Shown here: piece by piece, positions 1-58,205 of the stretch
Layout: each line of letters starts with the position of its first letter
Numbering within the stretch: the stretch's first letter is position 1
Assembly (NCBI GenBank): GCA_030038495.1
Contig: JASHOV010000117.1
Span: 1-58,205 of the forward strand
Direction: 5' to 3'
Source: Streptosporangiaceae bacterium
GTDB taxonomy: Bacteria; Actinomycetota; Actinomycetes; Streptosporangiales; Streptosporangiaceae
Length of the DNA: 58,205 nucleotides
Notes under the pieces: generated by a model
The model's input: only the letters and a program-made list of their open reading frames with translations
Told to the model about the DNA's origin: nothing
Database searches by the model: none
Made by a program: the position numbers and the translations under genes

Positions 1-401
1 GACCGCGGTCGCGCGGATCCTGATACCCAGTATGTGGGTCGCCGATGTCGCTGCCCGAGGGTGACTGGTTATGCTGGCCAGGAACTCGCTGGTCAGGAAG
101 ACCGCTCGTCCGGCCTGCGGAGACTCGCGATGCGAGGCGGATGACAAAACTCTCTTGTGGGGATTCCGCAGGTCAGATCATGATCGCGATATGTCCGAGG
201 GGGACGGTTCCGTGCGATGCCCGGGGGTTAGTGAGTGACAGATCATCGAGCCCCAACTGTTAGAATGCCTGGGACGTTAACGATCTCGCGGTGGCCGTGC
301 GTCTGCACCAGCTGCTGTATCGGGAGAGCAAGCCTGGCGTTGCGGCGTATGCCTGTTACAGCAAGGTAGGCTCCCGTGGCATCAAAGATGGAGTGTGAGC
401 C

Positions 402-629
402 ATGTCACAGCGATGTGAGCTGTGCGGCAAAGAGCCGATCTTCGGTAACAGTGTGGCGCGACTTGGCCGGAACGCTATTCACCGCAAGATCAAGGGTAAG
501 GCAAAGCGGCAATGGAAGCCGAACATTCAGCGGCTGAAGACGGCCACTGCTAACGGCACCCCTGTGCGCATGAACGTTTGCACGTCTTGCATCAAGAAGG
601 GCAAGGTAGTTCGTCGCTCGCGTGTGTGA
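402..629 (+). CDS. rpmB: 50S ribosomal protein L28 (Cys-containing, zinc-ribbon C+ form)
   Basis: 75-aa ORF. N-terminal MSxxCxxCGK and KRxWKPNIQ core are typical of bacterial L28. Two CxxC pairs (C5/C8, C60/C63). GGAG lies 8 nt upstream of the ATG. Confidence 0.9.
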   Translation: MSQRCELCGKEPIFGNSVARLGRNAIHRKIKGKAKRQWKPNIQRLKTATANGTPVRMNVCTSCIKKGKVVRRSRV

Positions 630-691
630 GTTACAAGCTGCCGGCGCGGCCAGGTCGGCAGCGATCTGGTCCATCATTCCGATCGCGGCCG

Positions 692-725
692 GCGGGCGCA
701 GACCCCATCTGAGGTCTGCGCCCGC
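692..725. terminator. Perfect 13-bp stem / 8-nt loop hairpin between convergent genes (candidate bidirectional terminator)
   Basis: gcgggcgcagacc-ccatctga-ggtctgcgcccgc read directly. It lies between the rpmB stop (629) and the stop of the minus-strand gene (738). No clear T-tract. Confidence 0.5.
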
Positions 726-737
726 GATGACGAGTAG

Positions 738-1904
738 CTAGTTCTGGCCGACGGGCACGTAGTAGGGCACCCAGCTTGAGACCCCTGTCTCAGTCAGGGT
801 TGGTGTCAGGATCGCCCGGAGCATGCCCGTGGCCGGGTCGAGGACGGCAAGGCCGGTCACAAACCCACCTCCTGCCACTTGTGCAACCATTAGTCGCGTC
901 GTGCTGGCCGCGATCACCTCGGGCCGATATGCCCCATCATCGGCGAGTACCGGCTTGAGGCCGCTGCGGACCAGCCGGAAGAGCTGGTAGGCGCCTGCGG
1001 CCGGGCCGGACTCCTGCACGTAGGTGGCCGACCTCAGATGCCACGCCCCGGAGAGGAATGCGTGAGTGCCGGGGCTCGCGACTACCAGTGTCCGCAGGTG
1101 AGCTCCGTCGACCGGAACCAGGTCCAGCCGGTTGGAGGAGCAGCCGGCTGTGAGCAATGTCGTGGCGTTCCACCAGACGCCTGCGCAGCCGTCAGCCGAC
1201 GGCAGCCGGGTCACCTTCCCCGACGCATTGTTCACCAGCTCGATGCCCTTCTGCGTGCCAGCCACGATGGTCTGACCATTAGGCGAATACGACATACCTC
1301 CATACGACCCGACGATGGTGGCGAGTTGCCGCTCCAGATGGCCGGTCAGCGTGTACCGGGATAGCTCGGTACGCGCATGTGTGAGGCGGGACACGAGCAG
1401 GCTGGTCCCGGCCGGTCGGGTGTAGCCGACGATGCTGTACTTGGCCGCCGACAGCGGGATTGCGGCAAGCCTGCCACTGGCAAGGTCAAGCTGAGAGTAG
1501 TGCTGGAGGCTGGCGCCCGAGCTGAATACGATCGCCCGCCGCGTGTCGCCGGACCAGGCCATCAGGCGGATCTGGTCGGTCGTCTTTGTCCGGTAGATCT
1601 CGTACTTGCCGCCGTCAGGATCGACGAGGTAGACCCAGACCTCGGCCTTAGAGCCGTCAGTGGCAGCTTGCGCATCGGTGTCAGTGACGAGGGCCCAGCC
1701 CGGGCCGATATCTCGCCACGGAATCTCGGCTCGGCTGCCTGTCTGACCTAGTCCGAGCATCCGCGCGGACGCGGTGGCGTGACCAGCGGCAGGACTCGCG
1801 GCAGCCGGGACGGCGGCAGCTGCCGCACCGGCAATCGCAACTGCGGCGGTCAGCGCAGCCGCGGCCACAGTCCGGCCCGAAGCGACCTTCGATCTCGTTC
1901 TCAT
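738..1904 (-). CDS. Secreted hypothetical protein, beta-propeller-like (TolB/WD40-like repeats suspected)
   Basis: The ORF runs 738..1946. The internal start MRTRSKVASGRTVAAAALTAAVAIAGAAAA gives a classic signal peptide. High GC3. No catalytic motif recognised. Confidence 0.6.
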   Translation of the reverse strand: MRTRSKVASGRTVAAAALTAAVAIAGAAAAAVPAAASPAAGHATASARMLGLGQTGSRAEIPWRDIGPGWALVTDTDAQAATDGSKAEVWVYLVDPDGGKYEIYRTKTTDQIRLMAWSGDTRRAIVFSSGASLQHYSQLDLASGRLAAIPLSAAKYSIVGYTRPAGTSLLVSRLTHARTELSRYTLTGHLERQLATIVGSYGGMSYSPNGQTIVAGTQKGIELVNNASGKVTRLPSADGCAGVWWNATTLLTAGCSSNRLDLVPVDGAHLRTLVVASPGTHAFLSGAWHLRSATYVQESGPAAGAYQLFRLVRSGLKPVLADDGAYRPEVIAASTTRLMVAQVAGGGFVTGLAVLDPATGMLRAILTPTLTETGVSSWVPYYVPVGQN

Positions 1905-2124
1905 TGCGGAAACCCCCAAGCAGCGCAGCGAGCACCACGCCGGCATTCAATTTCCGGAAGTGTAGGTAACAGCAGGTAGGACACAAAAGGGGAGGCCTTC
2001 CCATGGCGACGGCACTCCATCGCGAGCCGGAGGCCTGGCTGGTCGTCGCGTCGAATGCCCCACCTAGGTTCCGACTCTTGCCGCTTTCCCGGCACGGAGG
2101 CAGTACCCAGTCGGCTTTAGGCGA

Positions 2125-3213
2125 TTAGCTGCCCTGGAGGACCTGGGCGTAGGCCGTCGTGGCGGAGGAGGTAAGTGCGGTCACCAACTGCTGCGTGGTG
2201 CCGGGGATGTGGGTGACGTGCGAGACCTCGGTGGAGGAGACGGCGGTGAACGGAGCCACGACCGCGAGCCTGCCGTCAGAGTAGTGCAGCAGAGCCAGGT
2301 TACCGCCGTCGTGCTGGATGGCAGTCAAGTAGAAACCGCCCTTGCCGTCGGGGCTGAGGCTCCCGATGCTGAAGCCGTAGTTCTCGGCGACCTTGGACCA
2401 CTTATGGCCGGCGTAGTGCAGGACGTAGAGCGCGGCGGTTTCGTCGCCAGTGAAGTCGGACTCGAGCACGTAGACGTTCTTCGCGCTCAGGGCGATGACC
2501 CCGTCTACCAGCTTGACGTTCTTGTCCTTCGGCAGGAATCTCGCGAGGCTGGTGGCCATCCACTTGTGCCCGTTGTAGTCCTCGACGCTGCCGCCGGTGT
2601 ATGCCCATACGTCCCGGTCGGACACCGCGTATCCGCCACCCAGGGTGCGGGAGACCCGCGTCCAGGTGTGGCCGTTGTAGTGGTACACGCCCAGCCTGGC
2701 GGCACCGGAGTCATCGGCCGTGCCGAACACCCACACGTCCTTGCTGCTTAGCACGGTCGCCGAGTCGATCGGGAGGCTGAACGTCTTGACGACCGTCCAC
2801 TTGCCCTTGACTAGCTCGAACACTCGCGAGCCCAGGTTGGTCAGGTCCGAGAAGGCCCACACGTCCGTCGGCGAGGTCGCGCCCGCTGTGACAACGCGCT
2901 CCCCGCTCTCACCCGGGAACGGTACCTCCTTCCACGTCGTGGTGCCGATGCGCTCGTAAGCGGCCGGGTACGAGGACCCGGCCGCCCACCTGAAGACATA
3001 CCCGCTGGTCTTGCCGGTCGAGACGATCGCGCCAAGGTAGGAGGGGTGGCTGGGGCTGGTCCTGATCGTGTCAACCACGTGCCAGTCGGTCGACCTGGCC
3101 CGCTGGGTCGCCGCTTGCGCCGCCGGGGTCATCCCAAGGCTCGCCACCGACGCCAGGCCAGCACCAAGCAAGGCCGTAACACCCGCAACCTTCTTCAGCA
3201 ACATGCACTCCAT
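2125..3213 (-). CDS. Secreted hypothetical repeat protein (recurring DVWAF/DVWVF/DVWAY blades, beta-propeller-like)
   Basis: 362-aa ORF. N-terminal signal peptide LLKKVAGVTALLGAGLASVASLGMTPAAQA. Repeated ~45-aa units ending in (D/N)VW/Y. The start may be the ATG at 3204. Confidence 0.65.
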   Translation of the reverse strand: MECMLLKKVAGVTALLGAGLASVASLGMTPAAQAATQRARSTDWHVVDTIRTSPSHPSYLGAIVSTGKTSGYVFRWAAGSSYPAAYERIGTTTWKEVPFPGESGERVVTAGATSPTDVWAFSDLTNLGSRVFELVKGKWTVVKTFSLPIDSATVLSSKDVWVFGTADDSGAARLGVYHYNGHTWTRVSRTLGGGYAVSDRDVWAYTGGSVEDYNGHKWMATSLARFLPKDKNVKLVDGVIALSAKNVYVLESDFTGDETAALYVLHYAGHKWSKVAENYGFSIGSLSPDGKGGFYLTAIQHDGGNLALLHYSDGRLAVVAPFTAVSSTEVSHVTHIPGTTQQLVTALTSSATTAYAQVLQGS

Positions 3214-3763
3214 GACTGATTCCTTAGGTCATATCCCGTTTTTGGGAGCTGTATCCCTGTAGACGCTCCCGCCCCTGGACTGGTTGGAAGCATTTGATAG
3301 CGATTCCGCCACCCGGCCAGGACCAGCCAGGGCTCCGCATGACCGGCCCTGGCCGGCTCGGCTGGCCGGAGGGCGAAGCGCCGCCAAAGAGGTCGTCGCC
3401 TGGTTTCTCGGGAACGGCGAGTTCGGCGCCCGCCGTGCCCGATACGAGCAAGCCCGTGGCCTTAGCCCCAGAGCTCAGCCGTCTGGCGTCGACCTCAACT
3501 GTGTTGATGAGCTTTGCGCCGCCGCATCAACGTGGTCCGCTTCGAGCTCCGGGCGGGCCGTGATGCTGTATCGCGGGCCAAATGCTTGGCATAAGAGTTC
3601 GCCGAGTTCCCGGCGGGATATCTATCACCTCGATCCGTGTGCCGGCGAGCGCCGCATCGGACGACTCTGTGAACCGCGCATGCCGTCCTGCCGTTACTCA
3701 GATAAGGCCGCGCTAATGCGGCGCGATGGGCCAGACGGGGCATTACTGGAAAGGAGCGGAAGG

Positions 3764-4417
3764 GTGAGCATTCGATGGAGCCGGGCGGCAATGGCAGGTA
3801 ATAAGGAGGCCATCCCGCGTCGGCCGACGCCGCGGGCACTCCTGAAAGGCGGGTGCGTGGCGGGGGCCGTAGCGGCCTTTTTAGCCCTGGGTATTCCGGC
3901 CCTGGCGAGCAGCGGGTCCGTTACCTTTCATGCGTGCGTCAGCAAAACAGGCGCACTCAGGATCGTGTCAGCGTCCGCCAAGTGTCCCGCGGGGCAGAGC
4001 AAGATCTCGTGGAATAACGCCGGCCCGCAGGGCCCAGTCGGCAAGGCCGGTCCCGCCGGTCCCGCCGGCTCTCAGGGAATTCAGGGTGCTCAGGGTGCTC
4101 AGGGTGCTCAGGGTCCGGCGGGGCCGCAAGGTGAGCCCGGAGGGTCTACCTGGGCGATTGTGAGTTCGAGCGGGACAATCTTGTTCTCGTCGCCGAGCTG
4201 GAGCTCAAACACGATCACGCACCTCAGTACCGGCGTTTATTGCATCACGCCCGGGGCAGCTGCATTCTGGGCGATCCCGCAAGGCACTGGTGCCGATCCA
4301 ATCGTGGCTGACAATGCCGGAGGGTCGTGCCAGGGCTCGGAGTCAACCCTATTCCTCTTCGACACGAAAACAGGCGCGCCCACAGACGACGAGTTCACGG
4401 TATTCCTGACTCCGTAG
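3764..4417 (+). CDS. Secreted/membrane-anchored collagen-like triple-helix-repeat protein
   Basis: AAGGAG lies 7 nt upstream of the GTG at 3764, with an alternative ATG at 3791. Hydrophobic signal/anchor GGCVAGAVAAFLALGIPALASS. 13 uninterrupted G-X-Y triplets, followed by a ~90-aa C-terminal domain. The upstream in-frame part of ORF 3284.. looks non-coding. Confidence 0.6.
   Translation: MSIRWSRAAMAGNKEAIPRRPTPRALLKGGCVAGAVAAFLALGIPALASSGSVTFHACVSKTGALRIVSASAKCPAGQSKISWNNAGPQGPVGKAGPAGPAGSQGIQGAQGAQGAQGPAGPQGEPGGSTWAIVSSSGTILFSSPSWSSNTITHLSTGVYCITPGAAAFWAIPQGTGADPIVADNAGGSCQGSESTLFLFDTKTGAPTDDEFTVFLTP
4022..4138 (+). repeat. Collagen-like (GXY)13 coding repeat containing three perfect 9-bp tandem copies
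   Basis: GPQGPVGKAGPAGPAGSQGIQGAQGAQGAQGPAGPQGEP. cagggtgct occurs x3 at 4082-4108, flanked by the diverged copies cagggaatt and cagggtccg. Confidence 0.9.
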
Positions 4418-4792
4418 TCTTGGGTCGCGGCCAGAGCGCAGGGTCGGGGGCTGGCATGTAAGGTTTCCAGGAGTGTAGGTCCGGCAGCCACCTCTGTATT
4501 GGCTTACGCCTTGCGGTCCGCCTCACTTCCGTGACCATGGTCAGGTCGCCGCATTTCCAGCCCCCGCCAGAACGGTTCGATGCGGGCGAGCGTCGATAGC
4601 CGCTCGGAGAGCTATGCGTTTAGCTGTTCGCGGTTAGATCTGCCCGCCCGGCCGCACCCGCAACTCCCGCACGGGCCGCAAGCGCGTCCAGCTGACCCGC
4701 GTCGACCGTGACTACGAGAGCCTCCGCATCGGCATGCAGATCCTCCGCTACCTGGATTCGCGTTTCACCGGTCTATGACTATCTGAGCCTGA

Positions 4793-5728
4793 TTGAATCG
4801 CCTTATGCTGACTTGCGGTCATGGGCGCATCGCGCGATGCACCCGGTATCTGGTGGGTGCCTTGATCGTCGCGGTGGCCCTGGTGGCGTGCCTCGCGGTG
4901 CAGCCGTCTTTCGCGCGGAGCACCCCGCTCGCGGCTGGCGCGGCCGGCACGGCCGGCGCGGGGCCGAAGGTCTCGGTCCGCGGCGCGGACCTGGTGGATG
5001 TGGGCACCGGCGTCCAGCTATGGGCCAAGGACGTCAATACCGAGCGGCCAATGGGCAGCATCACCAAGGTGATGACCGCTCTGCTGGTGCTGCGGGCCGG
5101 TGATCTGGACCGGAAGATCAAGGTCACCGAGGCGGCCGTCCGGTACGTGTCCAAGCGCCAGGCCAGCAGCGCGGGCCTGATCGCCGGGGACGTGCTGACG
5201 GCACGGCAGCTGCTGGCGGCGATGCTGATCCCGTCCGGCTGCGATGCCGCCTACCTACTCGCCACCGCATACGGTCCTGGCCGGCCAGCGTTCATCGCCA
5301 AAATGAACGCCGCAGCCAAGGCGATGGGCATGACCTCAACGCATTTCTCCAGCTTCGACGGGATGCCGTACCCGACCGAGCATTCCACCTACTCGACGCC
5401 CGCCGACCTGATCCGGCTCGGTGAGCGGGCGATGCGCTGGCAGGCGTTCCGCGAGATCGTGGATCAGAAGGAGTACTACCTTCCTGCCACTGCCAGCCAC
5501 CACGGTTACCTGTGGCACCAGACGAACGGGCTGATCGGGTCCTACCGTGGCGCGCTCGGGATCAAGACCGGCGAGACTGATGCCGCCGGCGACTGCCTGC
5601 TGTTCGAGGCACGCAGAGACGGCGTCACCCTGATCGGCGTAGTCCTGCACGCCAACCCCAGCAGCATCCCGACCTCGGCCATCACAGCCGGCTGGCGAGT
5701 GCTGAACTGGGGCTTCGCCCACGCTTAG
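4793..5728 (+). CDS. D-alanyl-D-alanine carboxypeptidase (serine peptidase S11, low-MW PBP)
   Basis: SxxK (SITK), an SxN-like motif (PSGCDAA) and KTG (IKTGET) occur in the correct order. N-terminal membrane/signal segment. Confidence 0.85.
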   Translation: MNRLMLTCGHGRIARCTRYLVGALIVAVALVACLAVQPSFARSTPLAAGAAGTAGAGPKVSVRGADLVDVGTGVQLWAKDVNTERPMGSITKVMTALLVLRAGDLDRKIKVTEAAVRYVSKRQASSAGLIAGDVLTARQLLAAMLIPSGCDAAYLLATAYGPGRPAFIAKMNAAAKAMGMTSTHFSSFDGMPYPTEHSTYSTPADLIRLGERAMRWQAFREIVDQKEYYLPATASHHGYLWHQTNGLIGSYRGALGIKTGETDAAGDCLLFEARRDGVTLIGVVLHANPSSIPTSAITAGWRVLNWGFAHA

Positions 5729-5914
5729 CACCCGCTGGCTGCTTCTGTCCTGACTGAGTAGCTGCGACGCGATCCTGCACCGTGTGCACCAGATTTACGG
5801 CGTGCGCGTCTTAATGCTCAAGGCTATTGAGGGTGACTGCCGCTAATGGCCGGGTCCGCGCTGGCATGGCGCCTGCGGGCCCCGTTGCGGACAGTGATGT
5901 TGAGGGGGTAGAAG

Positions 5915-6640
5915 ATGACGACACCACCACCGCGCGGCGAACCGGCAAAGGGCGGAAACGAAATTGGCGGGCGGAAGAAGAAGGGCCGGTTAACCGGGTG
6001 GTTCACCTCGGTCAGCGGCGTCTTTGCCTCGATCGCGACCGTCGTCGCTGCTGCCGCGTCGGTCTTAGCCGCGCATCAGACGGCGCGGGTTGACCAGCTG
6101 ACGATCGTCGTGCGCCAGCAGCAGCAGCAGATCGCGAAGTCGCAGCAGACGGCCAGCAAAACCGGCCCGGGCGCGACGGTTCCCTCCGGGGCGAGCGGCG
6201 GCGCGTCGTCGCCGGGCAGCACGTACCTGTCCGCATTGCAGCCGACCGTCGATATCGGGGATTCCGATACCGGGTCGCAGATCATGTCGGCCAGGTCCTA
6301 CGCAGACAGTGTCACGTTCGAATGCATTCCGGCGGATGGCGCCGGTCAGCCGGCCGAGGCGTTTGACGTCGCTGGCCACAGCCTGTTCACGGCGGTTGTG
6401 GGCATCCCCGATGACACCAACGACGTGACAAGCGTCAACGAGACGGTGGTATTCGCCAATCAGTCGGGGACAGCGCTCATGAGCCCGGTAACGGTGAGCC
6501 TCGGGCACCCGGCCACTGTCCGGCTGAACATTTCAGGCGTGACGCAGCTCGCGATTACCTGCACTGGAATCAATACTCAATCACAGCAAGTCGATAACGG
6601 GAACCCGGTGACGCTGGGGAACGCGCAGATCTCCTCCTGA
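5915..6640 (+). CDS. Membrane-anchored protein with Gln-rich linker and C-terminal NPCBM/NEW2-like domain
   Basis: Basic N-terminus, one TM (VSGVFASIATVVAAAASVLAA), a QQQQQ stretch, then YLSALQPT...VTLGNAQIS as seen in actinomycete NPCBM-like proteins. The family call is from memory. Confidence 0.55.
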   Translation: MTTPPPRGEPAKGGNEIGGRKKKGRLTGWFTSVSGVFASIATVVAAAASVLAAHQTARVDQLTIVVRQQQQQIAKSQQTASKTGPGATVPSGASGGASSPGSTYLSALQPTVDIGDSDTGSQIMSARSYADSVTFECIPADGAGQPAEAFDVAGHSLFTAVVGIPDDTNDVTSVNETVVFANQSGTALMSPVTVSLGHPATVRLNISGVTQLAITCTGINTQSQQVDNGNPVTLGNAQISS

Positions 6641-6692
6641 TCAGCGTCGGCCAGCGGTAAGCCGGGCGAAGCTCGACCGGCAGCGCAGGGCG

Positions 6693-8408
6693 TCACCCGC
6701 CTGAGCTGGCAGCGCGAAGCCGCGCGGCTACCAGGAGGAGGATGCGGATAAGTGACGCTTCGGTTCCGGCGGGTACCCTGCCGCGAATGCTGATCACTGC
6801 GGTCAGCGGGCTCACGTACACCGCGGCCCAGTTGTCCTGCAGGTAGGCGTCCGCTACTCCGGGGACCGGTCGCGCGGCAGTCCCGGCAGGCGGGTATCCC
6901 TTGCGCACGTAGATCCTCAGCGAGGGCCTGTTTACGCTGGTCGGCCTCCAGGTCATCGTCCGGCCGGCGGAGGTGCCGAAGTGCGCGCCGCGGACCGGGC
7001 GGCCGAGCACGCTGCCCGCCTCATGGGCCGTCACCAGCGCGGCCGGGTCCGGCAGCCCGCCAGTCACGGTCCGCTGCTGCTCGGCCGCGACGTCCGCGAG
7101 CTGGACCGGGACGGCCGGGGGGTGCACCGGTTCTAAGCTGTGCACCTTCCTGGTACGCGCGTTCAGCCGGGCGTGTACGAACGTGCCGGGCGTCAGCAGC
7201 CTGAACGGCTCAGGCTCGACGTCGAGCACCCACGCACGGGCGCGTGCTCCGTCGTCGATCGCGACCTTGTGCCGGTCGGGTCCGTCAGGGTCGGTGACAA
7301 TCCATTGCCTGAGCACCTGACCATCGAACTCCGCGAGCCGCGGGAACAGTGCCCGTCGGGCGAGCCATCCGCCGAGGGCCGTGCCTGCGACCACGATGAC
7401 CAGGCCGACGAGGTTCCACGCCAGGACCGTCATCCCATGGTCGACGAGCCAGATTACCCCGAGGATAAAGAGAACCGGGGCGGTCAAAATCGCGACCCAG
7501 CCGGTCAGAACCGCGATGGCCGCCAGGCCCGACGCGCTGGATTCCTCTATGGTGACCTGATGCCAGCTCCCGCCGAATCCCGACCACGCCACGTTCTTCC
7601 CCGCCGGAGCGAAAACGGCAAGCGCCGCGGGCGCCTTGCCGATGGCGGCCGCGTATGCCTCAAGCCTGCCGTCGTCGCTCGGCATGACGGCGGCTGACGT
7701 CGCCATCCGCCATCGCGCGAGCGTGGCCATCCCAGCCCTGGTGCGGCACTTGCTGGTACCGAGGCCCATTGTGACCGAGACCAGAACGCAGTAGCACAGG
7801 GCCGCGAGATAGGGTGCGGCACCGGAGCGGGACTCCCCGCTGCTGGCGGCGAGCAACGTCCCTGCGGGGACGAACGCCAGGAGGCAGAGCAGGGCAATCC
7901 GGCCCCGGCCGAGGCGAGACCGGGTCAGGCCGCGCTCGCGCGCGTCAGCCATGACCTCGTCGCGGAACGCCTCCATGAATGCGGCTTTCCCGCCGTCGAA
8001 ACCATCCGCCAGCGCCGGGGCCGGGACCTCGCCGTGATTGCCCGCCCGCAGCGCCACGTGGGCCACCACCCGGCGCTCGTATGACGCGAGCCCGTCCGCC
8101 GGCAGTTCCGCTGGCAGCACGCACATGGCGGGGCCGCCCGGCCCCCTAGTCCCGATTCCTCCCGCCGGGTCCGGCGGTGTCAGCCGGAACCAGCCGCGCG
8201 CGGCGAGGTCAATCAGGGTCGCCCCGAACCCGCAGCTCTTCAGCCGGCCGGCGAGCAGGCTGACAACTGCGGGCGGCTCATCGTGCGATCCCGGTCCCGC
8301 CGGCGCCGCCGCACGGCGCCGGCGCTGGCCGGACGGCGGCGCCGCCAGCAGCACGACGAACAGGAACACCCACGCCGTCGTGGCGACGGCGGCCGGAACT
8401 GACAGCAC
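6693..8408 (-). CDS. Polytopic membrane protein (DUF2207-like)
   Basis: 571-aa ORF with high GC3 and several TM segments. PPAVVSLLAGRL...ATLIDLAARGWF resembles the DUF2207 C-terminal motif. Confidence 0.55.
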   Translation of the reverse strand: MLSVPAAVATTAWVFLFVVLLAAPPSGQRRRRAAAPAGPGSHDEPPAVVSLLAGRLKSCGFGATLIDLAARGWFRLTPPDPAGGIGTRGPGGPAMCVLPAELPADGLASYERRVVAHVALRAGNHGEVPAPALADGFDGGKAAFMEAFRDEVMADARERGLTRSRLGRGRIALLCLLAFVPAGTLLAASSGESRSGAAPYLAALCYCVLVSVTMGLGTSKCRTRAGMATLARWRMATSAAVMPSDDGRLEAYAAAIGKAPAALAVFAPAGKNVAWSGFGGSWHQVTIEESSASGLAAIAVLTGWVAILTAPVLFILGVIWLVDHGMTVLAWNLVGLVIVVAGTALGGWLARRALFPRLAEFDGQVLRQWIVTDPDGPDRHKVAIDDGARARAWVLDVEPEPFRLLTPGTFVHARLNARTRKVHSLEPVHPPAVPVQLADVAAEQQRTVTGGLPDPAALVTAHEAGSVLGRPVRGAHFGTSAGRTMTWRPTSVNRPSLRIYVRKGYPPAGTAARPVPGVADAYLQDNWAAVYVSPLTAVISIRGRVPAGTEASLIRILLLVAARLRAASSGG

Positions 8409-8558
8409 GCCATCCCCTCCGCCCCAGTTATCACGCCGGACGGTAAGCTCGGCCGGCTGTCGTCCGGGATTTCGAGCCAGCCATACGTAACACGGTCACG
8501 ATGGCATCTGGTTCAGATCACCCGGAGCGCCGCGACGCGGCGTTCCCGCGGGAACGCG

Positions 8559-10079
8559 CTACTGCGGGCCGAAGGCGGTCCCGCACAGCCGGGCGAGGGC
8601 ACCGTTGGCGCTGCGCTGGGATACGTTGAGTGCCGTGCCTCCGGCACTGACGGGTCGCCGGGCGCAGAGGGCCTGGCGCAGCGGAGCGGCGTCGGCCGGG
8701 TTCAGCGAGGGCAGCGCGGCGGCGAGCGCGGGCACGGCGTCGGGCCCGAGCCCGACGAGCTGGCTGACGTCGAGTGGCCTGCCGCCGCGGGCCCGGTCGA
8801 CATCGGTCCTGGCCACGATGCCAGCCGGGTTCACGATGGCCCAGACTGTTACAGCCATCAGGCCAGAGATCACCATCGCGGCCGGGAAGTACCGCGACCC
8901 TAGGCCGCGCCTCGGCAGGGTCGCGGCCAGCAGCAGGAAGACCACGGCGATCCAGCAGGCCGCGGCCAGGCAGGCCAGCCGCAGCAAGGTGAGTCCGAAC
9001 GCGGCCTCATACAGGTCGAGCCGGCTGATCGCCGAGAACACGACGCCGAGCGTCAGCGCGATGGTGACAGCGCAGAGGGCAGTCAGCAGCGGTCGGTACG
9101 GGCGCGAGCAGGCGCGGACGCTCAGCAACACCGCCAGCGTGATCGCGGCGCAGGCCAGCAGCTGGAAGAAACCGCCGCGGGCGTACTGAGCGTAGGTCAG
9201 GCCGCGTGTGACCAGTATCCGGTGCCCGGCCCCGGATAGCGCCTCCAGTTGCGCCACGGTGAAGGCCGCGTACACGGCGCCGAGGCCGCCCGTAATGACG
9301 CAGGCCTCGGCCGGACTCAGCGTCAGGACCTGCGGCGACGGGCTGACCGGACGCGCGGCGCTGGCCGCGCGGCCGAGACCGAGCACGGTCCAGGCACCGA
9401 TCGCGATCAGCAGCGCGTGCCGGGCGAGTGGCGCGAGATCGAACCAGGACCGGAAGACCGGGTTGGCCGTCGTGAGGAGCCAGCAGACTGCCACGATGGC
9501 GGGGCCGCCGATCAGCACGCCGCGGCCGGCCGCAAGTACGCGGCGCGCCCTGGATCCGGGCGGGCCGGCGAGCATGCCGGGTGCGGCGGCCAGGTGACCG
9601 GTCGCCGTGATCATGCGGCTGCCGAGTACAGGGAACGTGGCGCGGAGGCCGCCGCAGTCGGCGCCCAGCGAGGCACCGAGCAGGAGAAGGGCAACGATCG
9701 ACGCGGTGACCGGCACGATGACCCACGGGCTCGCCCGGAACGTGAGCACCAGTCCGAAGGCCGCCGCGCACGCTACTGCCGTCCGTGCGACAAGCCCGCG
9801 CACCCGGCCGCTGAGCAGGAGCGCGCCGGCTGCCACGAGTACGCACGCCGTTCCCGCAATAGTCGGCAGGCCGGCCCTGGCGGCGACATCCAGGCTGATG
9901 CCGCCGGCCGCGGCGCCGGCCACGAGCCGGCGATCGGCTCGCGCTACCACTGGCAGCAGCGGTGCGGTCGGGACGGAGGTCCCGTATCCCGGCGGCGGCG
10001 CCGGACGGGGGCCGGGCGAAGGCGCGGCCGTGCTGGCGGGCGTTCCGGGCATGCCTGCAGAAGGCGATGGCGGTTCCAT
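8559..10079 (-). CDS. Polytopic membrane protein (DUF4153/DUF4173-like), co-directional with the two-component system
   Basis: 506-aa ORF with a Pro/Ala-rich N-terminus followed by ~10 hydrophobic helices. It starts 36 nt downstream of the histidine kinase stop. Confidence 0.55.
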   Translation of the reverse strand: MEPPSPSAGMPGTPASTAAPSPGPRPAPPPGYGTSVPTAPLLPVVARADRRLVAGAAAGGISLDVAARAGLPTIAGTACVLVAAGALLLSGRVRGLVARTAVACAAAFGLVLTFRASPWVIVPVTASIVALLLLGASLGADCGGLRATFPVLGSRMITATGHLAAAPGMLAGPPGSRARRVLAAGRGVLIGGPAIVAVCWLLTTANPVFRSWFDLAPLARHALLIAIGAWTVLGLGRAASAARPVSPSPQVLTLSPAEACVITGGLGAVYAAFTVAQLEALSGAGHRILVTRGLTYAQYARGGFFQLLACAAITLAVLLSVRACSRPYRPLLTALCAVTIALTLGVVFSAISRLDLYEAAFGLTLLRLACLAAACWIAVVFLLLAATLPRRGLGSRYFPAAMVISGLMAVTVWAIVNPAGIVARTDVDRARGGRPLDVSQLVGLGPDAVPALAAALPSLNPADAAPLRQALCARRPVSAGGTALNVSQRSANGALARLCGTAFGPQ

Positions 10080-10115
10080 GGTTGATCCCCTGTGGTAGCA
10101 GCCGGGCGCGGCTGG

Positions 10116-11126
10116 TCAGTTCGGGAGTTCGGTGACGATGCGGCAGCCGGATGGAATCCGCTGCTCCGCCCTGATCGAGCCGCCGTGCAGCTCGACGATG
10201 GACCTGGCGATCGCCAGGCCCAGGCCCGCGCCGCCGGATCCGGCTTCGCGGGCCGCGTCTACGCGGTAGAAGCGGTCGAAGATGCGCTCGATGTCGGCAG
10301 CGGGGATGCCGGGTCCCTGGTCGCTGACCTCGATCCGGACAGCGCCCGGTGCGGGCCGGGCGGACACGGTGACGGTGCCGCCCTCCGGGCTGTGCCGGAC
10401 GGCGTTGGTGAGCAGGTTGGTCAGTATCTCGTGCACGCGTGCCGTATCGCCGGCCCCGGTCAGACCGCAGTCCGCGGTCACGGCGATACGAACATCCGGC
10501 CGCACCGGGCCAACCTCGGCCACGGCATCCTCGATCGCCTCGGCCAGCCCGAATCGCTGCGGGTTGAGGCGTACGCTGCCCGACTCAAACTGAGACAGCT
10601 CCAGCAGCTGGTCGACGAGGATGCTGAGCCGCTCTGTGCCCCTGAGCATGGCCGTGACCGCAGCCTCATCCAGTGCCTCGACACCATCGGCCAGGTTCTC
10701 CAGCCGGGCGCGGAGCGCCGCGATCGGCGTGCGTAGCTCGTGGCTGACGTTGGCGACCAGCTCGCGGCGCTGCCGTTCCGCCCGGTCCAGCTGCGACGCC
10801 ATCGTGTTGAAAGACCGCGCGAGGCTGCCCACTTCATCCTGTGCGGTCGCGGTGATTCGCTGGCTGTAGTCGCCCGCGGCCATGGCTCTGGTGGCCGCGG
10901 CCATCTGCCGCAGGGGCAGCACCATGCCGTGCGCGAGCAGCTGGATGACAACCAGGGAGATGATCAGGCCGGCGACGAAGGCAAACCGGGCGTGCACCCC
11001 GACATAGATGGCGAAGTTGATAGCGCCGACGGTCGCGGCGACGGAGCCGAGTACGACCAGCCCGAGCTTGACCTTGATCGATCGCACCTGGTCCAAAGGC
11101 CTGATGTCTCGTAGCACATGCGCCAT
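10116..11126 (-). CDS. Sensor histidine kinase, intramembrane-sensing type (2 TM with a 3-aa loop, HAMP, HisKA, HATPase)
   Basis: H-box SHELRTPIAAL, N-box LLTNAVRHS, G1 DQGPGIP and G2 GGAGLGLAIA. The two TM helices are separated only by HAR. Confidence 0.9.
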   Translation of the reverse strand: MAHVLRDIRPLDQVRSIKVKLGLVVLGSVAATVGAINFAIYVGVHARFAFVAGLIISLVVIQLLAHGMVLPLRQMAAATRAMAAGDYSQRITATAQDEVGSLARSFNTMASQLDRAERQRRELVANVSHELRTPIAALRARLENLADGVEALDEAAVTAMLRGTERLSILVDQLLELSQFESGSVRLNPQRFGLAEAIEDAVAEVGPVRPDVRIAVTADCGLTGAGDTARVHEILTNLLTNAVRHSPEGGTVTVSARPAPGAVRIEVSDQGPGIPAADIERIFDRFYRVDAAREAGSGGAGLGLAIARSIVELHGGSIRAEQRIPSGCRIVTELPN

Positions 11127-11127
11127 G

Positions 11128-11805
11128 TCAGCGGCCCTGCCCGTCCGCTCCGGCGTACCCGACGCCGTGCACGGTCCTGATCACTCCCGGGCCGCACTTA
11201 CCGCGCACAGCGCGCACGTGGGAGTCGACGGTCCGCGGGCCCGCGCCGTCGCGGTAGCCCCAGACTTCCGCGAGCAGCTCGGCCCTGGTCCGCACGACGC
11301 CGGGCGCGGCCAGCAGGTAGGCAAGCAGATCGAATTCCGTGGCGGTCAGCCCGACAAGCTGACCGCCGCGCCAGGCCCGGCGCCTGGAGATATCGACCTC
11401 GACCTCACCGGTCCGCAGCATCGTGGCCGTCTCACGTGCCGACCGTTCCGCCCGACGCAGCACGGCCCGTATCCGGGCCGTCAGCTCGCGCATGCTGAAC
11501 GGCTTGGACAGATAATCGTCCGCTCCGACCTCAAGGCCCACCACGAGATCGGTCTCCGATCCGCGAGCGGTCAGCATGATGACAGGAACTGGCCGGTCGC
11601 GCTGGATCTGGCGGCAAACCTCCAGGCCGTCAAAGCCCGGCAGCATCAGATCGAGCACCACGGCGTCGGGCTGCGCCGCTGCCACGGTGCGCACCGCGGC
11701 CGGGCCGTCGGCGGCGATCTCCACCAGATGCCCGTCGCTGCGCAGTCGGGCGGCGATCGCCGCCGCGAGTTCAGCCTCGTCCTCCACTACCACGATCTTG
11801 GCCAT
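11128..11805 (-). CDS. OmpR-family response regulator
   Basis: Receiver domain (VVVEDE...VVLDLMLPGFDG...KPF) plus a winged-helix trans_reg_C domain. Its stop lies directly next to the HK start (11126). Confidence 0.9.
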   Translation of the reverse strand: MAKIVVVEDEAELAAAIAARLRSDGHLVEIAADGPAAVRTVAAAQPDAVVLDLMLPGFDGLEVCRQIQRDRPVPVIMLTARGSETDLVVGLEVGADDYLSKPFSMRELTARIRAVLRRAERSARETATMLRTGEVEVDISRRRAWRGGQLVGLTATEFDLLAYLLAAPGVVRTRAELLAEVWGYRDGAGPRTVDSHVRAVRGKCGPGVIRTVHGVGYAGADGQGR

Positions 11806-11828
11806 GGGTCGAACCTAGGGGATCAGTT

Positions 11829-11868
11829 GTGCAGGTTTCGACCCCCGGGCTGTGCAGATTCCGTGCAG
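11829..11868. promoter_or_regulatory. Three phased GTGCAG hexamers in the divergent response-regulator / phosphonate-operon intergenic region
   Basis: GTGCAG at 11829, 11852 and 11863 (spacings 23 and 11 bp). Direct repeats are typical of OmpR-family sites. Function unproven. Confidence 0.3.
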
Positions 11869-12097
11869 AAACGCAGGTTGGAGATCGTCCGCCCGGCCAT
11901 CGCCGCGGAGATCGCCGCGCCTGATTCACCACCAAGAAACTTTAAGATTATTGATAAAACGGGGACGGCCGCGGTGCTGGCTGCGGCCTGCCGGACCGCG
12001 GTCAGCAAGATACAAGAACTCTGCTCGGTCGTACATTGCTGCGCGAGGGCGGTGGCTGTGACCATGAGAAAATCGGTCGCCAGCGCGGAGGAGGGAC

Positions 12098-13471
12098 GTG
12101 GACGTCGGCTATCAGCGGCGGGTCGGGGCGACGTTTCGTGAGGTAATTAATGGCCTCAAGCGCAACAGCCTCGCGGCGGCCGCCGATCTCGGTGTCTCCG
12201 TTGAGACCATAGACGATATTATAGCCGGGAAGTGTCGGCTCACCAGTGAGTTGATTGCCCGCGCTGCCGCTATCTGGCCGGTGAATGAGCGCGATTTCTT
12301 TCCCGTGCACGACGATGCTGCCGACGGCGCGATCGTGATGCGTGCCGTGGAGTCCGAGAAGACCAGCAGGACGTTCGCGCGCGGCGGAATCGATTACTAC
12401 GAATACCGTGATACAGCGATGAGTCGGCTCGCGATGTTTCGGCCTGAGTGGATCAAAATGCTGCACTCGGTGCCGGGAACGGACCAGGACGATCCGACGG
12501 TACAGTGGAACAGCGGGCATTTCCTGTATCAATTCACATATTTCATTGGCGCGGTCAATTACTACTACTCGGCGGAAGGCCGGCGTTACTGCGCGGCGAT
12601 GGAAACGGGTGACTCGGTGTCCGGCCTGCCGTACGCGCCGCATAGTTTCGCGTGCCGCGACGGCGCGCCAGGGATGATCCTGGCACTTACCTATGGCGGC
12701 CGTCTGCTTGGCGACGCAGCGCATGAGCTGGGAGCGCTCGGCGAGAGCCTGGCCGAGCGTTATGCCTTCGACGCATCGGGGCCCCATGCGTCGGGTTCTT
12801 TGCTCGGTGTGCAGCTGGATAACACGGGATTTACCCGCGAATGGCTTGCTCGATCCGCCGGGATCCCGCTGGCTCACCTAGAGGACCTCCTGGCCGGGGT
12901 CGCGACAGCTGGATGGGAGGAGCTCGGGACGCTAGCGGAGGCCATGCGGATCAACGTCCGTGACCTGCTCCCCGTGGTGCCCGACACGCACCACGGCGTG
13001 TCGATCCTGCGCCGCCGCGATGTGCCGCGCTGGCCGTATCCCGACGGCGACTCCCCGCACTATGTGATCGGGGCGCTCGCCGGCACGCGCGTCTGCCCCA
13101 GCTCGCGCGGCCTCGAGATCGAGGTACGCGGTACCGACGCTTCCCGCGGAATGCTGCGGACAGGCCTGCATCAGTACTGTTACGTCCTAGGCTCCGAACC
13201 CGTGCGGCTTACCTGGACCTACGACGAGCGGACGTGCTCGCGGGAGCTTGCGCCAGGTGACTCGCTATACCTCAAGCCATTCGTCTCGCACTCTTTCACG
13301 AGTTGCGATCGGCCCGGACGGATCCTCGCACTGCGGATCGGCGGGAAGGTCGCTGGTGACGCCTGGCTGGAAGCCGCCGCGATCGGCGGGTCATCTCTGC
13401 GCCGCCTCACCTACGACACCGCACAGTGGTACGAGGAAGCGGGCACCACCGCGCGGCGGGAGATCCTGTGA
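12098..13471 (+). CDS. 2-hydroxyethylphosphonate dioxygenase-like non-heme Fe(II) oxygenase (HEPD/MPnS family, two HTH-cupin repeats)
   Basis: 457 aa with duplicated HTH+cupin architecture. Putative ligands are H141-x3-Q145...H182. GGAGGAGGG RBS before the GTG. GTGA overlap with pepM. Confidence 0.8.
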   Translation: MDVGYQRRVGATFREVINGLKRNSLAAAADLGVSVETIDDIIAGKCRLTSELIARAAAIWPVNERDFFPVHDDAADGAIVMRAVESEKTSRTFARGGIDYYEYRDTAMSRLAMFRPEWIKMLHSVPGTDQDDPTVQWNSGHFLYQFTYFIGAVNYYYSAEGRRYCAAMETGDSVSGLPYAPHSFACRDGAPGMILALTYGGRLLGDAAHELGALGESLAERYAFDASGPHASGSLLGVQLDNTGFTREWLARSAGIPLAHLEDLLAGVATAGWEELGTLAEAMRINVRDLLPVVPDTHHGVSILRRRDVPRWPYPDGDSPHYVIGALAGTRVCPSSRGLEIEVRGTDASRGMLRTGLHQYCYVLGSEPVRLTWTYDERTCSRELAPGDSLYLKPFVSHSFTSCDRPGRILALRIGGKVAGDAWLEAAAIGGSSLRRLTYDTAQWYEEAGTTARREIL

Positions 13472-14391
13472 CTGCTAGCAAAGGTCGCTACCTGCGCGAG
13501 CGGCTGGCCGGCGGCGACATTGTCCGCGCGGCGGGAGCCCACGACGGGATGAGTGCGCGCCTGGTCGAACGCTGCGGATTCGACGCGGTCTGGGCGTCCG
13601 GGTTCGAGCTCTCCACGAGCTTCGCGGTGCCCGACGCCAGCATCCTCACTATGTCGGAATTCCTGGCCGCGGCACGGACGATGCATGAAGCGGTGTCCAT
13701 TCCCGTGATCGCGGATTGCGACACGGGTTTCGGCGACAGCCTCAATGTCGCGTATATGGCTCGCCGCTACGAGGCAGCGGGGATCGCGGCGGTCTGCATC
13801 GAGGACAAGGTGTTCCCGAAGAGGAACAGCTTCGCCGGAGCCCGGCACGAGCTCGAGCCCGTGGATGTCTTCCAGGAGAAGATAGCCACCGCCAAGGCAA
13901 GCCAGCGAGATGGCAACCTGCTCGTCTTCGCCAGGACCGAGTCCCTGATCGCGGGCCAGGGAGTCGCCGAGGCGCTGCAGCGGGCCGCATCCTATGCAGA
14001 GGCGGGCGCGGACGCGATCTTGGTGCACTCCAGGGCCCGTACTCCCTGCGAGCTGTTCGCCTTCACCGATTCCTGGGACCGGCCCACGCCCGTGGTAGCC
14101 ATCCCGACCAGCTACTACGATGTCACCGCGGAGGAACTGGCCAGCCACGGCGTGCGAGTCGTGATCTACGCTAACCAGGCGATGCGGGCCGGCGTCCGCG
14201 CCATGACCGAGACTCTGCGGGAGATCCGCGAGAGCGGCACCTCGGCCTCGGTGGAGGCACGGATCGCTCCCATGACGGAACTGTTCGCCATCCAGGGACT
14301 GGACCATACTGTCACGGCCCTGCCGGGCACCGGCGCCAACGGCGAGCGCACCTGGCAGCTGGCGGCGGGTCAGGCCGGTAGCCGACCATGA
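13468..14391 (+). CDS. pepM: Phosphoenolpyruvate phosphomutase
   Basis: Isocitrate-lyase/PEP-mutase fold carrying the PepM-diagnostic EDKxxxxxNS motif (CIEDKVFPKRNSF). The GTG at 13468 overlaps the upstream stop. Confidence 0.9.
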   Translation: MTASKGRYLRERLAGGDIVRAAGAHDGMSARLVERCGFDAVWASGFELSTSFAVPDASILTMSEFLAAARTMHEAVSIPVIADCDTGFGDSLNVAYMARRYEAAGIAAVCIEDKVFPKRNSFAGARHELEPVDVFQEKIATAKASQRDGNLLVFARTESLIAGQGVAEALQRAASYAEAGADAILVHSRARTPCELFAFTDSWDRPTPVVAIPTSYYDVTAEELASHGVRVVIYANQAMRAGVRAMTETLREIRESGTSASVEARIAPMTELFAIQGLDHTVTALPGTGANGERTWQLAAGQAGSRP

Positions 14392-15422
14392 CGCGGGATG
14401 TCGTGGTCTACACCGACCCGCCTTGGGCGATAGCCGATGGCGTAGGTCCGCACGCGGCGATGGCGGCCATCGAGCAGTCGTGGCTAGCGGATCTGGCTGA
14501 GCTTCGGTTCGGGCCTTATGCCGACGCGGCCTATCTGGATGGTGCCCCCCTGTACGAGGTGGTTAAGGGCGCCACTGTGCTCGCCCTGTACCGTCGGCGT
14601 GCCACGGCCGAATTGCTAGGCGCGGCGGGAGACGGGCTCCTTGCGGTGGCGAGGGCCGGCGTCGGAACCGACAACCTCAACGTCGGCCTGCTCACCGAGC
14701 GCGGCCTTCTCGCGTTCAACGTGCCCGACTACTGCGTCGACGAGGTGGCGGCTCACACTCTCGCGCTGATCCTGGCGTGGGAACGTGACGTCGTAGGCCA
14801 GCACAACATCCTGGCCGATGGCCGGTTCGATATCTACGCGGGCAGGGTGCCGCGCAGGCTGAGCGAACGCACCGCCGGCATCGTCGGCGTGGGCAGGATC
14901 GGGCGGGCCGTCGCCGCGCGGTTGCGGGTCTTCTACCGGCGGGTGCTGGGCTGCGATCCGTATGTTCACGCCGATCTGATGGCTGGTTACGGCGTGGACT
15001 GCGTAGGCATGGACGAGCTGCTGGCAGGTTCCGATGTTGTCATCCTGCACTGCCCCCTCACCGCGGAGACCGTGGGCCTGATCGGGGAAACGGCGCTTGA
15101 GAAGATGCGCCCGGGCGCATTGCTTGTCAACACGGCCAGGGGCGGCCTGGTGGAGCCGGCTCCGCTGTACCGGGCGCTCACGGAGGGAACGCTGGGGGGA
15201 GCGGCGCTGGACGTCTTCTCGCCAGAGAACCCGCATGCGGATGCGGACTGGGCGAAAGTCGTGCAGTTGCCGCAGGTCGTGGTGTCAAGTCACCGGGCAT
15301 TCCTGTCCGCGGAATCGGAACGCAGTTCGCGGCAGCGGCTGGCCCAGGGCATCGCGCATGTGCTGCGGACCCGGCAGCCCCCTCCGCCTGGCCTGGTCGG
15401 CCTCGTCGCGGCGGGGTCCTGA
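14388..15422 (+). CDS. D-isomer-specific 2-hydroxyacid dehydrogenase (3-phosphoglycerate-dehydrogenase-like; PhpE-like)
   Basis: NAD-binding GIVGVGRIGRAVA, catalytic Arg (NTARGG) and His (SSHRAF). ATGA overlap with pepM. Confidence 0.85.
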   Translation: MTRDVVVYTDPPWAIADGVGPHAAMAAIEQSWLADLAELRFGPYADAAYLDGAPLYEVVKGATVLALYRRRATAELLGAAGDGLLAVARAGVGTDNLNVGLLTERGLLAFNVPDYCVDEVAAHTLALILAWERDVVGQHNILADGRFDIYAGRVPRRLSERTAGIVGVGRIGRAVAARLRVFYRRVLGCDPYVHADLMAGYGVDCVGMDELLAGSDVVILHCPLTAETVGLIGETALEKMRPGALLVNTARGGLVEPAPLYRALTEGTLGGAALDVFSPENPHADADWAKVVQLPQVVVSSHRAFLSAESERSSRQRLAQGIAHVLRTRQPPPPGLVGLVAAGS

Positions 15423-16849
15423 TGTTCCTGAACGGCAGGCTGCAGGGTGAGCCGCGGCTGGAGGTCCGCAGCCCGTGGAACGGTGCGCTGGCCGGCACGG
15501 CAGCGATGGATTCCGCCATCGCCGTCGATCAGGCCGTCCGCGCGGCTGCCGGCTACGACAGGCGGCTGACCGGAGAGCGCCGGTCGGCAATCTTGACCGA
15601 GACCGCGGGCCTGCTCCGATCCCGGCGCGAGGCGCTGGCGTCGCTCATCACGGCCGAGGCTGGGCTTTGCTATCGAGACAGCACCAGGGAGGTGGACCGG
15701 GCATGCGCGAATCTGCGGATAGCGGCGGAGGAAGCACGGCGGATCCACGGCCAGACCATGGAGCTGACGGCCGGAGAAGAGCGCCGAATGGCCCTGACAA
15801 TCCGGGAACCCGTCGGCACGGTCGCGGCGATCACCCCCTTCAACCGGCCCCTAAACCAGGTCGTGGTGAAGGTCGCGCCGGCTATCGCCGCGAACAACGC
15901 CGTGATCGTCAAGCCCTCAGAGAAGGCACCGCTGGCCGCCTTGGAACTGGCTCAGGCACTGGTGGACAGCGGCCTGCCTGCCGAAATGATCGGCGTGGTG
16001 ACGGGTGACCCTGCCGAGGTTGGGACAGCGCTCGTCACCCACGAACTGGTCGACATGGTGACGTTCACCGGCAGCGTCGCAACGGGGGAGCGCATCGCCG
16101 CGGCCGCGGGCATGCGCAAGCTGCTCCTGGAACTGGGCGGTAACGATCCGCTGATCGTCCTCGACGACGCGGACCTCGACCGGGCAGCGGCCATCGCGGT
16201 CGGCGGAGCGTTCGGCAACTCTGGTCAGTCATGCCGCGGGGTCAAGCGCATCCTCGTGACCCCTGGCATCGCCGATCAGTTCGTCGGCCGGCTGCAGGAA
16301 CGCACGCGCACGCTGCGCTTCGGTGACCCCCGCGACCCAGCCACCGACGTGGGGCCGCTGATCACCGAGCAGTACGCGGTGGCGGTGGTCGAGGTGTGCA
16401 GGGCGGCGGTGGCCCAGGGCGCCCGGCTGCTGTGCGGCGGGCACCGTGATGGCGCCGTCGTCGCCCCCACCGTCCTGGACCACGTAGATCCACGGGCCGA
16501 CGTGGTCACCGATGAGACCTTCGGCCCGGTGGCCCCCGTGATCAGAGTCGGTTCAGCCGACGAGGCGATCGAGGTGGCCAACAGCACGAGATACGGGCTG
16601 CAGGCTGGTGTGGTCACGAACAGCTTCGACGCCTTCCTGAGCATTGCCTCCGGTCTGCGAGTGGGCGCGGTGAACCTCATGGATGGCCCCAATTTCGACT
16701 CGCCCTACGTGCCATTCGGCGGGGTGAAGAAGAGTGGGCTCGGCCGTGAAGGAGTCCGGTTCGCCATAGCGGAGATGACGACGTTCAAGACCGTCGTGCT
16801 GCCCTGGCTGCCGCCATGGCCTGGCGGCGGATGTATGCAAGCCGAATGA
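15422..16849 (+). CDS. NAD(P)-dependent aldehyde dehydrogenase (PhpJ-like)
   Basis: ALDH motifs ELGGNDP and the catalytic Cys in GQSCRG. TGATG overlap with the upstream gene. Confidence 0.85.
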   Translation: MFLNGRLQGEPRLEVRSPWNGALAGTAAMDSAIAVDQAVRAAAGYDRRLTGERRSAILTETAGLLRSRREALASLITAEAGLCYRDSTREVDRACANLRIAAEEARRIHGQTMELTAGEERRMALTIREPVGTVAAITPFNRPLNQVVVKVAPAIAANNAVIVKPSEKAPLAALELAQALVDSGLPAEMIGVVTGDPAEVGTALVTHELVDMVTFTGSVATGERIAAAAGMRKLLLELGGNDPLIVLDDADLDRAAAIAVGGAFGNSGQSCRGVKRILVTPGIADQFVGRLQERTRTLRFGDPRDPATDVGPLITEQYAVAVVEVCRAAVAQGARLLCGGHRDGAVVAPTVLDHVDPRADVVTDETFGPVAPVIRVGSADEAIEVANSTRYGLQAGVVTNSFDAFLSIASGLRVGAVNLMDGPNFDSPYVPFGGVKKSGLGREGVRFAIAEMTTFKTVVLPWLPPWPGGGCMQAE

Positions 16850-16908
16850 TGCGGGCTGGCGCATCGTCTGCCAGATCACGGCCCGGTATTGGATCAGGAG
16901 ATGCGAGT

Positions 16909-17976
16909 ATGAGCGCGCTGCGCCGGCGATTGCTGCAGGCCGAGGCAACCTGGTGGATGTCGCGGATTCTGTTGTCCAATCTGTCCATCTGGACGATGCT
17001 GATGGGCTGGGTGGCCGCAGGTCCGCGCCTGGACTCAGCTCATGTGGCCAGGCTGCTCGCGCTGTATGCCGCGTTCGCCCTGGCCGGCGGTGCGCTCTTC
17101 GTAGTCAACGACCTCATGGACGTCGAGGGCGACAAGGTCACCGCTCCGTATTTGCCGTTGCCCTCCGGGCTGCTCAGCCGCAACGAGGCACGGGCGTCCG
17201 TCGCCGTCTACTTCGCGAGCGCGCTGATCTTCCTCTACCTGGCGTGCGCCCGGTTCGGGCTGTTCGTCACCTGCCTGGCGATCATCGTGGTGGCCGCCAT
17301 GGGCTCCATGGGGTACTCCAGATACAAGAAGGAGGGGATTGTCGCCTCAGTCCTCGTGGCCGTGCCGCAGACGATCATTCCCGCCGTCATCGGGTGGCTG
17401 GTGGCGGGAGGCGGATCGGCCTGGCGGCTGGTGGCCGTGCTCAGTTATGCCGTATTCGCCGGCGTCTCGAACAACGTACTCGCCGCTCTCCGCGACGTCG
17501 ATCTCGATGCCAGTGTCGGCAATCGGACGCTGCCGGTTCGGATCGGGGCACCGGCGGCGTTCCGGCTGATCGCGAACCTCGCTTTCGCTGCGCTCGCCGT
17601 GGTCGTCGTGCTCGCGGCCACCATTAACAGCGGAGCCTGGGCCTGGCCGTTCGCTGTGATCGCCGGCGTGGTGCTGTGGCAGGGCTACCGCCTCGCCGCG
17701 GCCAGGTTCGCTCAGCCGCACCGGGGTCGCAGGCAGCGCATGGACGACCTGCGGCTGTTCAAGACGGGGGAGTACGTGCGGCATGCGGCGATGGTAGCGG
17801 TGTTCAACCCGGTGGTTGCGATCGTGGCCTTCGCCTACCTGCTCGGCGGTTTCATGATTGGGTACCGGGTCTACCATCGCCGGCTGACCAGCGGTGCCAT
17901 CCGCGACGCCATGGATCGACTGCCAGCAGCTAGCGGCGCGGGCGTGAACGACCAGTTCTCGGCACCCACAGGGTGA
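16909..17976 (+). CDS. UbiA-family integral-membrane prenyltransferase
   Basis: AGGAG lies 8 nt before the ATG at 16909. ~8-9 TM helices. First Asp-rich motif NDLMDVEGD and second motif RDVDLDASVGNRTLPV, as in DGGGP/chlorophyll/UbiA synthases. Confidence 0.75.
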   Translation: MSALRRRLLQAEATWWMSRILLSNLSIWTMLMGWVAAGPRLDSAHVARLLALYAAFALAGGALFVVNDLMDVEGDKVTAPYLPLPSGLLSRNEARASVAVYFASALIFLYLACARFGLFVTCLAIIVVAAMGSMGYSRYKKEGIVASVLVAVPQTIIPAVIGWLVAGGGSAWRLVAVLSYAVFAGVSNNVLAALRDVDLDASVGNRTLPVRIGAPAAFRLIANLAFAALAVVVVLAATINSGAWAWPFAVIAGVVLWQGYRLAAARFAQPHRGRRQRMDDLRLFKTGEYVRHAAMVAVFNPVVAIVAFAYLLGGFMIGYRVYHRRLTSGAIRDAMDRLPAASGAGVNDQFSAPTG

Positions 17977-18274
17977 GCGCCGGCACGGCTACCCGCGCCC
18001 GTGGCAGGCTGACGATGGCCGGTGAGACTGTATGGACCATAAAGGCAATTCCTGCTTAAATAGAACAGGTGGCGATTTCATACACCACGCCATCGGACGT
18101 GACCCGACCAGCAACTGGCCTTGGTGCGGCTGCCAGCTATGGGTGTACGCCCGCTGAATGGGTGCTTATTGGTATAAATCTCGCTTTTCTTTGGTTTTCG
18201 GCTTATGGCCGTCGCCTCCCCTCGCTTACTGGCACTGGCAGCGGAAAGCCAGCCGGCATGGCACGGGTGGAGAA

Positions 18275-19021
18275 ATGAGCGCGGAGCCGACGGATCATGA
18301 GCCTGTGGCCGTGCCACGGGTGATAGTGGCTGGTCCGCGGTCGAGGTGGCGGTCGGCTGTCATCGCTGCGCTCAGCGCTGATTGCGAGTCCTGGGGAGTA
18401 GGGACCGGAGACGAACTTGTCACGCAGATCGTGGCCCGGGCCGTCGACCTGATTGTGCTGGACGGCAAGCTCCTCATCGGAGACGGCCGCTGGCTGAGTG
18501 CCGTACTGCGTTTGCGCGCGGAAAAGACGCAGGTGTTGTTGCACCTTCGTGACGACCAGGAAACGGATGGTCTACTTCACCTAACCTTCCACGGCGTGTG
18601 CAGCGGAAATGATACGGCCGGGCTGGTGCGCCAGGCGGCGACGCTGCTGGGCCTGGACGGCAGGCTCTCGCCAGGCACGCCAAGCGGCCGGTACGTGTCG
18701 TACGCGCTGAATTTCTTGACTGATCATTACTCAGAACATCTTGATGTCGCTATTGTAGCCACCAGGATGTCCTTGTCTCCCGGCTATCTTGCCCGGATAT
18801 TCCGCAATGAGATGCGTATAGGAATGAGGGAGTTCGTCCTTAGGATGCGCATCGAGGCAGCCAAGCTAATTCTGGCCGAGACCGATGCCACCCTCGGAGC
18901 GGTAGCCCAGCGTTCGGGGTTCTTCGACGCCGCGCATTTCAGTCGAGTATTCCGGCGCTACGAAGGATGTACGCCAGGACAATATCGGAGAACTGCGGTC
19001 ACATATGCCCGGCATCAATAG
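18275..19021 (+). CDS. AraC/XylS-family transcriptional regulator with N-terminal receiver-like (pseudo-receiver) domain
   Basis: C-terminal AraC HTH (LSPGYLARIFRNE...FFDAAHFSRVFRRYEGCTPGQYRR). The N-terminus is CheY-like but lacks the acidic pair. GGTGGAG RBS. GC3 is visibly lower than in the neighbouring genes. Confidence 0.8.
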   Translation: MSAEPTDHEPVAVPRVIVAGPRSRWRSAVIAALSADCESWGVGTGDELVTQIVARAVDLIVLDGKLLIGDGRWLSAVLRLRAEKTQVLLHLRDDQETDGLLHLTFHGVCSGNDTAGLVRQAATLLGLDGRLSPGTPSGRYVSYALNFLTDHYSEHLDVAIVATRMSLSPGYLARIFRNEMRIGMREFVLRMRIEAAKLILAETDATLGAVAQRSGFFDAAHFSRVFRRYEGCTPGQYRRTAVTYARHQ

Positions 19022-19577
19022 CCCAGCGCCCCACACGGATCCCATCGCCGTAGTGCATGGCCGCTTTCAGCCTTTGCACATTGGTCATCTCGAGTATCTG
19101 CTCGCGGGTGCAAGCCGAGCAGCCAGCCTGATCGTAGGGATCACTAATCCCGACCCGTGGCAGACCATCGCGGAACCCACCGACTCTCAGCGAGGTGAAT
19201 CGGAGTCCAACCCGTTCACGTTTTATGAGAGGTTTCTCATGGTGGAGGCGGCGCTGCGCGAACATGGCGTTACAGACTTCCGCATCGTCCCCTTCCCTCA
19301 TGGATTCCCGGAGCGGCTGCACCATTATGTGCCCGCCGACGCGTTGTTCTTGTTCACGATCTACGACGCGTGGGGCGAGGAGAAACTGCGCCGGCTGTCC
19401 GCGCTCGGGTGGCGTACAGAGGTGCTGTGGCGGCGGACAGCGAAGGTCACCTCCGGAACCGAACTGCGCCGCCGGATGCGCGAAGGCGCTGACTGGGAGC
19501 ATCTGGTGCCCGCGGGTACGGCCAGCGTTGTCAGGGAACTGCGGCTTACCGACAGACTGCGGGAAGTCTCACGATGA
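19005..19577 (+). CDS. HxGH-motif nucleotidyltransferase (cytidylyl/adenylyl-transferase superfamily; PhpF-like candidate)
   Basis: GRFQPLHIGH motif near the N-terminus and ~190 aa, like archaeal NMNAT-type enzymes. It overlaps the AraC stop by 17 nt and the next gene by ATGA. Confidence 0.75.
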   Translation: MPGINSPAPHTDPIAVVHGRFQPLHIGHLEYLLAGASRAASLIVGITNPDPWQTIAEPTDSQRGESESNPFTFYERFLMVEAALREHGVTDFRIVPFPHGFPERLHHYVPADALFLFTIYDAWGEEKLRRLSALGWRTEVLWRRTAKVTSGTELRRRMREGADWEHLVPAGTASVVRELRLTDRLREVSR

Positions 19578-20833
19578 CGGGCAAGGTCTATATCGTCGCA
19601 TTGTGCGGGGTGGCTGATGATCCCGCACCCGGCCTCACCCCGCTGGAGCGGGCTGACACCCCGCATCTGGACGCGATGGCCGCAGCCGGGGTTACCGGCC
19701 TGCTCGACGTCGTGGGGAAGGGCATACCTCCGGAATCCGACTCCGGAGCAATGGCACTCCTCGGGTACGACCCGCTGGTGCACTACACGGGACGAGGCCC
19801 GCTTGAGGGCCTGGGAACGGATTTCCTGGATCCGGAAGCTCCCGGCAGCACGGTTGTCTTCCGGCTGAACGTGGCCAGCCATGATGCCGTACGTGACCGG
19901 CTGGACCGGCGGACTGCGCGGGACCTGGACGACAATGAACTGACCGTCCTGCTTGAGGAGGTGCGGGCCGGGGTGAGCCTGGCCGACCATGCGGCGACGT
20001 TTCAGCTCATCGGGTTCGGTCGGCACCGTGGGGTGGTGGCATTTCATAGCCGTACGCGCCCGCTCAGCGGAAACGTCACCAACACCGACCCGCAATATAC
20101 TCGTCAGGGCCCGTTCGGCGTTCCGCGCGACATACCGCTCGCCCGTGCATTTGATTGCAGCCCCCTAGATGATTCACCCGGTGCTGGTAACACGGCCGCG
20201 GTGGTCACCGCCTTCACTGCCCGCAGTGCCGATGTTATGACGCGAAGTGCGGTGAACCGCCGCCGTCGCGCGGACGGCAGGATTCCCGCCAACACGTTCC
20301 TGCTGCGCGATGGCGGCGACCATGTGCCGAGGCTCCGTCCTTTCCATGATCTTTTCGGCCGCAGTCTCGCGATTTTCGGACAGGTACCGGCCGAGCGTGG
20401 TCTCGCCCTCCTGCTGCGCGCCGCATGGCGGGATTGCAAGCGTCCCGCGGACGAACCGGAGCCACGGTATTACCAGCGGCTGGCGGACGAACTTGAGGCC
20501 GCGCCAAGCGATACCGTTTATGTCCACGTCAAAGCGGCCGATGACGCCGCCCACGACGGCGATATGACCGGGAAAGTGGCAGCGATTGAACGGGTAGATA
20601 CGCTGTTCATCCAGCGCCTGAGGGACCGGCTGCGGCCCGGAGACATCTGCGTTCTCACCGGCGACCACGCCACTCCGTGGCGCTCTCGTATTCATTCCGC
20701 CGATCCGGTGCCCGTGGCGGTGACAGGGACCGGACGGCAAGCCGACGCGGTGAGTAGGTTCAGCGAGCGCTCAGCCGTCGACGGCGCACTCGGGCGGATG
20801 CTCGCCTGCGACATGCTTGCCACACTTGAGTGA
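19574..20833 (+). CDS. Cofactor-independent phosphoglycerate mutase-like metalloenzyme (archaeal ApgM type; PhpG-like)
   Basis: The N-terminal block TPHLDAMAAAGVTGLL...PESDSGAMALLGYDPLVHYTGRGPLEGLG matches ApgM-type iPGM. The usual N-terminal DGxxD reads CGVAD here. Confidence 0.8.
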   Translation: MTGKVYIVALCGVADDPAPGLTPLERADTPHLDAMAAAGVTGLLDVVGKGIPPESDSGAMALLGYDPLVHYTGRGPLEGLGTDFLDPEAPGSTVVFRLNVASHDAVRDRLDRRTARDLDDNELTVLLEEVRAGVSLADHAATFQLIGFGRHRGVVAFHSRTRPLSGNVTNTDPQYTRQGPFGVPRDIPLARAFDCSPLDDSPGAGNTAAVVTAFTARSADVMTRSAVNRRRRADGRIPANTFLLRDGGDHVPRLRPFHDLFGRSLAIFGQVPAERGLALLLRAAWRDCKRPADEPEPRYYQRLADELEAAPSDTVYVHVKAADDAAHDGDMTGKVAAIERVDTLFIQRLRDRLRPGDICVLTGDHATPWRSRIHSADPVPVAVTGTGRQADAVSRFSERSAVDGALGRMLACDMLATLE

Positions 20834-21139
20834 AGGCCATGGAAGCGGCGGAAGATCCTGGCGCGGCGGTCGTGAGGAACTCCCGGTGCCACGCGGTCGG
20901 CGCTGCCGCCAGCTGTGGATCGGCCCGGGGTCGGAGCCGATATGTACAAGATCCGGTATTAACCGTGCATGCATTGCAGCCGCGCCGTCGTAGATAATCG
21001 TTGGCACGTGATAACACAACCGGATCTGCGAAAGGTACCGAATACTAGCCCACGGGTCATTGGAGAATATCGAGCCGCCAACGCCCTCAACTCCAAAACT
21101 CCAGTCCCGTCCCTGCTCGAATCAGGAAAGAGATATAAC

Positions 21140-22012
21140 ATGGCCTCCGAGACGGATGTGCGCGGTTACCTCGGCTCGAAGACTCAGGTTCTCATCGACC
21201 GCTACGGCCCCGGGCCGGCGATCCACTACCATTTCGGCCTGTTCGACAGTGAAGCTGGAACCTACGGGTCCTTGGCGGAGATCCGCCGGCGAATCGTTGA
21301 TTCGCAGGAACGAATGCTCGCGTTTGCCGCGGAGGTATGGGATTCCTCGTCGATATTCACCGGGAAACTCCTCGACATCGGGTGCGGGCTCGGTGGCGGA
21401 TCCATCTACTGGGCGCTGCACTACGACGTCGAGGTCACCGCCGTGACGAATGTCGCCGAACACGCGGCCGTCGTCCATGACTTCGCCGACCAAGCCGGTG
21501 TGGGTACTCGCATCCGCCCGATAGTCGCTGACTTCTGCACGTCACAGCTCGATGGACCATTCGAAGCTGCGGTAGCGGTGGAGAGCGCCTCTCAGATGCC
21601 AAAGGACGCGTTCTTCCGAAGTGCGGGACAGGCCCTGCCAGTCGGCGGATACCTGTGTATTGAGGATGGTGTCGACACCACCGCAGCCTGGAAAGAACCT
21701 GCCGGGTCCTCATGGGTGGCTCCCATAGAGAACTACTGGAAGGCAAACCTCAGCACACTGACCGGGTACGTGGAGGCAGCCGAGGCCGCCGGATTCCGGC
21801 TGGATCGCAACGAGGATGTTACCGAGAACATCCTCGAATTCTGGATCCAGAACATGGCCTGGGCCGAAGCCAAACTCGCCCAGCCGGACTTGCCGGCAGA
21901 GGAGCAGCACAAGATGCTCCAGTCCATTCGGTGGCACATGTGGATGTTCCGCGCATACCGCGACCGGGGACTCGAACAACGAGTCGTCAGATTCAAGAAG
22001 GTCCGCAACTGA
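21140..22012 (+). CDS. Class I SAM-dependent methyltransferase
   Basis: The SAM motif LLDIGCGLGGG is preceded by IHYHFGLF. RBS-like AGGAAAG before the ATG at 21140. The upstream in-frame extension to 20969 has non-coding codon usage. Confidence 0.75.
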   Translation: MASETDVRGYLGSKTQVLIDRYGPGPAIHYHFGLFDSEAGTYGSLAEIRRRIVDSQERMLAFAAEVWDSSSIFTGKLLDIGCGLGGGSIYWALHYDVEVTAVTNVAEHAAVVHDFADQAGVGTRIRPIVADFCTSQLDGPFEAAVAVESASQMPKDAFFRSAGQALPVGGYLCIEDGVDTTAAWKEPAGSSWVAPIENYWKANLSTLTGYVEAAEAAGFRLDRNEDVTENILEFWIQNMAWAEAKLAQPDLPAEEQHKMLQSIRWHMWMFRAYRDRGLEQRVVRFKKVRN

Positions 22013-22107
22013 GCAGAGCGAGGCAGATTTTCCAGAATCTCGAATGTGCCTGCTCATACTTGCGAGTCTCGGCGACGGCGGGCGCCCGTAGGGCAGAGAG
22101 GTTGGAG

Positions 22108-22980
22108 ATGATGGCCGACTCGACCATAGGTACGGCGCTCGCGCGTAACACCTTCGAGCGGGAGGCGTTCACCTACTACGACACCAAGCGCAACGATGTT
22201 CTGAACCTGGATCTGGGGGACCTCGACGGCTTCCACCATCACCACTTCGCGGTTGGTGACTTCGACCGCTCCGTTCTCAGCGAGCCGCCCGACCGGCGCG
22301 AGGCGGCCATCGGTGCCGAGATCCACCGCCTGGAGACTGACCAGGTCGACCTCATCCTGCAGACCCTGACGGGAATCAGTCCGAGCAGCCGGCTGCTGGA
22401 CGCCGGTTCCGGACGTGGCGGCACCGCGCTGCTCATCCACCGGACCACCGGGTGCCAGGTCGACGGAGTAAATTTCTCCCCCTACCAGAACGACTTCGCT
22501 CGCCGCGCCGCGCAGCGGCACGGCTACGCCGCGCACATTCAGTTCCACGATCGCAACATGACCGACACTGGCTTCTCGGACGCCTCGTTCGATTACGTGG
22601 TCAGCAACGAGACCACCATGTATGTCGATGTCTTCGAAGCGTTCCGCGAGTTCGCCAGGCTCCTGCGTCCCGGCGGCCGCTATACGCTGCTCACCTGGTG
22701 CCGCAATGACTCGGTCGCACCCGGCCTGACTGAGGCCGACGCGATCAACGCCCACTATTGCTGCCACACCCACCGCCGCAGCACATACCTCAATGCGCTG
22801 CTGGCCGCCAGTCTCATTCCCGACCAGGTCGACAACCTCACGATCCCGGCCATTCCTTATTGGGAGCTGCGCTCGGAGTCCGAGCTCGCCACCGGAATCG
22901 AACAGCTCTACCTGGACGGCTACCGCAGCGATCGCCTCAACTACATCCGCATCACCTCCCGCAAGTCCTCGACTCATTAG
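22108..22980 (+). CDS. Prenyl-diphosphate C-methyltransferase homologue (geranyl diphosphate 2-C-methyltransferase family), copy 1
   Basis: It matches remembered GPPMT blocks throughout: DGFHHHHFAVG, EIHRLETDQ, LLDAGSGRGGT, SNETTMYVDV, GGRY, PYWELRS, TGIEQLY. Confidence 0.85.
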   Translation: MMADSTIGTALARNTFEREAFTYYDTKRNDVLNLDLGDLDGFHHHHFAVGDFDRSVLSEPPDRREAAIGAEIHRLETDQVDLILQTLTGISPSSRLLDAGSGRGGTALLIHRTTGCQVDGVNFSPYQNDFARRAAQRHGYAAHIQFHDRNMTDTGFSDASFDYVVSNETTMYVDVFEAFREFARLLRPGGRYTLLTWCRNDSVAPGLTEADAINAHYCCHTHRRSTYLNALLAASLIPDQVDNLTIPAIPYWELRSESELATGIEQLYLDGYRSDRLNYIRITSRKSSTH

Positions 22981-23066
22981 CGCAGGCCGCCGAACCCCGC
23001 TCAAGAGCATCACCAGGCCGCTAAGAGCGTCGCTTGTCCAGTACCCGCACATCAAGGAGTTCTTTG

Positions 23067-23951
23067 ATGGAATCAGCTGAATCGGCAACGCGAGAAGAAG
23101 TTATCCGCAACGCTCATGACGAAACGCTCGTCAACTACTGGGACAGCAAGAAGGATGACAACATCAACCTTCTTCTCGGCAAGTCCGACGGTATCTATCA
23201 TCATCACTACGGCATCGGGGACTACGACCATTCGATCCTTGATCTCCGTAGCGAGGAGCGGGAGGCGCGCATAGCAGCAGAAATGCATCGCCTGGAAAAC
23301 GCGCAGACCGAGCTGATTCTCGAGGCACTGGGTGAGGTCGCGCCCGACGACCGCGTACTCGACCTGGGATCCGGTCGGGGTGGCACCAGCTTCATGATCC
23401 ATGACAGATTCGGCTGTTTCGTCGACGGCGTCAACATATCCCGATACCAGATCGACTTCTCGCGGCGACTAGCGGAAGAGCGCGGCGTTGCGGAAAAGGT
23501 CAAGTTCCATTACCGGAATATGCTGGCTACTGGCTTCAGCGACCACTCGTTCCAGCGCCTGGTCTCGAATGAGACGACGGCGGATTTGCTGGACCTCTTC
23601 GAGGCGTTCGGTGAGTTCTCGCGCGTGTTGGCACCCGGGGGCCGGTACGTCGTGTTTACCTGGTGCTACAACGACATGACCAATCCGCCTCGTACTGAAA
23701 TCGAAGAGATCGACCGCCACTACCCGGGCAATCACATTCACTCGCGCAGCACCTACTTCAAAGCGCTCGCCGCCAACGGCCTCGTGCCCTGCAAGGTTGC
23801 CGACCTCACCGCCGAGGGAATCCCATACTGGGATTTGCGGTCACGATCCGACCTGCGGACGGGAGTTGAAGAAGCATTCCTGACGGCCTACCGGGAGAAC
23901 AGGCTGAATTTCATGCTGATCGCGGCGGACCGCGCCTGCGGTCACGGTTGA
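23067..23951 (+). CDS. Prenyl-diphosphate C-methyltransferase homologue (GPPMT family), copy 2
   Basis: AAGGAG lies 7 nt before the ATG at 23067. GPPMT-like blocks DGIYHHHYGIG, EMHRLENAQ, VLDLGSGRGGT, GGRY, IHSRSTYF, IPYWDLRS, TGVEEAF and MLIAADRA. Confidence 0.85.
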   Translation: MESAESATREEVIRNAHDETLVNYWDSKKDDNINLLLGKSDGIYHHHYGIGDYDHSILDLRSEEREARIAAEMHRLENAQTELILEALGEVAPDDRVLDLGSGRGGTSFMIHDRFGCFVDGVNISRYQIDFSRRLAEERGVAEKVKFHYRNMLATGFSDHSFQRLVSNETTADLLDLFEAFGEFSRVLAPGGRYVVFTWCYNDMTNPPRTEIEEIDRHYPGNHIHSRSTYFKALAANGLVPCKVADLTAEGIPYWDLRSRSDLRTGVEEAFLTAYRENRLNFMLIAADRACGHG

Positions 23952-23977
23952 TCGCACCTCTGCGGAGGGAGTAACTG

Positions 23978-25072
23978 GTGACCGTCTCACGCACCCATCC
24001 AGACACGTCCCCATTCGACGTCGCTGACGTGCGACACCGCGTGAATATCGCGCTGGAGACCTTTCTCGACAGCCGGGCTGGCCATATTGCCGACGTAGGA
24101 GGTGACGATCTGTCGGCGGTATTGGAAACGATCCGGAAGTTCGTGCTGTCAGGGGGCAAGCGGATCCGGCCAGTGATGTGTTACTGGGGCTGGCGCGGGG
24201 CAGGCGGCCCAGACTGCGAGGAGATCGTCACGGCGGCAGCCTCACTGGAATTGTTCCACGCCTTCGGGTTGATCCACGATGACATCATCGACAGCAGCGA
24301 AGCGCGCCGAGGCCATCCGACAGTGCACCGCACATTCGCCTCAACGCACGCGAAGTCACACTGGCGAGGCGAGGCGGAGGCGTTCGGCACGGCAATCGCG
24401 ATCATCGTCGGCGACCTGTGCTTGTTCTGGTCAAATACCATGTTCCACGCCTGCGGGCTGTCGCCTCAGGTGTTGCTGGCCGGTGATTCAGTGCTGGACG
24501 CCATGCGCGCCGATACGTTTTTCGGCGAGTTCCTGGAGATAATGGACCAGGCTCGGGGCGCCTATTCCGCCGCCAGGGCAGCCACCATCAGTCGTTACAA
24601 GACGGGCAAGTACACGGTGGAGTACCCGCTGAAGCTGGGTGCCGTGCTGGCGGGCGCGGGTGCCGAACTACTGGCGGCTTATTCACAGTTCGGGACCCCG
24701 CTTGGTGAAGCCTTCCAGCTCCGCGATGACGTACTTGGCGTGTTCGGCGACCCGACCGTCACCGGCAAGTCGAATCTCGACGATCTGTATGAAGGTAAGC
24801 CGACCATGCTCATGGCGTTCGCCCTCGAGCGCGCCAATGCTGGGCAGGCGGAGCTTATCAAGACCCTGCATGGCAGCCCGGTCCTGGACGAGCACGGCGC
24901 TGGTGAGCTTCGCCGTGTCATGGTCGAGACAGGCGCCCTCGCCTCCGTTGAGGAGCTGATCAGCAGGCGCACCGAGCAGGCACTGAAAGTACTGGCCGCC
25001 ACGCCCGTCCCGGACCCGACCCGCAGTGTGCTGACCGCCCTGGCCACCGCAGTCACCGACCGCGGAGCCTGA
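23978..25072 (+). CDS. trans-Polyprenyl diphosphate synthase (short/medium chain)
   Basis: FARM LIHDDIID and SARM FQLRDDVLGVFGD. Phe at position -5 relative to FARM suggests a short (C10-C15) product. GGAGGGA RBS before the GTG. Confidence 0.9.
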   Translation: MTVSRTHPDTSPFDVADVRHRVNIALETFLDSRAGHIADVGGDDLSAVLETIRKFVLSGGKRIRPVMCYWGWRGAGGPDCEEIVTAAASLELFHAFGLIHDDIIDSSEARRGHPTVHRTFASTHAKSHWRGEAEAFGTAIAIIVGDLCLFWSNTMFHACGLSPQVLLAGDSVLDAMRADTFFGEFLEIMDQARGAYSAARAATISRYKTGKYTVEYPLKLGAVLAGAGAELLAAYSQFGTPLGEAFQLRDDVLGVFGDPTVTGKSNLDDLYEGKPTMLMAFALERANAGQAELIKTLHGSPVLDEHGAGELRRVMVETGALASVEELISRRTEQALKVLAATPVPDPTRSVLTALATAVTDRGA

Positions 25073-25095
25073 CCAATGGATGGAAATCGATCGCG

Positions 25096-26292
25096 ATGAG
25101 CCGTCATATCACCGCTGCGGAATTCGTTGACGCCCTGCGCGTCCACGGCGTGCAGAACGTCACGGGGGTGCCGTGCGGGCACCTCGCCGGGCCGTGGGCA
25201 CTGTTCGATAGAGCTGGAGAGCTGACCCCGGCCGCCTCGGAGGGCACCGCCCTGGCGATCGCGGCTGGCTGGGAACTGGGGGGCCGGATGTCGGCCGTCC
25301 TCTGCCAGAACTCAGGGCTCGGCAACCTACTCAACCCCCTTGCCTCACTCCTGCTGCCCTACCGAATACCCGTTCTCATCATCATGACGATGCGGGGCTG
25401 GCCTGACCCAGGGGATGACGAGCCACAGCACGCGGCCATGGGCACATCAACCACGGGCATGCTGGAGGCGCTGGACGTGCCATACGCATTCCTGGCGCCG
25501 GAGAAGCTGCAGGAGGCACTTGTCCACGCGGCCGATGCGCGGGCGCAGGGTCGGCCTTTTTTCCTGCTGGTGCCACGGGAGAGCATCGGTAAGGCGGCAG
25601 AGGCACCCTCGGCCGGGGTGCCTCCCGTCGGGGAGCGGCTCACACGCGCACGGGTTGTGTCCGCCCTCATGACGCAGTTGACCGACGAACTGCTGGTCAC
25701 CACCACCGGCTCTTTGTCCCGGCAGGCCCATCACGAGCGGGACCGCCCGGGCACGTTCTATATGCAGGGCTCGATGGGGCATGCCTCGGCCATCGGGACC
25801 GGCCTGGCGATGGCTCATCCGGATCGCGGCACGGTCATTCTCGACGGCGACGGTGCCTTTCTCATGCACCTGGGCACCGGTTCCACCATAGGCGCGTCCG
25901 GTGCGCGGAACCTTGTGCACATCATCGTCGACAATGGCTGCTATGAGTCCACTGGCTGCCAGGCGTCGACCTCGCGCTGCCTGGATTGGCCGAGTCTTGG
26001 TCACGGGCTGGGCTACAGATCAGTGGTCACCTGTGACTCGGAGCCGGGGCTGGCGGGAAATCTGCGAACCGCGCTGACCGCCGAGGGGCCGGTACTCCTT
26101 GTGCTCACGGTCGTGCCCACTCCGGACGAGGTCCACCCGAGAGCATCGGCGTCGCGCAGCCTGTCCGATATCGCGGAACGATTCCGGGCGGTCGCCACCC
26201 AGACGACGACCTCCGCGGGAACGGACCCGACGGCGGCCATGGAAACGCGCGCGAGGCCGGCGCTCAGGGGCGGCGGCAGGAGCTCACCATGA
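25096..26292 (+). CDS. ppd: Phosphonopyruvate decarboxylase (ThDP-dependent)
   Basis: Sulfopyruvate/phosphonopyruvate decarboxylase-like N-terminus (FVDALRVHGVQNVTGVPCG) and ThDP motif GDGAFLMH...IIVDNG. It sits in the cluster with pepM. Confidence 0.85.
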   Translation: MSRHITAAEFVDALRVHGVQNVTGVPCGHLAGPWALFDRAGELTPAASEGTALAIAAGWELGGRMSAVLCQNSGLGNLLNPLASLLLPYRIPVLIIMTMRGWPDPGDDEPQHAAMGTSTTGMLEALDVPYAFLAPEKLQEALVHAADARAQGRPFFLLVPRESIGKAAEAPSAGVPPVGERLTRARVVSALMTQLTDELLVTTTGSLSRQAHHERDRPGTFYMQGSMGHASAIGTGLAMAHPDRGTVILDGDGAFLMHLGTGSTIGASGARNLVHIIVDNGCYESTGCQASTSRCLDWPSLGHGLGYRSVVTCDSEPGLAGNLRTALTAEGPVLLVLTVVPTPDEVHPRASASRSLSDIAERFRAVATQTTTSAGTDPTAAMETRARPALRGGGRSSP

Positions 26293-27494
26293 GCAGCTCG
26301 GCACGGGACGGAGGTGGCATTGCCCTTCTGGCCGGCCGGGGGAGCTTCGAGAAGGTGCCCAGCCTGTGCGCGGGCCGCCGTGTGCTGGTCATCGCGAGTG
26401 CCGGGGCGCTGCAGCGGAGCCGGGCCATCACGTGGCTGCCGACGGACGCCAGGACGTTCACGGCGTTCCGCCCCAACCCCACAGTTGCGCAGGCGCTGGC
26501 GGCGGCGCAGTTCTGCCGCTCCTCGGGCGTTGATCTGGTCGTAGGTCTCGGCGGTGGCTCCGCGCTTGACGTCGCCAAGGCCGGGCGCGTTCTCCCCGCC
26601 GACGCTCACGATGCCGACGAGGTCATCGCCGGCCGTCGCCCGGCGCCGGCAGACAGACCGGAGTTGCTGCTCGTACCTACGACGGCGGGAACGGGCAGCG
26701 AGGTGACAAGTTTCGCGACCCTCTACCAGGGTTACAGGAAGGTCTCTCTCGACACCCCGGCAGCGCGTGCCGATATCGCCGTCGTGGACCCTGCCTTGAC
26801 CGAAACCTGCCCGCCTCGCCTGACGTGGACGTGTGCCTTCGACTGCCTGGCGCACGCTATGGAGTCGCTGTGGTCCGTCCGTTCCAGCGCCCGCTCCCGT
26901 GAATGGGCAGTGGCAGCCCTGCGCATGCTGATACCTGTACTGACGGACGCGGATGATCTGCCCGATACGGCCGAACGCGATACCCTTAGCCGGGCCGCGA
27001 CCCTGGCCGGGCGGGCCATCGGCATCACCCGCACCACAGCAGCCCATGCGATGTCCTATCCCCTGACCGCGCACCTGGGCGTCCCGCATGGCCTTGCCTG
27101 CGCGCTCAACCTGACCTGGCTGGTTCCCCTGGTGGAGACGGCGCAGCCGGAGCAGGTAACCGACGAACGCGGCCCGGCTGTGGTACGTGAAGCGGTCGAT
27201 ACCCTGCGGATTGCGTTCAACGCTCAGGGCATGGACCTGGCCAGTGTGCTGCGGGCAATGATCGGCCGCCGGGTAGAGCCGCCGTACGGCGACGCCCGGT
27301 GCCCGCGGCGGCCGGGCGCCCGCACGGACGATGCCTGGATCGATCTGCTCGTGGCGGAGGGAATGTCCTCGAATCGGATGACAGGGACGCCTGTGCGGCT
27401 GGAACGATGGCAGGTGCGGGCTGGGCTGGAAACGATCCTCCCGGTCATGCGATCAGCAGGCGGGCACCAAGCTCGGCTTCGTCAAGCCCGGTGA
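26289..27494 (+). CDS. Iron-containing (group III) alcohol dehydrogenase, candidate phosphonoacetaldehyde reductase
   Basis: The GLGGGSALDVAKA motif and metal-binding His residues (HAMES, HAMSY) are present. ATGA overlap with ppd. Confidence 0.85.
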   Translation: MSSSARDGGGIALLAGRGSFEKVPSLCAGRRVLVIASAGALQRSRAITWLPTDARTFTAFRPNPTVAQALAAAQFCRSSGVDLVVGLGGGSALDVAKAGRVLPADAHDADEVIAGRRPAPADRPELLLVPTTAGTGSEVTSFATLYQGYRKVSLDTPAARADIAVVDPALTETCPPRLTWTCAFDCLAHAMESLWSVRSSARSREWAVAALRMLIPVLTDADDLPDTAERDTLSRAATLAGRAIGITRTTAAHAMSYPLTAHLGVPHGLACALNLTWLVPLVETAQPEQVTDERGPAVVREAVDTLRIAFNAQGMDLASVLRAMIGRRVEPPYGDARCPRRPGARTDDAWIDLLVAEGMSSNRMTGTPVRLERWQVRAGLETILPVMRSAGGHQARLRQAR

Positions 27495-28182
27495 TGTCGC
27501 GGTTGCGCGAAGCCCACAGGCCGGAGGCCAGGTCATCGGCTAGCTGTTGCGTCATCCGCTGCTCGAGCTGTGGGCCCATTGCGGCGAATATCGAGATTCC
27601 GCGGCGGACCTCCTCACGCAGGTACTGCTCGGGTCGGCGCCAGTACGCGTGGAAGAACCCGTCCGCGCAATTCCACGGTATCGGCACTGGTTCCAGCCGG
27701 GCACCGACCACTTCAGCGGACTGGCTCATGGTCGGGCGGCCCGCACCAAGCGCCACGAGCTCGGGCAGGTAGTCGCGGGTGAGCCAGAAGTCGGCGATGT
27801 GCGCAGCGTCGAAGTTGAATACGACCACCCGGCGGGCGACCCTGCGCATCTCACGCATCCCGGCGATCGGGTCTGGCCAGTGATGATCCGATAGCACCGC
27901 CATGGCAGCATCGAACGACTTATCGGCGAAAGGGAGGCTCTGTGCGGCCGCGGCCAGGCAGGGTGCAGCGCCGGCCGGCCGCTGTGCCCGCATGACCGCG
28001 GATGGCTCCACCGCCGTCACGTCGCGCCCGGGCGGCTCATAGGACCCCGTGCCGGCACCGACATTTAAGATAGTGTCGGCATCCTCTAGAGCTGCCCAGA
28101 TCCGTGCCGCGATGCGTGGCTCAGTCTGCCTCGTTGCCGTATAGCTGTGGCCAATGGCGTCATAGAACATGCCAGCAGACAT
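27445..28182 (-). CDS. Class I SAM-dependent methyltransferase (Methyltransf_11-like)
   Basis: ILNVGAGTGSY motif. Convergent with the ADH gene and overlapping it by 50 nt. Confidence 0.8.
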   Translation of the reverse strand: MSAGMFYDAIGHSYTATRQTEPRIAARIWAALEDADTILNVGAGTGSYEPPGRDVTAVEPSAVMRAQRPAGAAPCLAAAAQSLPFADKSFDAAMAVLSDHHWPDPIAGMREMRRVARRVVVFNFDAAHIADFWLTRDYLPELVALGAGRPTMSQSAEVVGARLEPVPIPWNCADGFFHAYWRRPEQYLREEVRRGISIFAAMGPQLEQRMTQQLADDLASGLWASRNRDITGLDEAELGARLLIA

Positions 28183-28354
28183 CCGGTTTCGCCTCCGAGG
28201 GTGATTACATTACTTTTGCACGGCGGCCGGACTGCCGCCACAGCTGTCCCGCCGACTCGGCGGGCCAGTCGTTCGTGCCGGGACCCGAGCTCAGCGCTCC
28301 CGGCGCCTCAGATGAGTCTTGGGCGCACGGCCTTAGGACGCTAGCCTCCAGGGT

Positions 28355-30025
28355 GTGATGAGTCACGTTATATCCGCTGGTCCTGGCATCCAGTGGGGTG
28401 ACGTGCCGAGCTGGGTGTCGGCATGCGTCACTTTGGGCGCGTTCGTTTTCGCTGGCGTCGCCATTGTGGTCTCGCGCCGGACCTTCCGGCTGGAGTCCGA
28501 GCGTGATCGTGTCAATGCGGAGGTGCGGCAGCGACAGGACGCCTACGTGCGGAGGTCTCAGTCTGCAATGGTGTCCGCGTGGTGGGGCAGCGCGGATGCG
28601 GTTCATGCGCCGGACCCGCGCAGCGCAGACTGGGGCGCGTTCTTGCGGAACGCTTCAGAGACGCCGGTCTATAAGGCAAACATGACCGTCGTAGGCGCGG
28701 GAAACCATGCGGGGCCCACGGCCATGGAGTTCCCTGTCGTGCCGCCGACGCGGCAGCCGGTGTTTCATCCAGTGGCGGTGCCCAGTGCCGCTCCGGCGGC
28801 CGGTCACCGGAGTGTCAGCAATGCGGTCTCCGATTACAAGGTGAGCCTGCGGTTCACCGACGCGGCCGGGATCCGCTGGGTCCGGGACGAGTACGGCGTG
28901 CTGCGGGAGCTTGAACCGAACCTGCTGATCTGGACCAGCCCGGAAGGCGCGGCCGTCCTTAGCCCGTTTACCGCCGACTTCCTGGCGACCTACGGCGTCG
29001 TGGCCACGCTGGACACGGCGGTCATTGAGGCCGAACTCGAGCGCAAGTTCGTCGAGGCAGCGCCTGGCGGGCCCGACATTCTCATCGGCCCTCATGACTG
29101 GGTCGGCGATCTTGCTGAGCGCGATCTGATCGAGCCGATCACGGTGTCTGACCAGCGGCGCAGCTTGTTCGACCCGGCACACCTCAGGGCGCTGTCGGTG
29201 GGCGGCCGCCTGCATGCCCTGCCAGCATCGCTGGACACCGTGGCGCTGATCCGCAACACCGACCTTGTCCCCGACGCCCCGGAATCGATCGAGGAGCTGA
29301 TCGCTACCGGCCAGGACCTCAGGGAGCGCGGGCTGGTCAGCGAGATCCTGGCGGTGCCGGTGGGCGCGACTGGCGACCCGTTCCACATCTGGCCGCTGCT
29401 GTCCAGCGCCGGAGGATGGCTGTTTGCCCAGCAGCCAGACGGCACATGGGACCCGGCCCGCGTCGGCCTTGACTGCGCGGAGACCATTGCCGCGCTCGAC
29501 AAGATCCGCATGCTCGGCGAACTCGGGATCCTGCGGCCCGGGGTGACCCGGTTGCAGACGTTCGAGGCCCTCCAGAAGCGGCAGGCTGCGTTCCTGCTCG
29601 CCGCCTCGGGTGTGGTAGTCCCGGCTCGACGGGCCAAGGTCAACTTCGCGGTCAGCGCGGTGCCTCCGTTCCGCGGCGGCCCGCCGAGCCGGCCGTTCCT
29701 GGCCGTCAACGGCTTCTACGTCGCGCGGCACGGAAGGAACAAAGTCGTGGCCAGCGATCTGGTGCCCGATTACCTGACCCGGATGGAGGTGGCGGAACAG
29801 TTCGGCAGGATGGCGCATGTCGTCCCGCTCGAGCTGTCTGACGAGTGCGACCCGGCGATCGCGGAGTTCCACACCTTGTGCGCTGCCGCCCCGCCGATGC
29901 CCGCGTTCCCCCGGATGAGGGATGTGTGGACGCTGCTCGGCGCGGCAGAAATGGCCCTTCTCGCAGGCGGTGATGCCGCCGAGGTCGGCACGGCGACAGC
30001 GGGCAAGCTGCGGGCGCTGTTCTGA
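28355..30025 (+). CDS. Membrane-anchored fusion: unknown N-terminal module plus MalE-like ABC substrate-binding domain
   Basis: TM helix WVSACVTLGAFVFAGVAIVV, then ~150 aa of unknown sequence, then an SBP family-1 signature (PDILIGPHDWVGDLAERDLIEP...). No ABC permease or ATPase genes are adjacent. Confidence 0.7.
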   Translation: MMSHVISAGPGIQWGDVPSWVSACVTLGAFVFAGVAIVVSRRTFRLESERDRVNAEVRQRQDAYVRRSQSAMVSAWWGSADAVHAPDPRSADWGAFLRNASETPVYKANMTVVGAGNHAGPTAMEFPVVPPTRQPVFHPVAVPSAAPAAGHRSVSNAVSDYKVSLRFTDAAGIRWVRDEYGVLRELEPNLLIWTSPEGAAVLSPFTADFLATYGVVATLDTAVIEAELERKFVEAAPGGPDILIGPHDWVGDLAERDLIEPITVSDQRRSLFDPAHLRALSVGGRLHALPASLDTVALIRNTDLVPDAPESIEELIATGQDLRERGLVSEILAVPVGATGDPFHIWPLLSSAGGWLFAQQPDGTWDPARVGLDCAETIAALDKIRMLGELGILRPGVTRLQTFEALQKRQAAFLLAASGVVVPARRAKVNFAVSAVPPFRGGPPSRPFLAVNGFYVARHGRNKVVASDLVPDYLTRMEVAEQFGRMAHVVPLELSDECDPAIAEFHTLCAAAPPMPAFPRMRDVWTLLGAAEMALLAGGDAAEVGTATAGKLRALF

Positions 30026-30063
30026 CCCGTCGGCCCGGCCATGCGCGCCGGCCGCCGGTCTGC

Positions 30064-31797
30064 TCATGGGTGCGGGAATCGGACCTGGCTCAGTACCCGG
30101 CGTTCGAAGTCGCGCTTGCCTTCATCGGCGGCGGAAGTCGGCAGGGACAGCTGCGGGCGCAGCGGGCGGTTCCCCCGCTTGACCGCCCTGATCGCTTCCA
30201 CGGTCCACGCCTGTATCTCCTGGGCCGGCTTCTCGATCCTGTAGAAGTCGCTAAAGTGGCCACGCTTGCCGTCGTAAACGTCGACGACCTTGGTGACGGT
30301 GAGGTCTTCCGGCGAGACCGCATTGTCGCCGGGCACGAACTCCGCGAAGTAGCCGAGCGTTTCCACGACGCGCCAGATGCGCCGCTCCAGGTCATGGGCC
30401 AGGCCGTGATACCCCGCAGAGCGCAGCTCGCTGGCGACCGCGCGGTTATCCCACGGCCAGACGCTGCCGCAGTGGTAGGAGAACGGCACGAACCTGACCT
30501 CGCGGTCCGACAACGTCCGCACGCCGTTGCGGTCCAGCAGATCATCGGCAAACAGCGTCTCGATGAGCGCCGACCGCATGCTTTCCTGCGCCGGATCATC
30601 GCCGTCCAGCAAGTGCAGGGCGTGTCCCATGTTGGAGGTCCTGACCGCGAGAGGCCGCAGGTTGCCGTGCTCATCGCGATCGGTGGCCAGCGCAAAGTAC
30701 CCGCCCTGGTCATCCTCCAGCCAGAACCGGTCCAGAACCACACCCTTCAGGTGACCGGCCCGCGACAGCGCCGACTCCATCCGCAGCCGCAGACCAGAGC
30801 TCGGCGAAGGCCGCTCCTGCGCGGCAAGGCGGCCGTTGTAGTACTGAGCGAGGTCGAGCAGCGTGTCAAACGCCAGGGCCTGCACCTCGATCGAGGCGAT
30901 TCCCGCACGGTGATTCGCATAGCTGCCGTCGGCATGCACATAAGCCTCGGGAGTGTCCTTCCACGCCTGGTTCCAGATCCCGCGTTCCTGCGACATCCGG
31001 AACTCCAGCAGCCCCTCAGGGCTGGCTTGCAGGCGCGAGTCAAACCACGCCGCCGCCGCCGCCAGCGCGTGTCCCATCGTGTGCGTCTGGTGATCCAAGC
31101 CCCGATAGGCCACGTCGGCGAAGCCGGGATCGTCATCGAGGACACGCAGTACGCCCCGGATGAACATCGGCGTACTGTCGATCGAACCGTAGTGCGGCCA
31201 CTCCCAGTGATTGACCGCCGTAATGCTCCGCGCAACCGATCCGGCCGGGTCCGGTGCCCAGTGAATGATCCGTCCGGGCTCTTCCTCCTTCGCCGCGTTA
31301 TAGGTAACGCCCTGCAACTGGGCGAGCGTGCGAAGAGTCGTCCTCAGCAACTCGGGAAAGCTGTCGTACAGATACCATCCCATATGCAGCGCATCACGGC
31401 CGACCAGCGCATCCAGCAGCGTGAACTCCGGGATATCGCGGTGCTCGGGCAGCGGCAGCGCAGCATTACCCGGGCCGCTTGCGCCGATCTCGTCAAGCCG
31501 GGAAACGCCCATCAGCCGCAGCAGCGCACGGGAAGACGACGGATGACCGCGAGCGACGGGATGCGCTCGCAACAGCGGCCCGATGTCGTGTACGTACGCG
31601 ACGCGCTGAAACGGCAGCAAGTAGGGAACCAGTTCAGGGACCTGCGACACCAGGTCAGGCGCGTAGCCCGGTTGGGTCCCATCCCCGGCCAGCTTGCTCT
31701 CGAACCCGAACAGGCCAGGAGCCGCCGGCCCGTCACGCCCGCCCCGTTGCTCAGCCATCTCTTCGCCGATGATAGCCCGGGCCATCCTCGCGGCCAT
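30064..31797 (-). CDS. Amylo-alpha-1,6-glucosidase / glycogen-debranching-enzyme-like six-hairpin glycosidase
   Basis: GDE_C-like motifs, including SYHCGSVWPWDN. 577 aa. Confidence 0.8.
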   Translation of the reverse strand: MAARMARAIIGEEMAEQRGGRDGPAAPGLFGFESKLAGDGTQPGYAPDLVSQVPELVPYLLPFQRVAYVHDIGPLLRAHPVARGHPSSSRALLRLMGVSRLDEIGASGPGNAALPLPEHRDIPEFTLLDALVGRDALHMGWYLYDSFPELLRTTLRTLAQLQGVTYNAAKEEEPGRIIHWAPDPAGSVARSITAVNHWEWPHYGSIDSTPMFIRGVLRVLDDDPGFADVAYRGLDHQTHTMGHALAAAAAWFDSRLQASPEGLLEFRMSQERGIWNQAWKDTPEAYVHADGSYANHRAGIASIEVQALAFDTLLDLAQYYNGRLAAQERPSPSSGLRLRMESALSRAGHLKGVVLDRFWLEDDQGGYFALATDRDEHGNLRPLAVRTSNMGHALHLLDGDDPAQESMRSALIETLFADDLLDRNGVRTLSDREVRFVPFSYHCGSVWPWDNRAVASELRSAGYHGLAHDLERRIWRVVETLGYFAEFVPGDNAVSPEDLTVTKVVDVYDGKRGHFSDFYRIEKPAQEIQAWTVEAIRAVKRGNRPLRPQLSLPTSAADEGKRDFERRVLSQVRFPHP

Positions 31798-31962
31798 GAC
31801 ACCACCCGACCTACCCGACCAGGCCGCGCTCAGGTCCTCAAGCCAGCCCTGAGGCGGCAGAGACTGTGGTGCGCCGCCTCGGGCGCCGCCGTCTGGGGTA
31901 CCGAATGTGCGCTATATCGCCGGTCCGCGGCGGGCGATGGCATTGTGGACGGCGATTGGCCC

Positions 31963-32625
31963 TCATATGGCATCGCCGGAAGGGGGCTCGAACCTAGCGA
32001 AGTATGCCAGCGGCGGCCCGAGCCGGGCCGAGGGCCGCAGCCCCGCGGCGTTGGCGTACCCCAGCAAGGTCACCAGCGGTACGTAGTGCCGGTCGGCGAA
32101 CTCCCCGACGACCAGCCGCCCGCCGGGCTTCAGGACACGGCGGATCTCCCGCATCGCCGCCCCGGGGTCGGGAATCTCACCCAGGGCCGTCACCAGGTAG
32201 GCGGCGTCGAAGCTGCCGTCCTCAAACGGCAGGTCCCGCGCGTCTGCCCGGGCCGGGACGATCGGGCTGATCTTCGTGGCCGCCGCGCGGCGCATGACGT
32301 GATCGAGCATCGGCTGCTGGATGTCCACGATGTCGAGCCGCCCTCCGGCGCCCAGCCCGCCGGCGACGTGCAGGGCCTGCAGGCCGGTGCCCGGCCCTAC
32401 CTCCAGGACCCGTTCTCCCGGCCGGACGGCCAGCAGCGCGTCGAGCCGGCGGTTGGTCAGGAACGGCAGCGGCAGGTCCAGCAGCCAGTGCTGCGCGTAC
32501 GGGTAGGGGGCCGAGTCGGTCCACCACCAGGCCGCGGCAGCGGCCGCAGCGGCCGCCGCGATCAGGACCGGGCGCTTCACCGAGCGCTGCCGCGGGCTCC
32601 AGTCATCGCCGGTCTTGCTGCTCAT
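31963..32625 (-). CDS. Membrane-anchored class I SAM-dependent methyltransferase
   Basis: Start at MSSKTGDD (32625). Ala-rich TM, then VLEVGPGTGLQ and LKPGGRLVV motifs. The longer ORF reaching 33033 overlaps the upstream gene. Confidence 0.75.
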   Translation of the reverse strand: MSSKTGDDWSPRQRSVKRPVLIAAAAAAAAAAWWWTDSAPYPYAQHWLLDLPLPFLTNRRLDALLAVRPGERVLEVGPGTGLQALHVAGGLGAGGRLDIVDIQQPMLDHVMRRAAATKISPIVPARADARDLPFEDGSFDAAYLVTALGEIPDPGAAMREIRRVLKPGGRLVVGEFADRHYVPLVTLLGYANAAGLRPSARLGPPLAYFARFEPPSGDAI

Positions 32626-32645
32626 CACAGCCTCCTCAACCAGGC

Positions 32646-34082
32646 CTAGCTGGAGCTGTTCGTGAGCAGGCTGAAAACCGCCCTCCCGGCGTGCGCGACG
32701 CTGAAGGCGTAGCAGGTGTTCGTGCTGGGGCAGGAGACGCTCAGGACTGCCCAGACGCCCTCGGGAAGCTGCGCAGGCTGCCACGACTGTCCCTGATCCG
32801 CCGACAAGGCCAGCAGCCCCCGCAGCTTGCTCACTGGGAGGGCGCCTCCCGAACCCGGTGGAACGATCAGCCCGGATGCCCAGCATTCGGTGCTGGCCGG
32901 GCACGAGATGTCGGTCACCCGCGCGTCCGGCAGCCCGGTCGCCGCAACGTCGGTCCAGGTGGCGCCGCCATCGGCGGAACGCAGGACGGTCCTCTGCCCT
33001 GTTGTCCCGTCGGGGATCGAGGTCGTGAGGCAATCAGTCGCGTCGGCGCAGGACAACCTCCTCAGGATGCCGGTGCCGGGCGGCACGGTCGCCGGCGACC
33101 ACGTTGCACCGCCATCGGTGCTGTAGAGGGCGGCCCCGCTGTCGTCTGGTGTCGCACTGTCGAAGCCGGTCACGACGCAGGTCCCACCGGACAGGCAGTG
33201 CGCTGCGAACGGAGCGAACGACGCCGGGAGCGCGGCGTCCGACCAGCTCGCCCCGCCGTCGGACGTCTTGAGCGCGGCGGCCCTCGGCCCAGTGCCTTTC
33301 TTGCCGGATACCACCGCCAGGCAGGTTTTCGCCGACAAGCAGTCGATGATCGTGTTGACCATTGTGTTCGTGACCTCGGGGGGTCCGGCGTGCGTGGACC
33401 ATGTCTGGCCCCCGTCGGTGGTTTCGAGGAAAACGGGGTCGTCGGCGAGATCGAGGCCCAGCACCGCACAGGTGTCGGCGCTGGCGCACGAGAAGCCGGC
33501 GTCCACCCCGATCTGGGTCGGCAGGGTGATGTTGCGCCAGCTGCTGCCGCCGTCGTTGGTGACTGCCAGCTGCATGACGATCTGTGATCCGGCCGCGGCG
33601 GGCGCGACCTGGCCGAATGTGTAGCAGGTGTTGTCTGATGGGCAGCTCAGGTAAAACACCGGTCGACTCTTCGTCCCGACAGTGCGCCAGGGGCTGCTCG
33701 TGTCGCTGACCAGCTGCCAGTTCATCGACGGGCGCGACCCGCGGCCGGCGAGGGCGGTTCGCGGGCCGGTCGTGGTGGGTGCTTTGCTTGACGAGCGCTG
33801 CGCCGTGACGACCGTCAACAAGACCAGGGTGAGCACCAGTAGCGCCGCGCCGGAGCCGGCCAGGGCGCCGAGCCGGAACCGACGGGTCCGCATCGCCCGG
33901 CGGCGGCGCGGCGCGAGCCGCATGCTCATTGGCTGTCGACCGACCTTGCCCTGCTGCGAGCTCCAGCACTCACGGACGGAACGGGTAATCCGGTCGCCGG
34001 CCTCGTCCGGTGGCCATTCGACCGCGGTGAGTGCGGCCAGTTCTTCGACCAGATCTGCGTGCTCAAGATCGATCTCGTTCAT
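32646..34082 (-). CDS. Anti-sigma-factor-like membrane protein with extracytoplasmic BNR/Ycf48-like beta-propeller
   Basis: Short cytoplasmic N-terminus and one TM. Six SxDxGxTW-type repeats (TNDGGSSW, TTDGGQTW, TSDGGASW, STDGGATW, SADGGATW, SADQGQSW). ATGA overlap with the sigma gene. Confidence 0.75.
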   Translation of the reverse strand: MNEIDLEHADLVEELAALTAVEWPPDEAGDRITRSVRECWSSQQGKVGRQPMSMRLAPRRRRAMRTRRFRLGALAGSGAALLVLTLVLLTVVTAQRSSSKAPTTTGPRTALAGRGSRPSMNWQLVSDTSSPWRTVGTKSRPVFYLSCPSDNTCYTFGQVAPAAAGSQIVMQLAVTNDGGSSWRNITLPTQIGVDAGFSCASADTCAVLGLDLADDPVFLETTDGGQTWSTHAGPPEVTNTMVNTIIDCLSAKTCLAVVSGKKGTGPRAAALKTSDGGASWSDAALPASFAPFAAHCLSGGTCVVTGFDSATPDDSGAALYSTDGGATWSPATVPPGTGILRRLSCADATDCLTTSIPDGTTGQRTVLRSADGGATWTDVAATGLPDARVTDISCPASTECWASGLIVPPGSGGALPVSKLRGLLALSADQGQSWQPAQLPEGVWAVLSVSCPSTNTCYAFSVAHAGRAVFSLLTNSSS

Positions 34083-34735
34083 CCCTCGTCTCCCCTCGAC
34101 AGTTCCAGACGCAGCGCCGCCAGCGCCCGTACCTGCAGCTGGCGAACGGCGGGCTCGTTGCGATGCGTGAGCGCGGCGACCTCGCGGGTCGAGCGGCCTT
34201 CGAGGATCCGCATCCGGAGCACCGCCCGGTGGTCCGGGCTCAGCCGATCGAGCGCGCCGATGAGAGCGCGCCGGCGCTCGTTCCGGACGGCAACCTCCTC
34301 CGCTGCCTCAGCTGGCGCCGATCCCTCGGGCACGTCAGCGGTGACCACGGCACGGGTGGGCAGCGATCGCCGGCGATCGCGCGCCAGGTTGGCGGCTATC
34401 CGCAGCAGGTACACGGTGAATGGCAGCCCCCGGTCCTCGAAGCGGGGCAAAGATCGCAGTGCACGCAGGAACACCTCCTGCGTCATGTCCTCGGCTTCTG
34501 CCGGATCGGATGTACAGCGCGCCAGAGAGCGGTATACGGGTCGCCAGCAGAGCTGGCACAACTCTCCAAGCGCCTGCTCGTCGCCAGCACGGGCAGCGCG
34601 GAGCAGTTCGAGCTCACGCCGGGCGGACTTGTCAAGGTCGCCTGCTTGCACGCAGCATCGGTCGACCGCGACAGCTCCCTGCACGGTGACAGCTCCCTCC
34701 ACCGCGACAGCTCCCTCCTCGAAGTTCGCGCTCAC
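34079..34735 (-). CDS. ECF (group 4) sigma-70 factor; start uncertain (GTG 34735 or GTG 34651)
   Basis: Region 2 (AEDMTQEVFLRALRSLPRF, YLLRIAANLARD) and region 4 (LSPDHRAVLRMRILEGRSTREVAAL). Confidence 0.8.
   Translation of the reverse strand: MSANFEEGAVAVEGAVTVQGAVAVDRCCVQAGDLDKSARRELELLRAARAGDEQALGELCQLCWRPVYRSLARCTSDPAEAEDMTQEVFLRALRSLPRFEDRGLPFTVYLLRIAANLARDRRRSLPTRAVVTADVPEGSAPAEAAEEVAVRNERRRALIGALDRLSPDHRAVLRMRILEGRSTREVAALTHRNEPAVRQLQVRALAALRLELSRGDEG
34670..34723. repeat. 18-bp x3 tandem repeat at the 5' end of, or upstream of, the ECF sigma gene
   Basis: gacagctccct occurs with an 18-bp period at 34670, 34688 and 34706. If translated on the minus strand it encodes EGAVAVEGAVTVQGAVAV. 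Confidence 0.85.
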
Positions 34736-34924
34736 GACTGGGAAAACGAGGGCACGACCAAAGTGTGACGCGCTCCAGGTCAGGACGTCGTGGGCGCGGT
34801 GACTGCCGCGGCTGCGGCGAGCGCGAGACCAGTCCAACTGACCACGCGAAGAGCTGAGCGAGTGCTCCCCGCCTGCGGCGTGGCTGGGCGGCAAGGCCCG
34901 AGGCGGTGCGATACGGTCGCCGCC

Positions 34925-35560
34925 GTGAGGCTGAGTACTCTCGACGTCTACCTGCAGGCGGTCATCGCGGTGGTCATCATCGTGAATCCCGTCGATCCGG
35001 TGAAGATCATGATTTTCAATTCAGTCATCACCCGCCGTGGCCTGGACCGGCGGAAGGCCGCCGCCCGCGTTGCCGTCGTCGCGTTAGCGATCCTCGGCGT
35101 CTCTGCCCTGGTCGGAAAGGAGTTGCTGCAGGTCATCGGCATCAACCTGGGCGCGTTCGGGGTGATCGGCGGCCTGGTGGTCGCTGGTATGGGGTTCGAG
35201 ATGCTCTACGGCGGGACGTCAAGCCGCGCGCAGGGATCGGGTGAGGCCAGGGACGAGCCGGCGGAGGCCGACGGCCTCATCATGCCGCTCACGACGCCGC
35301 TCATGGCCGGGCCTGGCGCGATCGCGACCGTGATCACGGTGGCCTCGTACCGCGGCTCCTGGACCAGCCTGGCCGCCGCCGTCGTGGCCGTGGCCTTTGC
35401 CTGCGCGCTCGTGTACGTCGGCTTCGCCTACCTCGGAGCCGCCTTCGAGAAGCTCACGCCGGCCGCAGCCGCGATGCTGGCCCGCGTCGGCGGGTTGCTG
35501 CTGGCCACTATCGGGGCACAACTCGTGCTCGGCGGCCTCCGCACCTTCTACGGGTTCTGA
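34925..35560 (+). CDS. MarC-family (UPF0056) integral membrane protein
   Basis: With the GTG at 34925 the protein is ~211 aa. N-terminal IIVNPVDPV motif and 6 predicted TM helices. Confidence 0.7.
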   Translation: MRLSTLDVYLQAVIAVVIIVNPVDPVKIMIFNSVITRRGLDRRKAAARVAVVALAILGVSALVGKELLQVIGINLGAFGVIGGLVVAGMGFEMLYGGTSSRAQGSGEARDEPAEADGLIMPLTTPLMAGPGAIATVITVASYRGSWTSLAAAVVAVAFACALVYVGFAYLGAAFEKLTPAAAAMLARVGGLLLATIGAQLVLGGLRTFYGF

Positions 35561-36096
35561 GCGGCAACTGGCGCGCCGCGTCCCGCACTGGCACGACGAG
35601 GTCGGCCGCAGACGATCAGGACGACGAGCAGTACAGCGATTGCCCCTGGTGTCATCACGCCGGCCCAGTCGAAGCCAGGGCTTGAGGGGATCGCCGGCGG
35701 GACCGGCAGGCCCTGGCGGGCAGCGGTTGCCCGCAGGAGCTCGAGCTGCTGACGGCTGGGGCCGTGGTTCAGGGCGTTGCCCACGGCGTCGGTGGCGAAG
35801 CAGAAGGCGGCGACGGCGGCGGCGAAGGAGATCCGGGCAGTGCGGACGCGACGGGCACGTTCCAGGTCAGTGGCGCATGCCGCGGGAGCGGGATCAAATG
35901 GCAGGTCGGCGAGCGGGGCGGTCAGTTCTCTTCCGGTGCGGGCGCCTAGAACCTGCCCGGATCTGTGGTCGAGTTCGTCGGCTGTGATCCGGCCGGCCTG
36001 GAAGGCATCGCTCAGCTCCGAGAGCGCCCGGTCCCGGTCGGCGTCGGATACCCGGAGGTCGCCGGGCGGGTAGTAGGCCCTGTCGGCCGTGTCCAT
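35548..36096 (-). CDS. DUF1707 (SHOCT-like) domain membrane protein
   Basis: The start MDTADRAYYPPGDLRVSDADRDRALSELSDAFQAGRITADELDHR is the DUF1707 signature. Two C-terminal TM helices. The rest of the 462-aa ORF is a shadow ORF. Confidence 0.7.
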   Translation of the reverse strand: MDTADRAYYPPGDLRVSDADRDRALSELSDAFQAGRITADELDHRSGQVLGARTGRELTAPLADLPFDPAPAACATDLERARRVRTARISFAAAVAAFCFATDAVGNALNHGPSRQQLELLRATAARQGLPVPPAIPSSPGFDWAGVMTPGAIAVLLVVLIVCGRPRRASAGRGAPVAAQNP

Positions 36097-36167
36097 GGCT
36101 CGTACTCCTTCGGCGCGGTGTCCTGGGGTATGACCCTGAGATTGCTCGATGGGGGATCCGCCCGCTG

Positions 36168-37157
36168 CTAAGCGTCGCGGCGGAGGACCACGATCGCGGT
36201 GACGGCGATGAGGGCGGCGGCGAGGAGCACGAAGACGCCGGTCTCGATGCCCTGGAACGCCCAGTACCGGCTGGCCGGCTGGTAGCTGGTGAAAAACCCG
36301 CGGTATCCGTGAGCAGACAGGCAGGAAATCAATTTGACCGGACCCTGGAAGGCCAGCGGCTGGCACGCGAGCGGCATCTCGCTCACAGGTACGCCGTTGA
36401 CGGCGATGCCGGATCCGAGGGCCGGGGTGCTCAGCAGCCGGCCGCCCGGGCCGACGAGACCCTGCGAGATCAGCCAGTAGGACCCCGTCGGCAACGGCTT
36501 CATGCGGTGGCCGAATGTGTTGATGACGGTGAGCGCCGACATGTAGTGCGAGCGGAGGTCCTGGCCGATCACCAGCCGCACGAAGGCGAAGACGCCGATG
36601 GTGACGGCCATCGCGGGCAGAGTCCGGCGGATCAGTGCGCCGGCGGCGATGCCAAGGGCGACCGCGAACACCGCGTAGCCGACGGGAACGATGCCCTGGA
36701 TGTCGAACTGGCTGGGTTGGAAAATCTGCTGGTTGAGGGCGTTCACCGGGCCGGACCACCAGGTGACGAGGGCCGAGACGGCGCCGCCCCAGGCGGCAGC
36801 GGCGAGCAGTGCCCAGCCGACCTTGACGGTGAGCCAGCGGCTGCGGGTGATGCTCTGCGTCCAGGCGAACTGGCTGGTGCCGGTTTCGAATTCCCTGGCT
36901 ATCAGCGGGCCGCCCCAGAACACTCCGAGCAGGCACGGCACCACCACAGTCAGCATGATCAGCAAGGACAACAGCGGGGTGCCCAGAGTCAGCGTGAGGC
37001 TGCCGCAGCTATGGCTGAGGGTGCACGAGGTGAGGGCGGACTGGTACTGCGACGCCATCTGCCGGCCCGTGATAAATACCAAGACCGCGAACATAGCCAG
37101 CGCGGCGGCGGCGAGGTAGGCCTGGTTGCGGTGCTGGCGCCAGGCAAGCCAGGTCAT
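36168..37157 (-). CDS. ABC-2-type transporter permease
   Basis: Start MTWLAWRQHRNQ at 37157, in an ATGA overlap with the ATPase stop. ~6 TM helices. Confidence 0.75.
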   Translation of the reverse strand: MTWLAWRQHRNQAYLAAAALAMFAVLVFITGRQMASQYQSALTSCTLSHSCGSLTLTLGTPLLSLLIMLTVVVPCLLGVFWGGPLIAREFETGTSQFAWTQSITRSRWLTVKVGWALLAAAAWGGAVSALVTWWSGPVNALNQQIFQPSQFDIQGIVPVGYAVFAVALGIAAGALIRRTLPAMAVTIGVFAFVRLVIGQDLRSHYMSALTVINTFGHRMKPLPTGSYWLISQGLVGPGGRLLSTPALGSGIAVNGVPVSEMPLACQPLAFQGPVKLISCLSAHGYRGFFTSYQPASRYWAFQGIETGVFVLLAAALIAVTAIVVLRRDA

Positions 37158-38071
37158 TGATCTTCTCCAACCGCGGTGAGATGGGCTAGCGCTGGCGGGG
37201 CGTCCTGCCCGAGGTAACCCAGTACCAGTTCTTCGAGGCCGACGTCGGCCGCTTCCCAGGCGGGGTCGATGACCGGCCCGGCGCCGCGGATCAGCAGGGT
37301 GCTCTGCCGGGCCGTGTGGGTGGCCTGCACGAGCGTATGGTCCCGCTCGATCGCCGTCGTGTCCTTGCGCGGGCCGACCAGGACGCGATGCTCGGCCAGC
37401 ACCGTGTCGATGTCGCCGCACAGCTGAACCCGGGATGCTGCCAGCAGGATGAGGTGGTCGCAGATCCGTTCCAGGTCGGCGACCATGTGCGAGGACAGCA
37501 CGACGGTCAGGCCTCCGGCGGCCACCGCTTCGGCCAGGGTGGCCAGAAACTGCCGCCGGGCGAGCGGATCGAGCGCCGCGACGGGCTCGTCCAGCAGCAG
37601 CAGCCGAGGTCGTTTGGCCAGCGTCAGCGACAGTGCCACCTGGGCACGCTGGCCCCCGGACAGCGTGCCCACCGCCTGGTCCAGCGGGATGTTCAGGCCG
37701 TTCAGCCGCTGCCGCACCGAGGCGGCGTCCCAGCGGGGGTTGAGGTGCGCGCCGATCGCGATGTGATCCTCGGCGGACAGCCGCCGGTACAGCGGAATCT
37801 CCTGGGCCAGGAAGCCAATCTCGGCCAGGAACGCCGGGTCCTGCCGCGGCGAGCCGCCGAGCACCGCGACCTCGCCGCCGCTCGGCCTGGCCAGCCCAGC
37901 GAGCACTCGCAGCAGCGTGGTCTTGCCTGCGCCGTTGGGGCCGATCAGCCCGGATATCCGGCCCTCGGGCACGGAGATGGTGCACTCGGTGAGGGCGGTG
38001 ACCTTGCGGTAGCGCTTGGACAGCCCGCGGGTCTCGATCACTGGCGGGGCTGCGTCCTGTGGGTCCGTCAC
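37154..38071 (-). CDS. ABC transporter ATP-binding protein
   Basis: Walker A GPNGAGKTT, signature LSGGQRAQ and Walker B LLLLDEP. GTGA overlap with the GntR stop. Confidence 0.9.
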   Translation of the reverse strand: MTDPQDAAPPVIETRGLSKRYRKVTALTECTISVPEGRISGLIGPNGAGKTTLLRVLAGLARPSGGEVAVLGGSPRQDPAFLAEIGFLAQEIPLYRRLSAEDHIAIGAHLNPRWDAASVRQRLNGLNIPLDQAVGTLSGGQRAQVALSLTLAKRPRLLLLDEPVAALDPLARRQFLATLAEAVAAGGLTVVLSSHMVADLERICDHLILLAASRVQLCGDIDTVLAEHRVLVGPRKDTTAIERDHTLVQATHTARQSTLLIRGAGPVIDPAWEAADVGLEELVLGYLGQDAPPALAHLTAVGEDQ

Positions 38072-38460
38072 GCGATCTCCTCCACGTCCGCTGCCTGCAG
38101 CGTGACGCGCAACAGCGACTCGATCGACTCGTCATCCAGCCCGGCCTCGCGGGCGCCGCGCACCCAGTGCGCCAGGCTGCGGGCCAGCCGTGAATGCGTG
38201 CCGGGCGGCGGACCGGACGGGCGGCCCACCACGAACGTGCCATGGCCGGCCCGCGGCTCGACCAGGCCGTCCCGTTCCAGCTCGCGGTAGGCCTTGAGCA
38301 CCGTGTTGGGATTGACCGCCGTCACCGCGACCACTTCGCGCACCGTGGGGAGCTTGTCGCCCACCTCGAGCACCCCCATCCGGAGCGCCTGCCGTACCTG
38401 CTGCACGATCTGCAGGAACGGCGGCACCACGGAGCGGGTGTCAATACGGAAACTGATCAC
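38068..38460 (-). CDS. GntR-family transcriptional regulator, YtrA subfamily
   Basis: 130 aa. wHTH GDKLPTVREVVAVTAVNPNTVLKAYRELERDGLV. The short C-terminus is typical of YtrA. First gene of the ABC operon. Confidence 0.9.
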   Translation of the reverse strand: MISFRIDTRSVVPPFLQIVQQVRQALRMGVLEVGDKLPTVREVVAVTAVNPNTVLKAYRELERDGLVEPRAGHGTFVVGRPSGPPPGTHSRLARSLAHWVRGAREAGLDDESIESLLRVTLQAADVEEIA

Positions 38461-38472
38461 GTCGCCTTCCTC

Positions 38473-38496
38473 AAAGTACTAAGGCACTAAGACTTT
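38473..38496. promoter_or_regulatory. AT-rich repeat AAAGT-ACTAAG-GC-ACTAAG-ACTTT just upstream of the GntR start (candidate operator)
   Basis: Read directly. A direct hexamer repeat is flanked by inverted pentamers, 13-36 nt upstream of the start codon at 38460. Confidence 0.25.
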
Positions 38497-38745
38497 AGAT
38501 AGCCCCGCTAGAGTTGTCAAGACGGGCAAGCGCCGCCGCCGCAGTCATGAAGGACCCGCTGTGGCTCATCCCGCCTCGCCGATCTTGCTAGCGCATGAAC
38601 CCGGCCGGAGCGCGAGGAGTACCGTCCTCGTCAAGATCATCGCGCCCGGGCGGAGGCCTGTTTTGCGGGGTGTCGTTAGCCGTGATGGCGAGGTTCGACG
38701 ACCCTTGTCCACGGCGCGCAAATCGGTCAATTTGGCCTGAGAGGA

Positions 38746-38794
38746 TTAGCGGGAAGGGTTAGGGGCCTGTCGGGCCCCTAACCCTTCCCGCTAA
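38746..38794. repeat. Perfect 22-bp inverted repeat with a 5-nt loop in a divergent intergenic region
   Basis: ttagcgggaagggttaggggcc-tgtcg-ggcccctaacccttcccgctaa. Confidence 0.9.
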
Positions 38795-38908
38795 CGAGAT
38801 CATGACCTGGCGGCTGCGGCCAGCGCCCTCAGCGGCCAGTCATTGACGGCCCGCGTCCCGATCTGCACTATTAACAGGAACATGCCGGTTAACGGGTGAA
38901 GCTTCCGT

Positions 38909-40591
38909 TTGTGTGTCGTAGGTGGTGAGACGGACGTGACAGGCGATGCATCGGGGTATCGCGAGAATGGGTGGTGGCGGAATGAGACCTTCCTTGATGA
39001 CCTGCGGCGCGATGCCAAGGAGGTCCCGGAGAAGCCGGCGCTGATCGCGTACCGGGAGCAGGACGCGCAGACCCGAGTCGTGAGCTTCGCCGAACTCGCC
39101 AGCCTCACCGATGGCTTCGCGTCGGCCCTGGTCCGCCTCGGCGTCGGGACCGGTGACGTGGTGGGCGTGCAGCTGCCGAGCTGGTGGCAGGTCGCGCCGC
39201 TCGGCCTGGCCTGTGCGCAGGTTGGCGCGCGCCTGTGTTTACTCCTGCCCATCTACCGGCGCTACGAGCTGGAGCACATCCTGCGGCTGACGGGCGCTCG
39301 TGTCTGCATAACAGTGACCGAGTGGGGCGGGGTACGGCTGGCAGACATCGTGGCCGATCTGGCGCTACAGCTGCCATCGCTCGAGCACGTCGTCGTCGCC
39401 GACACGGTGCCCGGCATCGCACGCCCGGCCGGGACGCTGGACTTCGCAGACGTCTTTCGCGCGGCACCGGCGGCCGAGCCGGCGGCTCCCGCCGATGCCG
39501 CTCCCGGCCCGGACGATAACGAGGTTCGCGAGCTAGGGCCGGACGAGCCGTTCCTGATCTTGTTCACCTCTGGCACGACCGGCGAGACCAAGGGAGTGGT
39601 GCACAGCCAGAACACCCTCTACGCGGGATGCCGCGCGTATGCGCGCCCGCTCGGCCTGGACGGTTCGTCGGTGATCTTCGTGGCGCACGCGGCCACCCAC
39701 TACACCGGCTTCGTGCTGGGCATGCTGCTCCCGATCATGCTGGGCTGCCGGGCGCTGGTGCAGGACGTCTGGGACGTGGACGTCCACCTCGACCTAGCCG
39801 AACAGCACGGCGTGACGACCTTTTACGGCGGGCCGCATATCCTTGCCGACCTGATCACCGCGCAGCGTGCGGCGCCGCGTGATGTGAGCCGACTTGCCAG
39901 CATCGTCACCGGGTCCGCGCCCATTCCGCCGCACGTGGTCGAGCAGGTGTCTGAGGTACTGGGCGCCAGGGTGTTCGCGCTCTGGGGCATGACCGAGAAC
40001 GGCACGGTCACGATAACCCGGTCGTCTGACCCGGTCGGCTGGGCCGCGCACAGCGACGGCAGCGTGATTGACAGCATGGAGTTGCGCATCGATCCCTCGG
40101 CGGTCGGCGGCAGCAGCGACGGATCGGGCCGACTGTGGGTGCGCGGGGCGAACCAGTGCCTCGGCTATTTCGGACGCGACGAACTGTACGCGGCTGCGCT
40201 CGATGAAGATGGCTGGTTTGACACCGGTGACCTGGCCCGCGACGACGGCCGCGGCGGCATCAGGATCAGCGGCCGGGTCAAGGACGTCGTCATACATGAG
40301 GGCGTCAACGTGCCGGTGGCTGAGGTCGAGGGCATCCTGGCGCGGCATCCGAGCGTCAGGGAGGTAGCGCTCATCGGCGTGCCCGACCGCGGCATCGATG
40401 AACTGGTCTGCGCTGTCATTACCCCGGTCGGCGACTCGCCCGGGCTCGGTTCGCTGCGTGCGCACCTGGAGACCGCGGGGGTTGCGCAGTTGTTCTGGCC
40501 GGAACGGCTCGAGGTCGTGGACGTGTTGCCGAAGACGATTACAGGAAAGGTACGGAAGACCGAGTTGCGCGAGCGCTTCGGCGGGGCCTGA
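38909..40591 (+). CDS. AMP-dependent synthetase/ligase (acyl-CoA ligase, cyclohexanecarboxylate-CoA-ligase-like)
   Basis: AMP-binding motif LFTSGTTGETKGVVHS, plus GWFDTGDLA and a C-terminal ITGKVRK. The start is TTG 38909 or GTG 38936. Confidence 0.85.
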   Translation: MCVVGGETDVTGDASGYRENGWWRNETFLDDLRRDAKEVPEKPALIAYREQDAQTRVVSFAELASLTDGFASALVRLGVGTGDVVGVQLPSWWQVAPLGLACAQVGARLCLLLPIYRRYELEHILRLTGARVCITVTEWGGVRLADIVADLALQLPSLEHVVVADTVPGIARPAGTLDFADVFRAAPAAEPAAPADAAPGPDDNEVRELGPDEPFLILFTSGTTGETKGVVHSQNTLYAGCRAYARPLGLDGSSVIFVAHAATHYTGFVLGMLLPIMLGCRALVQDVWDVDVHLDLAEQHGVTTFYGGPHILADLITAQRAAPRDVSRLASIVTGSAPIPPHVVEQVSEVLGARVFALWGMTENGTVTITRSSDPVGWAAHSDGSVIDSMELRIDPSAVGGSSDGSGRLWVRGANQCLGYFGRDELYAAALDEDGWFDTGDLARDDGRGGIRISGRVKDVVIHEGVNVPVAEVEGILARHPSVREVALIGVPDRGIDELVCAVITPVGDSPGLGSLRAHLETAGVAQLFWPERLEVVDVLPKTITGKVRKTELRERFGGA

Positions 40592-40594
40592 TCC

Positions 40595-41995
40595 GTGGCG
40601 CGGCGGCGCTGGCAGGTGCTCAGCGCTATCTGCGCCGGCGTGTTCCTTGCGGCGATCGATTTCTACATCGTGACCGTCGCCGTCCCCGACATGCTGCGCA
40701 GCTTCAGGGACGCGGGTATCGCCGAGATCTCCTGGGTATTCAACGGATACACGATCACCTTCACCGCGGCGCTGCTGCCTGCTGGCGGCCTGGCCGACAT
40801 GTTTGGCCGTCGTCGCGTCTTCCTGTTCGGCCTGGGCGCGTTCTCGGTCAGTGCCCTCGGCTGCGCGGCCGCGCCCTCGGCGGCCACGCTGATCGCCGCC
40901 AGGCTGGTCCAGGGAGCGGCCGGAGGAACGATCACGCCGCTCGCACTGCCGCTCATCCTGCCGCATTTCACCGCGGAGCGGCGCGGCTACGCGATCGGGC
41001 TGTGGAGCGCGACCCAGTCCGCGGCGATAGCCGCCGGGCCGTCGCTGGGAGGCGTGCTGGTGTCGGCGGTGGGCTGGCGCGCCGTGTTTCTGCTGCAACT
41101 GCCGATCGGGCTGGTCAGTTTCGCGGGCGCGGCCTGGGCACTCGACCGCGACCGCCCGAAGGCGCAAGGCTCCGCCGCTCCTGATCTGCTCGGCGTGCTG
41201 CTGCTCGCGCCGGCCATCGCCCTGACGTCGCTGGCGATCGTGCAAAGCCACGCGTGGGGACCCCTCAGCTGGCGCACCGACCTCACGCTCGTCGTCGGCC
41301 TGCTGCTCGGGGTGGCCTTTGTCCGCCGTTCGCTGTCCATACCGGCGCCCCTCATCGATCTCGGCCTGCTCAGAATCCGGACAATGCGGCGCGCGAGCGC
41401 GGTGATGCTGGCGACCGGGCTGGTCATGTATGCGCTGCCGGCCGCCGCTGTCTTGTTCCTGACCGAAGTATGGCGCTACTCGGAGGCGCGGGCCGGCCTG
41501 GCTGTCACTCCAGGGCCGCTGGTCCAGGGCCTCGCGGCGCTGGCCGGCGGGCGGCTGTCCAGCCGGTACGGACCGCGCGCCGTGGCCGTGCCAGGCGCGG
41601 CTTTGCTCGCCGCCAGCACGCTCGCCTTCGCCCTGGCGACCGGCAATCATGCCGGGTACTGGGCAGTGATCTTCCCGGCTGTGCTCGGCAGCGGCGCGGC
41701 CGTCGGCCTGCTGGTCACGTCGCTCAGCGCCGCGGCCCTCAGCGAGGTACCCGCCGCCCGGCTTGCATCGGGCACGTCGATCTCGGCGATCGCGCGGGCT
41801 GCCGGAGCTGTCGTTAGCCTGGCGGCACTCGCGCTGATCCTCTCGGCGGTGCCCGATGGCACCAGCACCCTGCACGCTTACCACATCGCCTGGACCTTGC
41901 TGGCCGTGCTGGCGTTTGTCGCGCTTGTGACTAGCTTTACCGTACGTAACGGAAGTGATCAGAGTGAGTCAATGTCACTTCCGTTACGCGACTAG
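40595..41995 (+). CDS. MFS transporter (DHA2/EmrB-like)
   Basis: The N-terminal block AIDFYIVTVAVPDM...GGLADMFGRRRVFLFG and ~14 TM helices. Confidence 0.85.
   Translation: MARRRWQVLSAICAGVFLAAIDFYIVTVAVPDMLRSFRDAGIAEISWVFNGYTITFTAALLPAGGLADMFGRRRVFLFGLGAFSVSALGCAAAPSAATLIAARLVQGAAGGTITPLALPLILPHFTAERRGYAIGLWSATQSAAIAAGPSLGGVLVSAVGWRAVFLLQLPIGLVSFAGAAWALDRDRPKAQGSAAPDLLGVLLLAPAIALTSLAIVQSHAWGPLSWRTDLTLVVGLLLGVAFVRRSLSIPAPLIDLGLLRIRTMRRASAVMLATGLVMYALPAAAVLFLTEVWRYSEARAGLAVTPGPLVQGLAALAGGRLSSRYGPRAVAVPGAALLAASTLAFALATGNHAGYWAVIFPAVLGSGAAVGLLVTSLSAAALSEVPAARLASGTSISAIARAAGAVVSLAALALILSAVPDGTSTLHAYHIAWTLLAVLAFVALVTSFTVRNGSDQSESMSLPLRD
41945..41988 (+). terminator. 14-bp perfect stem / 16-nt loop hairpin inside the last 50 nt of the MFS gene (candidate terminator/attenuator)
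   Basis: cgtaacggaagtga...tcacttccgttacg. No T-tract. A TTGACA promoter-like element follows immediately. Confidence 0.4.
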
Positions 41996-41998
41996 TGC

Positions 41999-42027
41999 TT
42001 GACATATGCTGAGGATCACACTGAGAT
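41999..42027 (+). promoter_or_regulatory. Candidate promoter of the aminotransferase-to-racemase operon (TTGACA-N17-TGAGAT)
   Basis: Perfect -35 hexamer and a weak -10, about 55 nt upstream of the TTG start at 42082. Confidence 0.3.
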
Positions 42028-42081
42028 TGGTAAGACCGTGATGATCCGCTCGGAATCCATCAATGGTGAGGAGTTCGGACG

Positions 42082-43419
42082 TTGACTCTGGGTAACGAGG
42101 CTTTGCTTCCGCCCCAGCGATTCCCGCAGATCGGGGACGCTGATGACGCTCGGCTCGCAATCTTTGGTGGCAGCCCGGTGCGGCGCGCGCCCTGGCCCAC
42201 GTATGACAAGGGCGCCGTCTTCGTGCACGCCGAGGACGAGGAAGCCGCGATCCGCGCTATCCGCAGCCATCTTTATTTCCGCTACGACTGGCGGCCGATG
42301 CACGAGACCGAATGCGGCCGGCTCGAGGCCGAGCTGTGCCAGTACTTCGGGACCGCCCACGCGCTGGCTACGTCAAGCGGCACCACGGCTCTGGCCCTCG
42401 CGATCATCGCGGCCGGGATACCGGCGGGCTCGGCGATCGCATTACCCGGATTCACCTTCGTCGCCACGCCCAGCGCGGTCATTCTCGCTGGATGCAAGCC
42501 CGTGCTCATCGAAGTTGACGAGAACCTGCACCTGGATCTGGCCGATCTGCGCCGCCGCTGGACCCCTGACATCAAGGCGATCCTGGTCGTGCACATGCGC
42601 GGCTTCGCGGCCGACATGGAGGCACTGACCAGCCTGGCCGCGGACATGGGCGTGCCCGTCATCGAGGACGCCGTGCCCGCGCTAGGTGCCGAGTTGAATG
42701 GCCGCAAGCTCGGCACGTTTGGCCTGGCCGGGGCCTTCAGCACGCAATCGGACAAATCACTGAACAGCGGTGAAGGCGGATTCCTCATAACTAATGACGG
42801 CGCACTCTTCGCGCGTGCCGTTGTGCTTTCCGGGGCCTACGAGGGACGTTTCAGGCAGCATTTCCCTGATGCCCAGCCACCGGTTCCTACCGATCTCGAC
42901 CTTCCGCTATTCAGTTTCCGCATGGATGAGATACGCGCCGCTCTGCTGCGCGCGGAGATGGCTCGGCTGCCGGTCCGCCTGGAAAACTTCCGGGCCAACT
43001 ACGAACACGTAGCCGCGGCGCTGCAGAACGTCAGCGAGATCGCCGTCCGGCAGCCGGTAGCGCCGGGCGCCTATCTAGGCGAGGCGCTCATCTTCCGGGT
43101 CCTGTGCGGAGACGCGGAATGGTTTGCGCGCGCACTGTGCCGCGAAGGTATCGATGCGCGCTGCTTCGGCTCGTCGCAGGACTGCAACGTCCGGGTGTTC
43201 TGGAACTGGCGGTTCATGTTCGGCACTGCGGACGTCGGGGCCATCAAGGCACTGCTGCCGAACACCTCGCGGCACCTGGATCAGGCCGTCGACATCCCGC
43301 TGTCGTCGACCCTGTCCGCAGCGGACTGCGATCAGCTGGTGCAGGCAGTTCGCAAGGTAGCCGCGGCCAGCCGGCGACAGAACCGGCGGCCGAGCGAGCC
43401 GACGGCGGCTCTGCGCTGA
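42082..43419 (+). CDS. DegT/DnrJ/EryC1/StrS-family PLP-dependent aminotransferase
   Basis: SSGTTALALAI and the PLP-lysine block FSTQSDKSLNSGEGG. GGTGAGGAG RBS before the TTG. Confidence 0.85.
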   Translation: MTLGNEALLPPQRFPQIGDADDARLAIFGGSPVRRAPWPTYDKGAVFVHAEDEEAAIRAIRSHLYFRYDWRPMHETECGRLEAELCQYFGTAHALATSSGTTALALAIIAAGIPAGSAIALPGFTFVATPSAVILAGCKPVLIEVDENLHLDLADLRRRWTPDIKAILVVHMRGFAADMEALTSLAADMGVPVIEDAVPALGAELNGRKLGTFGLAGAFSTQSDKSLNSGEGGFLITNDGALFARAVVLSGAYEGRFRQHFPDAQPPVPTDLDLPLFSFRMDEIRAALLRAEMARLPVRLENFRANYEHVAAALQNVSEIAVRQPVAPGAYLGEALIFRVLCGDAEWFARALCREGIDARCFGSSQDCNVRVFWNWRFMFGTADVGAIKALLPNTSRHLDQAVDIPLSSTLSAADCDQLVQAVRKVAAASRRQNRRPSEPTAALR

Positions 43420-43423
43420 CGCC

Positions 43424-44407
43424 ATGAGCAGACCACCGCTGAAAGTTCTCTGCATCACTGGCTGGTGCAGGAACGGCAGCACGATCATCGGCAATATCCT
43501 GGGTGAGATCCCCGGCCTCTTCCACGTGGGCGAGCTGCACTTCCTGTGGATGAACGCGGCCGGCCGGGGCTCGAACAACCTCTGCGGCTGCGGCACCGAG
43601 CTTGTACGGTGCCCGGTCTGGTCGCAGATTCTGCGAGTCGGCCGGCCGGCCGGCGTTAGCGCGGCCGAGTTCGCCGATACCGTGATTGGCCGCCAGCAGG
43701 CCTGCGTGCGGACGCGGCACACCTGGCGGGTGCTGCGTCACGAACTGGCTGGCGAGCAGATTCGCCAGCATGCCGCCTTGATGACCGAGGTCTACCACGC
43801 CACCGCGGCGCGAACCAGCGCGAGTGTGATCGTCGATACGAACAAGCTCCCGGCCGAGGCGGCGCTGCTTCCATACCTGGACGGGATCATCCCTTACTAC
43901 GTTCATCTCGTTCGCGATCCGAGGGCGACCGCTCAGTCATGGAGCCGGCAAAAGCAGTACGCCTACGTGATGCCGTCCTGGCAGAGCACGGCCTACTGGC
44001 ACGGCTTTAACCGCGCTGCGCTCGCTGTCACCCGGCGCCACCCGGATCGCTCGCTGTTCATCCGCTACGAGGACTTCATCGCCCATCCAGCGGGTGCGAT
44101 CGACGCGATGCTGCGGTTGTGCGGTGCGGAAACCGCCGCCAATCCGATGCAAGGCCGGACCGTCGAGCTTCGCACCAATCACACCGTGACCGGCAACCCG
44201 GATCGGTTCTGGTCGGGGCCCACGGTCATCCGTGACCGGGACGAGTCGTGGCACGGCCTGCCGGCCCGGTCAAAGCTGACGGCTGTGACCCTGTCCTGGC
44301 CGCTATTCCACCGGTACGGCTACCACGTCGCCGGCACGTTCCGGACAACGCCATGGCGGCCAGAAGCCGCCGCAAGGACCGCCGCAGAGCCAAGCTCTCG
44401 ACATTAA
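43424..44407 (+). CDS. PAPS-dependent sulfotransferase family protein
   Basis: 5'-PSB-like ITGWCRNGSTI and 3'-PB-like VHLVRDPRA motifs. Confidence 0.8.
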   Translation: MSRPPLKVLCITGWCRNGSTIIGNILGEIPGLFHVGELHFLWMNAAGRGSNNLCGCGTELVRCPVWSQILRVGRPAGVSAAEFADTVIGRQQACVRTRHTWRVLRHELAGEQIRQHAALMTEVYHATAARTSASVIVDTNKLPAEAALLPYLDGIIPYYVHLVRDPRATAQSWSRQKQYAYVMPSWQSTAYWHGFNRAALAVTRRHPDRSLFIRYEDFIAHPAGAIDAMLRLCGAETAANPMQGRTVELRTNHTVTGNPDRFWSGPTVIRDRDESWHGLPARSKLTAVTLSWPLFHRYGYHVAGTFRTTPWRPEAAARTAAEPSSRH

Positions 44408-44418
44408 GGAGCTCTCGG

Positions 44419-45258
44419 TTGGATCTAGGTCTGCACAACAAGGTAGCGCTCATCGCGGGCGGCTCCAGCGGCCTCGGCCTGGCGGTGGCCACCGAGCTGG
44501 CGGCCGAGGGCGCGCACGTCGCAATCGGCGCTCGGGATCGCGAGCGGCTCGCTGCCGCCGAGCGCGGCCTGAAGGAGGTGGCGCGCGGCCGGGTGTGCAC
44601 GAGCAGCGTCGACATCTCGGACCAGGACGCGGCGCGCGGGTGGGTGGACGAGGTGGCGGCCGACTTCGGCGCGCTGCACATAGTCGTGGTCAGCGGCGGC
44701 AGCCCGCCCGCCGGCCTGGCCTGGCAGTTCGACCTCGACGACTACAAGGAGTCCGTCGGCTCGGTGGTCTTCCCGCCGGTGGGCCTTGCGCTGGCGGCGT
44801 TGCCCCACCTCCGTGCCGCGCAGTGGGGCCGGCTGCTGTTCGTGGCGTCGGAGACCGCGAGCGTTCCGATCCCGTCACTGACCCTGTCCGGCATGGGGCG
44901 CGCCGCCCTCGTGCGATTCGCCCAGGCGGCCGCGGCGGAACTCGGCCGCGACGGCATCACCGTCAACGTGCTCGCGCCCAGCGCGACCCGCACCCAGATG
45001 GTGGAACGGGCGGCAGCGCGGCTGGCAGCGCTCGCGCCGGCCGAAGGCGACGCCGAGGCCCAGCTGCGCAGGATGGGTCAGCACAACGCCGTCGGCCGGA
45101 TAGCGCGACCGGAGGAATTCGCGGCGGTGGCGGTGTTCCTGGCTAGCGAGCGCGCGTCGTTCGTCACCGGCGGCGTGCACCTGATTGACGGGGGCGCCAG
45201 CGTCATGGGACCGGCACTGCCTCACTTCACCAACGCCCCGAGGGACACCTACACATGA
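44419..45258 (+). CDS. Short-chain dehydrogenase/reductase-fold protein lacking the canonical YxxxK dyad
   Basis: AAGGAG lies 7 nt before the TTG at 44419. Cofactor motif GGSSGLG. The segment expected to be YxxxK reads SGMGR. Confidence 0.8.
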   Translation: MDLGLHNKVALIAGGSSGLGLAVATELAAEGAHVAIGARDRERLAAAERGLKEVARGRVCTSSVDISDQDAARGWVDEVAADFGALHIVVVSGGSPPAGLAWQFDLDDYKESVGSVVFPPVGLALAALPHLRAAQWGRLLFVASETASVPIPSLTLSGMGRAALVRFAQAAAAELGRDGITVNVLAPSATRTQMVERAAARLAALAPAEGDAEAQLRRMGQHNAVGRIARPEEFAAVAVFLASERASFVTGGVHLIDGGASVMGPALPHFTNAPRDTYT

Positions 45259-46106
45259 CACACGCCTATACCGAACAGGACGTTGAAGACTTCTTCGATG
45301 AGACGCTGCCGAACTATCTGGGATTCTGGGATAGCGACGGTGTCCTGCACACCGGTTATTTCTCTGGCGACGCCGACAGCAACTATCCGGCGGCAGCCGA
45401 GCGGACCTCGGCGATGCTGGCCGCGCGGGCCGGGATCGGCGGCTCGTCTTATGTGCTCGATGTGGGCTGCGGCTGCGGCAACTTCCTGACCTATCTGGCG
45501 GGTCACGCCGGCTGCCGTGGCGAGGGCGTGGATCTGAGCGAGGAACGGGTCAAGTTCGCCCGGCAGCGACTCGCCGCGGTCAGCCCCGGCCAGCAGGGTC
45601 GCGTCGCCTTCCGGCATGGCTCGGCGACGCGGCTGCCCTACGAGCCCGCCACCTTCAGCCATGTCGTCAGCCAGGACGCGCTCTTCCTGGTGCCCGACAA
45701 GGCCCGCAGTCACGCGGAGATCTATCGCGTGCTCAGGCCAGGCGGGATATTCGCGTTCTCGGACTTCCTTCAGCCCGTCGCCGATATCGGGGAACGCGCC
45801 AGAAAACACGTGTACGACCGGGTGCGATGGAGCGGCGGCTATTCGCTCGCCGGATACCAGGCCGCGCTGGAAGAGGCCGGCTTCGAGATCAGCCTCGCCG
45901 ATGACCTGCAGGACCACATCCGGCAGACCTATCGGGTTCTCGGCGTGACCGCGCGCGAGCGTGCCGACACGACACAAGATTCTGCCGCGCGTGAGTGGAT
46001 GCTCACCTTCGCGCAATCATGCGGCGAGATCCAGGCGGCCATCGATCGTGGCGAATTCGGCTGGGGAATGATCGTCGCTCGCAAGCCAGACAACGCCGGC
46101 GCATAG
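45255..46106 (+). CDS. Class I SAM-dependent methyltransferase
   Basis: VLDVGCGCGNF and LRPGGIFAF motifs. ATGA overlap with the SDR gene. Confidence 0.8.
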   Translation: MTHAYTEQDVEDFFDETLPNYLGFWDSDGVLHTGYFSGDADSNYPAAAERTSAMLAARAGIGGSSYVLDVGCGCGNFLTYLAGHAGCRGEGVDLSEERVKFARQRLAAVSPGQQGRVAFRHGSATRLPYEPATFSHVVSQDALFLVPDKARSHAEIYRVLRPGGIFAFSDFLQPVADIGERARKHVYDRVRWSGGYSLAGYQAALEEAGFEISLADDLQDHIRQTYRVLGVTARERADTTQDSAAREWMLTFAQSCGEIQAAIDRGEFGWGMIVARKPDNAGA

Positions 46107-46123
46107 CCTAGAGGGGAAACGTC

Positions 46124-46999
46124 ATGCAGCAGACGGCCGCGGTCAAACGAACGATGGCGGAAGTGGTCGCCGAGCGACAGCAGCAGATGTCGCCGGGCCG
46201 GATATTCGCCGAGGCATGTGCCACCAGCGGCCTTGAGACGTGTGTCGAGTTCGACGTCACGATCACCGATTCGCTGACCAGCTCGCGGCGGAAGCCGCGG
46301 TACCCGGCGCGCAATATGCTCAAGGTTGTCGACCTGTCGAAAGACCCGCGCCGTTATTACTGGCATGAGACCGCGCCGCGGCCGGATGACCCGAAGGTTA
46401 CCTATTCCGACCTCCGACCCGAGGTCGCGCACCACTTCCACAAGTCGCCGGTCCCGGAACTGTCCGCGACGACCGCCTGGGTCCAGGTCCCGCCGGACCT
46501 GTGGGAGGACGCCGAGACCTTCGAGTCCTTCATCAACTACCGGCTGATCATCCGCCTCGGCACGGCCGAGAATCACACGATCATTCGCAGCCGGGGCGGG
46601 CTGCTGAACATCCCCGGGATCGCGAGGATGACGTCGCCGGGCCCGTTCGCGTCCACCATCCTGGCCGCGTGCAACGAGGTCGAGCAGATGGGCGCCACCG
46701 CCGACGGGCTCATCATCAACCCGGCCGACTACTACCAGTTCGTCGGGCAGGGCCGGCTGATGGACGATCTGGAGCAGAACGGCGTCTTCATCGTGCGCAC
46801 GCGCCTGGTCGATCCCGGAACCGCGATCATCGGCGACTTCGGGCATGGCGCCCAGCTCTTCGACGCCGGTCGCTCGGTAATCCGCTTCGCCGACCCGCCG
46901 CCGGGGACATTCGCCGAGCCCGGAATTGCGCTGATGGCCGAGATCTACGAACAGGTCGTGGTCAACCTGCCGACTAATTTCTTCGTCGTCAGCATCTAG
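46124..46999 (+). CDS. HK97-fold major-capsid-like protein = encapsulin-like nanocompartment shell candidate
   Basis: The C-terminal two thirds align by eye with HK97 gp5 blocks. GLLN matches GLLN. ADGLIINPADYYQF matches SGIVLNPRDWHNI. AIIGDFGHGAQLFDAGRSVIRFA matches FTVGGFDMASQVWDRMDATVEVS. LMAEIYEQVVVNLPTNFFVV matches LCEERLALAHYRPTAIIKG. There is no delta/scaffold domain and no portal, protease or terminase nearby. GAGGGGA RBS. Confidence 0.8.
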   Translation: MQQTAAVKRTMAEVVAERQQQMSPGRIFAEACATSGLETCVEFDVTITDSLTSSRRKPRYPARNMLKVVDLSKDPRRYYWHETAPRPDDPKVTYSDLRPEVAHHFHKSPVPELSATTAWVQVPPDLWEDAETFESFINYRLIIRLGTAENHTIIRSRGGLLNIPGIARMTSPGPFASTILAACNEVEQMGATADGLIINPADYYQFVGQGRLMDDLEQNGVFIVRTRLVDPGTAIIGDFGHGAQLFDAGRSVIRFADPPPGTFAEPGIALMAEIYEQVVVNLPTNFFVVSI

Positions 47000-47004
47000 C
47001 GCCC

Positions 47005-48285
47005 ATGCGCGGTGATCCCGATGTGCTGATCATCGGCGGCGGCGCGGCCGGCCTTTTCTGCGCCTATCACCTGCGCCGGCGCGGCAGGAGCGTCGCGGTG
47101 CTGGAACGCGGCACCGTGGGCGGCGCGCAGTCCTGCTCGTACGGCAACACGGGATTCGTCGGCACGCACGGGGCTGCGGCCCTGGCCGAGCCCGGCATGC
47201 TGGCCGCGGGACTGCGCGGCCTGCTCAATCCCGCTTCCGCCGTCGCCATCCGGCCACTCGCCGACGCCGATCAGCTCCGGTGGCTGTGGCATTTCCGGCG
47301 GGCATGCGCCGACCGGAGCGCCGCGGCCCGCCTCGGCGTCCTGGTCGACATGAAGCGGCGAAGCCTGAGCATGCTTCGCGAGCTGGCCGCGGACCGCGGT
47401 CTCGGCGCGACCTTCGCGATGCCGGGCATGGTGCTGGCGTTCAGGACCGACCAGGCATTCGAGCGGGCGCGGGCCGGCCTGCCGGCCATGGCGGACCGGG
47501 GTGTACCGCTGCGCGCACTGACCCCGGCGGAGCTGCGTTCCCTGGAACCAGATGCCGACTTCGCCATCCGCGGCGCCCTGTACAACGAGGAGGGAGCCTT
47601 CGTCCGCGTCCCCGGGTTCATCGTCGAGCTTGCCCGGCTGCTCGTCGAATCCGGGGTAGAGATTCACTCGCAGGCCGAGGTCACCGGCTTTGACAGTTCC
47701 GGCGGCCAGGTGGATCGGGTGCGGACGACCGGCGGGACGTTCCGGCCCGGTCATGTGGTGATCGCGGCCGGGGCGTGGTCGGCGCGGTGCGCGCGCATGC
47801 TGGGGGTCAGGCTCACGCTGCAGCCGGTGAAGGGCTGCAGCATCACGGTCAGGGCGCCGGGCAACGGACCGCGGCGACCGGTCCTGCTGGCCGAGGACAG
47901 GGTGGCAGTCACGCCGCTTGGCGACCAGCTCAGGTTCGCCGGCGTCATGGAGGTGTCCGGCATGAACCCTGCGGTCTCGTCCCGGCGCATGGCCGGGGTT
48001 CGCCGCATCGTCCGCGCCTACCTGCCGCGGATGACCAGCACCGAGACCGTCGAGACCTGGAGCGGCCTGCGCCCGTGCGCGCCAGACAGCCTCCCGTTCC
48101 TGGGCCGGGCCGAGCCGTATCGCAACCTGTACATCGCGGCCGGCCACGGGCAGATGGGAATGGGCCTGGCCCCGGCCGGCGGGGAACTGGTCGCGCAGGC
48201 CATCGCGGGCGAGCAGGCGGACCTGGACCTGGCGCAGTTCCGCATCGACCGGTTCGGCAAGCCCTCGGCCGGCCGCCGGTCATGA
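47005..48285 (+). CDS. FAD-dependent oxidoreductase (DAO family, D-amino-acid dehydrogenase/oxidase-like)
   Basis: N-terminal dinucleotide fold DVLIIGGGAAGLFCAYHLRRRGRSVAVLE. It starts 5 nt after the shell gene stop. Confidence 0.85.
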   Translation: MRGDPDVLIIGGGAAGLFCAYHLRRRGRSVAVLERGTVGGAQSCSYGNTGFVGTHGAAALAEPGMLAAGLRGLLNPASAVAIRPLADADQLRWLWHFRRACADRSAAARLGVLVDMKRRSLSMLRELAADRGLGATFAMPGMVLAFRTDQAFERARAGLPAMADRGVPLRALTPAELRSLEPDADFAIRGALYNEEGAFVRVPGFIVELARLLVESGVEIHSQAEVTGFDSSGGQVDRVRTTGGTFRPGHVVIAAGAWSARCARMLGVRLTLQPVKGCSITVRAPGNGPRRPVLLAEDRVAVTPLGDQLRFAGVMEVSGMNPAVSSRRMAGVRRIVRAYLPRMTSTETVETWSGLRPCAPDSLPFLGRAEPYRNLYIAAGHGQMGMGLAPAGGELVAQAIAGEQADLDLAQFRIDRFGKPSAGRRS

Positions 48286-48998
48286 CCGGTACCGAGCGGC
48301 CAGACGTCGCGATCGGCGTGCTGTGCCTGGACACTGCGTTCACGAAGATTCACGGCCATATCAGGAACCCGGCAACCTTCGGCTTTCCTGTTGCCTACAA
48401 GGTGGTGCCGGGCGCGACGGCGGAGCGGGTGGTAAGCCAGGCCGATCCGGCGCTGCTGGAGCCGTTCATCAGCGCGGCAAGGGAACTCGAACAAGACGGC
48501 GTGGCGGCGATCACCAGCGCGTGCGGATTCCTCGTCCTGTTCCAGCGTGAGCTGGCCGGATCGGTCAGCGTCCCGCTGTTTTCTTCGAGCCTGATCCAAC
48601 TGCCCATGGTGCATCGCATGCTGCGCCCGGATCAGAAGGTCGGGCTGCTCGTCGCCAGAGAGCAATCTCTCACCCGGCGTCATCTGGCCGCAGTTGGTGC
48701 CGAGTCGGTGCCGATCCGCGTCGCCGGGATGGACGGGCAGCCTGAGTTCCGCGAGGTGATCCTTGAGGCCCGGCGCGCCGACCTCGACGCCGGTCGCCTG
48801 GGCCAGGAGGTTCTCCGCGTCGCAGCGGGTCTCGTCCGCGGCAATCCCGACATCGGAGCGCTCGTGCTCGAGTGCACCGACCTCGTGCCGTTCGCGCACG
48901 CGATCCAGGCACGAGTCGGCCTGCCGGTCTTTGACATCGTCACGCTGACCGAGATGGTGCACCAGACCCTGACCCGCCGCCCCTACGGCTCGGCCTAG
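48282..48998 (+). CDS. Asp/Glu/hydantoin-racemase-family protein
   Basis: Start at the ATGA overlap at 48282. Paired catalytic-Cys motifs ITSACGF and LECTDL. Confidence 0.8.
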   Translation: MTGTERPDVAIGVLCLDTAFTKIHGHIRNPATFGFPVAYKVVPGATAERVVSQADPALLEPFISAARELEQDGVAAITSACGFLVLFQRELAGSVSVPLFSSSLIQLPMVHRMLRPDQKVGLLVAREQSLTRRHLAAVGAESVPIRVAGMDGQPEFREVILEARRADLDAGRLGQEVLRVAAGLVRGNPDIGALVLECTDLVPFAHAIQARVGLPVFDIVTLTEMVHQTLTRRPYGSA

Positions 48999-49041
48999 AC
49001 CGGATACCCCTCGCCGCGGACACGCGGAGAACTGGTCCGGC

Positions 49042-49069
49042 TTGACATATGTCGATAACGGAATATGAT
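49042..49069 (+). promoter_or_regulatory. Near-consensus promoter TTGACA-N16-TATGAT
   Basis: Read directly. The A of the in-frame ATG at 49076 lies 7 nt after the -10 element, which fits a leaderless transcript. Confidence 0.5.
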
Positions 49070-49075
49070 CATGTT

Positions 49076-49417
49076 ATGGCCCGCTCCGCCACGACATCGG
49101 ATGTCTTCAACGCGATTGCCGAGGCGCACCGTCGCGAGATCCTCGACGTGCTGATGGCAGGCGAGAAGGCGGTCGGGGCGATCGTGCACGACGTGTCGAT
49201 GTCCCAGCCTCAGGTGTCAAAACACCTGCGGGTGCTCAGCGAGGTCGGACTGGTCAGGTGCCGGGCGGACGGGCGTCGCCGGCTGTACCGGGTGGAACCA
49301 GCGCGCCTTCTGCCGATGCACGAGTGGCTGGCCAAGTACGAGCGGGCGTGGAACGAGCGGCTGGACCGGATGGATGACTACCTCAAAGAGCTACAGCAAC
49401 AAGGAGGGCAGCCGTGA
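49076..49417 (+). CDS. ArsR/SmtB-family transcriptional regulator
   Basis: HRREILDVL...SQPQVSKHLRVLSEVGLV wHTH. The alternative upstream ATG at 49049 would lie inside the promoter spacer. Confidence 0.85.
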   Translation: MARSATTSDVFNAIAEAHRREILDVLMAGEKAVGAIVHDVSMSQPQVSKHLRVLSEVGLVRCRADGRRRLYRVEPARLLPMHEWLAKYERAWNERLDRMDDYLKELQQQGGQP

Positions 49418-49914
49418 GACCAAATCGGCACGGATCGGCAGTCATCGAGTACCCGAACGATCTCGAGATCGTCATAACCCGTCAGTTCGACGCTCCGATC
49501 GCACTCGTCTACGACGTCTTGACGAAGCCCGAGCATGTCGGCAAATGGTTCGCTCCATTTGCGTGTGTGATGAAGGAGTGCTCGATCGACCTGCGCGTGG
49601 GGGGGAGCTATCACATCGTCTTCGTCGACCCGGACGGAACCGAGTGCTCGTTCCGCGGGACGTACCTGGAGGTCGAGCCGCCGACCCGGACCGTCGAGAC
49701 CTGGCTGTTCGAAGGGTGGCCGGATGCGCCTGCCATCGAATCGATGGACCTGCACGAGACTGACGGAGTGACGACGCTGACGAACAAGATGGCGTTCCGC
49801 GACAAGGCTGGCCGTGACCACATGACCACGACCGATGGCGCCGAAGACAGCTTCGACAAGATGGAAGATCTCTTGAGATCACTGTTCGATCCCGAGGGCA
49901 CTGTCTCTGGGTAG
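49414..49914 (+). CDS. SRPBCC-superfamily protein (AHSA1/Aha1-like)
   Basis: The ITRQFDAPIALVYDVLTKPEHVGKWF...GGSY...F.GTYLEVEPP pattern. GTGA overlap with the ArsR gene. Confidence 0.85.
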   Translation: MRPNRHGSAVIEYPNDLEIVITRQFDAPIALVYDVLTKPEHVGKWFAPFACVMKECSIDLRVGGSYHIVFVDPDGTECSFRGTYLEVEPPTRTVETWLFEGWPDAPAIESMDLHETDGVTTLTNKMAFRDKAGRDHMTTTDGAEDSFDKMEDLLRSLFDPEGTVSG

Positions 49915-50895
49915 CTGCGGTCCGGGCTGGTCTGTGACCAGCTCAGTGCCGAGGGCGCTGCGGATGTACAGCACGCTGCGGCCATGGCGGCCGCGGGTCA
50001 CCAGGCGCGAGGCGTGCAGGGCGGCGAGGTGCTGGCTGATCGCGCTGGGCGTTACCCGCAGAACTCGCGCGAGTTCGGTAGTGCTGGCCGGCGTCTCGAG
50101 CAGCGCAAGCAGCCTGGCCCGGGTCGGGCCGAGGAGTTCCGCGAGCGCGGCATCGGCCGCGGCGCCGGGCTGCTGCGTCCATGCGGTGCCGCGGCCGCGG
50201 GCCGGATAGACGATGAAATCGTGCGGGCCTGGGGTCATCATGCAGATGGCGCCCCGCGCAAACAGGCTGGGCACCAGGGTCAGGCCTTCTCCCCGCAGCG
50301 TCACCCGCCCGGACATGCCGAACAGATTCAGCGACAGCACTCCGTCAGCCCAGCTGAGCCGGTCGTCGAGGCCTGCGAACAGTTCCCTTGCCCCGCCCGC
50401 CGTCAGCTGCCTGGCCCGGTATCCGATCTCGCTTTCCAGCACTCCGGCCATCACGGCCCAGTACGGCTGGACGCAGGAATGCCAGTACCCCTCGATGGCA
50501 TCCGCGATCCGGGCGGCCAGCGGTACCGGGTCCTGCAGTCCGTCGGCCAGGACTGCTGGCATCGTCTCCCCGGCGTAGGCCAGCCGGATCTGCTCCGCAA
50601 CCGCTTGGGCCGGCGTCTGCCGGAGTGCCGCGAGCCCTTCCTCGAAGCTGGGCGCGGGACTCATCGGCCTCGGCGTCAGGTAATCCGGGATGTTGCGCCG
50701 CCTGGTCACCAGCGCCAGCAGCAGGTCGCCGTCCAGCTGGCTGAAGGCTGCCGCGGTCTTGATCAGGTACGGCCGGTGCTCGGGAAATATACGGGGCGAC
50801 CTGCGCGGCCGCAGGCTCATGACGGTCTCGACCAGCGGCGAGCAGGAGAACGAGGTCGCGGCGAGCGCGGCCACATCCAGGTGATATTCGAGCAT
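49879..50895 (-). CDS. ArsR-like winged-helix regulator with a large N-terminal domain (DUF5937-like)
   Basis: Start MLEYHLDV at 50895. C-terminal LLALLETPASTTELARVLRVTPSAISQHLAALHASRLV. Divergent from the MFS gene. Confidence 0.7.
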   Translation of the reverse strand: MLEYHLDVAALAATSFSCSPLVETVMSLRPRRSPRIFPEHRPYLIKTAAAFSQLDGDLLLALVTRRRNIPDYLTPRPMSPAPSFEEGLAALRQTPAQAVAEQIRLAYAGETMPAVLADGLQDPVPLAARIADAIEGYWHSCVQPYWAVMAGVLESEIGYRARQLTAGGARELFAGLDDRLSWADGVLSLNLFGMSGRVTLRGEGLTLVPSLFARGAICMMTPGPHDFIVYPARGRGTAWTQQPGAAADAALAELLGPTRARLLALLETPASTTELARVLRVTPSAISQHLAALHASRLVTRGRHGRSVLYIRSALGTELVTDQPGPQLPRDSALGIEQ

Positions 50896-50950
50896 TAAGC
50901 CAGAGTCTAAATCAATTCGGCAGACACCTGGCATGCGCTGAGCTGGTGCC

Positions 50951-52249
50951 ATGGCCGACCAGACGAGCAGCCCCGTTCCGCCCGCCCGGAGGCGGAACAT
51001 CGCGCCCGGCAGCCCGATCATGCGACGGCTGGCCATGATCACTCTGGTCGACACCTTCGGCGACGGGCTTTTCCTCACCATCGGAGTGCTGTACTTCACC
51101 AGGGTCGTCGGCCTGCCGGCCGGCCAGGTCGGGCTCGGCCTCACCATCGCAGGAGGCTGCGGCGTCATCGCCGGCATTCTCTTCGGGCGCATCGCCGATC
51201 GCTGGCCCGCCAAGCCGCTGATGATCGGCTTGCTCGTGATCGAGGCGGTGGGCATGCTCGCCTATCCGATGATCGGGTCGTTCTGGGTTTTCCTCGTGCT
51301 GGCCTGCCTGGTCGGCTTCGTCGACCGCGGTGTCTCCGCCGTCAGGTCGGCCCTGATCGCCCGGTCTGTGGCCGGACCCGAACGCGTGCGGGGCAAGGCT
51401 TTCCTGCGATCGGTCACCAACGTCGGCATAGGAGCCGGCTCCGGCGTGGCGGCCATCGCCCTGCAGGCCGATACGAGGGCCGCCTACGTGGCACTCATCG
51501 CGATCGACGCAGCTACGTTCGTAGTGGCCGCCGCCCTGCTGTCCGGGCTGCGGGTCCAGCCACCGGCGCCGGCCGCCAGGACGGCGGGTGCCCGGCCGCC
51601 GCGCTCGCCCTGGCGGGACCGGCGGTATCTCGTCTTCGTGCTGCTCAACTCGCTGATGTCGCTGCAGTTCTGCATCCTGGAGATCGGCGTTCCGCTGTGG
51701 GTGGTCAGGGCCACCACCGCCCCTCGTTACCTCGTCTCGGTGCTGTTCATACTCAACACGGTCCTGGTGGTACTGCTGCAGATCCGAGCAAGCCGCGGCA
51801 TGGAAGAGCCGTTGCGCGCCAGCCGCGGGTTCCGGCTGGCTGGCTTCCTGGTGGCTGCATCGTGCCTGGCGTACGGCTGTGCCCGCGGTATGCCGCCGGC
51901 CTTCGCGGTGGTCGCCCTGCTCGTCGCCGGCGTCGCGCAGACGCTCGGGGAGGTACTGTGCTCAGCGGCGGGCTGGGCACTCAGCTTCGAGCTTGCTGAT
52001 CCGGACGCGCCGGGTGCCTACCAGGGCGTGTACGGCAGCGGCGCGTCGGCAGCGATGATGATCGGGCCGGTCGTCATCACCGAGTCAGCGATCAGGTTCG
52101 GCATGCCGGGCTGGGCTGGGCTGGCCGCACTGTTCGCACTGACCGGCGCCCTGCTCGTTCCCGTCATCCGCCGGAGCCAGCTCACGCCGCCGGCCGGAAG
52201 GCCCGCGCGGGGTTTTCGACTGGGTGATTTGCCGGTTGATGCCGGTTAG
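50951..52249 (+). CDS. MFS transporter
   Basis: ~12 TM helices and a GRIADRW loop-2/3 motif. Confidence 0.8.
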   Translation: MADQTSSPVPPARRRNIAPGSPIMRRLAMITLVDTFGDGLFLTIGVLYFTRVVGLPAGQVGLGLTIAGGCGVIAGILFGRIADRWPAKPLMIGLLVIEAVGMLAYPMIGSFWVFLVLACLVGFVDRGVSAVRSALIARSVAGPERVRGKAFLRSVTNVGIGAGSGVAAIALQADTRAAYVALIAIDAATFVVAAALLSGLRVQPPAPAARTAGARPPRSPWRDRRYLVFVLLNSLMSLQFCILEIGVPLWVVRATTAPRYLVSVLFILNTVLVVLLQIRASRGMEEPLRASRGFRLAGFLVAASCLAYGCARGMPPAFAVVALLVAGVAQTLGEVLCSAAGWALSFELADPDAPGAYQGVYGSGASAAMMIGPVVITESAIRFGMPGWAGLAALFALTGALLVPVIRRSQLTPPAGRPARGFRLGDLPVDAG

Positions 52250-52351
52250 CGGACGGCCGGTGAGACGCTTGCATGGGCAGGCAGTTGCAGCGGGCGCGGC
52301 CTAGTCCCGGCCCAGTCCGGCTTCCGCGCGTGGTCAAGGGAGGCTGAATCG

Positions 52352-53212
52352 GTGAACACCGGCGGGATGACATCTCCCGGCGTTGGTCCGGACGTGCCCA
52401 ATGTGGCGCGGATATATGACTACTTCCTCGGGGGCACGGACAACTTCCCTGCCGACCGGGCGGCAGCGGCGAAAATCGCCGAGGCCGCGCCCGAAGTGGT
52501 GCAGCGGGTCCGGGAAAACCGCGAATTCCTCGGCCGGTCTGTCCGGTTCCTGGCCGCGGCCGGCATCCACCAGTTCCTCGACGTCGGCGCCGGCCTGCCG
52601 ACACGGGAAAACGTGCACCAGGTGGCCAGGCGGCTCGTCCCTGCCGCTCGCGTCGTCTACGTCGACAACGATCCGGCCGTCGTCGCGCACGCCCAGTCGA
52701 TCCTCGCGACCGTCCCTGGCACCATCGCCATCGAGGCCGATATGCGCGAGCCCGCAGCGATCTTGCGCCGGGTGGCCGAGCAGGGGTTCATCGACCTGGC
52801 TCAGCCCGTGGCCATCCTCATGCTCGCCGTTTTGCATTTCATCCCCGACGACGCCCAGGCGGCCGCGATCGCCGCGACGTTCCGCGAGCAGATGGCGGCC
52901 GGAAGCTATCTGGCCATCACGCACGCCACAGCCGGCAATATGAGCGCGTCGAACCTGGCCCAGGCCGCCCAGACCTATGCCACCAGCTCGGCCGGATCCA
53001 TCACCCTGCGGGGCCACGACGAGATCGAGGCGCTGTTCGGCGAGCTGGAGCTGGCAGAGCCCGGGGTCGTCCCGGCCGCGCACTGGCGGTCAGGAACGGC
53101 AAGCCCGCCCGCCATTTACGGGCCCACATTCCTCGGCGGCCTGGCCCGCAAAACGGTGGCTCGCGGCAGTGGTCCGGCCGCGGCGCCCGGCGCTGACGCG
53201 CCTGGGCGCTGA
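52352..53212 (+). CDS. SAM-dependent methyltransferase (DUF574/Methyltransf_19-like)
   Basis: ARIYDYFLGGTDNFPADR...FLDVGAGLPT...VVYVDNDPAV, typical of this actinomycete family. Confidence 0.8.
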   Translation: MNTGGMTSPGVGPDVPNVARIYDYFLGGTDNFPADRAAAAKIAEAAPEVVQRVRENREFLGRSVRFLAAAGIHQFLDVGAGLPTRENVHQVARRLVPAARVVYVDNDPAVVAHAQSILATVPGTIAIEADMREPAAILRRVAEQGFIDLAQPVAILMLAVLHFIPDDAQAAAIAATFREQMAAGSYLAITHATAGNMSASNLAQAAQTYATSSAGSITLRGHDEIEALFGELELAEPGVVPAAHWRSGTASPPAIYGPTFLGGLARKTVARGSGPAAAPGADAPGR

Positions 53213-53276
53213 CGCGCCCCTGTCCGCTCGGGCCTCAGCCCGCCGCTCACCGCATCCGTGGCGGCCCGGCGCGGGT

Positions 53277-54200
53277 TCAGCGCTGGACGTCGCCGCTGGC
53301 CGGCGGGTTGGGCTGGGACGGTTTCCCGCCGACGAAGTCTTCCCAGTCGGTCTGCAGCGGGGCCCAGCGCTGATCGAAGTTGGCGGCGCGGCGCGTAGCT
53401 CGTTCCAGGCGCCTGCCCCGGTAGCGATGTCGGGCCCAGACTGATGACGGGCGCGCGAGCCGCAGCGCGCCGATCAGCCCGATGGGTGGCAGGAAGAGCC
53501 CGAACAGTGCCGACCGGTACTTGCCTTTCAGCACGCAGATGACGGCAAGAACGCCGTCGGTGATGAGGATCCCGGTTGCGGTCAGGCGCAGTGACATCTC
53601 GAGAACGTCGACGTGTTTCACGCCGAATGGGCTGAACCCGACGAGAGCCAGCCCGAGGCAGGCGGCCGTCAGGCTCACCGCCTCGACAGAAAGCTGGCCC
53701 TCGCCGCTCCAGTAGACGTCCTGCAGATGCAGGATCAGCGCGAACTCATCCAGGACGAGCGAGGTGCCGATACCGACCGCCACCGCCGCGAACGAGCGCC
53801 AGCCGAGCGAGCTGGGGCCGCCGACCGCCGTGAAGGCTCCGATGATCAGCAGGATGATGCCGGGGACAGAGTGATGAATGTGCGTCCCGCTGGCCGTCAC
53901 CTGGTTCCGGAATGGGCCGCGGCCGTCGCGAATCATGCGGGTGATCGTCCGGGTCAGCACAAATGTGACGACGAAGGCCAGAAAGCACAGCATCAGCGGT
54001 AGCTTGCCTGCCGCGATCACGTCGCGGTGCCACCATGAGGCCATGCCGACACCATAGAGGTCGGTCGCGGCGCGAGTTAACAGGCCGGCGAGCGGCGGCC
54101 CGACCGCCGAGCAGGCTACTGCTACCAGAACGCGGCCGGCGGTGAGACCGCTGAGGGAACGAATACCACTCAGCCGTCGGCGTCGAGGCAGCGATCGCAC
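53277..54200 (-). CDS. Integral membrane protein, function unknown (start may be the internal M at ~54044)
   Basis: ~7 hydrophobic helices and high GC3. Confidence 0.6.
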   Translation of the reverse strand: MRSLPRRRRLSGIRSLSGLTAGRVLVAVACSAVGPPLAGLLTRAATDLYGVGMASWWHRDVIAAGKLPLMLCFLAFVVTFVLTRTITRMIRDGRGPFRNQVTASGTHIHHSVPGIILLIIGAFTAVGGPSSLGWRSFAAVAVGIGTSLVLDEFALILHLQDVYWSGEGQLSVEAVSLTAACLGLALVGFSPFGVKHVDVLEMSLRLTATGILITDGVLAVICVLKGKYRSALFGLFLPPIGLIGALRLARPSSVWARHRYRGRRLERATRRAANFDQRWAPLQTDWEDFVGGKPSQPNPPASGDVQR

Positions 54201-54406
54201 GCAACTGGGACAAGTTCATCAGTTACGGCTACACCTTCAGAGTGGCTGACGGCACCGCGGCGCACCACGGTTCGGCGCCGGTGCCATGGCAGATGCTGGC
54301 CATCGACGGCGCGACCGTGGCGGCTGCGGGCATGCAGTTTCCTGTGCTCGACGAAACCGGCCGGGTGAGCAGCGACTACCAGTTCATCACCCGGTCCCCG
54401 GCCTGA
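54155..54406 (+). pseudogene. Possible 5'-truncated remnant of an NTF2/SnoaL-like gene
   Basis: An open frame with coding-like composition reads ...AIARNWDKFISYGYTFRVADG...QFPVLDETGRVSSDYQFI*. There is no start codon before the GTG at 54242, and an in-frame stop lies at 54152. Confidence 0.3.
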
Positions 54407-55631
54407 TCGTGAAGGGGAGAGTGGCGTAGCGGCGGGTGTAATGGCCGAGGGCAAAGGTGCCCGCCGCGGCGTCGACGGCGAAGCCGGGGAAGCGCGCGAG
54501 CAGTTGCTGCAGGACAACGCGAGCCTGCAGCCGGGCGGCCGCAGCGCCCAGGCAGTGGTGCGGGCCGATGGCGAAGGCCAGGTGATGGCCCCCGCCCCGC
54601 GAACCGCGCAGGACGTCGAACTCGTCCGCGCCGGGGCCGAAGACGCGAGGATCGCGGTTGGCCGACCCGTACAGCAGCAGTACCTTGCGGCCACTGCGGA
54701 TCCCGTGCCCGTGAATGTCGGTGTCGCGGGCCAGGGTCCGGGCCAGGCACTGAACTGGCGAGGTCAGCCGGAGCAGCTCCTCGATTGCCGCGGGTAGCAG
54801 GTCTGGCCGGGACAGCAGCAGCCGCCGCTGGCCTGGATGGGTGGTGAGCAGCTCGGCGGCACCGCTGAGCAGGCCGGTCACGGTGTCGTTACCGCCGGCG
54901 ATCATGGTGAATGCGAAACCAAGGATTCGCAGCGCTCCGGCTGCGTCGCCGTCCATCAGCCGCACCAGATCCGAGATTGTGTCATCGGCTGGCTCAGCGC
55001 GGCGCCGTTGGATCAGCGTCGTGAAATAGCCGAACAGCTCGGCGGCGGTGTCGGCGGCCCGGGTCGGAGTGCTCGCGGCGTTGGCTTCGACGATGCCGCG
55101 GGTCCAGCCGTCGAACCGCGCCCGGTCTGCCTCCGGCACCCCCAGGTAACTCGCGACGACGAAGCTGGGGACCGGCCGGAAGAGGTCGGCGACGATGTCG
55201 CACTCTCCCCGCTCCGCGATGGCATCCAGCCGGGCGTCGACGAACTGGCGCACCTGCGGCTCGATTTCCGCGACCCGGCGCGGGGTATAGCCGCGGCCGA
55301 TGAGTGCGCGGAACTCGGTGTGATCTGGCGGATCCATCATCACCAGAGGCGCGACCGCTTCCAGCCCGGCCGCGGCCCGCTCGCCGTAGCTAACGGTCAG
55401 CCCGCCGGCCGAGCTGTAACGAGTGGTATCGAGCACAGCCGCCTGGACATCGGCATAACGCGACAGCACCCAGTAGTCGCCGTCTTCGACATGGTGCGCG
55501 GGATCAGCATCCCTGAGCGCGGCGTACATCGGCCACGGTGCACGCCACGTCTCGCCCGAGCACAGCCGGAAGCAAGCAGTTGCCTGGCGGGCCATGTTCG
55601 CAGCATCCCTGGGGACGGTCCCGGCCGTCAA
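54387..55631 (-). CDS. Cytochrome P450
   Basis: Heme loop FAIGPHHCLGAAAA, I-helix AGGNDTV and ExxR (EELLR). Confidence 0.9.
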   Translation of the reverse strand: MTAGTVPRDAANMARQATACFRLCSGETWRAPWPMYAALRDADPAHHVEDGDYWVLSRYADVQAAVLDTTRYSSAGGLTVSYGERAAAGLEAVAPLVMMDPPDHTEFRALIGRGYTPRRVAEIEPQVRQFVDARLDAIAERGECDIVADLFRPVPSFVVASYLGVPEADRARFDGWTRGIVEANAASTPTRAADTAAELFGYFTTLIQRRRAEPADDTISDLVRLMDGDAAGALRILGFAFTMIAGGNDTVTGLLSGAAELLTTHPGQRRLLLSRPDLLPAAIEELLRLTSPVQCLARTLARDTDIHGHGIRSGRKVLLLYGSANRDPRVFGPGADEFDVLRGSRGGGHHLAFAIGPHHCLGAAAARLQARVVLQQLLARFPGFAVDAAAGTFALGHYTRRYATLPFTIRPGTG

Positions 55632-55732
55632 TGCCAGTGGTCCTTCCGGCTACGCGTCCCGCCCAGGGCTCCTTGTCATCGGCGAGGAAGCCGAGGCAGG
55701 ACCGGCCCATGGGTCCGCGCGGGCAGCTTCGG

Positions 55733-56443
55733 TCAGGACCGGTATTGCCAGTGCCATGGCTCGGCCCTCATGCCGAACTCGTTGTCTTCGGGCCAGGATT
55801 CGTAAAAGCTGAACTCGCCCCCATGTCGACGTAGCCAGGCGTATTCGACTGTGTCCTTGAAATCCTCGGGGTGCTCGTTAGACGGCGATCCGTCAACGTT
55901 CTTAAAATCAATCGCCGCTTTGCTGGCAATGGTGTGCTGTGAGTAGTTTGGCGGCGAGGCATGACGGATCGTCTTGGCAATGTCGCCGTGATAGGCCTCG
56001 ATAAGCCAGTTGATGAAGACGGCCACCTGATAAGCGGGGGAACGATAGCACGATACAACAAGCAGTTTGCGCTTTGGATGCCCGGCCATGAACGCCTCGT
56101 TCATGCGGACGTACGCCTCGAAGATGTGAGCAGGAACGTACTTCTCTCCTAGGGTCTTGCGTACGCCATGCTCCGTGTACTGCTGACCGCTCACCTTCAC
56201 CAGGTCGGCCGGTACGGGTTCAAGATCCCCGGCATAGGGCGTATTGACGCCGTAGTCCTGTGGCCTAAGATTCATGATTTGATCGACGATGGCCTGCTGG
56301 CCGGTGCTCAACAAGGCTTTTAGTCTGTCCAGCGTGACGGTAGGAATCAATATGCCTTGCGCTTCGAGCGCCTCGAAAGTCTCGGGAAACGTTCTTAGTA
56401 CTGATTCCTCGAATGATTCGACTGGATCACTCATGTTCTCCAC
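55733..56443 (-). CDS. M15-family zinc D-Ala-D-Ala carboxypeptidase/dipeptidase (VanY/VanX-like), no signal peptide
   Basis: SCYRSPAYQ, SQHTIASKAAID and EPWHWQY motifs. Codons are visibly richer in A/T at position 3 than in the neighbouring genes. Confidence 0.8.
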   Translation of the reverse strand: MENMSDPVESFEESVLRTFPETFEALEAQGILIPTVTLDRLKALLSTGQQAIVDQIMNLRPQDYGVNTPYAGDLEPVPADLVKVSGQQYTEHGVRKTLGEKYVPAHIFEAYVRMNEAFMAGHPKRKLLVVSCYRSPAYQVAVFINWLIEAYHGDIAKTIRHASPPNYSQHTIASKAAIDFKNVDGSPSNEHPEDFKDTVEYAWLRRHGGEFSFYESWPEDNEFGMRAEPWHWQYRS

Positions 56444-56506
56444 GGTACAGGCGGCCGCAGCACGGCCCGCTGGCCGATCCTGCCGGCCGCTGCGACGGCC
56501 ACCGGC

Positions 56507-56716
56507 TTACTCGGGGCGGTATTCTCGCCGGCCGGTCTTCGGGTTGTACCAGACTCGCATCCGCTGGCCGTTCGCGGGATCGATGAAGACCTCATCGGTC
56601 CGCTCGGCGGTGTTGTCCACGCTCTTGCGGCCGCCCCGATACCGGTCCCAGCCCAGCAGTGCGACGACGACTCCCACGATGACTACCGCGAGGATGATCC
56701 ATTCCACGGGGTGCAT
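56507..56716 (-). CDS. Small single-TM membrane protein
   Basis: Start at MHPVEWIILAVVIVGVVVALLG. 69 aa. Confidence 0.5.
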   Translation of the reverse strand: MHPVEWIILAVVIVGVVVALLGWDRYRGGRKSVDNTAERTDEVFIDPANGQRMRVWYNPKTGRREYRPE

Positions 56717-56729
56717 GGCGTGCCTCCGC

Positions 56730-57179
56730 TCAGTCCGGTGCGCCCGGCGCGGAGTCCGGGACCGACTCGACCACGCGGGCCGTGCCGTAGGCAACAATCT
56801 CGCTCATGCTCCTGGCCATCTCCGTGGAGTCGAAGCGCATCATCGTCACGGCGTTGGCGCCCATCGCCGCGGCGTTCTGCACCATGCGGTCGATGGCCTG
56901 ACGGCGGGCGTCCTCGTTGAGCTTGACGTACGAGCCGATCTCGCCGCCGACGATGCTCTTGAGGCCGGCCGCGATATTGCCGCCAAGGCTGCGGGACCGG
57001 ACGGTAAGTCCGAAAACGTGGCCGAGAGTCCTGACGACCCTGGTGCCCGGGATGTTCTCGGTCGTCGTGACGATGATCGATCCCGACGGAGCGGCTGACG
57101 GGTTCGTCGCGGCGACGGGCCCGGAGCCCGGATCGGCATGCTCATCTGGCGCCTGCATTCGGATTCCTCCTGTTGTCAA
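56730..57179 (-). CDS. YbjQ/UPF0145-family protein
   Basis: VTTTENIPG...G.VFG..VRSR..G.NI.AG.K.IVGGEI..Y pattern. The start may be M8 at 57158. Confidence 0.8.
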   Translation of the reverse strand: MTTGGIRMQAPDEHADPGSGPVAATNPSAAPSGSIIVTTTENIPGTRVVRTLGHVFGLTVRSRSLGGNIAAGLKSIVGGEIGSYVKLNEDARRQAIDRMVQNAAAMGANAVTMMRFDSTEMARSMSEIVAYGTARVVESVPDSAPGAPD

Positions 57180-57334
57180 GGCGGCCTTCGCGCCAGCGCG
57201 GAGACTTTCCGTTGTGGCTGAACGGAAAGTCTCCGCCCCGGCCCGGCGCCGCCGCCGACCTCATATCAATGTGATAGCATACTGATATGGGAACCGCAAG
57301 TGTGAGGCGGGTCACGGTTGCCGGGGCGGTTCAG

Positions 57335-58205
57335 CTAGCTCGCCGCCTGGTTGAGGCGCTTCCATTCGGTGACCGCATCGGCGGACCAGCTTGCGTGCCG
57401 GGCCGCGAACAGCTCCGCCGCCCCGGCGCCGCTCCACCTGCCGGGCAGCAGCTTGGCCGGAAGGCCGGGGTCGACGGAAGGGAACCGGCGCCAGGCATGC
57501 ACCAGCTCGATCAGGCGCGTGAGCGGATCCCGCGTGCTGGCAGCGGCGAACTCGGCCAGGAACGTCTCGTACTCGTGCTCGATCGCGGGGAGGTCCCAGG
57601 CCTGCGAGACCAGGGCGGAGAGCTCACCGCCGCCGCGGTGCTCGGCGGTGAAGATCTGCCCGTCCGGCACGCCGGCCTGGCGCAGGACCCGCGCGACCTC
57701 TTCCCTGCGCTCGGTATGGGTGGTGATCCATACGCCGGGCGCCGGGCTTCCGAGGCCCGCCCAGCTGAGGCGAGTGCGCAGCACATGGCGGACGGCCCTG
57801 TCGTTCTCCGGCACACGGGCCAGTACGAGCAGCCAGGTTCCGTCCCATGGGCGCCGGGTGCCGGCGAAGGCATAGATGCGCTCGGTTCCCTCGGTCAGCA
57901 GCCGGTCCCCATCGGCGGTCAGCCGCCAGCGGGTGCGCCGTCCCTGACGCTCCGCCTTAATCCAGCCGTCGGCGGCGGTCCTCGCGAGCGCCTGGCGGAT
58001 TGCCTTCTCCTCGACGCCAAGACGGCCAAATGTCTCGATGAACGCTGAGGTCCAGGCCGAGCCGCCCGTCGGCAGCACGAACTCGCCGAGGACAGTGAGC
58101 AGGAGGCCGCGGGCGCTGTCCGCACCCGCCGCGTGCCGGCGCGACAGCGAGGGGCCGGCGTCACCGGGACCCGCGTCAACGGGACCCGCGTCACCGGGAC
58201 CCGCG
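57335..58205 (-). CDS. PaaX-family transcriptional regulator (5' end runs off the window)
   Basis: LLLTVLGEFVLPTGGSAWTSAFIETFGRLGVEEKAIRQALART is the PaaX N-terminal wHTH. The frame stays open to the window edge through a GPGDA-type repeat. Confidence 0.75.
   Translation of the reverse strand, partial: AGPGDAGPVDAGPGDAGPSLSRRHAAGADSARGLLLTVLGEFVLPTGGSAWTSAFIETFGRLGVEEKAIRQALARTAADGWIKAERQGRRTRWRLTADGDRLLTEGTERIYAFAGTRRPWDGTWLLVLARVPENDRAVRHVLRTRLSWAGLGSPAPGVWITTHTERREEVARVLRQAGVPDGQIFTAEHRGGGELSALVSQAWDLPAIEHEYETFLAEFAAASTRDPLTRLIELVHAWRRFPSVDPGLPAKLLPGRWSGAGAAELFAARHASWSADAVTEWKRLNQAAS
58160..58205. repeat. 15-bp tandem repeat (at least 3 copies, truncated by the window end)
   Basis: gtcaccgggacccgc / gtcaacgggacccgc / gtcaccgggacccgc. 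Confidence 0.85.

What the first reader, a model, noticed from the sequence alone, without database searches (positions are those of the whole stretch)
12098..27494. Phosphonate biosynthetic cluster physically interleaved with isoprenoid genes: candidate prenylated (methyl-branched) phosphonate pathway
- **Gene layout.** All 14 genes are on the + strand. Many are translationally coupled: GTGA at 13468, ATGA at 14388, TGATG at 15422, ATGA at 19574 and ATGA at 26289.
- **Phosphonate core.** The early pathway PEP -> phosphonopyruvate -> phosphonoacetaldehyde -> 2-hydroxyethylphosphonate -> C1 phosphonate is complete. It comprises pepM (EDKVFPKRNS motif), ppd, an Fe-ADH and an HEPD-like dioxygenase.
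- **The core is split in two.** pepM and the dioxygenase lie at 12.1-14.4 kb. ppd and the ADH lie at 25.1-27.5 kb.
- **Isoprenoid genes in between.** Between the two halves sit a UbiA-family membrane prenyltransferase, a polyprenyl diphosphate synthase, two GPP-C-methyltransferase homologues and a further methyltransferase. These are joined to ppd by gaps of only 23-95 nt.
- **Why it matters.** The isoprenoid genes therefore cannot be dismissed as a neighbouring cluster. I know of no characterised phosphonate natural product carrying a prenyl or methyl-prenyl group, and no known phosphonate cluster with this gene mix.
Basis: partly seen in the sequence, partly recalled or inferred. Interest (0 to 1): 0.9.

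Follow-up and report, generated by a model that had tools for sequence, protein, structure and literature searches.

The report
Phosphonoformate gene cluster with lipid-attaching enzyme
This actinomycete-type gene cluster appears to make phosphonoformate (a pyrophosphate look-alike), load it onto glycerate and attach an unusual methyl-branched isoprenoid tail through a membrane prenyltransferase, a kind of phosphonate natural product not found described in the papers searched.

Summary
In detail: 14 co-directional genes (12098-27494) with the stated overlaps and short gaps. These are orthologues of PhpE, PhpJ, PhpF and PhpG of the phosphinothricin pathway (51-63% identical to a genuine cluster). 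The pathway therefore runs on to phosphonoformate, then CMP-5'-phosphonoformate, then phosphonoformyl transfer to phosphoglycerate. PhpH, PhpI and PhpK are absent, so no phosphinate is expected.

The UbiA gene is not an accidental neighbour. The block PhpF-PhpG-HEPD-PhpE-PhpJ-UbiA recurs at 45-68% identity in Micromonospora sp. ATCC 39149, two actinomycete MAGs and two metagenome contigs.

The three prenyl-diphosphate methyltransferases plus the prenyl synthase are a lineage-specific cassette. They sit in a slot that holds 4-HPPD plus an aminotransferase in one 80%-identical relative. In most distant relatives UbiA is instead partnered by a fatty-acid-type module.

Best reading (about 0.5): a lipidated phosphonoformyl-glycerate whose lipid donor module is exchangeable. 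No product is known, and no searchable paper links phosphonates with UbiA. I class it as a new variant of a known kind.

The parts
12098..13471 (+). Class-II 2-hydroxyethylphosphonate dioxygenase (HEPD), predicted to convert HEP to hydroxymethylphosphonate plus formate
   Evidence: Matches solved MPnS 6b9s at 1e-110 and solved S. albus HEPD 6b9r at 1e-104, but PhpD only at 3e-9. The His/Gln/His ligands are kept. The two positions that differ between the solved MPnS (Phe, Ile) and the solved HEPD (Tyr, Gly) are Tyr and Gly here.
13468..14391 (+). PEP mutase (PepM)
   Evidence: PF13714 at 3e-56. TIGR02320 at 292.7 bits is the best NCBIfam hit, below its 319.55 cut-off. EDKVFPKRNS motif present.
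14388..15422 (+). PhpE-type D-2-hydroxyacid dehydrogenase (hydroxymethylphosphonate to phosphonoformaldehyde, inferred)
   Evidence: 2-Hacid_dh Pfam domains. 52% identical to PhpE of the genuine phosphinothricin cluster L023.
15422..16849 (+). PhpJ-type aldehyde dehydrogenase (to phosphonoformate, inferred)
   Evidence: Aldedh at 1.8e-144. Best NCBIfam hit is phosphonoacetaldehyde dehydrogenase at 527 bits. 54% identical to PhpJ in L023.
16909..17976 (+). UbiA-superfamily membrane transferase of a small distinct subfamily. The longest ORF starts at 16816; the called gene starts at 16909.
   Evidence: PF01040 at 7e-25. Both Asp-rich motifs are invariant across the subfamily. 57 representatives at E<=1e-30 among 1.84 billion proteins. 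Nearest solved structures are chlorophyll synthase and DGGGP synthase at about 2e-8. Conserved next to the PhpJ-type gene in five other loci.
18158..19021 (+). AraC-family regulator
   Evidence: HTH_18 and HTH_AraC domains. Kept upstream of PhpF-PhpG in L008.
19005..19577 (+). PhpF-type CTP:phosphonoformate cytidylyltransferase
   Evidence: CTP_transf_like domain, NMN-adenylyltransferase-like. 63% identical to PhpF in L023.
19574..20833 (+). PhpG: CMP-5'-phosphonoformate--3-phosphoglycerate phosphonoformyl transferase
   Evidence: NCBIfam equivalog NF038358 at 544.1 bits against a 545 cut-off. 51% identical to PhpG in L023.
20917..21006 (+). Conserved intergenic element with a TAGATAAT box, heading the variable cassette (possible promoter or operator)
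   Evidence: Shared with L008 and L010 (downstream of PhpG) and with L004 (upstream of MT1).
21140..22012 (+). MT1: BezA / FPP-C6-type prenyl-diphosphate C-methyltransferase (alternative start 20969 is unlikely)
   Evidence: PDB 9tb4 (C6-FPP methyltransferase) at 3.5e-56 and 7fbh (BezA) at 7.7e-53. The gene is called at 290 aa. A 47% homologue sits in the L027 cluster of terpene synthase, P450 and cis-prenyltransferase.
22108..22980 (+). MT2: GPP-2-C-methyltransferase-like prenyl-diphosphate methyltransferase
   Evidence: NF041943 at 297.9 bits against a 400 cut-off. PDB 4f84 at 8.6e-62.
23067..23951 (+). MT3: GPP-2-C-methyltransferase-like prenyl-diphosphate methyltransferase
   Evidence: NF041943 at 362.2 bits against a 400 cut-off. 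PDB 4f84 at 1e-72.
23978..25072 (+). Short-chain (about C10-C20) trans-prenyl diphosphate synthase
   Evidence: polyprenyl_synt at 1.7e-49. PDB 3lk5 (GGPP synthase) at 1e-70 and 8f8f (FPP synthase) at 8.5e-67. DDIID and DDVLG motifs present.
25096..26292 (+). Phosphonopyruvate decarboxylase (Ppd)
   Evidence: TIGR03297 at 297.5 bits against a 312.5 cut-off, plus TPP domains. 76% identical to the L010 orthologue.
26289..27494 (+). PhpC-type Fe-alcohol dehydrogenase (phosphonoacetaldehyde to HEP)
   Evidence: Fe-ADH Pfam domains. Best NCBIfam hit is TIGR03405 (Phn_Fe-ADH) at 185 bits.
27445..28182 (-). Convergent class-I methyltransferase; membership of the cluster is doubtful
   Evidence: Methyltransf_11 domain. 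PDB 3ege at 6e-28. Absent after the Fe-ADH gene in L010.

Best explanation
**What the locus does.** It is a biosynthetic cluster for a lipid-linked phosphonoformate compound.

**Steps shown by homology.**
- PepM, Ppd and a PhpC-type alcohol dehydrogenase make 2-hydroxyethylphosphonate.
- A class-II HEPD cuts it to hydroxymethylphosphonate.
- PhpE- and PhpJ-type dehydrogenases oxidise that to phosphonoformate.
- A PhpF-type enzyme activates it as CMP-5'-phosphonoformate.
- A PhpG equivalog transfers the phosphonoformyl group to phosphoglycerate.

**Steps that are inferred.**
- The pathway stops short of phosphinate chemistry, because PhpH, PhpI and PhpK are absent.
- The UbiA-family membrane enzyme, whose nearest solved relatives are O-prenylating, joins the glycerate-phosphonoformate head group to an allylic lipid diphosphate.
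- In this lineage that donor is made in the cluster: a short-chain prenyl diphosphate synthase builds the chain, and three prenyl-diphosphate C-methyltransferases methylate it or its C5 units.
- The expected product is a methyl-branched prenyl ether (or ester) of phosphonoformyl-glycerate. That is formally like the lipid-phosphoglycerate end of moenomycin, with a pyrophosphate-mimicking carboxyphosphonate in place of phosphate.
- Across relatives the lipid donor module is exchangeable: none, a fatty-acid-derived module, or this methyl-isoprenoid cassette.
For: **The phosphonate genes are php orthologues.**
- The window proteins are 63% (PhpF), 51% (PhpG), 52% (PhpE) and 54% (PhpJ) identical to those of L023.
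- L023 is a genuine phosphinothricin cluster. Its PhpD scores 899 bits to S. viridochromogenes PhpD, and it carries the enolase, CPEP mutase, radical-SAM, HMGL-like and NRPS genes.
- PhpG scores 544.1 bits on the NCBIfam equivalog, against a 545 cut-off.
- The dioxygenase carries the Tyr/Gly pair of the solved HEPD rather than the Phe/Ile pair of MPnS.
- No enolase, CPEP mutase or radical-SAM gene lies anywhere in the 58 kb window.

**UbiA belongs with them.**
- The block MFS-PhpF-PhpG-HEPD-PhpE-PhpJ-UbiA is conserved in L002/L019 (Micromonospora sp. ATCC 39149), L006/L012 (Pseudonocardiaceae MAG), L017 (Micromonosporaceae MAG), L021 and L022.
- PhpG proteins from these UbiA-type loci are closer to the window protein (55-62%) than the phosphinothricin PhpG is (51%).
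- L017 and L021 are minimal clusters with no lipid module, so UbiA can work with a donor from primary metabolism.
- The UbiA subfamily keeps both Asp-rich diphosphate-binding motifs.
- Its nearest solved relatives are chlorophyll synthase and DGGGP synthase.

**The cassette looks like a donor supply.**
- The window has no terpene synthase, so UbiA is the only prenyl-consuming enzyme present.
- MT1 relatives act on GPP or FPP.
- Within the window, the prenyl synthase is 23 nt from Ppd and PhpJ is about 59 nt from UbiA.
Against: - No product is known for any member, and every chemical step after PhpG is inference.
- The methyltransferase / synthase block is absent from all distant UbiA-type phosphonate loci.
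- It is replaced by 4-HPPD plus an aminotransferase in L010.
- In L004 the UbiA-MT1-3-synthase genes stay intact while HEPD, PepM, PhpE and PhpJ are reduced to remnants and AraC-PhpF-PhpG are deleted. UbiA and the cassette may therefore work without the phosphonate.
- The closest UbiA relatives outside this lineage (76-77% identical: L005 and P0004) include L005, a cluster with no phosphonate genes on its 14 kb contig.
- Similarity of the UbiA subfamily to O-prenylating enzymes is weak (E about 1e-8).
- The junctions UbiA|AraC (17980-18216) and synthase|Ppd (25072-25096) are seen only in this contig. I could not check read support.
- The cluster has no exporter and no exo/endo-phosphatase-family gene, both of which the distant relatives have.
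Confidence: 0.5

Rival explanations
1. There are two functionally separate pathways sharing one locus. UbiA plus the MT1-3 / synthase cassette make a methylated prenyl lipid or prenylated metabolite with no phosphonate in it. The phosphonate genes separately make a small soluble phosphonoformate- or hydroxymethylphosphonate-derived compound.
For: - L004 keeps UbiA, MT1-3 and the synthase intact while the phosphonate genes have decayed.
- The UbiA subfamily occurs in many clusters with no phosphonate genes: L001, L003, L005, L013-L016 and L018.
- The cassette is lineage-specific.
- GC3 drops across 18158-25072.
Against: - UbiA follows the PhpJ-type gene in five divergent loci. Two of them (L017, L021) are minimal and offer nothing else for UbiA to act on.
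- Phosphonate-associated UbiAs form one clade, with the window clade as its sister.
- Ppd and PhpC, which the phosphonate needs, sit behind the synthase at a 23-nt gap, in what is probably the same transcript as the cassette.
Confidence: 0.2
2. The product is a cell-envelope component, not a secreted natural product. UbiA makes or uses a polyprenyl-phosphate-linked carrier, as decaprenyl-phosphate phosphoribosyltransferase does. Phosphonoformyl-glycerate would then be delivered to a wall polymer or stay as a membrane phosphonolipid.
For: - From my own knowledge, the UbiA superfamily includes lipid-carrier enzymes.
- Most bacterial phosphonate capacity decorates cell surfaces, and nucleotidyl activation is typical there (abstract of PMC6697681).
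- This cluster has no exporter gene.
Against: - No glycosyltransferase, flippase or polymer-synthesis genes lie in or beside the cluster.
- Distant relatives carry an MFS exporter as their first gene.
- The patchy distribution, the variable cassettes and the in-cluster AraC regulator look like specialised metabolism.
Confidence: 0.15
3. The cluster makes a phosphinate as phosphinothricin producers do, using PhpH- and PhpI-type enzymes encoded elsewhere in the genome. The isoprenoid genes would then be irrelevant.
For: Six php-type genes (C, D-like, E, F, G, J) are present.
Against: - No enolase-type, CPEP-mutase-type or P-methylase gene lies in the 58 kb window.
- None was found in the UbiA-type relatives: gene tables for L002, L006/L007, L021 and L022, and tblastn for L017.
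- In the genuine cluster these genes lie directly after phpG.
Confidence: 0.05
4. It is an assembly artefact: the contig is a chimera of an L004-type and an L008/L010-type locus from related strains.
For: - The junctions at 17980-18216 and 25072-25096 are unique to this contig.
- The close relatives are all metagenomic.
Against: - A chimera would need three same-orientation joins, all at intergenic boundaries.
- The PhpG-to-element junction is confirmed in L008 and L010, and the element-to-MT1 junction in L004. L004 therefore looks derived from a window-like order.
- No long repeats lie at the junctions.
Confidence: 0.05

Closest known systems
Early steps of phosphinothricin tripeptide biosynthesis (ppm, ppd, phpC, phpD, phpE, phpJ, phpF, phpG) in Streptomyces viridochromogenes / S. 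hygroscopicus
   Same: - Same order of reactions from PEP to CMP-5'-phosphonoformate and phosphonoformyl transfer to phosphoglycerate.
- PhpE, PhpF, PhpG and PhpJ are 51-63% identical to those of a genuine cluster.
- PhpG reaches the NCBIfam equivalog score to within 1 bit.
   Different: - No PhpH (enolase type), PhpI (CPEP mutase), PhpK (P-methylase), Pms or NRPS genes.
- The dioxygenase is a class-II HEPD, only 27% identical to PhpD.
- A UbiA transferase and isoprenoid genes take the place of the phosphinate branch.
Uncharacterised PhpF-PhpG-HEPD-PhpE-PhpJ-UbiA clusters of Micromonospora sp. ATCC 39149, a Pseudonocardiaceae MAG, a Micromonosporaceae MAG and two metagenome contigs (L002/L019, L006/L012, L017, L021, L022)
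   Same: Same phosphonate gene set, and the same UbiA subfamily placed directly after the PhpJ-type gene.
   Different: - They carry an MFS exporter.
- L002/L019, L006/L012, L017 and L021 carry an exo/endo-phosphatase-family gene. None was seen in L022, whose locus ends 5 kb after UbiA.
- They have either no lipid module or an acyl-AMP ligase / acyl-CoA dehydrogenase / two reductases / PEP-utilising-enzyme / carrier-protein module.
- None has the methyltransferase or prenyl synthase genes.
- The gene order is permuted.
- Their products are unknown too.
Non-canonical (methylated) isoprenoid pathways: GPP 2-C-methyltransferase of 2-methylisoborneol, BezA of benzastatin, FPP C6-methyltransferases of C16 terpenes, IPP methyltransferases (Lon23, S. 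monomycini)
   Same: - MT1 matches BezA and a C6-FPP methyltransferase.
- MT2 and MT3 match GPP 2-C-methyltransferase.
- Such methyltransferases are known to sit in operons with prenyltransferases and without terpene synthases (PMC9401056).
   Different: - MT2 and MT3 score below the GPP-methyltransferase equivalog cut-off: 298 and 362 bits against 400.
- There are three methyltransferases together, no terpene synthase, and the genes are embedded in a phosphonate operon.
- The nearest MT1 relative outside this lineage sits in an ordinary cluster of terpene synthase, P450 and cis-prenyltransferase.
Moenomycin lipid-phosphoglycerate unit (MoeO5) and archaeal ether-lipid synthesis (GGGP and DGGGP synthases). 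This is an analogy from my own knowledge.
   Same: - The proposed logic is the same: O-prenylation of a phospho(no)glycerate or glycerol-phosphate-type head group.
- DGGGP synthase is one of the two nearest solved relatives of the UbiA subfamily.
   Different: - No MoeO5- or PcrB-type gene turned up in the Pfam scans.
- The head group would carry a C-P-bonded carboxyphosphonate.
- Similarity to DGGGP synthase is remote (2e-8).
- The regiochemistry is unknown.

Membership tests
PepM-dependent phosphonate biosynthetic cluster | PEP mutase with the EDKX5NS motif | tested here: met
   CIEDKVFPKRNS is present. PF13714 at 3e-56. TIGR02320 is the best NCBIfam hit at 292.7 bits, below the 319.55 cut-off.
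PepM-dependent phosphonate biosynthetic cluster | A coupled enzyme that pulls the unfavourable mutase equilibrium (phosphonopyruvate decarboxylase) | tested here: met
   TIGR03297 at 297.5 bits against a 312.5 cut-off, and both TPP domains. The score is just below the curated cut-off, but no other family comes close.
Phosphinothricin (php) pathway | PhpC, PhpD, PhpE, PhpJ, PhpF and PhpG functions up to phosphonoformyl transfer | tested here: met
   51-63% identity to PhpE, PhpF, PhpG and PhpJ of the genuine cluster L023. PhpG equivalog at 544.1 against 545. The HEPD function is supplied by a class-II enzyme.
Phosphinothricin (php) pathway | PhpH (enolase type), PhpI (CPEP mutase), PhpK (radical-SAM P-methylase) and NRPS genes that create and use the C-P-C phosphinate | tested here: not met
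   No enolase, second PEP-mutase-family, radical-SAM or NRPS gene lies anywhere in the window. In L023 they directly follow phpG. The rest of the genome is unseen.
Class-II HEPD as opposed to methylphosphonate synthase | 2-His-1-Gln iron site, with Tyr and Gly (HEPD) rather than Phe and Ile (MPnS) at the two second-shell positions | tested here: met
   His, Gln and His are conserved. Tyr and Gly are found as in solved 6b9r, against Phe and Ile in solved 6b9s. That these two residues decide the product is recalled from Born et al. 2017, which I could not retrieve.
UbiA prenyltransferase superfamily | Two Asp-rich motifs (NDxxDxxxD and DxxxD) in a polytopic membrane protein | tested here: met
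   PF01040 at 7e-25. N67, D68, D71, D75, D196 and D200 are invariant in the 23-sequence alignment. Transmembrane topology was not computed.
UbiA prenyltransferase superfamily | Acceptor class (aromatic C-prenylation versus O-prenylation versus lipid-phosphate carrier) | tested here: inconclusive
   The nearest solved structures are chlorophyll synthase and DGGGP synthase, at only about 2e-8. All NCBIfam hits fall far below their cut-offs.
GPP 2-C-methyltransferase (2-methylisoborneol type) | Reaches the NCBIfam equivalog score and is paired with a 2-MIB synthase | tested here: not met
   MT2 scores 297.9 and MT3 362.2 bits against a 400 cut-off. The window has no terpene synthase. They are relatives whose substrate (IPP, DMAPP, GPP or FPP) is undetermined.
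BezA / FPP-C6 methyltransferase family | Sequence membership; C6 methylation of GPP or FPP | tested here: inconclusive
   Homology is clear: 9tb4 at 3.5e-56 and 7fbh at 7.7e-53. Substrate and position cannot be read from sequence with these tools.
Terpene (class I synthase) cluster | A terpene synthase that consumes the prenyl diphosphate | tested here: not met
   No terpene-synthase Pfam hit. No DDxxD plus NSE motif pair in the unannotated ORFs.

The most novel reading that the evidence does not exclude
The window would represent a previously unrecognised family of lipid-anchored phosphonoformate (pyrophosphate-mimic) natural products. A UbiA-type transferase couples a PhpF/PhpG-made phosphonoformyl-glycerate head group to interchangeable allylic lipid donors.

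Those donors would be of three kinds:
- ordinary prenyl diphosphates, in the minimal clusters;
- triply methylated, non-canonical prenyl diphosphates, in this window;
- non-isoprenoid 2-alkenyl diphosphates, in most relatives.

The third kind would be built from fatty acids by an acyl-AMP ligase, a carrier protein, an acyl-CoA-dehydrogenase-type desaturase, two thioester/aldehyde reductases and two PEP-utilising-type phosphotransferases.
Probability: 0.25. Interest if true: 0.85.

Novelty: new variant of a known kind. Interest (0 to 1): 0.65.

Why it matters
- **A new product type.** As far as the searched literature goes, all characterised phosphonate natural products are small and polar. A lipidated phosphonate carrying the pyrophosphate mimic phosphonoformate would be new. 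It could plausibly target enzymes that handle prenyl diphosphates or lipid-linked cell-wall precursors.
- **A new role for PhpF and PhpG.** So far these enzymes are known only as steps towards phosphinothricin. Here they appear in a second, conserved context without PhpH and PhpI.
- **A use for methyltransferases.** Prenyl-diphosphate methyltransferases could feed a transferase rather than a terpene synthase.
- **Experimental routes.** The relatives include a cultured strain (Micromonospora sp. ATCC 39149) and minimal 11-gene versions.

Tried and rejected
**Literature.** Six full-text searches combined phosphonate or pepM terms with UbiA, prenyltransferase, polyprenyl, PhpF/PhpG or IPP methyltransferase. 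None found a paper describing such a cluster.
- The nearest remark is one sentence in PMC8942020. [quoted passage not shown]
- Blodgett 2007, Ju 2015 and Born 2017 are not held. The PhpG chemistry and the HEPD/MPnS residue rule therefore rest partly on my memory, on NCBIfam names and on the alignments to 6b9r and 6b9s.
- A seventh search, for the fatty-acid-type module that accompanies UbiA, also found nothing relevant.

**Searches that gave little.**
- The metagenome scan with MT3 returned three distant hits on short contigs and no second intact cluster.
- The genome scan with the UbiA profile found only nine species genomes, none closer than 50% identity.
- The promoter/terminator consensus scan was no better than shuffled sequence.
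- The repeat search found nothing at the cassette junctions.

**Readings rejected.**
- Methylphosphonate synthase: the residues are HEPD-type, and PhpE and PhpJ lie downstream.
- A phosphinate product: PhpH, PhpI and PhpK are absent.
- A terpene cluster: there is no synthase.
- The 11008-12141 + ORF: no Pfam hit, and it overlaps the response-regulator gene on the other strand, so it is probably not a gene.

**Not done.** I did not determine the organism, because the window has no good marker genes. I ran no structure predictions, because they would not settle the acceptor question.

Full report
**1. Observation**

The region 12098-27494 holds 14 co-directional ORFs. Pfam, NCBIfam and PDB comparisons give this map:

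| Coordinates | Gene |
|---|---|
| 12098-13471 | class-II HEPD |
| 13468-14391 | PepM, with CIEDKVFPKRNS |
| 14388-15422 | D-2-hydroxyacid dehydrogenase |
| 15422-16849 | aldehyde dehydrogenase |
| 16909-17976 | UbiA-family membrane transferase |
| 18158-19021 | AraC-family regulator |
| 19005-19577 | cytidylyltransferase |
| 19574-20833 | iPGM-like protein |
| 21140-22012 | methyltransferase MT1 |
| 22108-22980 | methyltransferase MT2 |
| 23067-23951 | methyltransferase MT3 |
| 23978-25072 | short-chain prenyl diphosphate synthase |
| 25096-26292 | Ppd |
| 26289-27494 | Fe-alcohol dehydrogenase |

The left border of similarity with close relatives is near 12010 and the right border near 27441. 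The convergent methyltransferase at 27445-28182 is absent from the relative L010, so it probably lies outside the cluster. Upstream is a two-component system and downstream a solute-binding protein.

**2.

I recovered a genuine phosphinothricin cluster as L023.
- Its PhpD scores 899 bits against the solved S. viridochromogenes PhpD.
- Its gene order runs phpC-D-E-ppm-ppd-phpF-G, then enolase (H), CPEP mutase (I), aldehyde dehydrogenase (J), radical SAM (K), HMGL-like, NRPS and acetyltransferase.

Against L023, the window proteins are 63% (PhpF), 51% (PhpG), 52% (PhpE) and 54% (PhpJ) identical. The iPGM-like protein scores 544.1 bits on the NCBIfam equivalog [quoted passage not shown], whose cut-off is 545.

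The dioxygenase is not PhpD-like (27% identity). It belongs to the MPnS / class-II HEPD clade: 1e-110 to 6b9s and 1e-104 to 6b9r. It keeps the His/Gln/His ligands. At the two positions where the solved MPnS has Phe and Ile and the solved HEPD has Tyr and Gly, it has Tyr and Gly. So do its orthologues in four related loci. That these residues decide the product is my recollection of Born et al. 2017.

The encoded route is therefore:
- PEP to phosphonopyruvate
- to phosphonoacetaldehyde
- to 2-hydroxyethylphosphonate
- to hydroxymethylphosphonate
- to phosphonoformaldehyde
- to phosphonoformate
- to CMP-5'-phosphonoformate
- to a phosphonoformyl-(phospho)glycerate.

None of the 58 kb encodes an enolase-type PhpH, a CPEP mutase or a P-methylase. 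The phosphinate branch is missing.

**3. Is the UbiA gene part of it? Yes, on comparative evidence**

The UbiA belongs to a small subfamily.
- The word-indexed search found 31 hits.
- A full HMM scan found 57 representatives at E<=1e-30 among 1.84 billion proteins, followed by a sharp fall to generic UbiA proteins.
- Only nine of 185,579 species genomes hold a relative.

The PhpG proteins closest to the window's, after three metagenomic near-relatives, all come from loci with this order: MFS-PhpF-PhpG-(Ppd)-HEPD-(PepM-FeADH)-PhpE-PhpJ-UbiA. Those loci are:
- the Pseudonocardiaceae MAG, L006/L007/L012;
- the Micromonosporaceae MAG, L017;
- JGI contig L021;
- ENA contig L022;
- Micromonospora sp. 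ATCC 39149, L002/L019.

Protein identities to the window are 45-68%. L017 and L021 are minimal: they hold the phosphonoformate genes, PhpF/G, UbiA, an exo/endo-phosphatase-family protein and an MFS, and nothing else lipid-related. This is independent, repeated conservation of UbiA directly after the PhpJ-type gene.

In a neighbour-joining tree the phosphonate-associated UbiAs form one clade, and the window's small clade is its sister.

The subfamily keeps both Asp-rich motifs. Its nearest solved relatives are chlorophyll synthase and DGGGP synthase, both O-prenylating, though only at about 2e-8.

**4. Are the methyltransferases and the synthase part of it? Only in this lineage**

None of the distant UbiA-type phosphonate loci has them. 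Three close relatives show what happens at this spot.
- **L010** (about 80% identical): PhpG, then 4-HPPD (NCBIfam equivalog, 332 bits against a 277 cut-off), then an aminotransferase, then Ppd and Fe-ADH. Its breakpoints fall at window positions 20845 and 25071.
- **L008** (about 87% identical): MFS-AraC-PhpF-PhpG, followed directly by a truncated Ppd and an unrelated prenyl-synthase-like gene.
- **L004** (about 90% identical): intact UbiA, MT1, MT2, MT3 and synthase. HEPD, PepM, PhpE and PhpJ survive only as 29-47-residue remnants, and AraC-PhpF-PhpG are deleted.

A conserved element of about 85 nt (window 20917-21006, containing TAGATAAT) lies downstream of PhpG in L008 and L010 and upstream of MT1 in L004 and the window. 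This has three consequences.
- The PhpG-element-MT1 order is authentic, and L004 descends from a window-like order.
- MT1 starts at ATG 21140, which has an AGGAAAGAG ribosome-binding site, and not at 20969.
- A cassette slot sits behind a conserved promoter-like element.

The two filled states of the slot are both prenylation-related. One holds a donor supply (synthase plus methyltransferases). The other holds the route from tyrosine to homogentisate, the classic acceptor of UbiA-family enzymes. The second point is only a lead, because L010 is cut off before any UbiA gene could appear.

**5. What the isoprenoid genes encode**
- MT1 resembles a C6-FPP methyltransferase and BezA (3.5e-56 and 7.7e-53).
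- Its closest relative outside the lineage (47%) sits in a cluster of terpene synthase, P450 and cis-prenyltransferase.
- MT2 and MT3 resemble GPP 2-C-methyltransferase but score below the equivalog cut-off: 298 and 362 bits against 400.
- Relatives of this family methylate IPP, DMAPP, GPP or FPP (PMC10881772 and PMC9401056).
- The synthase resembles actinobacterial FPP and GGPP synthases and has DDIID and DDVLG motifs.
- The window has no terpene synthase. UbiA is the only evident consumer of a prenyl diphosphate.

**6. The wider UbiA subfamily**

In most genomes this UbiA is flanked by an acyl-AMP ligase, an acyl-CoA-dehydrogenase-type enzyme, two NAD_binding_4 reductases, two PEP-utilising-type proteins and a carrier protein.
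- Some of these clusters have no phosphonate genes: L001, L003, L005, L013-L016 and L018.
- Others have the phosphonate genes as well: L002, L006/L012 and L022.

The window has none of this module.

A consistent, but inferred, reading is that this module and the methyl-isoprenoid cassette are alternative suppliers of an allylic lipid diphosphate. The PhpF/PhpG branch would then supply a phosphoglycerate-like acceptor.

**7. Mechanism and confidence**

Shown by homology and synteny:
- the route to CMP-5'-phosphonoformate and PhpG-type transfer;
- the absence of the phosphinate branch;
- the conserved linkage of UbiA with this route.

Inferred:
- UbiA lipidates the phosphonoformyl-glycerate head group, or prenylates phosphoglycerate before PhpG acts;
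- the cassette provides a methyl-branched C15-C20 donor;
- the linkage is an ether or an ester.

I put about 0.5 on the general model. Rivals are two independent pathways (0.2), an envelope or carrier role (0.15), a phosphinate made with unlinked genes (0.05) and an assembly chimera (0.05). The main counter-evidence is L004, L005 and the lineage-specific nature of the cassette.

**8. Comparison and novelty**

The locus is not a phosphinothricin cluster, because defining features were tested and not met. It uses that pathway's first eight reactions. It is not a terpene cluster and not a 2-methylisoborneol system.

Searches of open full text found no paper linking phosphonate biosynthesis with a UbiA enzyme or with PhpF/PhpG outside phosphinothricin. 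Subscription literature was not searchable.

I class it as a new variant of a known kind: a phosphonate cluster whose predicted product type is new. Interest is 0.65. It is clearly worth an experiment, but the product is unproven and the most striking part, the methyl-isoprenoid cassette, rests on one intact locus.

Noticed in passing
window 20917-21006 (also L004 2683-2755, L008 7900-7983, L010 1490-1556): An intergenic element of about 85 nt containing TAGATAAT. It is conserved downstream of phpG or upstream of the variable cassette in four loci. It may be a promoter or an operator for the AraC protein encoded two genes upstream.
   Followed up: partly
L010 1659-4201 (corresponds to window 20845-25071): In an 80%-identical relative the methyltransferase / synthase block is replaced by a 4-hydroxyphenylpyruvate dioxygenase equivalog plus an aminotransferase, which together would give homogentisate. 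The contig starts at phpG, so whether a UbiA gene lies upstream is unknown.
   Followed up: partly
L004 1-7890 (forest-soil metagenome scaffold): This is a decayed version of the cluster. HEPD, PepM, PhpE and PhpJ survive only as short remnants and AraC-PhpF-PhpG are deleted, while UbiA, MT1-3 and the synthase stay intact. Its first 79 nt are identical to the reverse complement of the first 79 nt of L008, which suggests a shared repeat or an assembly-graph branch.
   Followed up: partly
L001, L003, L005, L013-L016, L018, L022, L012 (flanks of the UbiA gene): A recurrent module sits around this UbiA subfamily: acyl-AMP ligase, acyl-CoA-dehydrogenase-like enzyme, two NAD_binding_4 reductases, PEP-utilising protein, carrier protein and a PPDK_N/PEP-utilising protein. 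Aconitase-like subunits, a TENA/haem-oxygenase-like protein and P450s often accompany it. Every gene would fit a route from a fatty acid to a 2-alkenyl (allylic) diphosphate. I found no literature on it.
   Followed up: partly
window 18158-25072: Third-position GC is lower here (0.66-0.77, except MT2 at 0.84) than in the flanking cluster genes (0.76-0.85) and in most of the window (0.80-0.90). This fits a more recent arrival of the AraC-PhpF-PhpG and cassette genes.
   Followed up: no
window 38909-48285: A second co-directional gene set: AMP-binding enzyme, MFS transporter, DegT-type aminotransferase, sulfotransferase, SDR, methyltransferase, a 291-aa protein with no Pfam hit, and a DAO-type FAD oxidase. 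It may be a separate small biosynthetic cluster.
   Followed up: no
window 27445-28182 (- strand): A convergent methyltransferase overlaps the 3' end of the Fe-ADH gene by 50 nt. Its best solved relative is an uncharacterised 'antibiotic pathway' methyltransferase (3ege). It is absent at this position in L010.
   Followed up: partly
L025 986-3047: A 52%-identical homologue of MT3 lies directly upstream of an IspH/LytB gene. This hints that some members of this methyltransferase clade act on C5 units.
   Followed up: no
L020 6809-13919 (Actinomadura madurae ATCC 19425): An outgroup UbiA (36% identical) is followed directly by a prenyl synthase (43% identical to the window's). A radical-SAM gene, a SARP-type regulator and an ABC transporter lie nearby. 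This is another cluster pairing UbiA with a dedicated synthase, with unknown product.
   Followed up: no
window 11008-12141 (+ strand): A 377-aa ORF with no Pfam hit overlaps the response-regulator gene on the opposite strand and runs into the HEPD start. It is probably a high-GC artefact, not a gene.
   Followed up: partly

Follow-up and report, generated by a model that had tools for sequence, protein, structure and literature searches.

In phosphinothricin-type clusters, PhpG together with the enolase homologue PhpH and the CPEP mutase PhpI turns CMP-5'-phosphonoformate into a C-P-C phosphinate. When considering the window analysed here, a 58,205-nucleotide stretch of DNA from a Streptosporangiaceae bacterium, a question has to be asked: where does the branch that makes phosphonoformate (PF), the antiviral foscarnet, lead when PhpG is present, PhpH and PhpI are missing, and a UbiA prenyltransferase is encoded in the same block?

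The first-pass annotation had taken positions 14388-20833 as the gene unit. Pfam and NCBIfam confirm the genes named there (PhpE-, PhpJ-, PhpF- and PhpG-like genes and the UbiA gene), but the real unit is larger, namely a phosphonate/lipid block of 14 genes at 12098-27494, all in the same direction (Table 1). This block also encodes a class II 2-hydroxyethylphosphonate dioxygenase (HEPD), PepM, Ppd, a PhpC-like Fe-alcohol dehydrogenase (Fe-ADH) and an AraC regulator, as well as a short-chain prenyl diphosphate synthase (IDS) and three prenyl-diphosphate C-methyltransferases (MTs). The PF and lipid genes are interleaved: UbiA separates PhpJ from PhpF, and PhpG is separated from Ppd by the MTs and IDS. 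Here we argue that the balance is tipped, if only somewhat, towards a joint reading: the whole block makes up a single biosynthetic gene cluster, whose type is distinct and conserved. On this reading, PF would be made and activated with CMP, PhpG would transfer it to an acceptor of the glycerate kind, and UbiA would join it to a (methyl)prenyl chain.

Table 1. Genes of the phosphonate/lipid block, with positions in the window
Feature	Position	Strand	Remarks
Class II HEPD	12098..13471	+	predicted 2-HEP to hydroxymethylphosphonate
PEP phosphomutase (PepM)	13426..14391	+	PF13714 3.8e-56; GTG at 13468 possibly true start
PhpE-like D-2-hydroxyacid dehydrogenase	14388..15422	+	PF02826/PF00389; predicted hydroxymethylphosphonate dehydrogenase
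PhpJ/PhnY-like aldehyde dehydrogenase	15422..16849	+	PF00171 1.8e-144; predicted phosphonoformaldehyde to phosphonoformate
UbiA-superfamily intramembrane prenyltransferase	16909..17976	+	PF01040 7e-25; alternative start 16816
AraC-family regulator	18158..19021	+	PF12833/PF00165
PhpF-like CTP:phosphonoformate cytidylyltransferase	19005..19577	+	PF01467 (CTP_transf_like), HIGH motif
PhpG-like phosphonoformyl transferase (ApgM fold), UbiA-type group	19574..20833	+	PhosphMutase + Metalloenzyme
Prenyl diphosphate C6-methyltransferase-like (BezA / C6-FPP MT family)	20969..22012	+	phmmer vs PDB: 9TB4 3.5e-56, BezA 7FBH 7.7e-53
GPP 2-C-methyltransferase-like	22108..22980	+	4F84 1e-61, 3VC1 1.2e-59; start set at ATG 22108, preceded by GAGAGG
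Second GPP 2-C-methyltransferase-like	23034..23951	+	4F84 1.1e-72, 3VC1 8.7e-70
Short-chain trans-prenyl diphosphate synthase (IDS)	23978..25072	+	PF00348 1.7e-49
Phosphonopyruvate decarboxylase (Ppd)	25096..26292	+	TPP_enzyme_N/C domains
PhpC-like Fe-alcohol dehydrogenase	26289..27494	+	PF00465/PF25137; predicted phosphonoacetaldehyde to 2-HEP

Judging by homology, PepM would convert PEP to phosphonopyruvate, Ppd would yield phosphonoacetaldehyde, Fe-ADH 2-hydroxyethylphosphonate, HEPD hydroxymethylphosphonate, the PhpE-like enzyme phosphonoformaldehyde, the PhpJ-like enzyme PF and the PhpF-like enzyme CMP-5'-phosphonoformate (CMP-PF). All seven enzymes are present with their diagnostic motifs (EDKX5NS in PepM, H/Q/H and Tyr-Gly in HEPD, HIGH in PhpF). 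Specifically, PepM scores 292 bits on TIGR02320, under the cut-off of 319.55, and carries EDKVFPKRNS, which conforms to the PepM criterion EDK(X)5NS (bioRxiv 10.1101/2020.11.04.368217); Ppd reaches 297.5 bits on TIGR03297 (cut-off 312.5), and the top NCBIfam models of Fe-ADH and the PhpJ-like protein are TIGR03405 Phn_Fe-ADH (185 bits) and the phosphonoacetaldehyde dehydrogenase model TIGR03250 (527 bits). The HEPD is closest in the PDB (phmmer) to MPnS (6B9S, 1.2e-110) and Streptomyces albus HEPD (6B9R, 1.5e-104), and matches PhpD (3G7D) at only 3e-9; it has the H/Q/H metal triad (GHFLYQ...APH) and, at the positions of MPnS Phe162/Ile184, Tyr (AVNYYY) and Gly (DSVSGLP), a motif diagnostic of class II HEPD (PMC8976061). 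The ATG of the PhpE-like gene overlaps the stop codon of PepM. Its product shares 52% identity with php-order PhpE, 61-62% with that of intact UbiA-type loci and 53% with that of L047, and the gene always lies between HEPD and PhpJ, even where no pepM is found within 10 kb. The identity of the PhpJ-like protein to its PTT-type counterparts is 54-56%, and that of the PhpF-like protein is 61-62% to PTT/phosalacine loci, 65-72% to other UbiA-type loci and 87% to L004/L005; in L004, a 76% identical orthologue of the AraC regulator precedes PhpF. The pairwise comparison with the Kitasatospora phosalacinea orthologues (L012; tblastn), 52% for PhpE, 56% for PhpJ, 61% for PhpF and 53% for PhpG, upholds the PF-branch gene set proposed earlier. 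Across the whole branch, identity to the complete phosalacine-type cluster is 38-62%, with HEPD, a member of the other class of that enzyme, as the exception. The PhpF step is backed experimentally by work with lysates and recombinant enzyme (bioRxiv 10.1101/2025.05.01.651723).

Was the phosphinate part of the pathway simply overlooked? In Pfam scans, none of the window's 50-odd large ORFs yielded an enolase, second PEP-mutase, HMGL-like or aconitase domain, or a condensation/PP-binding or radical-SAM/B12 domain. When K. phosalacinea proteins were compared with the window by six-frame tblastn, PhpH, PhpK, Pms and Acn gave a best E of 0.15, PhpI matched only the PepM gene (30% identity), and the sole match of PhsA was an AMP-binding gene that stands alone at 38900-40591 (E = 8e-5). 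Both searches agree with the initial claim that PhpH, PhpI, Pms, an NRPS and a P-methylase are absent from the window. The same holds in relatives, where 10 kb on each side of PhpG was inspected: PhpH lies within this range in 40/40 other bacterial PhpG loci, mostly directly downstream, with PhpI also present in those that carry PhpE/PhpJ, but neither PhpH nor PhpI, the enolase and CPEP-mutase homologues, occurs in any of the six independent UbiA-type loci, contigs of 50-260 kb among them (for PhpH, Fisher p = 1.1e-7, uncorrected for phylogeny). Conversely, a UbiA of the window type is found in 0/40 of the other loci.

The PhpG-like protein scores 544.1 bits on NF038358 phophono_PhpG, narrowly under the equivalog cut-off of 545, and shares 51-53% identity with PTT-type PhpG. 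Alignment with ApgM 3IDD shows that it retains R74, R97, R112, R113, R116, R152, R231 and R245, as well as S55, D323, H327, D364, H365 and H374, all of them conserved residues that archaeal ApgM shares with PhpG of either cluster type. The "CGVAD" noted earlier as an altered metal site is a real change, but the Cys-for-Asp replacement ("LCGVAD") occurs in 127/136 aligned PhpG-family sequences, those of PTT/phosalacine-type clusters included; it is thus a hallmark of the whole PF-associated family and says nothing specific about this locus. PhpG of UbiA-type clusters nevertheless forms a separate sequence group, defined by four fixed substitutions, F175Y, P325A, G326A and C369W. Positions 325, 326 and 369 are interleaved with metal ligands, and one group-defining site holds Trp in the UbiA-type group in place of a Cys that is kept even in archaeal ApgM. 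The PhpG-like enzyme may transfer the phosphonoformyl group to the hydroxyl of a (phospho)glycerate-type acceptor; this reaction is at the proposal stage even for PhpG of the PTT pathway.

The UbiA protein has both Asp-rich motifs (NDLMDVEGD and DVDLD) and a confident AF2 model (pLDDT 92, pTM 0.89). By sequence and fold, its closest solved relative is archaeal DGGGP synthase (6M31/7BPU), which O-prenylates a glycerol-phosphate ether, albeit with only ~16-17% identity across the structural alignment (TM 0.65). It belongs to a small actinomycete subfamily of 30 proteins with an invariant basic cluster, RGRxQRxxDxxxxK. In all six independent loci of the type, UbiA directly follows PhpJ on the same strand; the two genes overlap by 4 nt at one extreme (L057) and lie 80 nt apart at the other. 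PhpF-PhpG-HEPD-PhpE-PhpJ-UbiA are contiguous and co-directional in the five further loci, those of a Pseudonocardiaceae MAG (L001), a Micromonosporaceae MAG (L007/L055), Micromonospora sp. ATCC 39149 (L047) and two metagenomes (L003, L057). The suggestion that the PF branch is diverted, with UbiA as the new partner, has thereby gained strong comparative-genomic support. We infer that UbiA would join the PF/glycerate-type unit to an allylic lipid, before or after the PhpG step.

The lipid in the window would be a C-methylated geranyl or farnesyl chain, supplied by the adjacent IDS and the three MTs; these lipid-donor genes were not part of the first-pass annotation. The IDS scores 304 bits, under the cut-off, on the farnesyl/geranyl-PP synthase model NF042416, matches 3LK5 (1e-70) and FPP synthase 8F8F (8.5e-67), and has Phe at -5 before DDIID. 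No IDS or MT lies nearby in L001, L007/L055, L047 and L057. In L066, with a UbiA 89% identical, UbiA-MT-MT-MT-IDS are kept together, and in L060 (76%) and L061/L068 (49-50%), UbiA accompanies a cassette of fatty-acid type, and the available DNA contains no PF genes. Hence, PF need not be part of the acceptor of UbiA, and the lipid-supply module seems to vary among close homologues of this enzyme. In near relatives the PF genes are decaying: remnants are found in L066, L067 and L004, and PhpG of L047 has three stop codons.

Among known systems, phosphinothricin tripeptide/phosalacine (php; K. phosalacinea NRRL B-16230) shares the route PepM-Ppd-PhpC-HEPD-PhpE-PhpJ-PhpF-PhpG and the Cys-for-Asp hallmark. 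The window differs in lacking PhpH, PhpI, Pms, Acn, PhpK, NRPS, Pat and Dea, in its class II (MPnS-like) rather than class I HEPD, in gene order, in the four PhpG substitutions, and in the addition of UbiA, IDS and three MTs. The H-phosphinate-type php cluster of Nonomuraea candida NRRL B-24552 (L027) likewise has the PF branch without P-methylase or NRPS, but keeps PhpH and PhpI beside PhpG. A chemical precedent is MoeO5 of moenomycin, which O-prenylates the hydroxyl beside a phosphate ester on a C3 glycerate unit, although its fold differs from UbiA. All three MTs belong to noncanonical terpenoid families (2-methylisoborneol GPPMT, benzastatin BezA, C6-FPP MT 9TB4) and adjoin the IDS; unlike in those systems, the window yielded no terpene cyclase, and the methylated prenyl-PP would go to UbiA inside a phosphonate cluster. 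The argolaphos (alp) cluster of Streptomyces monomycini shares the Tyr-Gly class II HEPD, hydroxymethylphosphonate oxidation and a nucleotidyltransferase, but phosphonoformaldehyde is transaminated there to aminomethylphosphonate (PMC8976061), whereas the aldehyde dehydrogenase, PhpF and PhpG of the window point to PF and CMP-PF; prenyl chemistry is absent from argolaphos. S. rimosus GCF 782 combines PhpC, 'VlpB', PhnY and HEPD homologues with PF as proposed intermediate, as in the window; the published passing remark on it mentions neither UbiA, PhpF, PhpG nor a lipid module, and it has no known product (Li and Horsman 2022, PMC8942020).

Several other scenarios have to be weighed. As CMP-AEP does in other bacteria, CMP-PF could act as activated donor, here towards a phosphonolipid of the membrane or a surface polymer linked to polyprenyl, and UbiA would provide the lipid anchor. 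Cytidylyl activation is the usual logic of surface-tailoring phosphonates (PMC6697681), the closest solved relative of UbiA is a membrane-lipid synthase, and an obvious resistance gene was not seen. We regard such envelope decoration, as opposed to a diffusible product, as unlikely, given the MFS exporter that precedes PhpF in L001, L003, L055, L057 and L004, the pathway-specific AraC regulator, the patchy, decay-prone distribution, dedicated C-methylated short prenyl chains typical of secondary metabolism, and the absence of glycosyltransferases and polymer-export genes from the block. Two pathways might also lie side by side, one ending in free PF, CMP-PF or phosphite, to which CMP-PF decomposes abiotically (bioRxiv 10.1101/2025.05.01.651723), and the other, with UbiA, IDS and MTs, in an unrelated prenylated or homoterpenoid metabolite. 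The UbiA subfamily does occur without PF genes (L060, L061, L062, L068), and L066 keeps the lipid genes beside mere PF remnants. This seems quite unlikely, however: UbiA follows PhpJ even in the four loci that have no nearby IDS or MT, PhpG is kept and conserved in all six loci, though it would have no use in a pathway that ends at PF or CMP-PF, and the two gene sets interleave in the window.

It is improbable that the phosphinate pathway is merely split, with PhpH, PhpI (and Pms, PhpK) elsewhere in the genome and UbiA, MTs and IDS being tailoring or unrelated enzymes. PhpE, PhpJ, PhpF and PhpG are indeed 51-62% identical to their PTT/phosalacine-type counterparts, NCBI names the PhpG of a UbiA-type locus (P0006) 'CMP-5'-phosphonoformate--3-phosphoglycerate phosphonoformyl transferase', and the DNA inspected amounted to 58 kb for this genome and to flanks of 10 kb per side for relatives; but the 40/40 versus 0/6 distribution, the substitutions adjoining the PhpG metal ligands and the UbiA-PhpJ operon linkage speak against it. 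The valinophos-type alternative raised earlier, in which the 2-hydroxyacid dehydrogenase would reduce phosphonopyruvate to phosphonolactate and no PF would form, is not favoured and seems very improbable. The enzyme shares the D-2-hydroxyacid dehydrogenase superfamily with VlpB, and the classifier of Li and Horsman labelled such genes 'VlpB homologs' in the similar S. rimosus cluster, for which the same authors nonetheless proposed PF (PMC8942020). Yet Ppd, Fe-ADH and class II HEPD share one operon with this dehydrogenase, which resembles php-order PhpE and is constantly flanked by HEPD and PhpJ, and the PF-using PhpF and PhpG are conserved.

Taken together, the PF genes, the prenyltransferase and the methylated-isoprenoid enzymes point to an undescribed lipid-linked phosphonate; the literature searched contained no product for a UbiA-type PF cluster. 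The product would be a lipophilic PF conjugate, in its simplest form a (methyl)prenyl ether of phosphonoformyl-glycerate. If the PF-lipid reading is true, the PF branch would end here in a lipid-linked phosphonate instead of a herbicide-type phosphinate.

On the forward strand, positions 12098-27494 form an unbroken co-directional block in which Pfam and NCBIfam scans identified 14 genes (see the table). Start and stop codons overlap at 14388/14391, 15422, 19574/19577 and 26289/26292, and therefore the segment 14388-20833, to which the first-pass annotation had assigned four enzyme families of the phosphonoformate (PF) branch, is the middle of a larger operon-like unit. On its 5' side the block is bordered by a divergent two-component system and a DUF4153 membrane protein, and on its 3' side by a convergent methyltransferase followed by sugar-utilisation genes. 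A promoter and terminator scan of the 11.5-28.5 kb region gave counts not above those in shuffled sequence, and no tRNA genes were found in the 58-kb window. A forward ORF of 377 codons at 11008-12141 was treated as not a gene: it is probably a spurious high-GC ORF because it has no Pfam match and overlaps a well-supported minus-strand response-regulator gene (11128-11805).

Third-codon-position GC is 0.66-0.72 in the AraC, PhpF, PhpG and methyltransferase genes versus 0.76-0.88 in most other genes of the window, and overall GC falls to 0.61-0.63 between 18000 and 24000, which suggests for this stretch a history of acquisition or recombination distinct from that of the HEPD-to-UbiA segment. 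A second co-directional set, at 38900-48285, comprises an AMP-binding enzyme, an MFS transporter, a DegT/DnrJ-type aminotransferase, a sulfotransferase, an SDR, a methyltransferase, a 295-aa protein with no Pfam match and a DAO-type FAD oxidoreductase, with a GntR regulator and an ABC ATPase 5' of it on the opposite strand; it may represent a separate small-molecule cluster.

Genes of the block (window; Pfam/NCBIfam scans, with PDB comparison for the first), sister UbiA-type loci, and UbiA-containing cassettes. Identity is to the counterpart in the reference cluster L012.
Feature	DNA	Position	Strand	Identity
HTH-cupin dioxygenase, class II HEPD	window	12098-13471	+	
PepM	window	13426-14391	+	46%
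D-2-hydroxyacid dehydrogenase, PhpE-like	window	14388-15422	+	52%
Aldehyde dehydrogenase, PhpJ-like	window	15422-16849	+	56%
UbiA prenyltransferase	window	16909-17976	+	
AraC regulator	window	18158-19021	+	
Cytidylyltransferase-like protein, PhpF-like	window	19005-19577	+	61%
ApgM-fold 'PhosphMutase', PhpG-like	window	19574-20833	+	53%
Methyltransferase MT1	window	20969-22012	+	
Methyltransferase MT2	window	22108-22980	+	
Methyltransferase MT3	window	23034-23951	+	
Polyprenyl synthetase (IDS)	window	23978-25072	+	
Phosphonopyruvate decarboxylase (Ppd)	window	25096-26292	+	40%
Fe-alcohol dehydrogenase, PhpC-like	window	26289-27494	+	
UbiA-type locus	L001/L006, Pseudonocardiaceae MAG			
UbiA-type locus	L003, metagenome			
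UbiA-type locus	L007/L055, Micromonosporaceae MAG			
UbiA-type locus	L047, Micromonospora sp. ATCC 39149			
UbiA-type locus	L057, metagenome			
UbiA cassette	L060	2461-13381		
UbiA cassette	L061	8241-18668		
UbiA cassette	L068	8274-19731		
UbiA cassette	L003	16428-21308		
UbiA cassette	L057	8959-11672		

The reference for the early pathway was the phosalacine-type cluster of Kitasatospora phosalacinea NRRL B-16230 (L012), for which Pfam confirmed an aconitase, Fe-alcohol dehydrogenase (Fe-ADH), cupin, PhpE, PepM, Ppd, PhpF, PhpG, the enolase PhpH, the PEP-mutase-like PhpI and PhpJ, as well as the radical-SAM/B12 protein PhpK, the HMGL-like Pms, the A-T protein PhsA, a GNAT and an Abhydrolase_3 protein. 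The four families claimed for the PF branch are indeed present, and the early branch of the type found in phosphinothricin tripeptide (PTT) biosynthesis is complete in the window (PepM, Ppd, PhpC, HEPD, PhpE, PhpJ, PhpF and PhpG, 8/8). As judged from sequence, the route from PEP to PF is fully encoded in the operon, with Ppd and the PhpC-like Fe-ADH. Specifically, PepM, which shares the operon with Ppd, carries EDKVFPKRNS at residues 126-135, fitting the EDK(X)5NS active-site motif used as the criterion for authentic PepM (bioRxiv 10.1101/2020.11.04.368217), and scores 292 bits against TIGR02320, below the cut-off of 319.55.

In comparison with PDB entries, the cupin is slightly nearer to Nitrosopumilus methylphosphonate synthase (MPnS; 6B9S, 1.2e-110) than to the 2-hydroxyethylphosphonate dioxygenase (HEPD) of S. 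albus (6B9R, 1.5e-104), these two being its best solved relatives; it matches PhpD only at 3e-9 and is not a PhpD-type (class I) HEPD. Aligned to 6B9S and 6B9R, it keeps the H/Q/H metal triad and has, like S. albus HEPD, Tyr and Gly at the MPnS positions Phe162 and Ile184. Despite the slightly higher similarity to MPnS, this Tyr-Gly motif is diagnostic for class II HEPD by the criterion that we adopted (PMC8976061), and therefore the predicted product is hydroxymethylphosphonate, not methylphosphonate. Cytidylyltransferase activity of PhpF is supported by work with lysates and recombinant enzyme (bioRxiv 10.1101/2025.05.01.651723). The encoded enzyme families support a predicted sequence PEP to PF to CMP-5'-phosphonoformate (CMP-PF).

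The enzymes that convert this intermediate into a phosphinate appear to be missing. PhpH, PhpI, Pms, an NRPS and a P-methylase had been reported absent, and this holds throughout the 58-kb window: Pfam found no enolase, second PEP-mutase, HMGL-like, aconitase, NRPS or radical-SAM domain in its sizeable ORFs, and six-frame tblastn with PhpH, PhpK, Pms and Acn of L012 returned nothing (best E = 0.15). PhpI of L012 matched the PepM gene only, and the sole match of PhsA, a weak one, was to a stand-alone AMP-binding gene (38900-40591) some 11 kb past the end of the block.

The survey, by tblastn with proteins of the window and of L012, covered 49 genome loci with PhpG relatives together with metagenome contigs. 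PhpH was found within the fetched ±10 kb of PhpG, mostly directly downstream, in all 40 other-type bacterial loci with enough flanking DNA; those among the 40 that also carry PhpE or PhpJ have PhpI too, and most loci show the canonical order phpC-phpD-phpE-ppm-ppd-phpF-phpG-phpH-phpI-phpJ. PhpH and PhpI are absent within 10 kb in each of the six independent UbiA-type loci, the window included (PhpH near PhpG, 0/6 versus 40/40; Fisher p = 1.1e-7, a value that ignores shared ancestry). In the five sister loci the order is (MFS)-PhpF-PhpG-(Ppd)-HEPD-(PepM, Fe-ADH)-PhpE-PhpJ-UbiA, and in the window it is HEPD-PepM-PhpE-PhpJ-UbiA-AraC-PhpF-PhpG. UbiA lies directly 3' of PhpJ in 6/6, with a spacing ranging from a 4-nt overlap to 80 nt, and a UbiA of this kind occurs in no other surveyed PhpG locus. 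The alternative that the dehydrogenase reduces phosphonopyruvate, as VlpB does in valinophos-type pathways, which take no decarboxylation/HEPD route, seems unlikely in this context: Ppd, Fe-ADH and HEPD are encoded in the operon, the dehydrogenase is orthologous to PhpE, and the HEPD-PhpE-PhpJ placement is constant even in loci without a nearby pepM, which was not found in the DNA seen of L003, L047 and L057 (the last an 11.7-kb contig).

Close relatives of the cluster show signs of decay. In L066 (392-888), 29-47-residue remnants of HEPD, PepM, PhpE and PhpJ precede an intact UbiA-MT×3-IDS set; L067 (13402-13793) retains only the first ~130 residues of PhpG, beside an MFS gene; L004 (8151-8337) holds two Ppd remnants of ~30 residues; and the PhpG region of L047 (10001-11249) contains three in-frame stops, which could reflect either a pseudogene or draft-sequence errors. 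L058 (80-6536) seems to hold a further tailoring variant of this cluster lineage: a PhpG 80% identical to that of the window is followed by a two-domain glyoxalase/HPPD-like dioxygenase, a class I/II aminotransferase, Ppd (76%) and Fe-ADH (80%), but by neither methyltransferases nor an IDS, and the contig ends just upstream of PhpG.

The PhpG of the window scores 544.1 bits against NF038358 (phophono_PhpG), 0.9 under the curated cut-off of 545, the next model being apgM at 280 bits. It starts MTGKVYIVALCGVADDP, the counterpart in Thermoplasma ApgM (3IDD) being VLDGLGDRP. The first-pass annotation had seen in this altered metal site a hint of an altered active site. The Cys-for-Asp replacement is real, but 127 of the 136 family members in the alignment, among them those of all PTT/phosalacine-type and H-phosphinate-type loci, have Cys in place of the first metal-binding Asp of ApgM (LCGxxD). 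Outside archaeal ApgM, the Asp persists only in separate bacterial loci that have PhpF-, ApgM- and enolase-like genes without PhpE, PhpJ or HEPD, so that the Cys is a general hallmark of PF-associated PhpG and no sign that this locus is unusual. The window protein keeps C11, D15, S55, D323, H327, D364, H365 and H374.

The UbiA-type PhpGs nevertheless form a sequence group of their own, in which only 4 of 419 residues are fixed differently from other PF-associated PhpGs: F175Y, P325A, G326A and C369W. Residues 325/326 sit between D323 and H327, and residue 369 between D364/H365 and H374, the flanking residues aligning with Asp/His motifs conserved in ApgM; these motifs correspond to the two-metal site known from iPGM. 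C369, replaced by Trp in the UbiA-type proteins, is conserved even in archaeal ApgM, and all Arg residues conserved across both cluster types and archaeal ApgM are kept. The UbiA-type PhpG would thus appear to keep an anionic, phosphoglycerate-like substrate in a remodelled pocket. In the genome collection the nearest PhpG to that of the window is 58% identical; the closest relatives (80-89%) come from soil-metagenome contigs.

The PhpG family extends far beyond phosphinothricin producers, with 428 matches at E <= 1e-5. Loci of php order that carry PhpH and PhpI without PhpK or PhsA within 10 kb (L011, L014, L017, L018, L025, L027, L030-L032, L035, L037, L038, L041, L044 and L054) are of the H-phosphinate type and come from Nonomuraea, Streptosporangium, Plantactinospora, Actinoplanes, Solirubrobacterales and others. 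In another class of bacterial loci (L028, L039, L042, L043 and L045, with the PhpG-like match at ~10.0-11.3 kb in each), genes resembling those for PhpF, ApgM and enolase occur together without PhpE, PhpJ, HEPD or PepM genes, and the ApgM-like protein still has the ancestral Asp. Around these three genes in Streptomyces L043 (6675-14270) lie those for a PEP-utilizers_C protein, a DHH phosphoesterase, an AIR-synthase-related (SelD/ThiL-like) protein and a NUDIX hydrolase. This class may represent a different pathway from a CMP-activated acid to an enol ester.

The UbiA protein matches PF01040 with 88.2 bits (threshold 34.2), has two Asp-rich motifs (NDLMDVEGD and DVDLD) and is predicted to adopt the all-helical membrane fold of the superfamily; its AF2 model (pLDDT 92, pTM 0.89) has DGGGPS and archaeal UbiA as best fold matches. 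Among solved structures, archaeal DGGGP synthase, which O-prenylates a glycerol-phosphate ether, is nearest in sequence (3.6e-7) as well as in fold (TM 0.65); however, the resemblance does not amount to membership, the scores against the equivalog models NF009521 and NF009522 being 44 and 41 bits versus cut-offs of 296 and 353. A search of 5.8 billion proteins placed it in a small actinomycete subfamily of 30 proteins with an invariant basic cluster, RGRxQRxxDxxxxK, and a metagenome scan with the UbiA alignment yielded three loci, one of them already known.

As for the lipid, MT1 matches a C6-FPP methyltransferase (9TB4, 3.5e-56) and BezA (7.7e-53), and MT2 and MT3 match GPP 2-C-methyltransferase (4F84) at 1e-61 and 1.1e-72; by their full-length similarity to characterised members, all three are predicted prenyl-diphosphate C-methyltransferases. 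The BezA W210 position is uninformative on chain length because Trp occurs in both GPP- and FPP-specific references. The IDS, in which Phe occupies position -5 relative to DDIID, is similar to short-chain synthases; no terpene cyclase was found in the window, and L066, whose UbiA is 89% identical, holds UbiA-MT-MT-MT-IDS together. Read most simply, these genes would supply UbiA with its donor, a C-methylated geranyl or farnesyl diphosphate.

Other members of the subfamily, 76% (L060) and ~50% (L061 and L068) identical, have no PF genes in the DNA available and are embedded in a cassette with a fatty-acyl-AMP-ligase-like (FAAL-like) AMP-binding protein, an acyl-CoA dehydrogenase, two NAD_binding_4 reductases, an ACP and two PEP-utilizer-type phosphotransferases (a PEP-utilizers protein and a PPDK_N/PEP-utilizers protein); some of the cassette loci add large and small aconitase subunits, a TenA/haem-oxygenase-like protein and P450s. 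In L003 and L057, which have PF genes, UbiA is likewise followed by the FAAL/dehydrogenase/reductase/ACP cassette, which hence occurs both with and without PF genes. Apparently uncharacterised, the cassette might serve to turn a fatty acid into a non-isoprenoid allylic (di)phosphate for use by the same UbiA subfamily; that the cassette and the IDS-methyltransferase set are interchangeable lipid-supply modules is speculation. Such a modular reading is the main weakness of the model set out below, because close UbiA homologues would take different lipids.

The following scenario can be envisaged. The PhpG-like enzyme would move the phosphonoformyl group of CMP-PF onto one of the hydroxyls of a (phospho)glycerate-type acceptor, in line with the PTT proposal; the enolase and the CPEP mutase being absent, no phosphinate would be made, and UbiA would instead join the unit to an allylic lipid, yielding a lipophilic PF conjugate. 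UbiA might also act first, on a common C3 acid, with PhpG then accepting the lipidated substrate, an order argued from the occurrence of UbiA homologues in cassettes without PF genes (L060, L061 and L068). The diversion of the PF branch with UbiA as partner, as suggested in the first-pass annotation, is strengthened by the constant position of UbiA after PhpJ and the consistent absence of PhpH and PhpI; its metal-site argument is wrong, and its valinophos alternative is unlikely. On balance, we lean slightly towards this lipid-linked model as stated; naming a prenyl ether of phosphonoformyl-glycerate as the specific product is a tentative and rather doubtful refinement.

Three other explanations have to be weighed against the lipid-linked model. 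The absence of PhpH and PhpI would also be expected if a phosphinate pathway were split, but this is unlikely because the otherwise invariable PhpG-PhpH adjacency would have to be lost in six independent loci and because PhpG itself is remodelled in the UbiA-type loci. That UbiA and the PF genes belong to two pathways adjacent by chance seems quite improbable, given that UbiA is operon-linked to PhpJ even in loci without IDS or methyltransferase genes and that PhpG is retained. A lipid-linked product could, finally, be a membrane or surface phosphonolipid instead of a secreted metabolite; we regard this as less probable, since sister loci carry an MFS exporter, an AraC regulator is present and the distribution is patchy and decaying, all of which leans towards secondary metabolism.

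The PF branch and every single enzyme family discussed here are already known; the product class of the cluster is probably unprecedented. The literature searched describes neither a PF-UbiA cluster nor a prenylated phosphonate, the nearest precedent being a passing remark by Li and Horsman on an S. rimosus cluster family (GCF 782) with PhpC, 'VlpB', PhnY and HEPD homologues, for which PF was proposed (PMC8942020); the main text of their paper mentions neither UbiA (PF01040) nor PhpG.

PF (foscarnet) is a clinical antiviral; in nature it has, to our knowledge, been met only as a passing intermediate on the way to phosphinothricin. A conserved type of cluster in which PF is built and activated but the enzymes of phosphinate formation are lacking implies that the compound has a second fate in nature. 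We know of no prenylated phosphonate natural product, so that one would be a new chemical class among them. It is conceivable, if far from assured, that the cluster makes the first natural PF lipid conjugate, a phosphonate-terpenoid hybrid in which an ether bond connects a C-methylated geranyl or farnesyl chain to a head group of phosphonoformyl-glycerate. This hybrid would be a mimic of polyprenyl diphosphate, or of moenomycin's lipid-phosphoglycerate pharmacophore, would have prenyl-diphosphate-using or cell-wall enzymes as its targets, and would be the natural equivalent of synthetic alkylglycerol-foscarnet prodrugs. The cluster also pairs prenyl-diphosphate C-methyltransferases with a transferase, not a cyclase, and, through the four group-specific residues, gives direct access to the PhpG reaction, as yet unproven, and to what determines its acceptor. 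Annotation of PhpG and PhpF does not by itself predict a phosphinothricin-like product.

Follow-up and report, generated by a model that had tools for sequence, protein, structure and literature searches.

The methyltransferases closest to those described here act on prenyl diphosphates, as do all characterised members of both families concerned (PMC9401056, PMC10881772). Geranyl diphosphate 2-C-methyltransferase (GPPMT; S. coelicolor SCO7701, PDB 3vc1 and 4f84) takes part in 2-methylisoborneol (2-MIB) biosynthesis, and its locus includes a 2-MIB synthase partner. The G202M substitution turns GPPMT into a DMAPP methyltransferase (reviewed in PMC10881772). The IPP methyltransferases include monMT (S. 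monomycini), azuMT (A. azurea) and Lon23/argMT (S. argenteolus, longestin); IPP was accepted by all seven assayed enzymes of this clade (PMC9401056). Rhodococcus fascians has a tandem pair, MT1 and MT2, which methylates IPP sequentially (PMC10881772). The other family contains BezA, the GPP C6-methyltransferase of benzastatin biosynthesis, and a 'C6-FPP methyltransferase' (PDB 9tb4). Lon23 is reportedly paired genetically with a trans-prenyl synthase, Lon22. The phosphonates phosphinothricin and phosalacine are made by an early pathway of eight enzymes (PepM, Ppd, PhpC, PhpD, PhpE, PhpJ, PhpF and PhpG), together with PhpH (enolase-like), PhpI (CPEP mutase), a P-methylase and NRPS enzymes.

The window analysed here is a 58,205-nucleotide (58-kb) stretch of DNA from a Streptosporangiaceae bacterium. 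It contains an array of 14 genes (12098-27494), all on the plus strand and separated by overlaps or short gaps. Three methyltransferase genes (MTA, MTB and MTC) and a prenyl synthase gene are embedded mid-array, among phosphinothricin-like phosphonate genes and a gene encoding a UbiA-family prenyltransferase. These four ORFs were confirmed at the coordinates given below, and their homology matches are far above chance level. The array probably makes a phosphonate bearing a methyl-branched prenyl group; no literature report of such compounds was found.

MTB (22108-22980) and MTC (23067-23951) are the two genes that a preliminary description presented as tandem GPPMT paralogues. The motifs quoted there are all found in the translations (DGFHHHHFAVG and DGIYHHHYGIG, EIHRLE and EMHRLE, GSGRGGT, GGRY, PYWELRS and PYWDLRS, TGIE and TGVE). 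Homology at the family level also stands: fold family, conserved blocks and the invariant Glu (E173) are shared with GPPMT, with matches of E about 1e-62 to 1e-73 (against 4f84, 8.6e-62 for MTB and 1e-72 for MTC). The GPPMT label does not; it is contradicted for both proteins by their scores on the NCBIfam GPPMT equivalog and by the residue at the position of Gly202 in S. coelicolor GPPMT. The equivalog (NF041943) has a cut-off of 400 bits; MTB scores 297.9 and MTC 362.2, compared with 310-338 for assayed IPP methyltransferases and 540 for true GPPMT. The Gly202 position is occupied by Trp in MTB and MTC, as in monMT, azuMT and Lon23. Among 211 family members this column holds Gly in 68, which are 60-100% identical to true GPPMT, and Trp in 143, which are 42-56% identical. 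MTB is 64% identical to both monMT (WP_033037353) and azuMT (WP_005164808) and 38.5% identical to GPPMT; for MTC the values are 55.6% to Lon23 and 45.6% to GPPMT. MTB has the Trp-class residue at 6/6 class-discriminating columns, while MTC has three Trp-class residues, one Gly-class residue and two unique residues, and its placement within the family has weak bootstrap support. Both are placed in the IPP-methyltransferase branch rather than among the true GPP 2-C-methyltransferases. The suggested substrates had been a prenyl diphosphate or IPP/DMAPP; the data favour IPP, as in the longestin and other IPP-methyltransferase systems. Pairing with a prenyl synthase gene is likewise as in Lon23. 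Differences from the known IPP methyltransferases are that two distinct lineages occur together with a third, BezA-type enzyme, and that the surroundings are those of a phosphonate cluster rather than of a terpene-synthase, cytokinin or octaprenyl (longestin) pathway.

The view that the two copies are not redundant holds. At 49.7% identity, each copy is less similar to the other than to relatives elsewhere, and a dN/dS of 0.105 for each (window against L004 orthologues) indicates purifying selection. The divergent SNETTADLLDL segment of MTC, pointed out previously, is real and unusual among the 211 family members: it replaces a Met conserved in 99% of them and a Tyr conserved in 97%. The A-D-L-L loop carries a one-residue insertion found only in MTC and its 93% identical orthologue P0241. 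MTC also has Cys-to-Asn and Glu-to-Asp changes at sites that are 93-94% conserved. By the same comparison, dN/dS is 0.16 for the prenyl synthase, 0.25 for MTA and 0.43 for UbiA, the highest of the five genes.

MTA (21140-22012) starts at Met58 of ORF 20969-22012. It had been described as an additional methyltransferase whose IHYHFGLF motif resembles the GPPMT family; the motif is present, but a more specific assignment can be made. By sequence it is a homologue of BezA and the C6-FPP methyltransferase, and it aligns with each over the full length (E about 1e-53 to 1e-56; 6.5e-56 to PDB 9tb4 and 7.8e-53 to BezA, 7fbh). The counterparts of BezA Glu170 and Trp210 are conserved in MTA. The Trp is also present in the C6-FPP methyltransferase, so the chain-length preference of MTA cannot be read from it. 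Near this residue MTA has about eight extra residues compared with 9tb4, and two 4-residue insertions compared with BezA. Its closest relative beyond its own orthologue is 52% identical, and its relatives adjoin terpene synthases and prenyl synthases. In the known systems the partners belong to a P450/benzastatin or terpene-cyclase pathway, whereas here they are IPP-methyltransferase-type enzymes and a UbiA gene. By homology, then, each of the three methyltransferases falls in a family in which the characterised enzymes C-methylate prenyl diphosphates, as the preliminary description had supposed.

A trans-prenyl diphosphate synthase (23978-25072; PF00348, 1.7e-49) directly follows the methyltransferases. 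It matches PDB 3lk5 (1.2e-70) and M. tuberculosis FPPS 8f8f (8.5e-67). The Phe at -5 from the FARM noted earlier is present, followed by Gly at -4 (LFHAFGLIHDDIID); the Phe resembles the residue of M. tuberculosis FPPS, which is Trp, and differs from that of C. glutamicum GGPPS, which is Cys, and from this the enzyme looks short-chain. Its relatives pair with IPP-methyltransferase-type genes; it is 53.5% identical to the L091 synthase, which adjoins an MTC-like methyltransferase.

The lack of a canonical terpene cyclase, already remarked upon, extends to the whole window, which also has no 2-MIB synthase. No Pfam terpene-synthase domain was present in any ORF scanned across the 58 kb. Searches of its six frames by tblastn, and by an ad hoc HMM based on six terpene synthases of related loci, gave no match, and paired DDxxD and NSE motifs are absent from window ORFs without Pfam matches. 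The phosphonate and UbiA context offers a likely explanation of how the locus does without a cyclase.

Homologues of all eight early phosphinothricin/phosalacine enzymes are found in the array, and six of them share 39-61% identity with their counterparts in the Kitasatospora phosalacinea PhpG locus (L015). The first gene (12098-13471) encodes a 2-hydroxyethylphosphonate dioxygenase (HEPD) homologue of the class II, MPnS-like type, unlike its phosphinothricin/phosalacine counterpart. It matches MPnS (PDB 6b9s, 1.2e-110) and S. albus HEPD (6b9r, 1.5e-104), and carries Tyr where MPnS has Phe162 and Gly where it has Ile184, a combination which is reportedly of the HEPD type. It is followed by PEP mutase (PepM; 13468-14391; PF13714, 3.8e-56; TIGR02320, 292 bits), a PhpE-like D-2-hydroxyacid dehydrogenase (14388-15422; PF02826, PF00389; 51% identical to the L015 gene) and a PhpJ/PhnY-like aldehyde dehydrogenase (15422-16849; TIGR03250 phosphonoacetaldehyde dehydrogenase, 527 bits). 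An AraC-family regulator (18275-19021; PF12833, PF00165) precedes a PhpF-like nucleotidyltransferase for phosphonoformate activation (19005-19577; PF01467), which is 61-67% identical to the gene adjoining PhpG in L010-L017. The PhpG-like phosphonoformyl transferase (19574-20833) scores 544.1 bits on the PhpG equivalog NF038358, 0.9 bit short of the cut-off of 545. Phosphonopyruvate decarboxylase (Ppd; 25096-26292; TIGR03297, 297.5 bits, not reaching the cut-off of 312.5) and a PhpC-like Fe-alcohol dehydrogenase (phosphonoacetaldehyde reductase; 26289-27494; PF00465; TIGR03405 Phn_Fe-ADH, 185 bits) lie downstream of the prenyl synthase, after a gap of 23 bp. No PhpH was found in the window at E<0.5, nor were PhpI, P-methylase or NRPS genes; a UbiA gene is present instead. 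GC content is 0.59-0.66 in the central block (AraC to prenyl synthase) versus 0.67-0.69 in the flanking phosphonate genes, which is compatible with a mosaic origin. The preliminary description missed this PEP-mutase cluster and its UbiA gene.

The UbiA-family gene (16909-17976; PF01040, 7.1e-25), lying between PhpJ and PhpF, is the proposed coupling enzyme. Among PDB structures it matches DGGGP synthase best (6m31, 3.4e-7), and it retains intact NDxxDxxxD and DxxxD motifs. Orthologues (47% identical in L010 and L093; 47-49% across these and L095) occur in uncharacterised operons from soil metagenomes or MAGs, L010 being from a Micromonosporaceae MAG. There PhpF, PhpG, HEPD, PhpE, PhpJ and UbiA form one operon which, like the array, has neither PhpH nor PhpI. 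Methyltransferase and prenyl synthase genes are absent within 10 kb, and PhyH, MFS and Exo_endo_phos genes are found instead; these operons presumably use an ordinary prenyl diphosphate. PhpH is present in 34 of 36 PhpF+PhpG loci, the exceptions being L010, which has UbiA, and the truncated contig L024. In L004, L005 and L006, at least four deletions have removed HEPD, PepM, PhpE, PhpJ, AraC, PhpF and PhpG and left UbiA-MTA-MTB-MTC-IDS intact. Colinear remnants of HEPD, PepM, PhpE and PhpJ persist beside the intact genes in L004; the phosphonate/prenyl linkage therefore goes back to an ancestor and did not arise through misassembly. Since L004 has kept the UbiA, methyltransferase and synthase genes, the prenyl module may also work without a phosphonate acceptor. 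Remnants of a SAM synthetase gene, and possibly of IspH, were seen in L004/L006. In L090 an MTC-like methyltransferase accompanies a UbiA gene outside a phosphonate context.

With moderate confidence, we propose that UbiA transfers to a phosphonoformate-derived acceptor a methyl-branched chain that the methyltransferases and the synthase have assembled as its prenyl diphosphate; substrates, order of steps and product are read here from sequence and gene context. The four genes would form a supply module for this non-canonical donor, built into a phosphonate operon. MTB and MTC would methylate IPP, one possibly acting on an already methylated C6 unit, to give C6/C7 homo-IPP-type extender or starter units. 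The synthase would condense these, with or without normal IPP/DMAPP, to a chain of GPP or FPP length, and MTA would methylate this chain once more, at an internal double bond. There would be no cyclase step. The phosphonate genes would convert PEP via phosphonopyruvate, phosphonoacetaldehyde, 2-HEP and hydroxymethylphosphonate to phosphonoformate, then to CMP-phosphonoformate, from which PhpG would transfer the phosphonoformyl group to phosphoglycerate. Because PhpH and PhpI are missing, the pathway would end there, and the preferred nucleophile for UbiA would be a hydroxyl or carboxylate on the phosphonoformyl-glycerate adduct.

It is also conceivable, although we think it unlikely, that two independent pathways are interleaved, one leading to a stand-alone methylated isoprenoid and the other to an unrelated small phosphonate. 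UbiA would then either prenylate a quinone-like or lipid-like acceptor common in cells or serve as a non-canonical cyclase of the UbiA type. Consistent with this are the gene retention in L004, L005 and L006, the low dN/dS of the retained methyltransferase and synthase genes, the GC difference between blocks and the L090 arrangement; the SAM synthetase and possible IspH remnants would suggest ancestry in an ordinary terpenoid cluster. However, the UbiA orthologues of L010/L093 and L095 sit inside phosphonate operons with no methyltransferase or synthase, and, L024 aside, the only loci with PhpF and PhpG but no PhpH are those that have this UbiA. Ppd and PhpC, which are essential to the phosphonate, lie just beyond the synthase, and the high dN/dS of UbiA would fit relaxed constraint once the acceptor pathway was lost.

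A very improbable reading is an ordinary 2-MIB-type or homoterpene locus, with GPP/FPP methyltransferases and a cyclase just outside the region or elsewhere in the genome. The family-level homology to GPPMT would agree with it, many relatives are automatically named 'geranyl diphosphate 2-C-methyltransferase' at JGI, and MTA/MTB relatives in L003, L007, L008 and L091 adjoin terpene synthases; but the equivalog scores, the Trp at 202, the cyclase-free 58 kb and the phosphonate enzymes as neighbours all argue against it. SAM methyltransferases are frequent in phosphonate pathways, and the altered catalytic loop of MTC could signal a new substrate. The enzymes might take as substrate the coupled product or the phosphonate moiety itself (by O- or C-methylating a phosphonate intermediate) instead of free prenyl diphosphates. 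We regard this as doubtful, given the prenyl diphosphate substrates of all characterised relatives. Moreover, the L010-type clusters of phosphonate genes and UbiA have none of these methyltransferases, and in L004-L006 the methyltransferases have stayed with the synthase despite the loss of phosphonate genes.

The genes for three methyltransferases and a prenyl synthase lie inside a phosphonate gene array. The array (12098-27494, + strand) has 14 same-strand genes, which overlap or are separated by short gaps. It is also present in the SRR21679882 assembly. In order, genes 1 to 14 encode a class II 2-hydroxyethylphosphonate dioxygenase (HEPD), PepM, a PhpE-like dehydrogenase, a PhpJ/PhnY-like aldehyde dehydrogenase, a UbiA prenyltransferase, an AraC protein, a PhpF-like nucleotidyltransferase, PhpG, the methyltransferases MTA, MTB and MTC, the synthase, Ppd, and a PhpC-like alcohol dehydrogenase; the methyltransferases and the synthase are thus genes 9-12. 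All four open reading frames named in the preliminary description are present on the + strand at 21140-25072, and every motif it cited occurs in their translations. MTA (21140-22012) starts at Met58 of the ORF 20969-22012, and the identical start is called in an independent assembly. It is followed by MTB (22108-22980), MTC (23067-23951) and the synthase (23978-25072). By Pfam, MTA, MTB and MTC have class I SAM-methyltransferase domains.

MTB and MTC had been described as tandem paralogues of geranyl diphosphate 2-C-methyltransferase (GPPMT) of the 2-MIB pathway. The family homology holds: the sole strong match of each to a solved structure is GPP 2-C-methyltransferase 4f84 (8.6e-62 and 1e-72, respectively). 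The GPPMT label does not. The NCBIfam GPPMT equivalog NF041943 has a curated cut-off of 400 bits, and both MTB (297.9) and MTC (362.2) fall under it; the reference enzymes monMT, azuMT and Lon23 score 310.1, 315.8 and 338.4, and a true GPPMT from Nocardiopsis (P0289) scores 539.9. MTB is 64% identical to proteins from S. monomycini (WP_033037353) and A. azurea (WP_005164808), 50% to Lon23 of S. argenteolus (BAF98640) and 38.5% to GPPMT. MTC is nearest to Lon23 (55.6% identity), followed by the S. monomycini protein (50.7%) and GPPMT (45.6%). The S. monomycini, A. azurea and S. argenteolus enzymes are monMT, azuMT (WP_005164808) and argMT, and IPP was accepted by all seven assayed enzymes of the monMT/azuMT/Lon23 clade (PMC9401056).

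A further criterion for GPPMT is Gly202, which leaves space for the distal isoprene unit of GPP. In an alignment of 211 family members, the column of this residue (S. coelicolor GPPMT, TGCW motif) was located via chain offsets and lands on Gly. It splits the family cleanly: 68 members have Gly (60-100% identical to true GPPMT) and 143 have Trp (42-56%). MTB, MTC, monMT, azuMT and Lon23 all have Trp. The replacement G202M makes GPPMT a DMAPP methyltransferase (review PMC10881772); a bulky residue at 202 is therefore compatible with a C5 substrate. At six class-discriminating columns MTB is Trp-class throughout, and MTC is mixed (three Trp-class, one Gly-class, two unique). A phylogeny had been proposed as a check; in a neighbour-joining tree of 215 family members, MTB groups with monMT and azuMT, and MTC lies near Lon23. 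Bootstraps are weak, with support at shallow nodes only and intermediate values <60, so placement rests on the curated HMM cut-off and the discriminating residues. The NF041943 scores, Trp at 202 and the lack of a 2-MIB synthase-type cyclase partner in the window argue against both proteins being GPP 2-C-methyltransferases. By identity and clade residues, MTB and MTC fall in the IPP methyltransferase clade (monMT/azuMT/Lon23 type), in which their exact placement is weakly bootstrapped; their predicted reaction would be SAM-dependent C4-methylation of IPP.

The divergence of the second copy, MTC, had been pointed out earlier; it is real and goes further than was claimed. MTC and its 93% orthologue depart from the family in the loop that directly follows the invariant Glu: a 99% conserved Met is replaced by Ala or Pro, there is a one-residue insertion, and a 97% conserved Tyr is replaced by Leu. 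These changes are unique to the two proteins. MTC also has Asn for Cys and Asp for Glu at sites which are 93-94% conserved. The altered catalytic loop makes it a candidate enzyme for a novel substrate or a novel regiochemistry. MTB and MTC share 49.7% identity, and for each there are relatives at 66-70% elsewhere; they are thus not the result of a recent duplication, and the copies do differ in lineage. A JGI contig (L097, Ga0454606_0004113, 1905-3680) also carries an MTB-like methyltransferase (68%) followed in tandem by a divergent family member. In this second copy the Gly202 position is occupied by Trp and the loop is altered (NNEAAEPLESMD); no prenyl synthase is found near the pair.

MTA is predicted to be a member of the BezA/C6 prenyl-diphosphate methyltransferase family. 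Its structure matches are 9tb4, 'C6-FPP methyltransferase' (6.5e-56, residues 4-286), and BezA 7fbh, the GPP C6-methyltransferase of benzastatin (7.8e-53). A Glu and a Trp of MTA align with BezA E170, reportedly the catalytic Glu, and with Trp210, which is likewise said to have a role; MTA has additional residues beside that Trp. The roles of the BezA residues are also covered in a review (PMC10881772). A preference of MTA for GPP or FPP was considered from the W210 position and dropped, as the natural C6-FPP methyltransferase (9tb4) has Trp too. GPP- and FPP-specific structures both keep this residue, and chain-length preference therefore cannot be read from the MTA sequence.

The synthase has a PF00348 domain and two Asp-rich motifs; among known structures it is closest to C. 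glutamicum GGPPS (3lk5, 1.2e-70) and M. tuberculosis FPPS (8f8f, 8.5e-67). When position -5 or -4 before the first Asp-rich motif (FARM) is occupied by a bulky aromatic residue, the product is short. Here the FARM is DDIID and the Phe at -5, from which a short chain had been suggested, is confirmed; M. tuberculosis FPPS has Trp at this position and C. glutamicum GGPPS has Cys. The chain-length rule argues for a short product, and the protein is a putative short-chain trans-isoprenyl diphosphate synthase. Closer relatives adjoin IPP-methyltransferase-type genes at three other loci (53.5% identical in L091, 43-45% in L002 and L003). The synthase is a candidate for taking methylated extender units. 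The absence of a cyclase, noted earlier, is borne out. Across the 58-kb window, no plausible ORF has a terpene-synthase domain by Pfam, and six terpene synthases of related loci, used singly and as an HMM, have no match in any of the six frames. A cyclase hidden among the ORFs which lack a Pfam match was rejected, since none contains the cyclase motif pairs. Nor does the window contain, beside the cluster, the 2-MIB-synthase-type cyclase that the preliminary description had named as evidence against its reading.

Homologues of PepM, Ppd, PhpC, PhpD, PhpE, PhpJ, PhpF and PhpG are all present in the window. The array is predicted to encode the early phosphinothricin pathway as far as the step in which CMP-activated phosphonoformate is transferred onto phosphoglycerate. 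The function of PhpF is described in bioRxiv 10.1101/2025.05.01.651723 and that of PhpG follows the NCBIfam name (NF038358, where the protein scores 544.1 bits and the cut-off is 545). PhpH and PhpI are the steps which turn the PhpG product into a phosphinate. PhpH (enolase-like; query from the K. phosalacinea locus) has no match in the window at E<0.5, and PhpI (CPEP mutase) is absent, the window having a single PepM-like gene. The HEPD homologue (12098-13471) is detected by no Pfam or NCBIfam model. It is much closer to methylphosphonate synthase (MPnS) and S. albus HEPD (PDB 6b9s, 1e-110; 6b9r, 1e-104) than to the PhpD of the phosphinothricin cluster (2e-9). MPnS positions 162 and 184 are occupied by Tyr and Gly, a pair which we take to mark HEPD as opposed to MPnS, and an MPnS assignment was rejected on this basis. 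A promoter/terminator scan of 11.7-28.4 kb gave counts equal to chance.

The fifth gene of the array encodes a protein which fits the UbiA prenyltransferase superfamily (PF01040, 7.1e-25) and would be a polytopic membrane protein. The motifs NDxxDxxxD and DxxxD are present as NDLMDVEGD and DVDLD, and are conserved in the orthologues of two related loci (L004 and L010). Structurally, it is most closely related to DGGGP synthase, which forms an ether on a glycerol-phosphate derivative, and to chlorophyll synthase, whose product is a carboxylate ester.

A scan of genome contigs with the PhpG-like protein as single query gave no match. The scan was repeated from an alignment, with one genome per species, and gave 80 loci. 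PhpF and PhpG occur together in 36 of these, and PhpH in 34 of the 36; the exceptions are one truncated contig and L010, from a Micromonosporaceae MAG. None of the 80 contains the synthase or homologues of MTA, MTB or MTC. L010 has the order PhyH-MFS-PhpF-PhpG-HEPD-PhpE-PhpJ-UbiA-phosphatase, then PepM, alcohol dehydrogenase and Ppd, and its UbiA is 47% identical to that of the window. A metagenome scan with a UbiA alignment found this operon type twice more (L093 and L095). L095 is distinct; L093 has the same identity values to the window proteins as L010, and may be from the same organism. Because L010-type operons are found repeatedly, and all 80 PhpG loci lack the methyltransferases and synthase, PhpF-PhpG with UbiA and without PhpH/PhpI is a recurring uncharacterised type of phosphonate cluster. 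The window is a variant of it which carries its own supply of methylated prenyl units. PhpF-PhpG-PhpH-like triads are also found in numerous gut and anaerobe MAGs of Clostridia and Eubacteriales (L031-L044), with no detectable homologue of the window PepM, Ppd or HEPD within 10 kb. A Pseudonocardiaceae MAG (JBOHGG01) has a PhpG/PhpH-type phosphonate locus (L019) and, on another contig (L090), an MTC-like methyltransferase (65%) in an operon with UbiA, two DegT aminotransferases, FAD oxidoreductases and AMP-binding enzymes.

The prenyl half has relatives of its own. A forest-soil contig (L004, ENA HuN_forest_Scaff2828376) has intact 85-93% orthologues of UbiA, MTA, MTB, MTC and the synthase. 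Comparison of L004 1-3200 with window 12010-21101 reveals colinear scraps of HEPD, PepM, PhpE and PhpJ; AraC, PhpF and PhpG are gone, a pattern which needs at least four deletions. L004 thus shows that the two halves were linked ancestrally and that their linkage does not stem from misassembly; it also shows that the prenyl half can be kept when the phosphonate half is lost. Between the window and L004, dN/dS is 0.105 for MTB and for MTC, 0.16 for the synthase, 0.25 for MTA and 0.43 for UbiA. Two Logan contigs (L005 and L006) have MTA, MTB, MTC and the synthase, and start just upstream of MTA. L006 (1402-1638) and L004 (2755-3105 and 4084-4414) contain further remnants: additional DNA between MTA and MTB encodes the last 29 residues of a SAM synthetase (PF02773, 1.1e-5), and upstream of MTA a LytB/IspH C-terminal remnant is a weak match (2.9e-4, below the cut-off). 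The prenyl module may have descended from an ordinary IPP-methyltransferase terpenoid cluster with ispH and metK.

Taken from sequence, the somewhat favoured reading is that the methyltransferases and synthase make a methyl-branched chain, which UbiA then moves to a phosphonoformate-derived acceptor. MTB and MTC would methylate C5 units, in sequence or complementarily, as is suggested by the L097 tandem pair with its loop-altered second copy and by the precedent of MT1/MT2, the tandem IPP methyltransferases of R. fascians (review PMC10881772). The synthase would assemble a short methyl-branched chain, MTA would methylate an internal double bond of it, and UbiA would couple it to the acceptor. 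Of these steps, the choice of acceptor is the least secure. As the nearest UbiA relatives make an ether or a carboxylate ester, the undehydrated PhpG product is attractive, with a hydroxyl or a carboxylate as the site of attachment. More tentatively, and at rather less than even odds, the locus may make the first terpenoid-phosphonate hybrid: phosphonoformyl-glycerate, the undehydrated PhpG product and probable head group, O-prenylated by the dedicated UbiA with a poly-methylated chain of about C11-C18. The two IPP methyltransferases, a tailored short-chain synthase and the C6 methyltransferase would provide this chain. L010-type loci would then make the unmethylated parent compound.

The main rival to such coupling is that the two halves are functionally separate. 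The persistence of the prenyl half in L004 after loss of the phosphonate genes fits this, as does the GC mosaic across the array. The block from AraC to the synthase (18275-25072) has a GC content of 0.585-0.659, lowest in MTC, against 0.67-0.69 in the flanking PepM-UbiA and Ppd-ADH genes and a window mean of 0.674, which suggests mosaic origin. However, prenyl and phosphonate genes are interleaved in the array, and L010-type operons hold UbiA among phosphonate genes; separate function is considered unlikely. Methylation of the phosphonate itself by these methyltransferases is poorly supported and quite improbable, and an ordinary 2-MIB or homoterpene locus, also poorly supported, is the most improbable of the three.

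Each enzyme family in the locus is already known. Tandem IPP methyltransferases also occur in R. fascians, an IPP methyltransferase is also paired with a synthase in longestin, and at another locus (L007) an IPP methyltransferase lies beside a BezA-like methyltransferase, as in the window. In the literature searched, coverage of which is incomplete, there is no description of three such methyltransferases with a synthase and UbiA inside a PepM cluster, of a PhpG-terminating phosphonate pathway coupled to UbiA, or of a prenylated phosphonate natural product; with such coverage, this silence is weak evidence of novelty. The nearest mentions, known by description, are Streptomyces GCF 742 (PepM with polyprenyl synthetase, P450, methyltransferase and TauD) and S. 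rimosus GCF 782 (PhpC, VlpB, PhnY and HEPD) (PMC8942020).

In this locus, three putative prenyl-diphosphate C-methyltransferases, drawn from two families, stand beside a dedicated synthase, and the further partner is a transferase where a cyclase might be expected. The locus thereby provides a naturally occurring case of combinatorial building-block methylation, which to our knowledge is otherwise engineered. Phosphonate natural products are rare and highly bioactive, and those we know of are small polar molecules. A post-PhpG branch of the phosphinothricin pathway with an isoprenoid attached would, if true, be a new structural class and a new fate for CMP-phosphonoformate, and the hybrid product would resist hydrolysis while mimicking a prenyl diphosphate or an ether-lipid head group. 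The 15.4-kb same-strand array can be cloned whole, which makes the prediction directly testable.

Shortly beyond the downstream end of the array, the - strand carries two further class I methyltransferase genes (27445-28182 and 31963-33033); the first shares about 50 bp with the 3' end of the PhpC-like gene. Further along, 38909-48285 contains same-strand genes for an AMP-binding enzyme, an MFS transporter, a DegT-type aminotransferase, a sulfotransferase, an SDR, a methyltransferase, a 291-aa protein without a family and an FAD oxidase. This region looks like a second small biosynthetic cluster.
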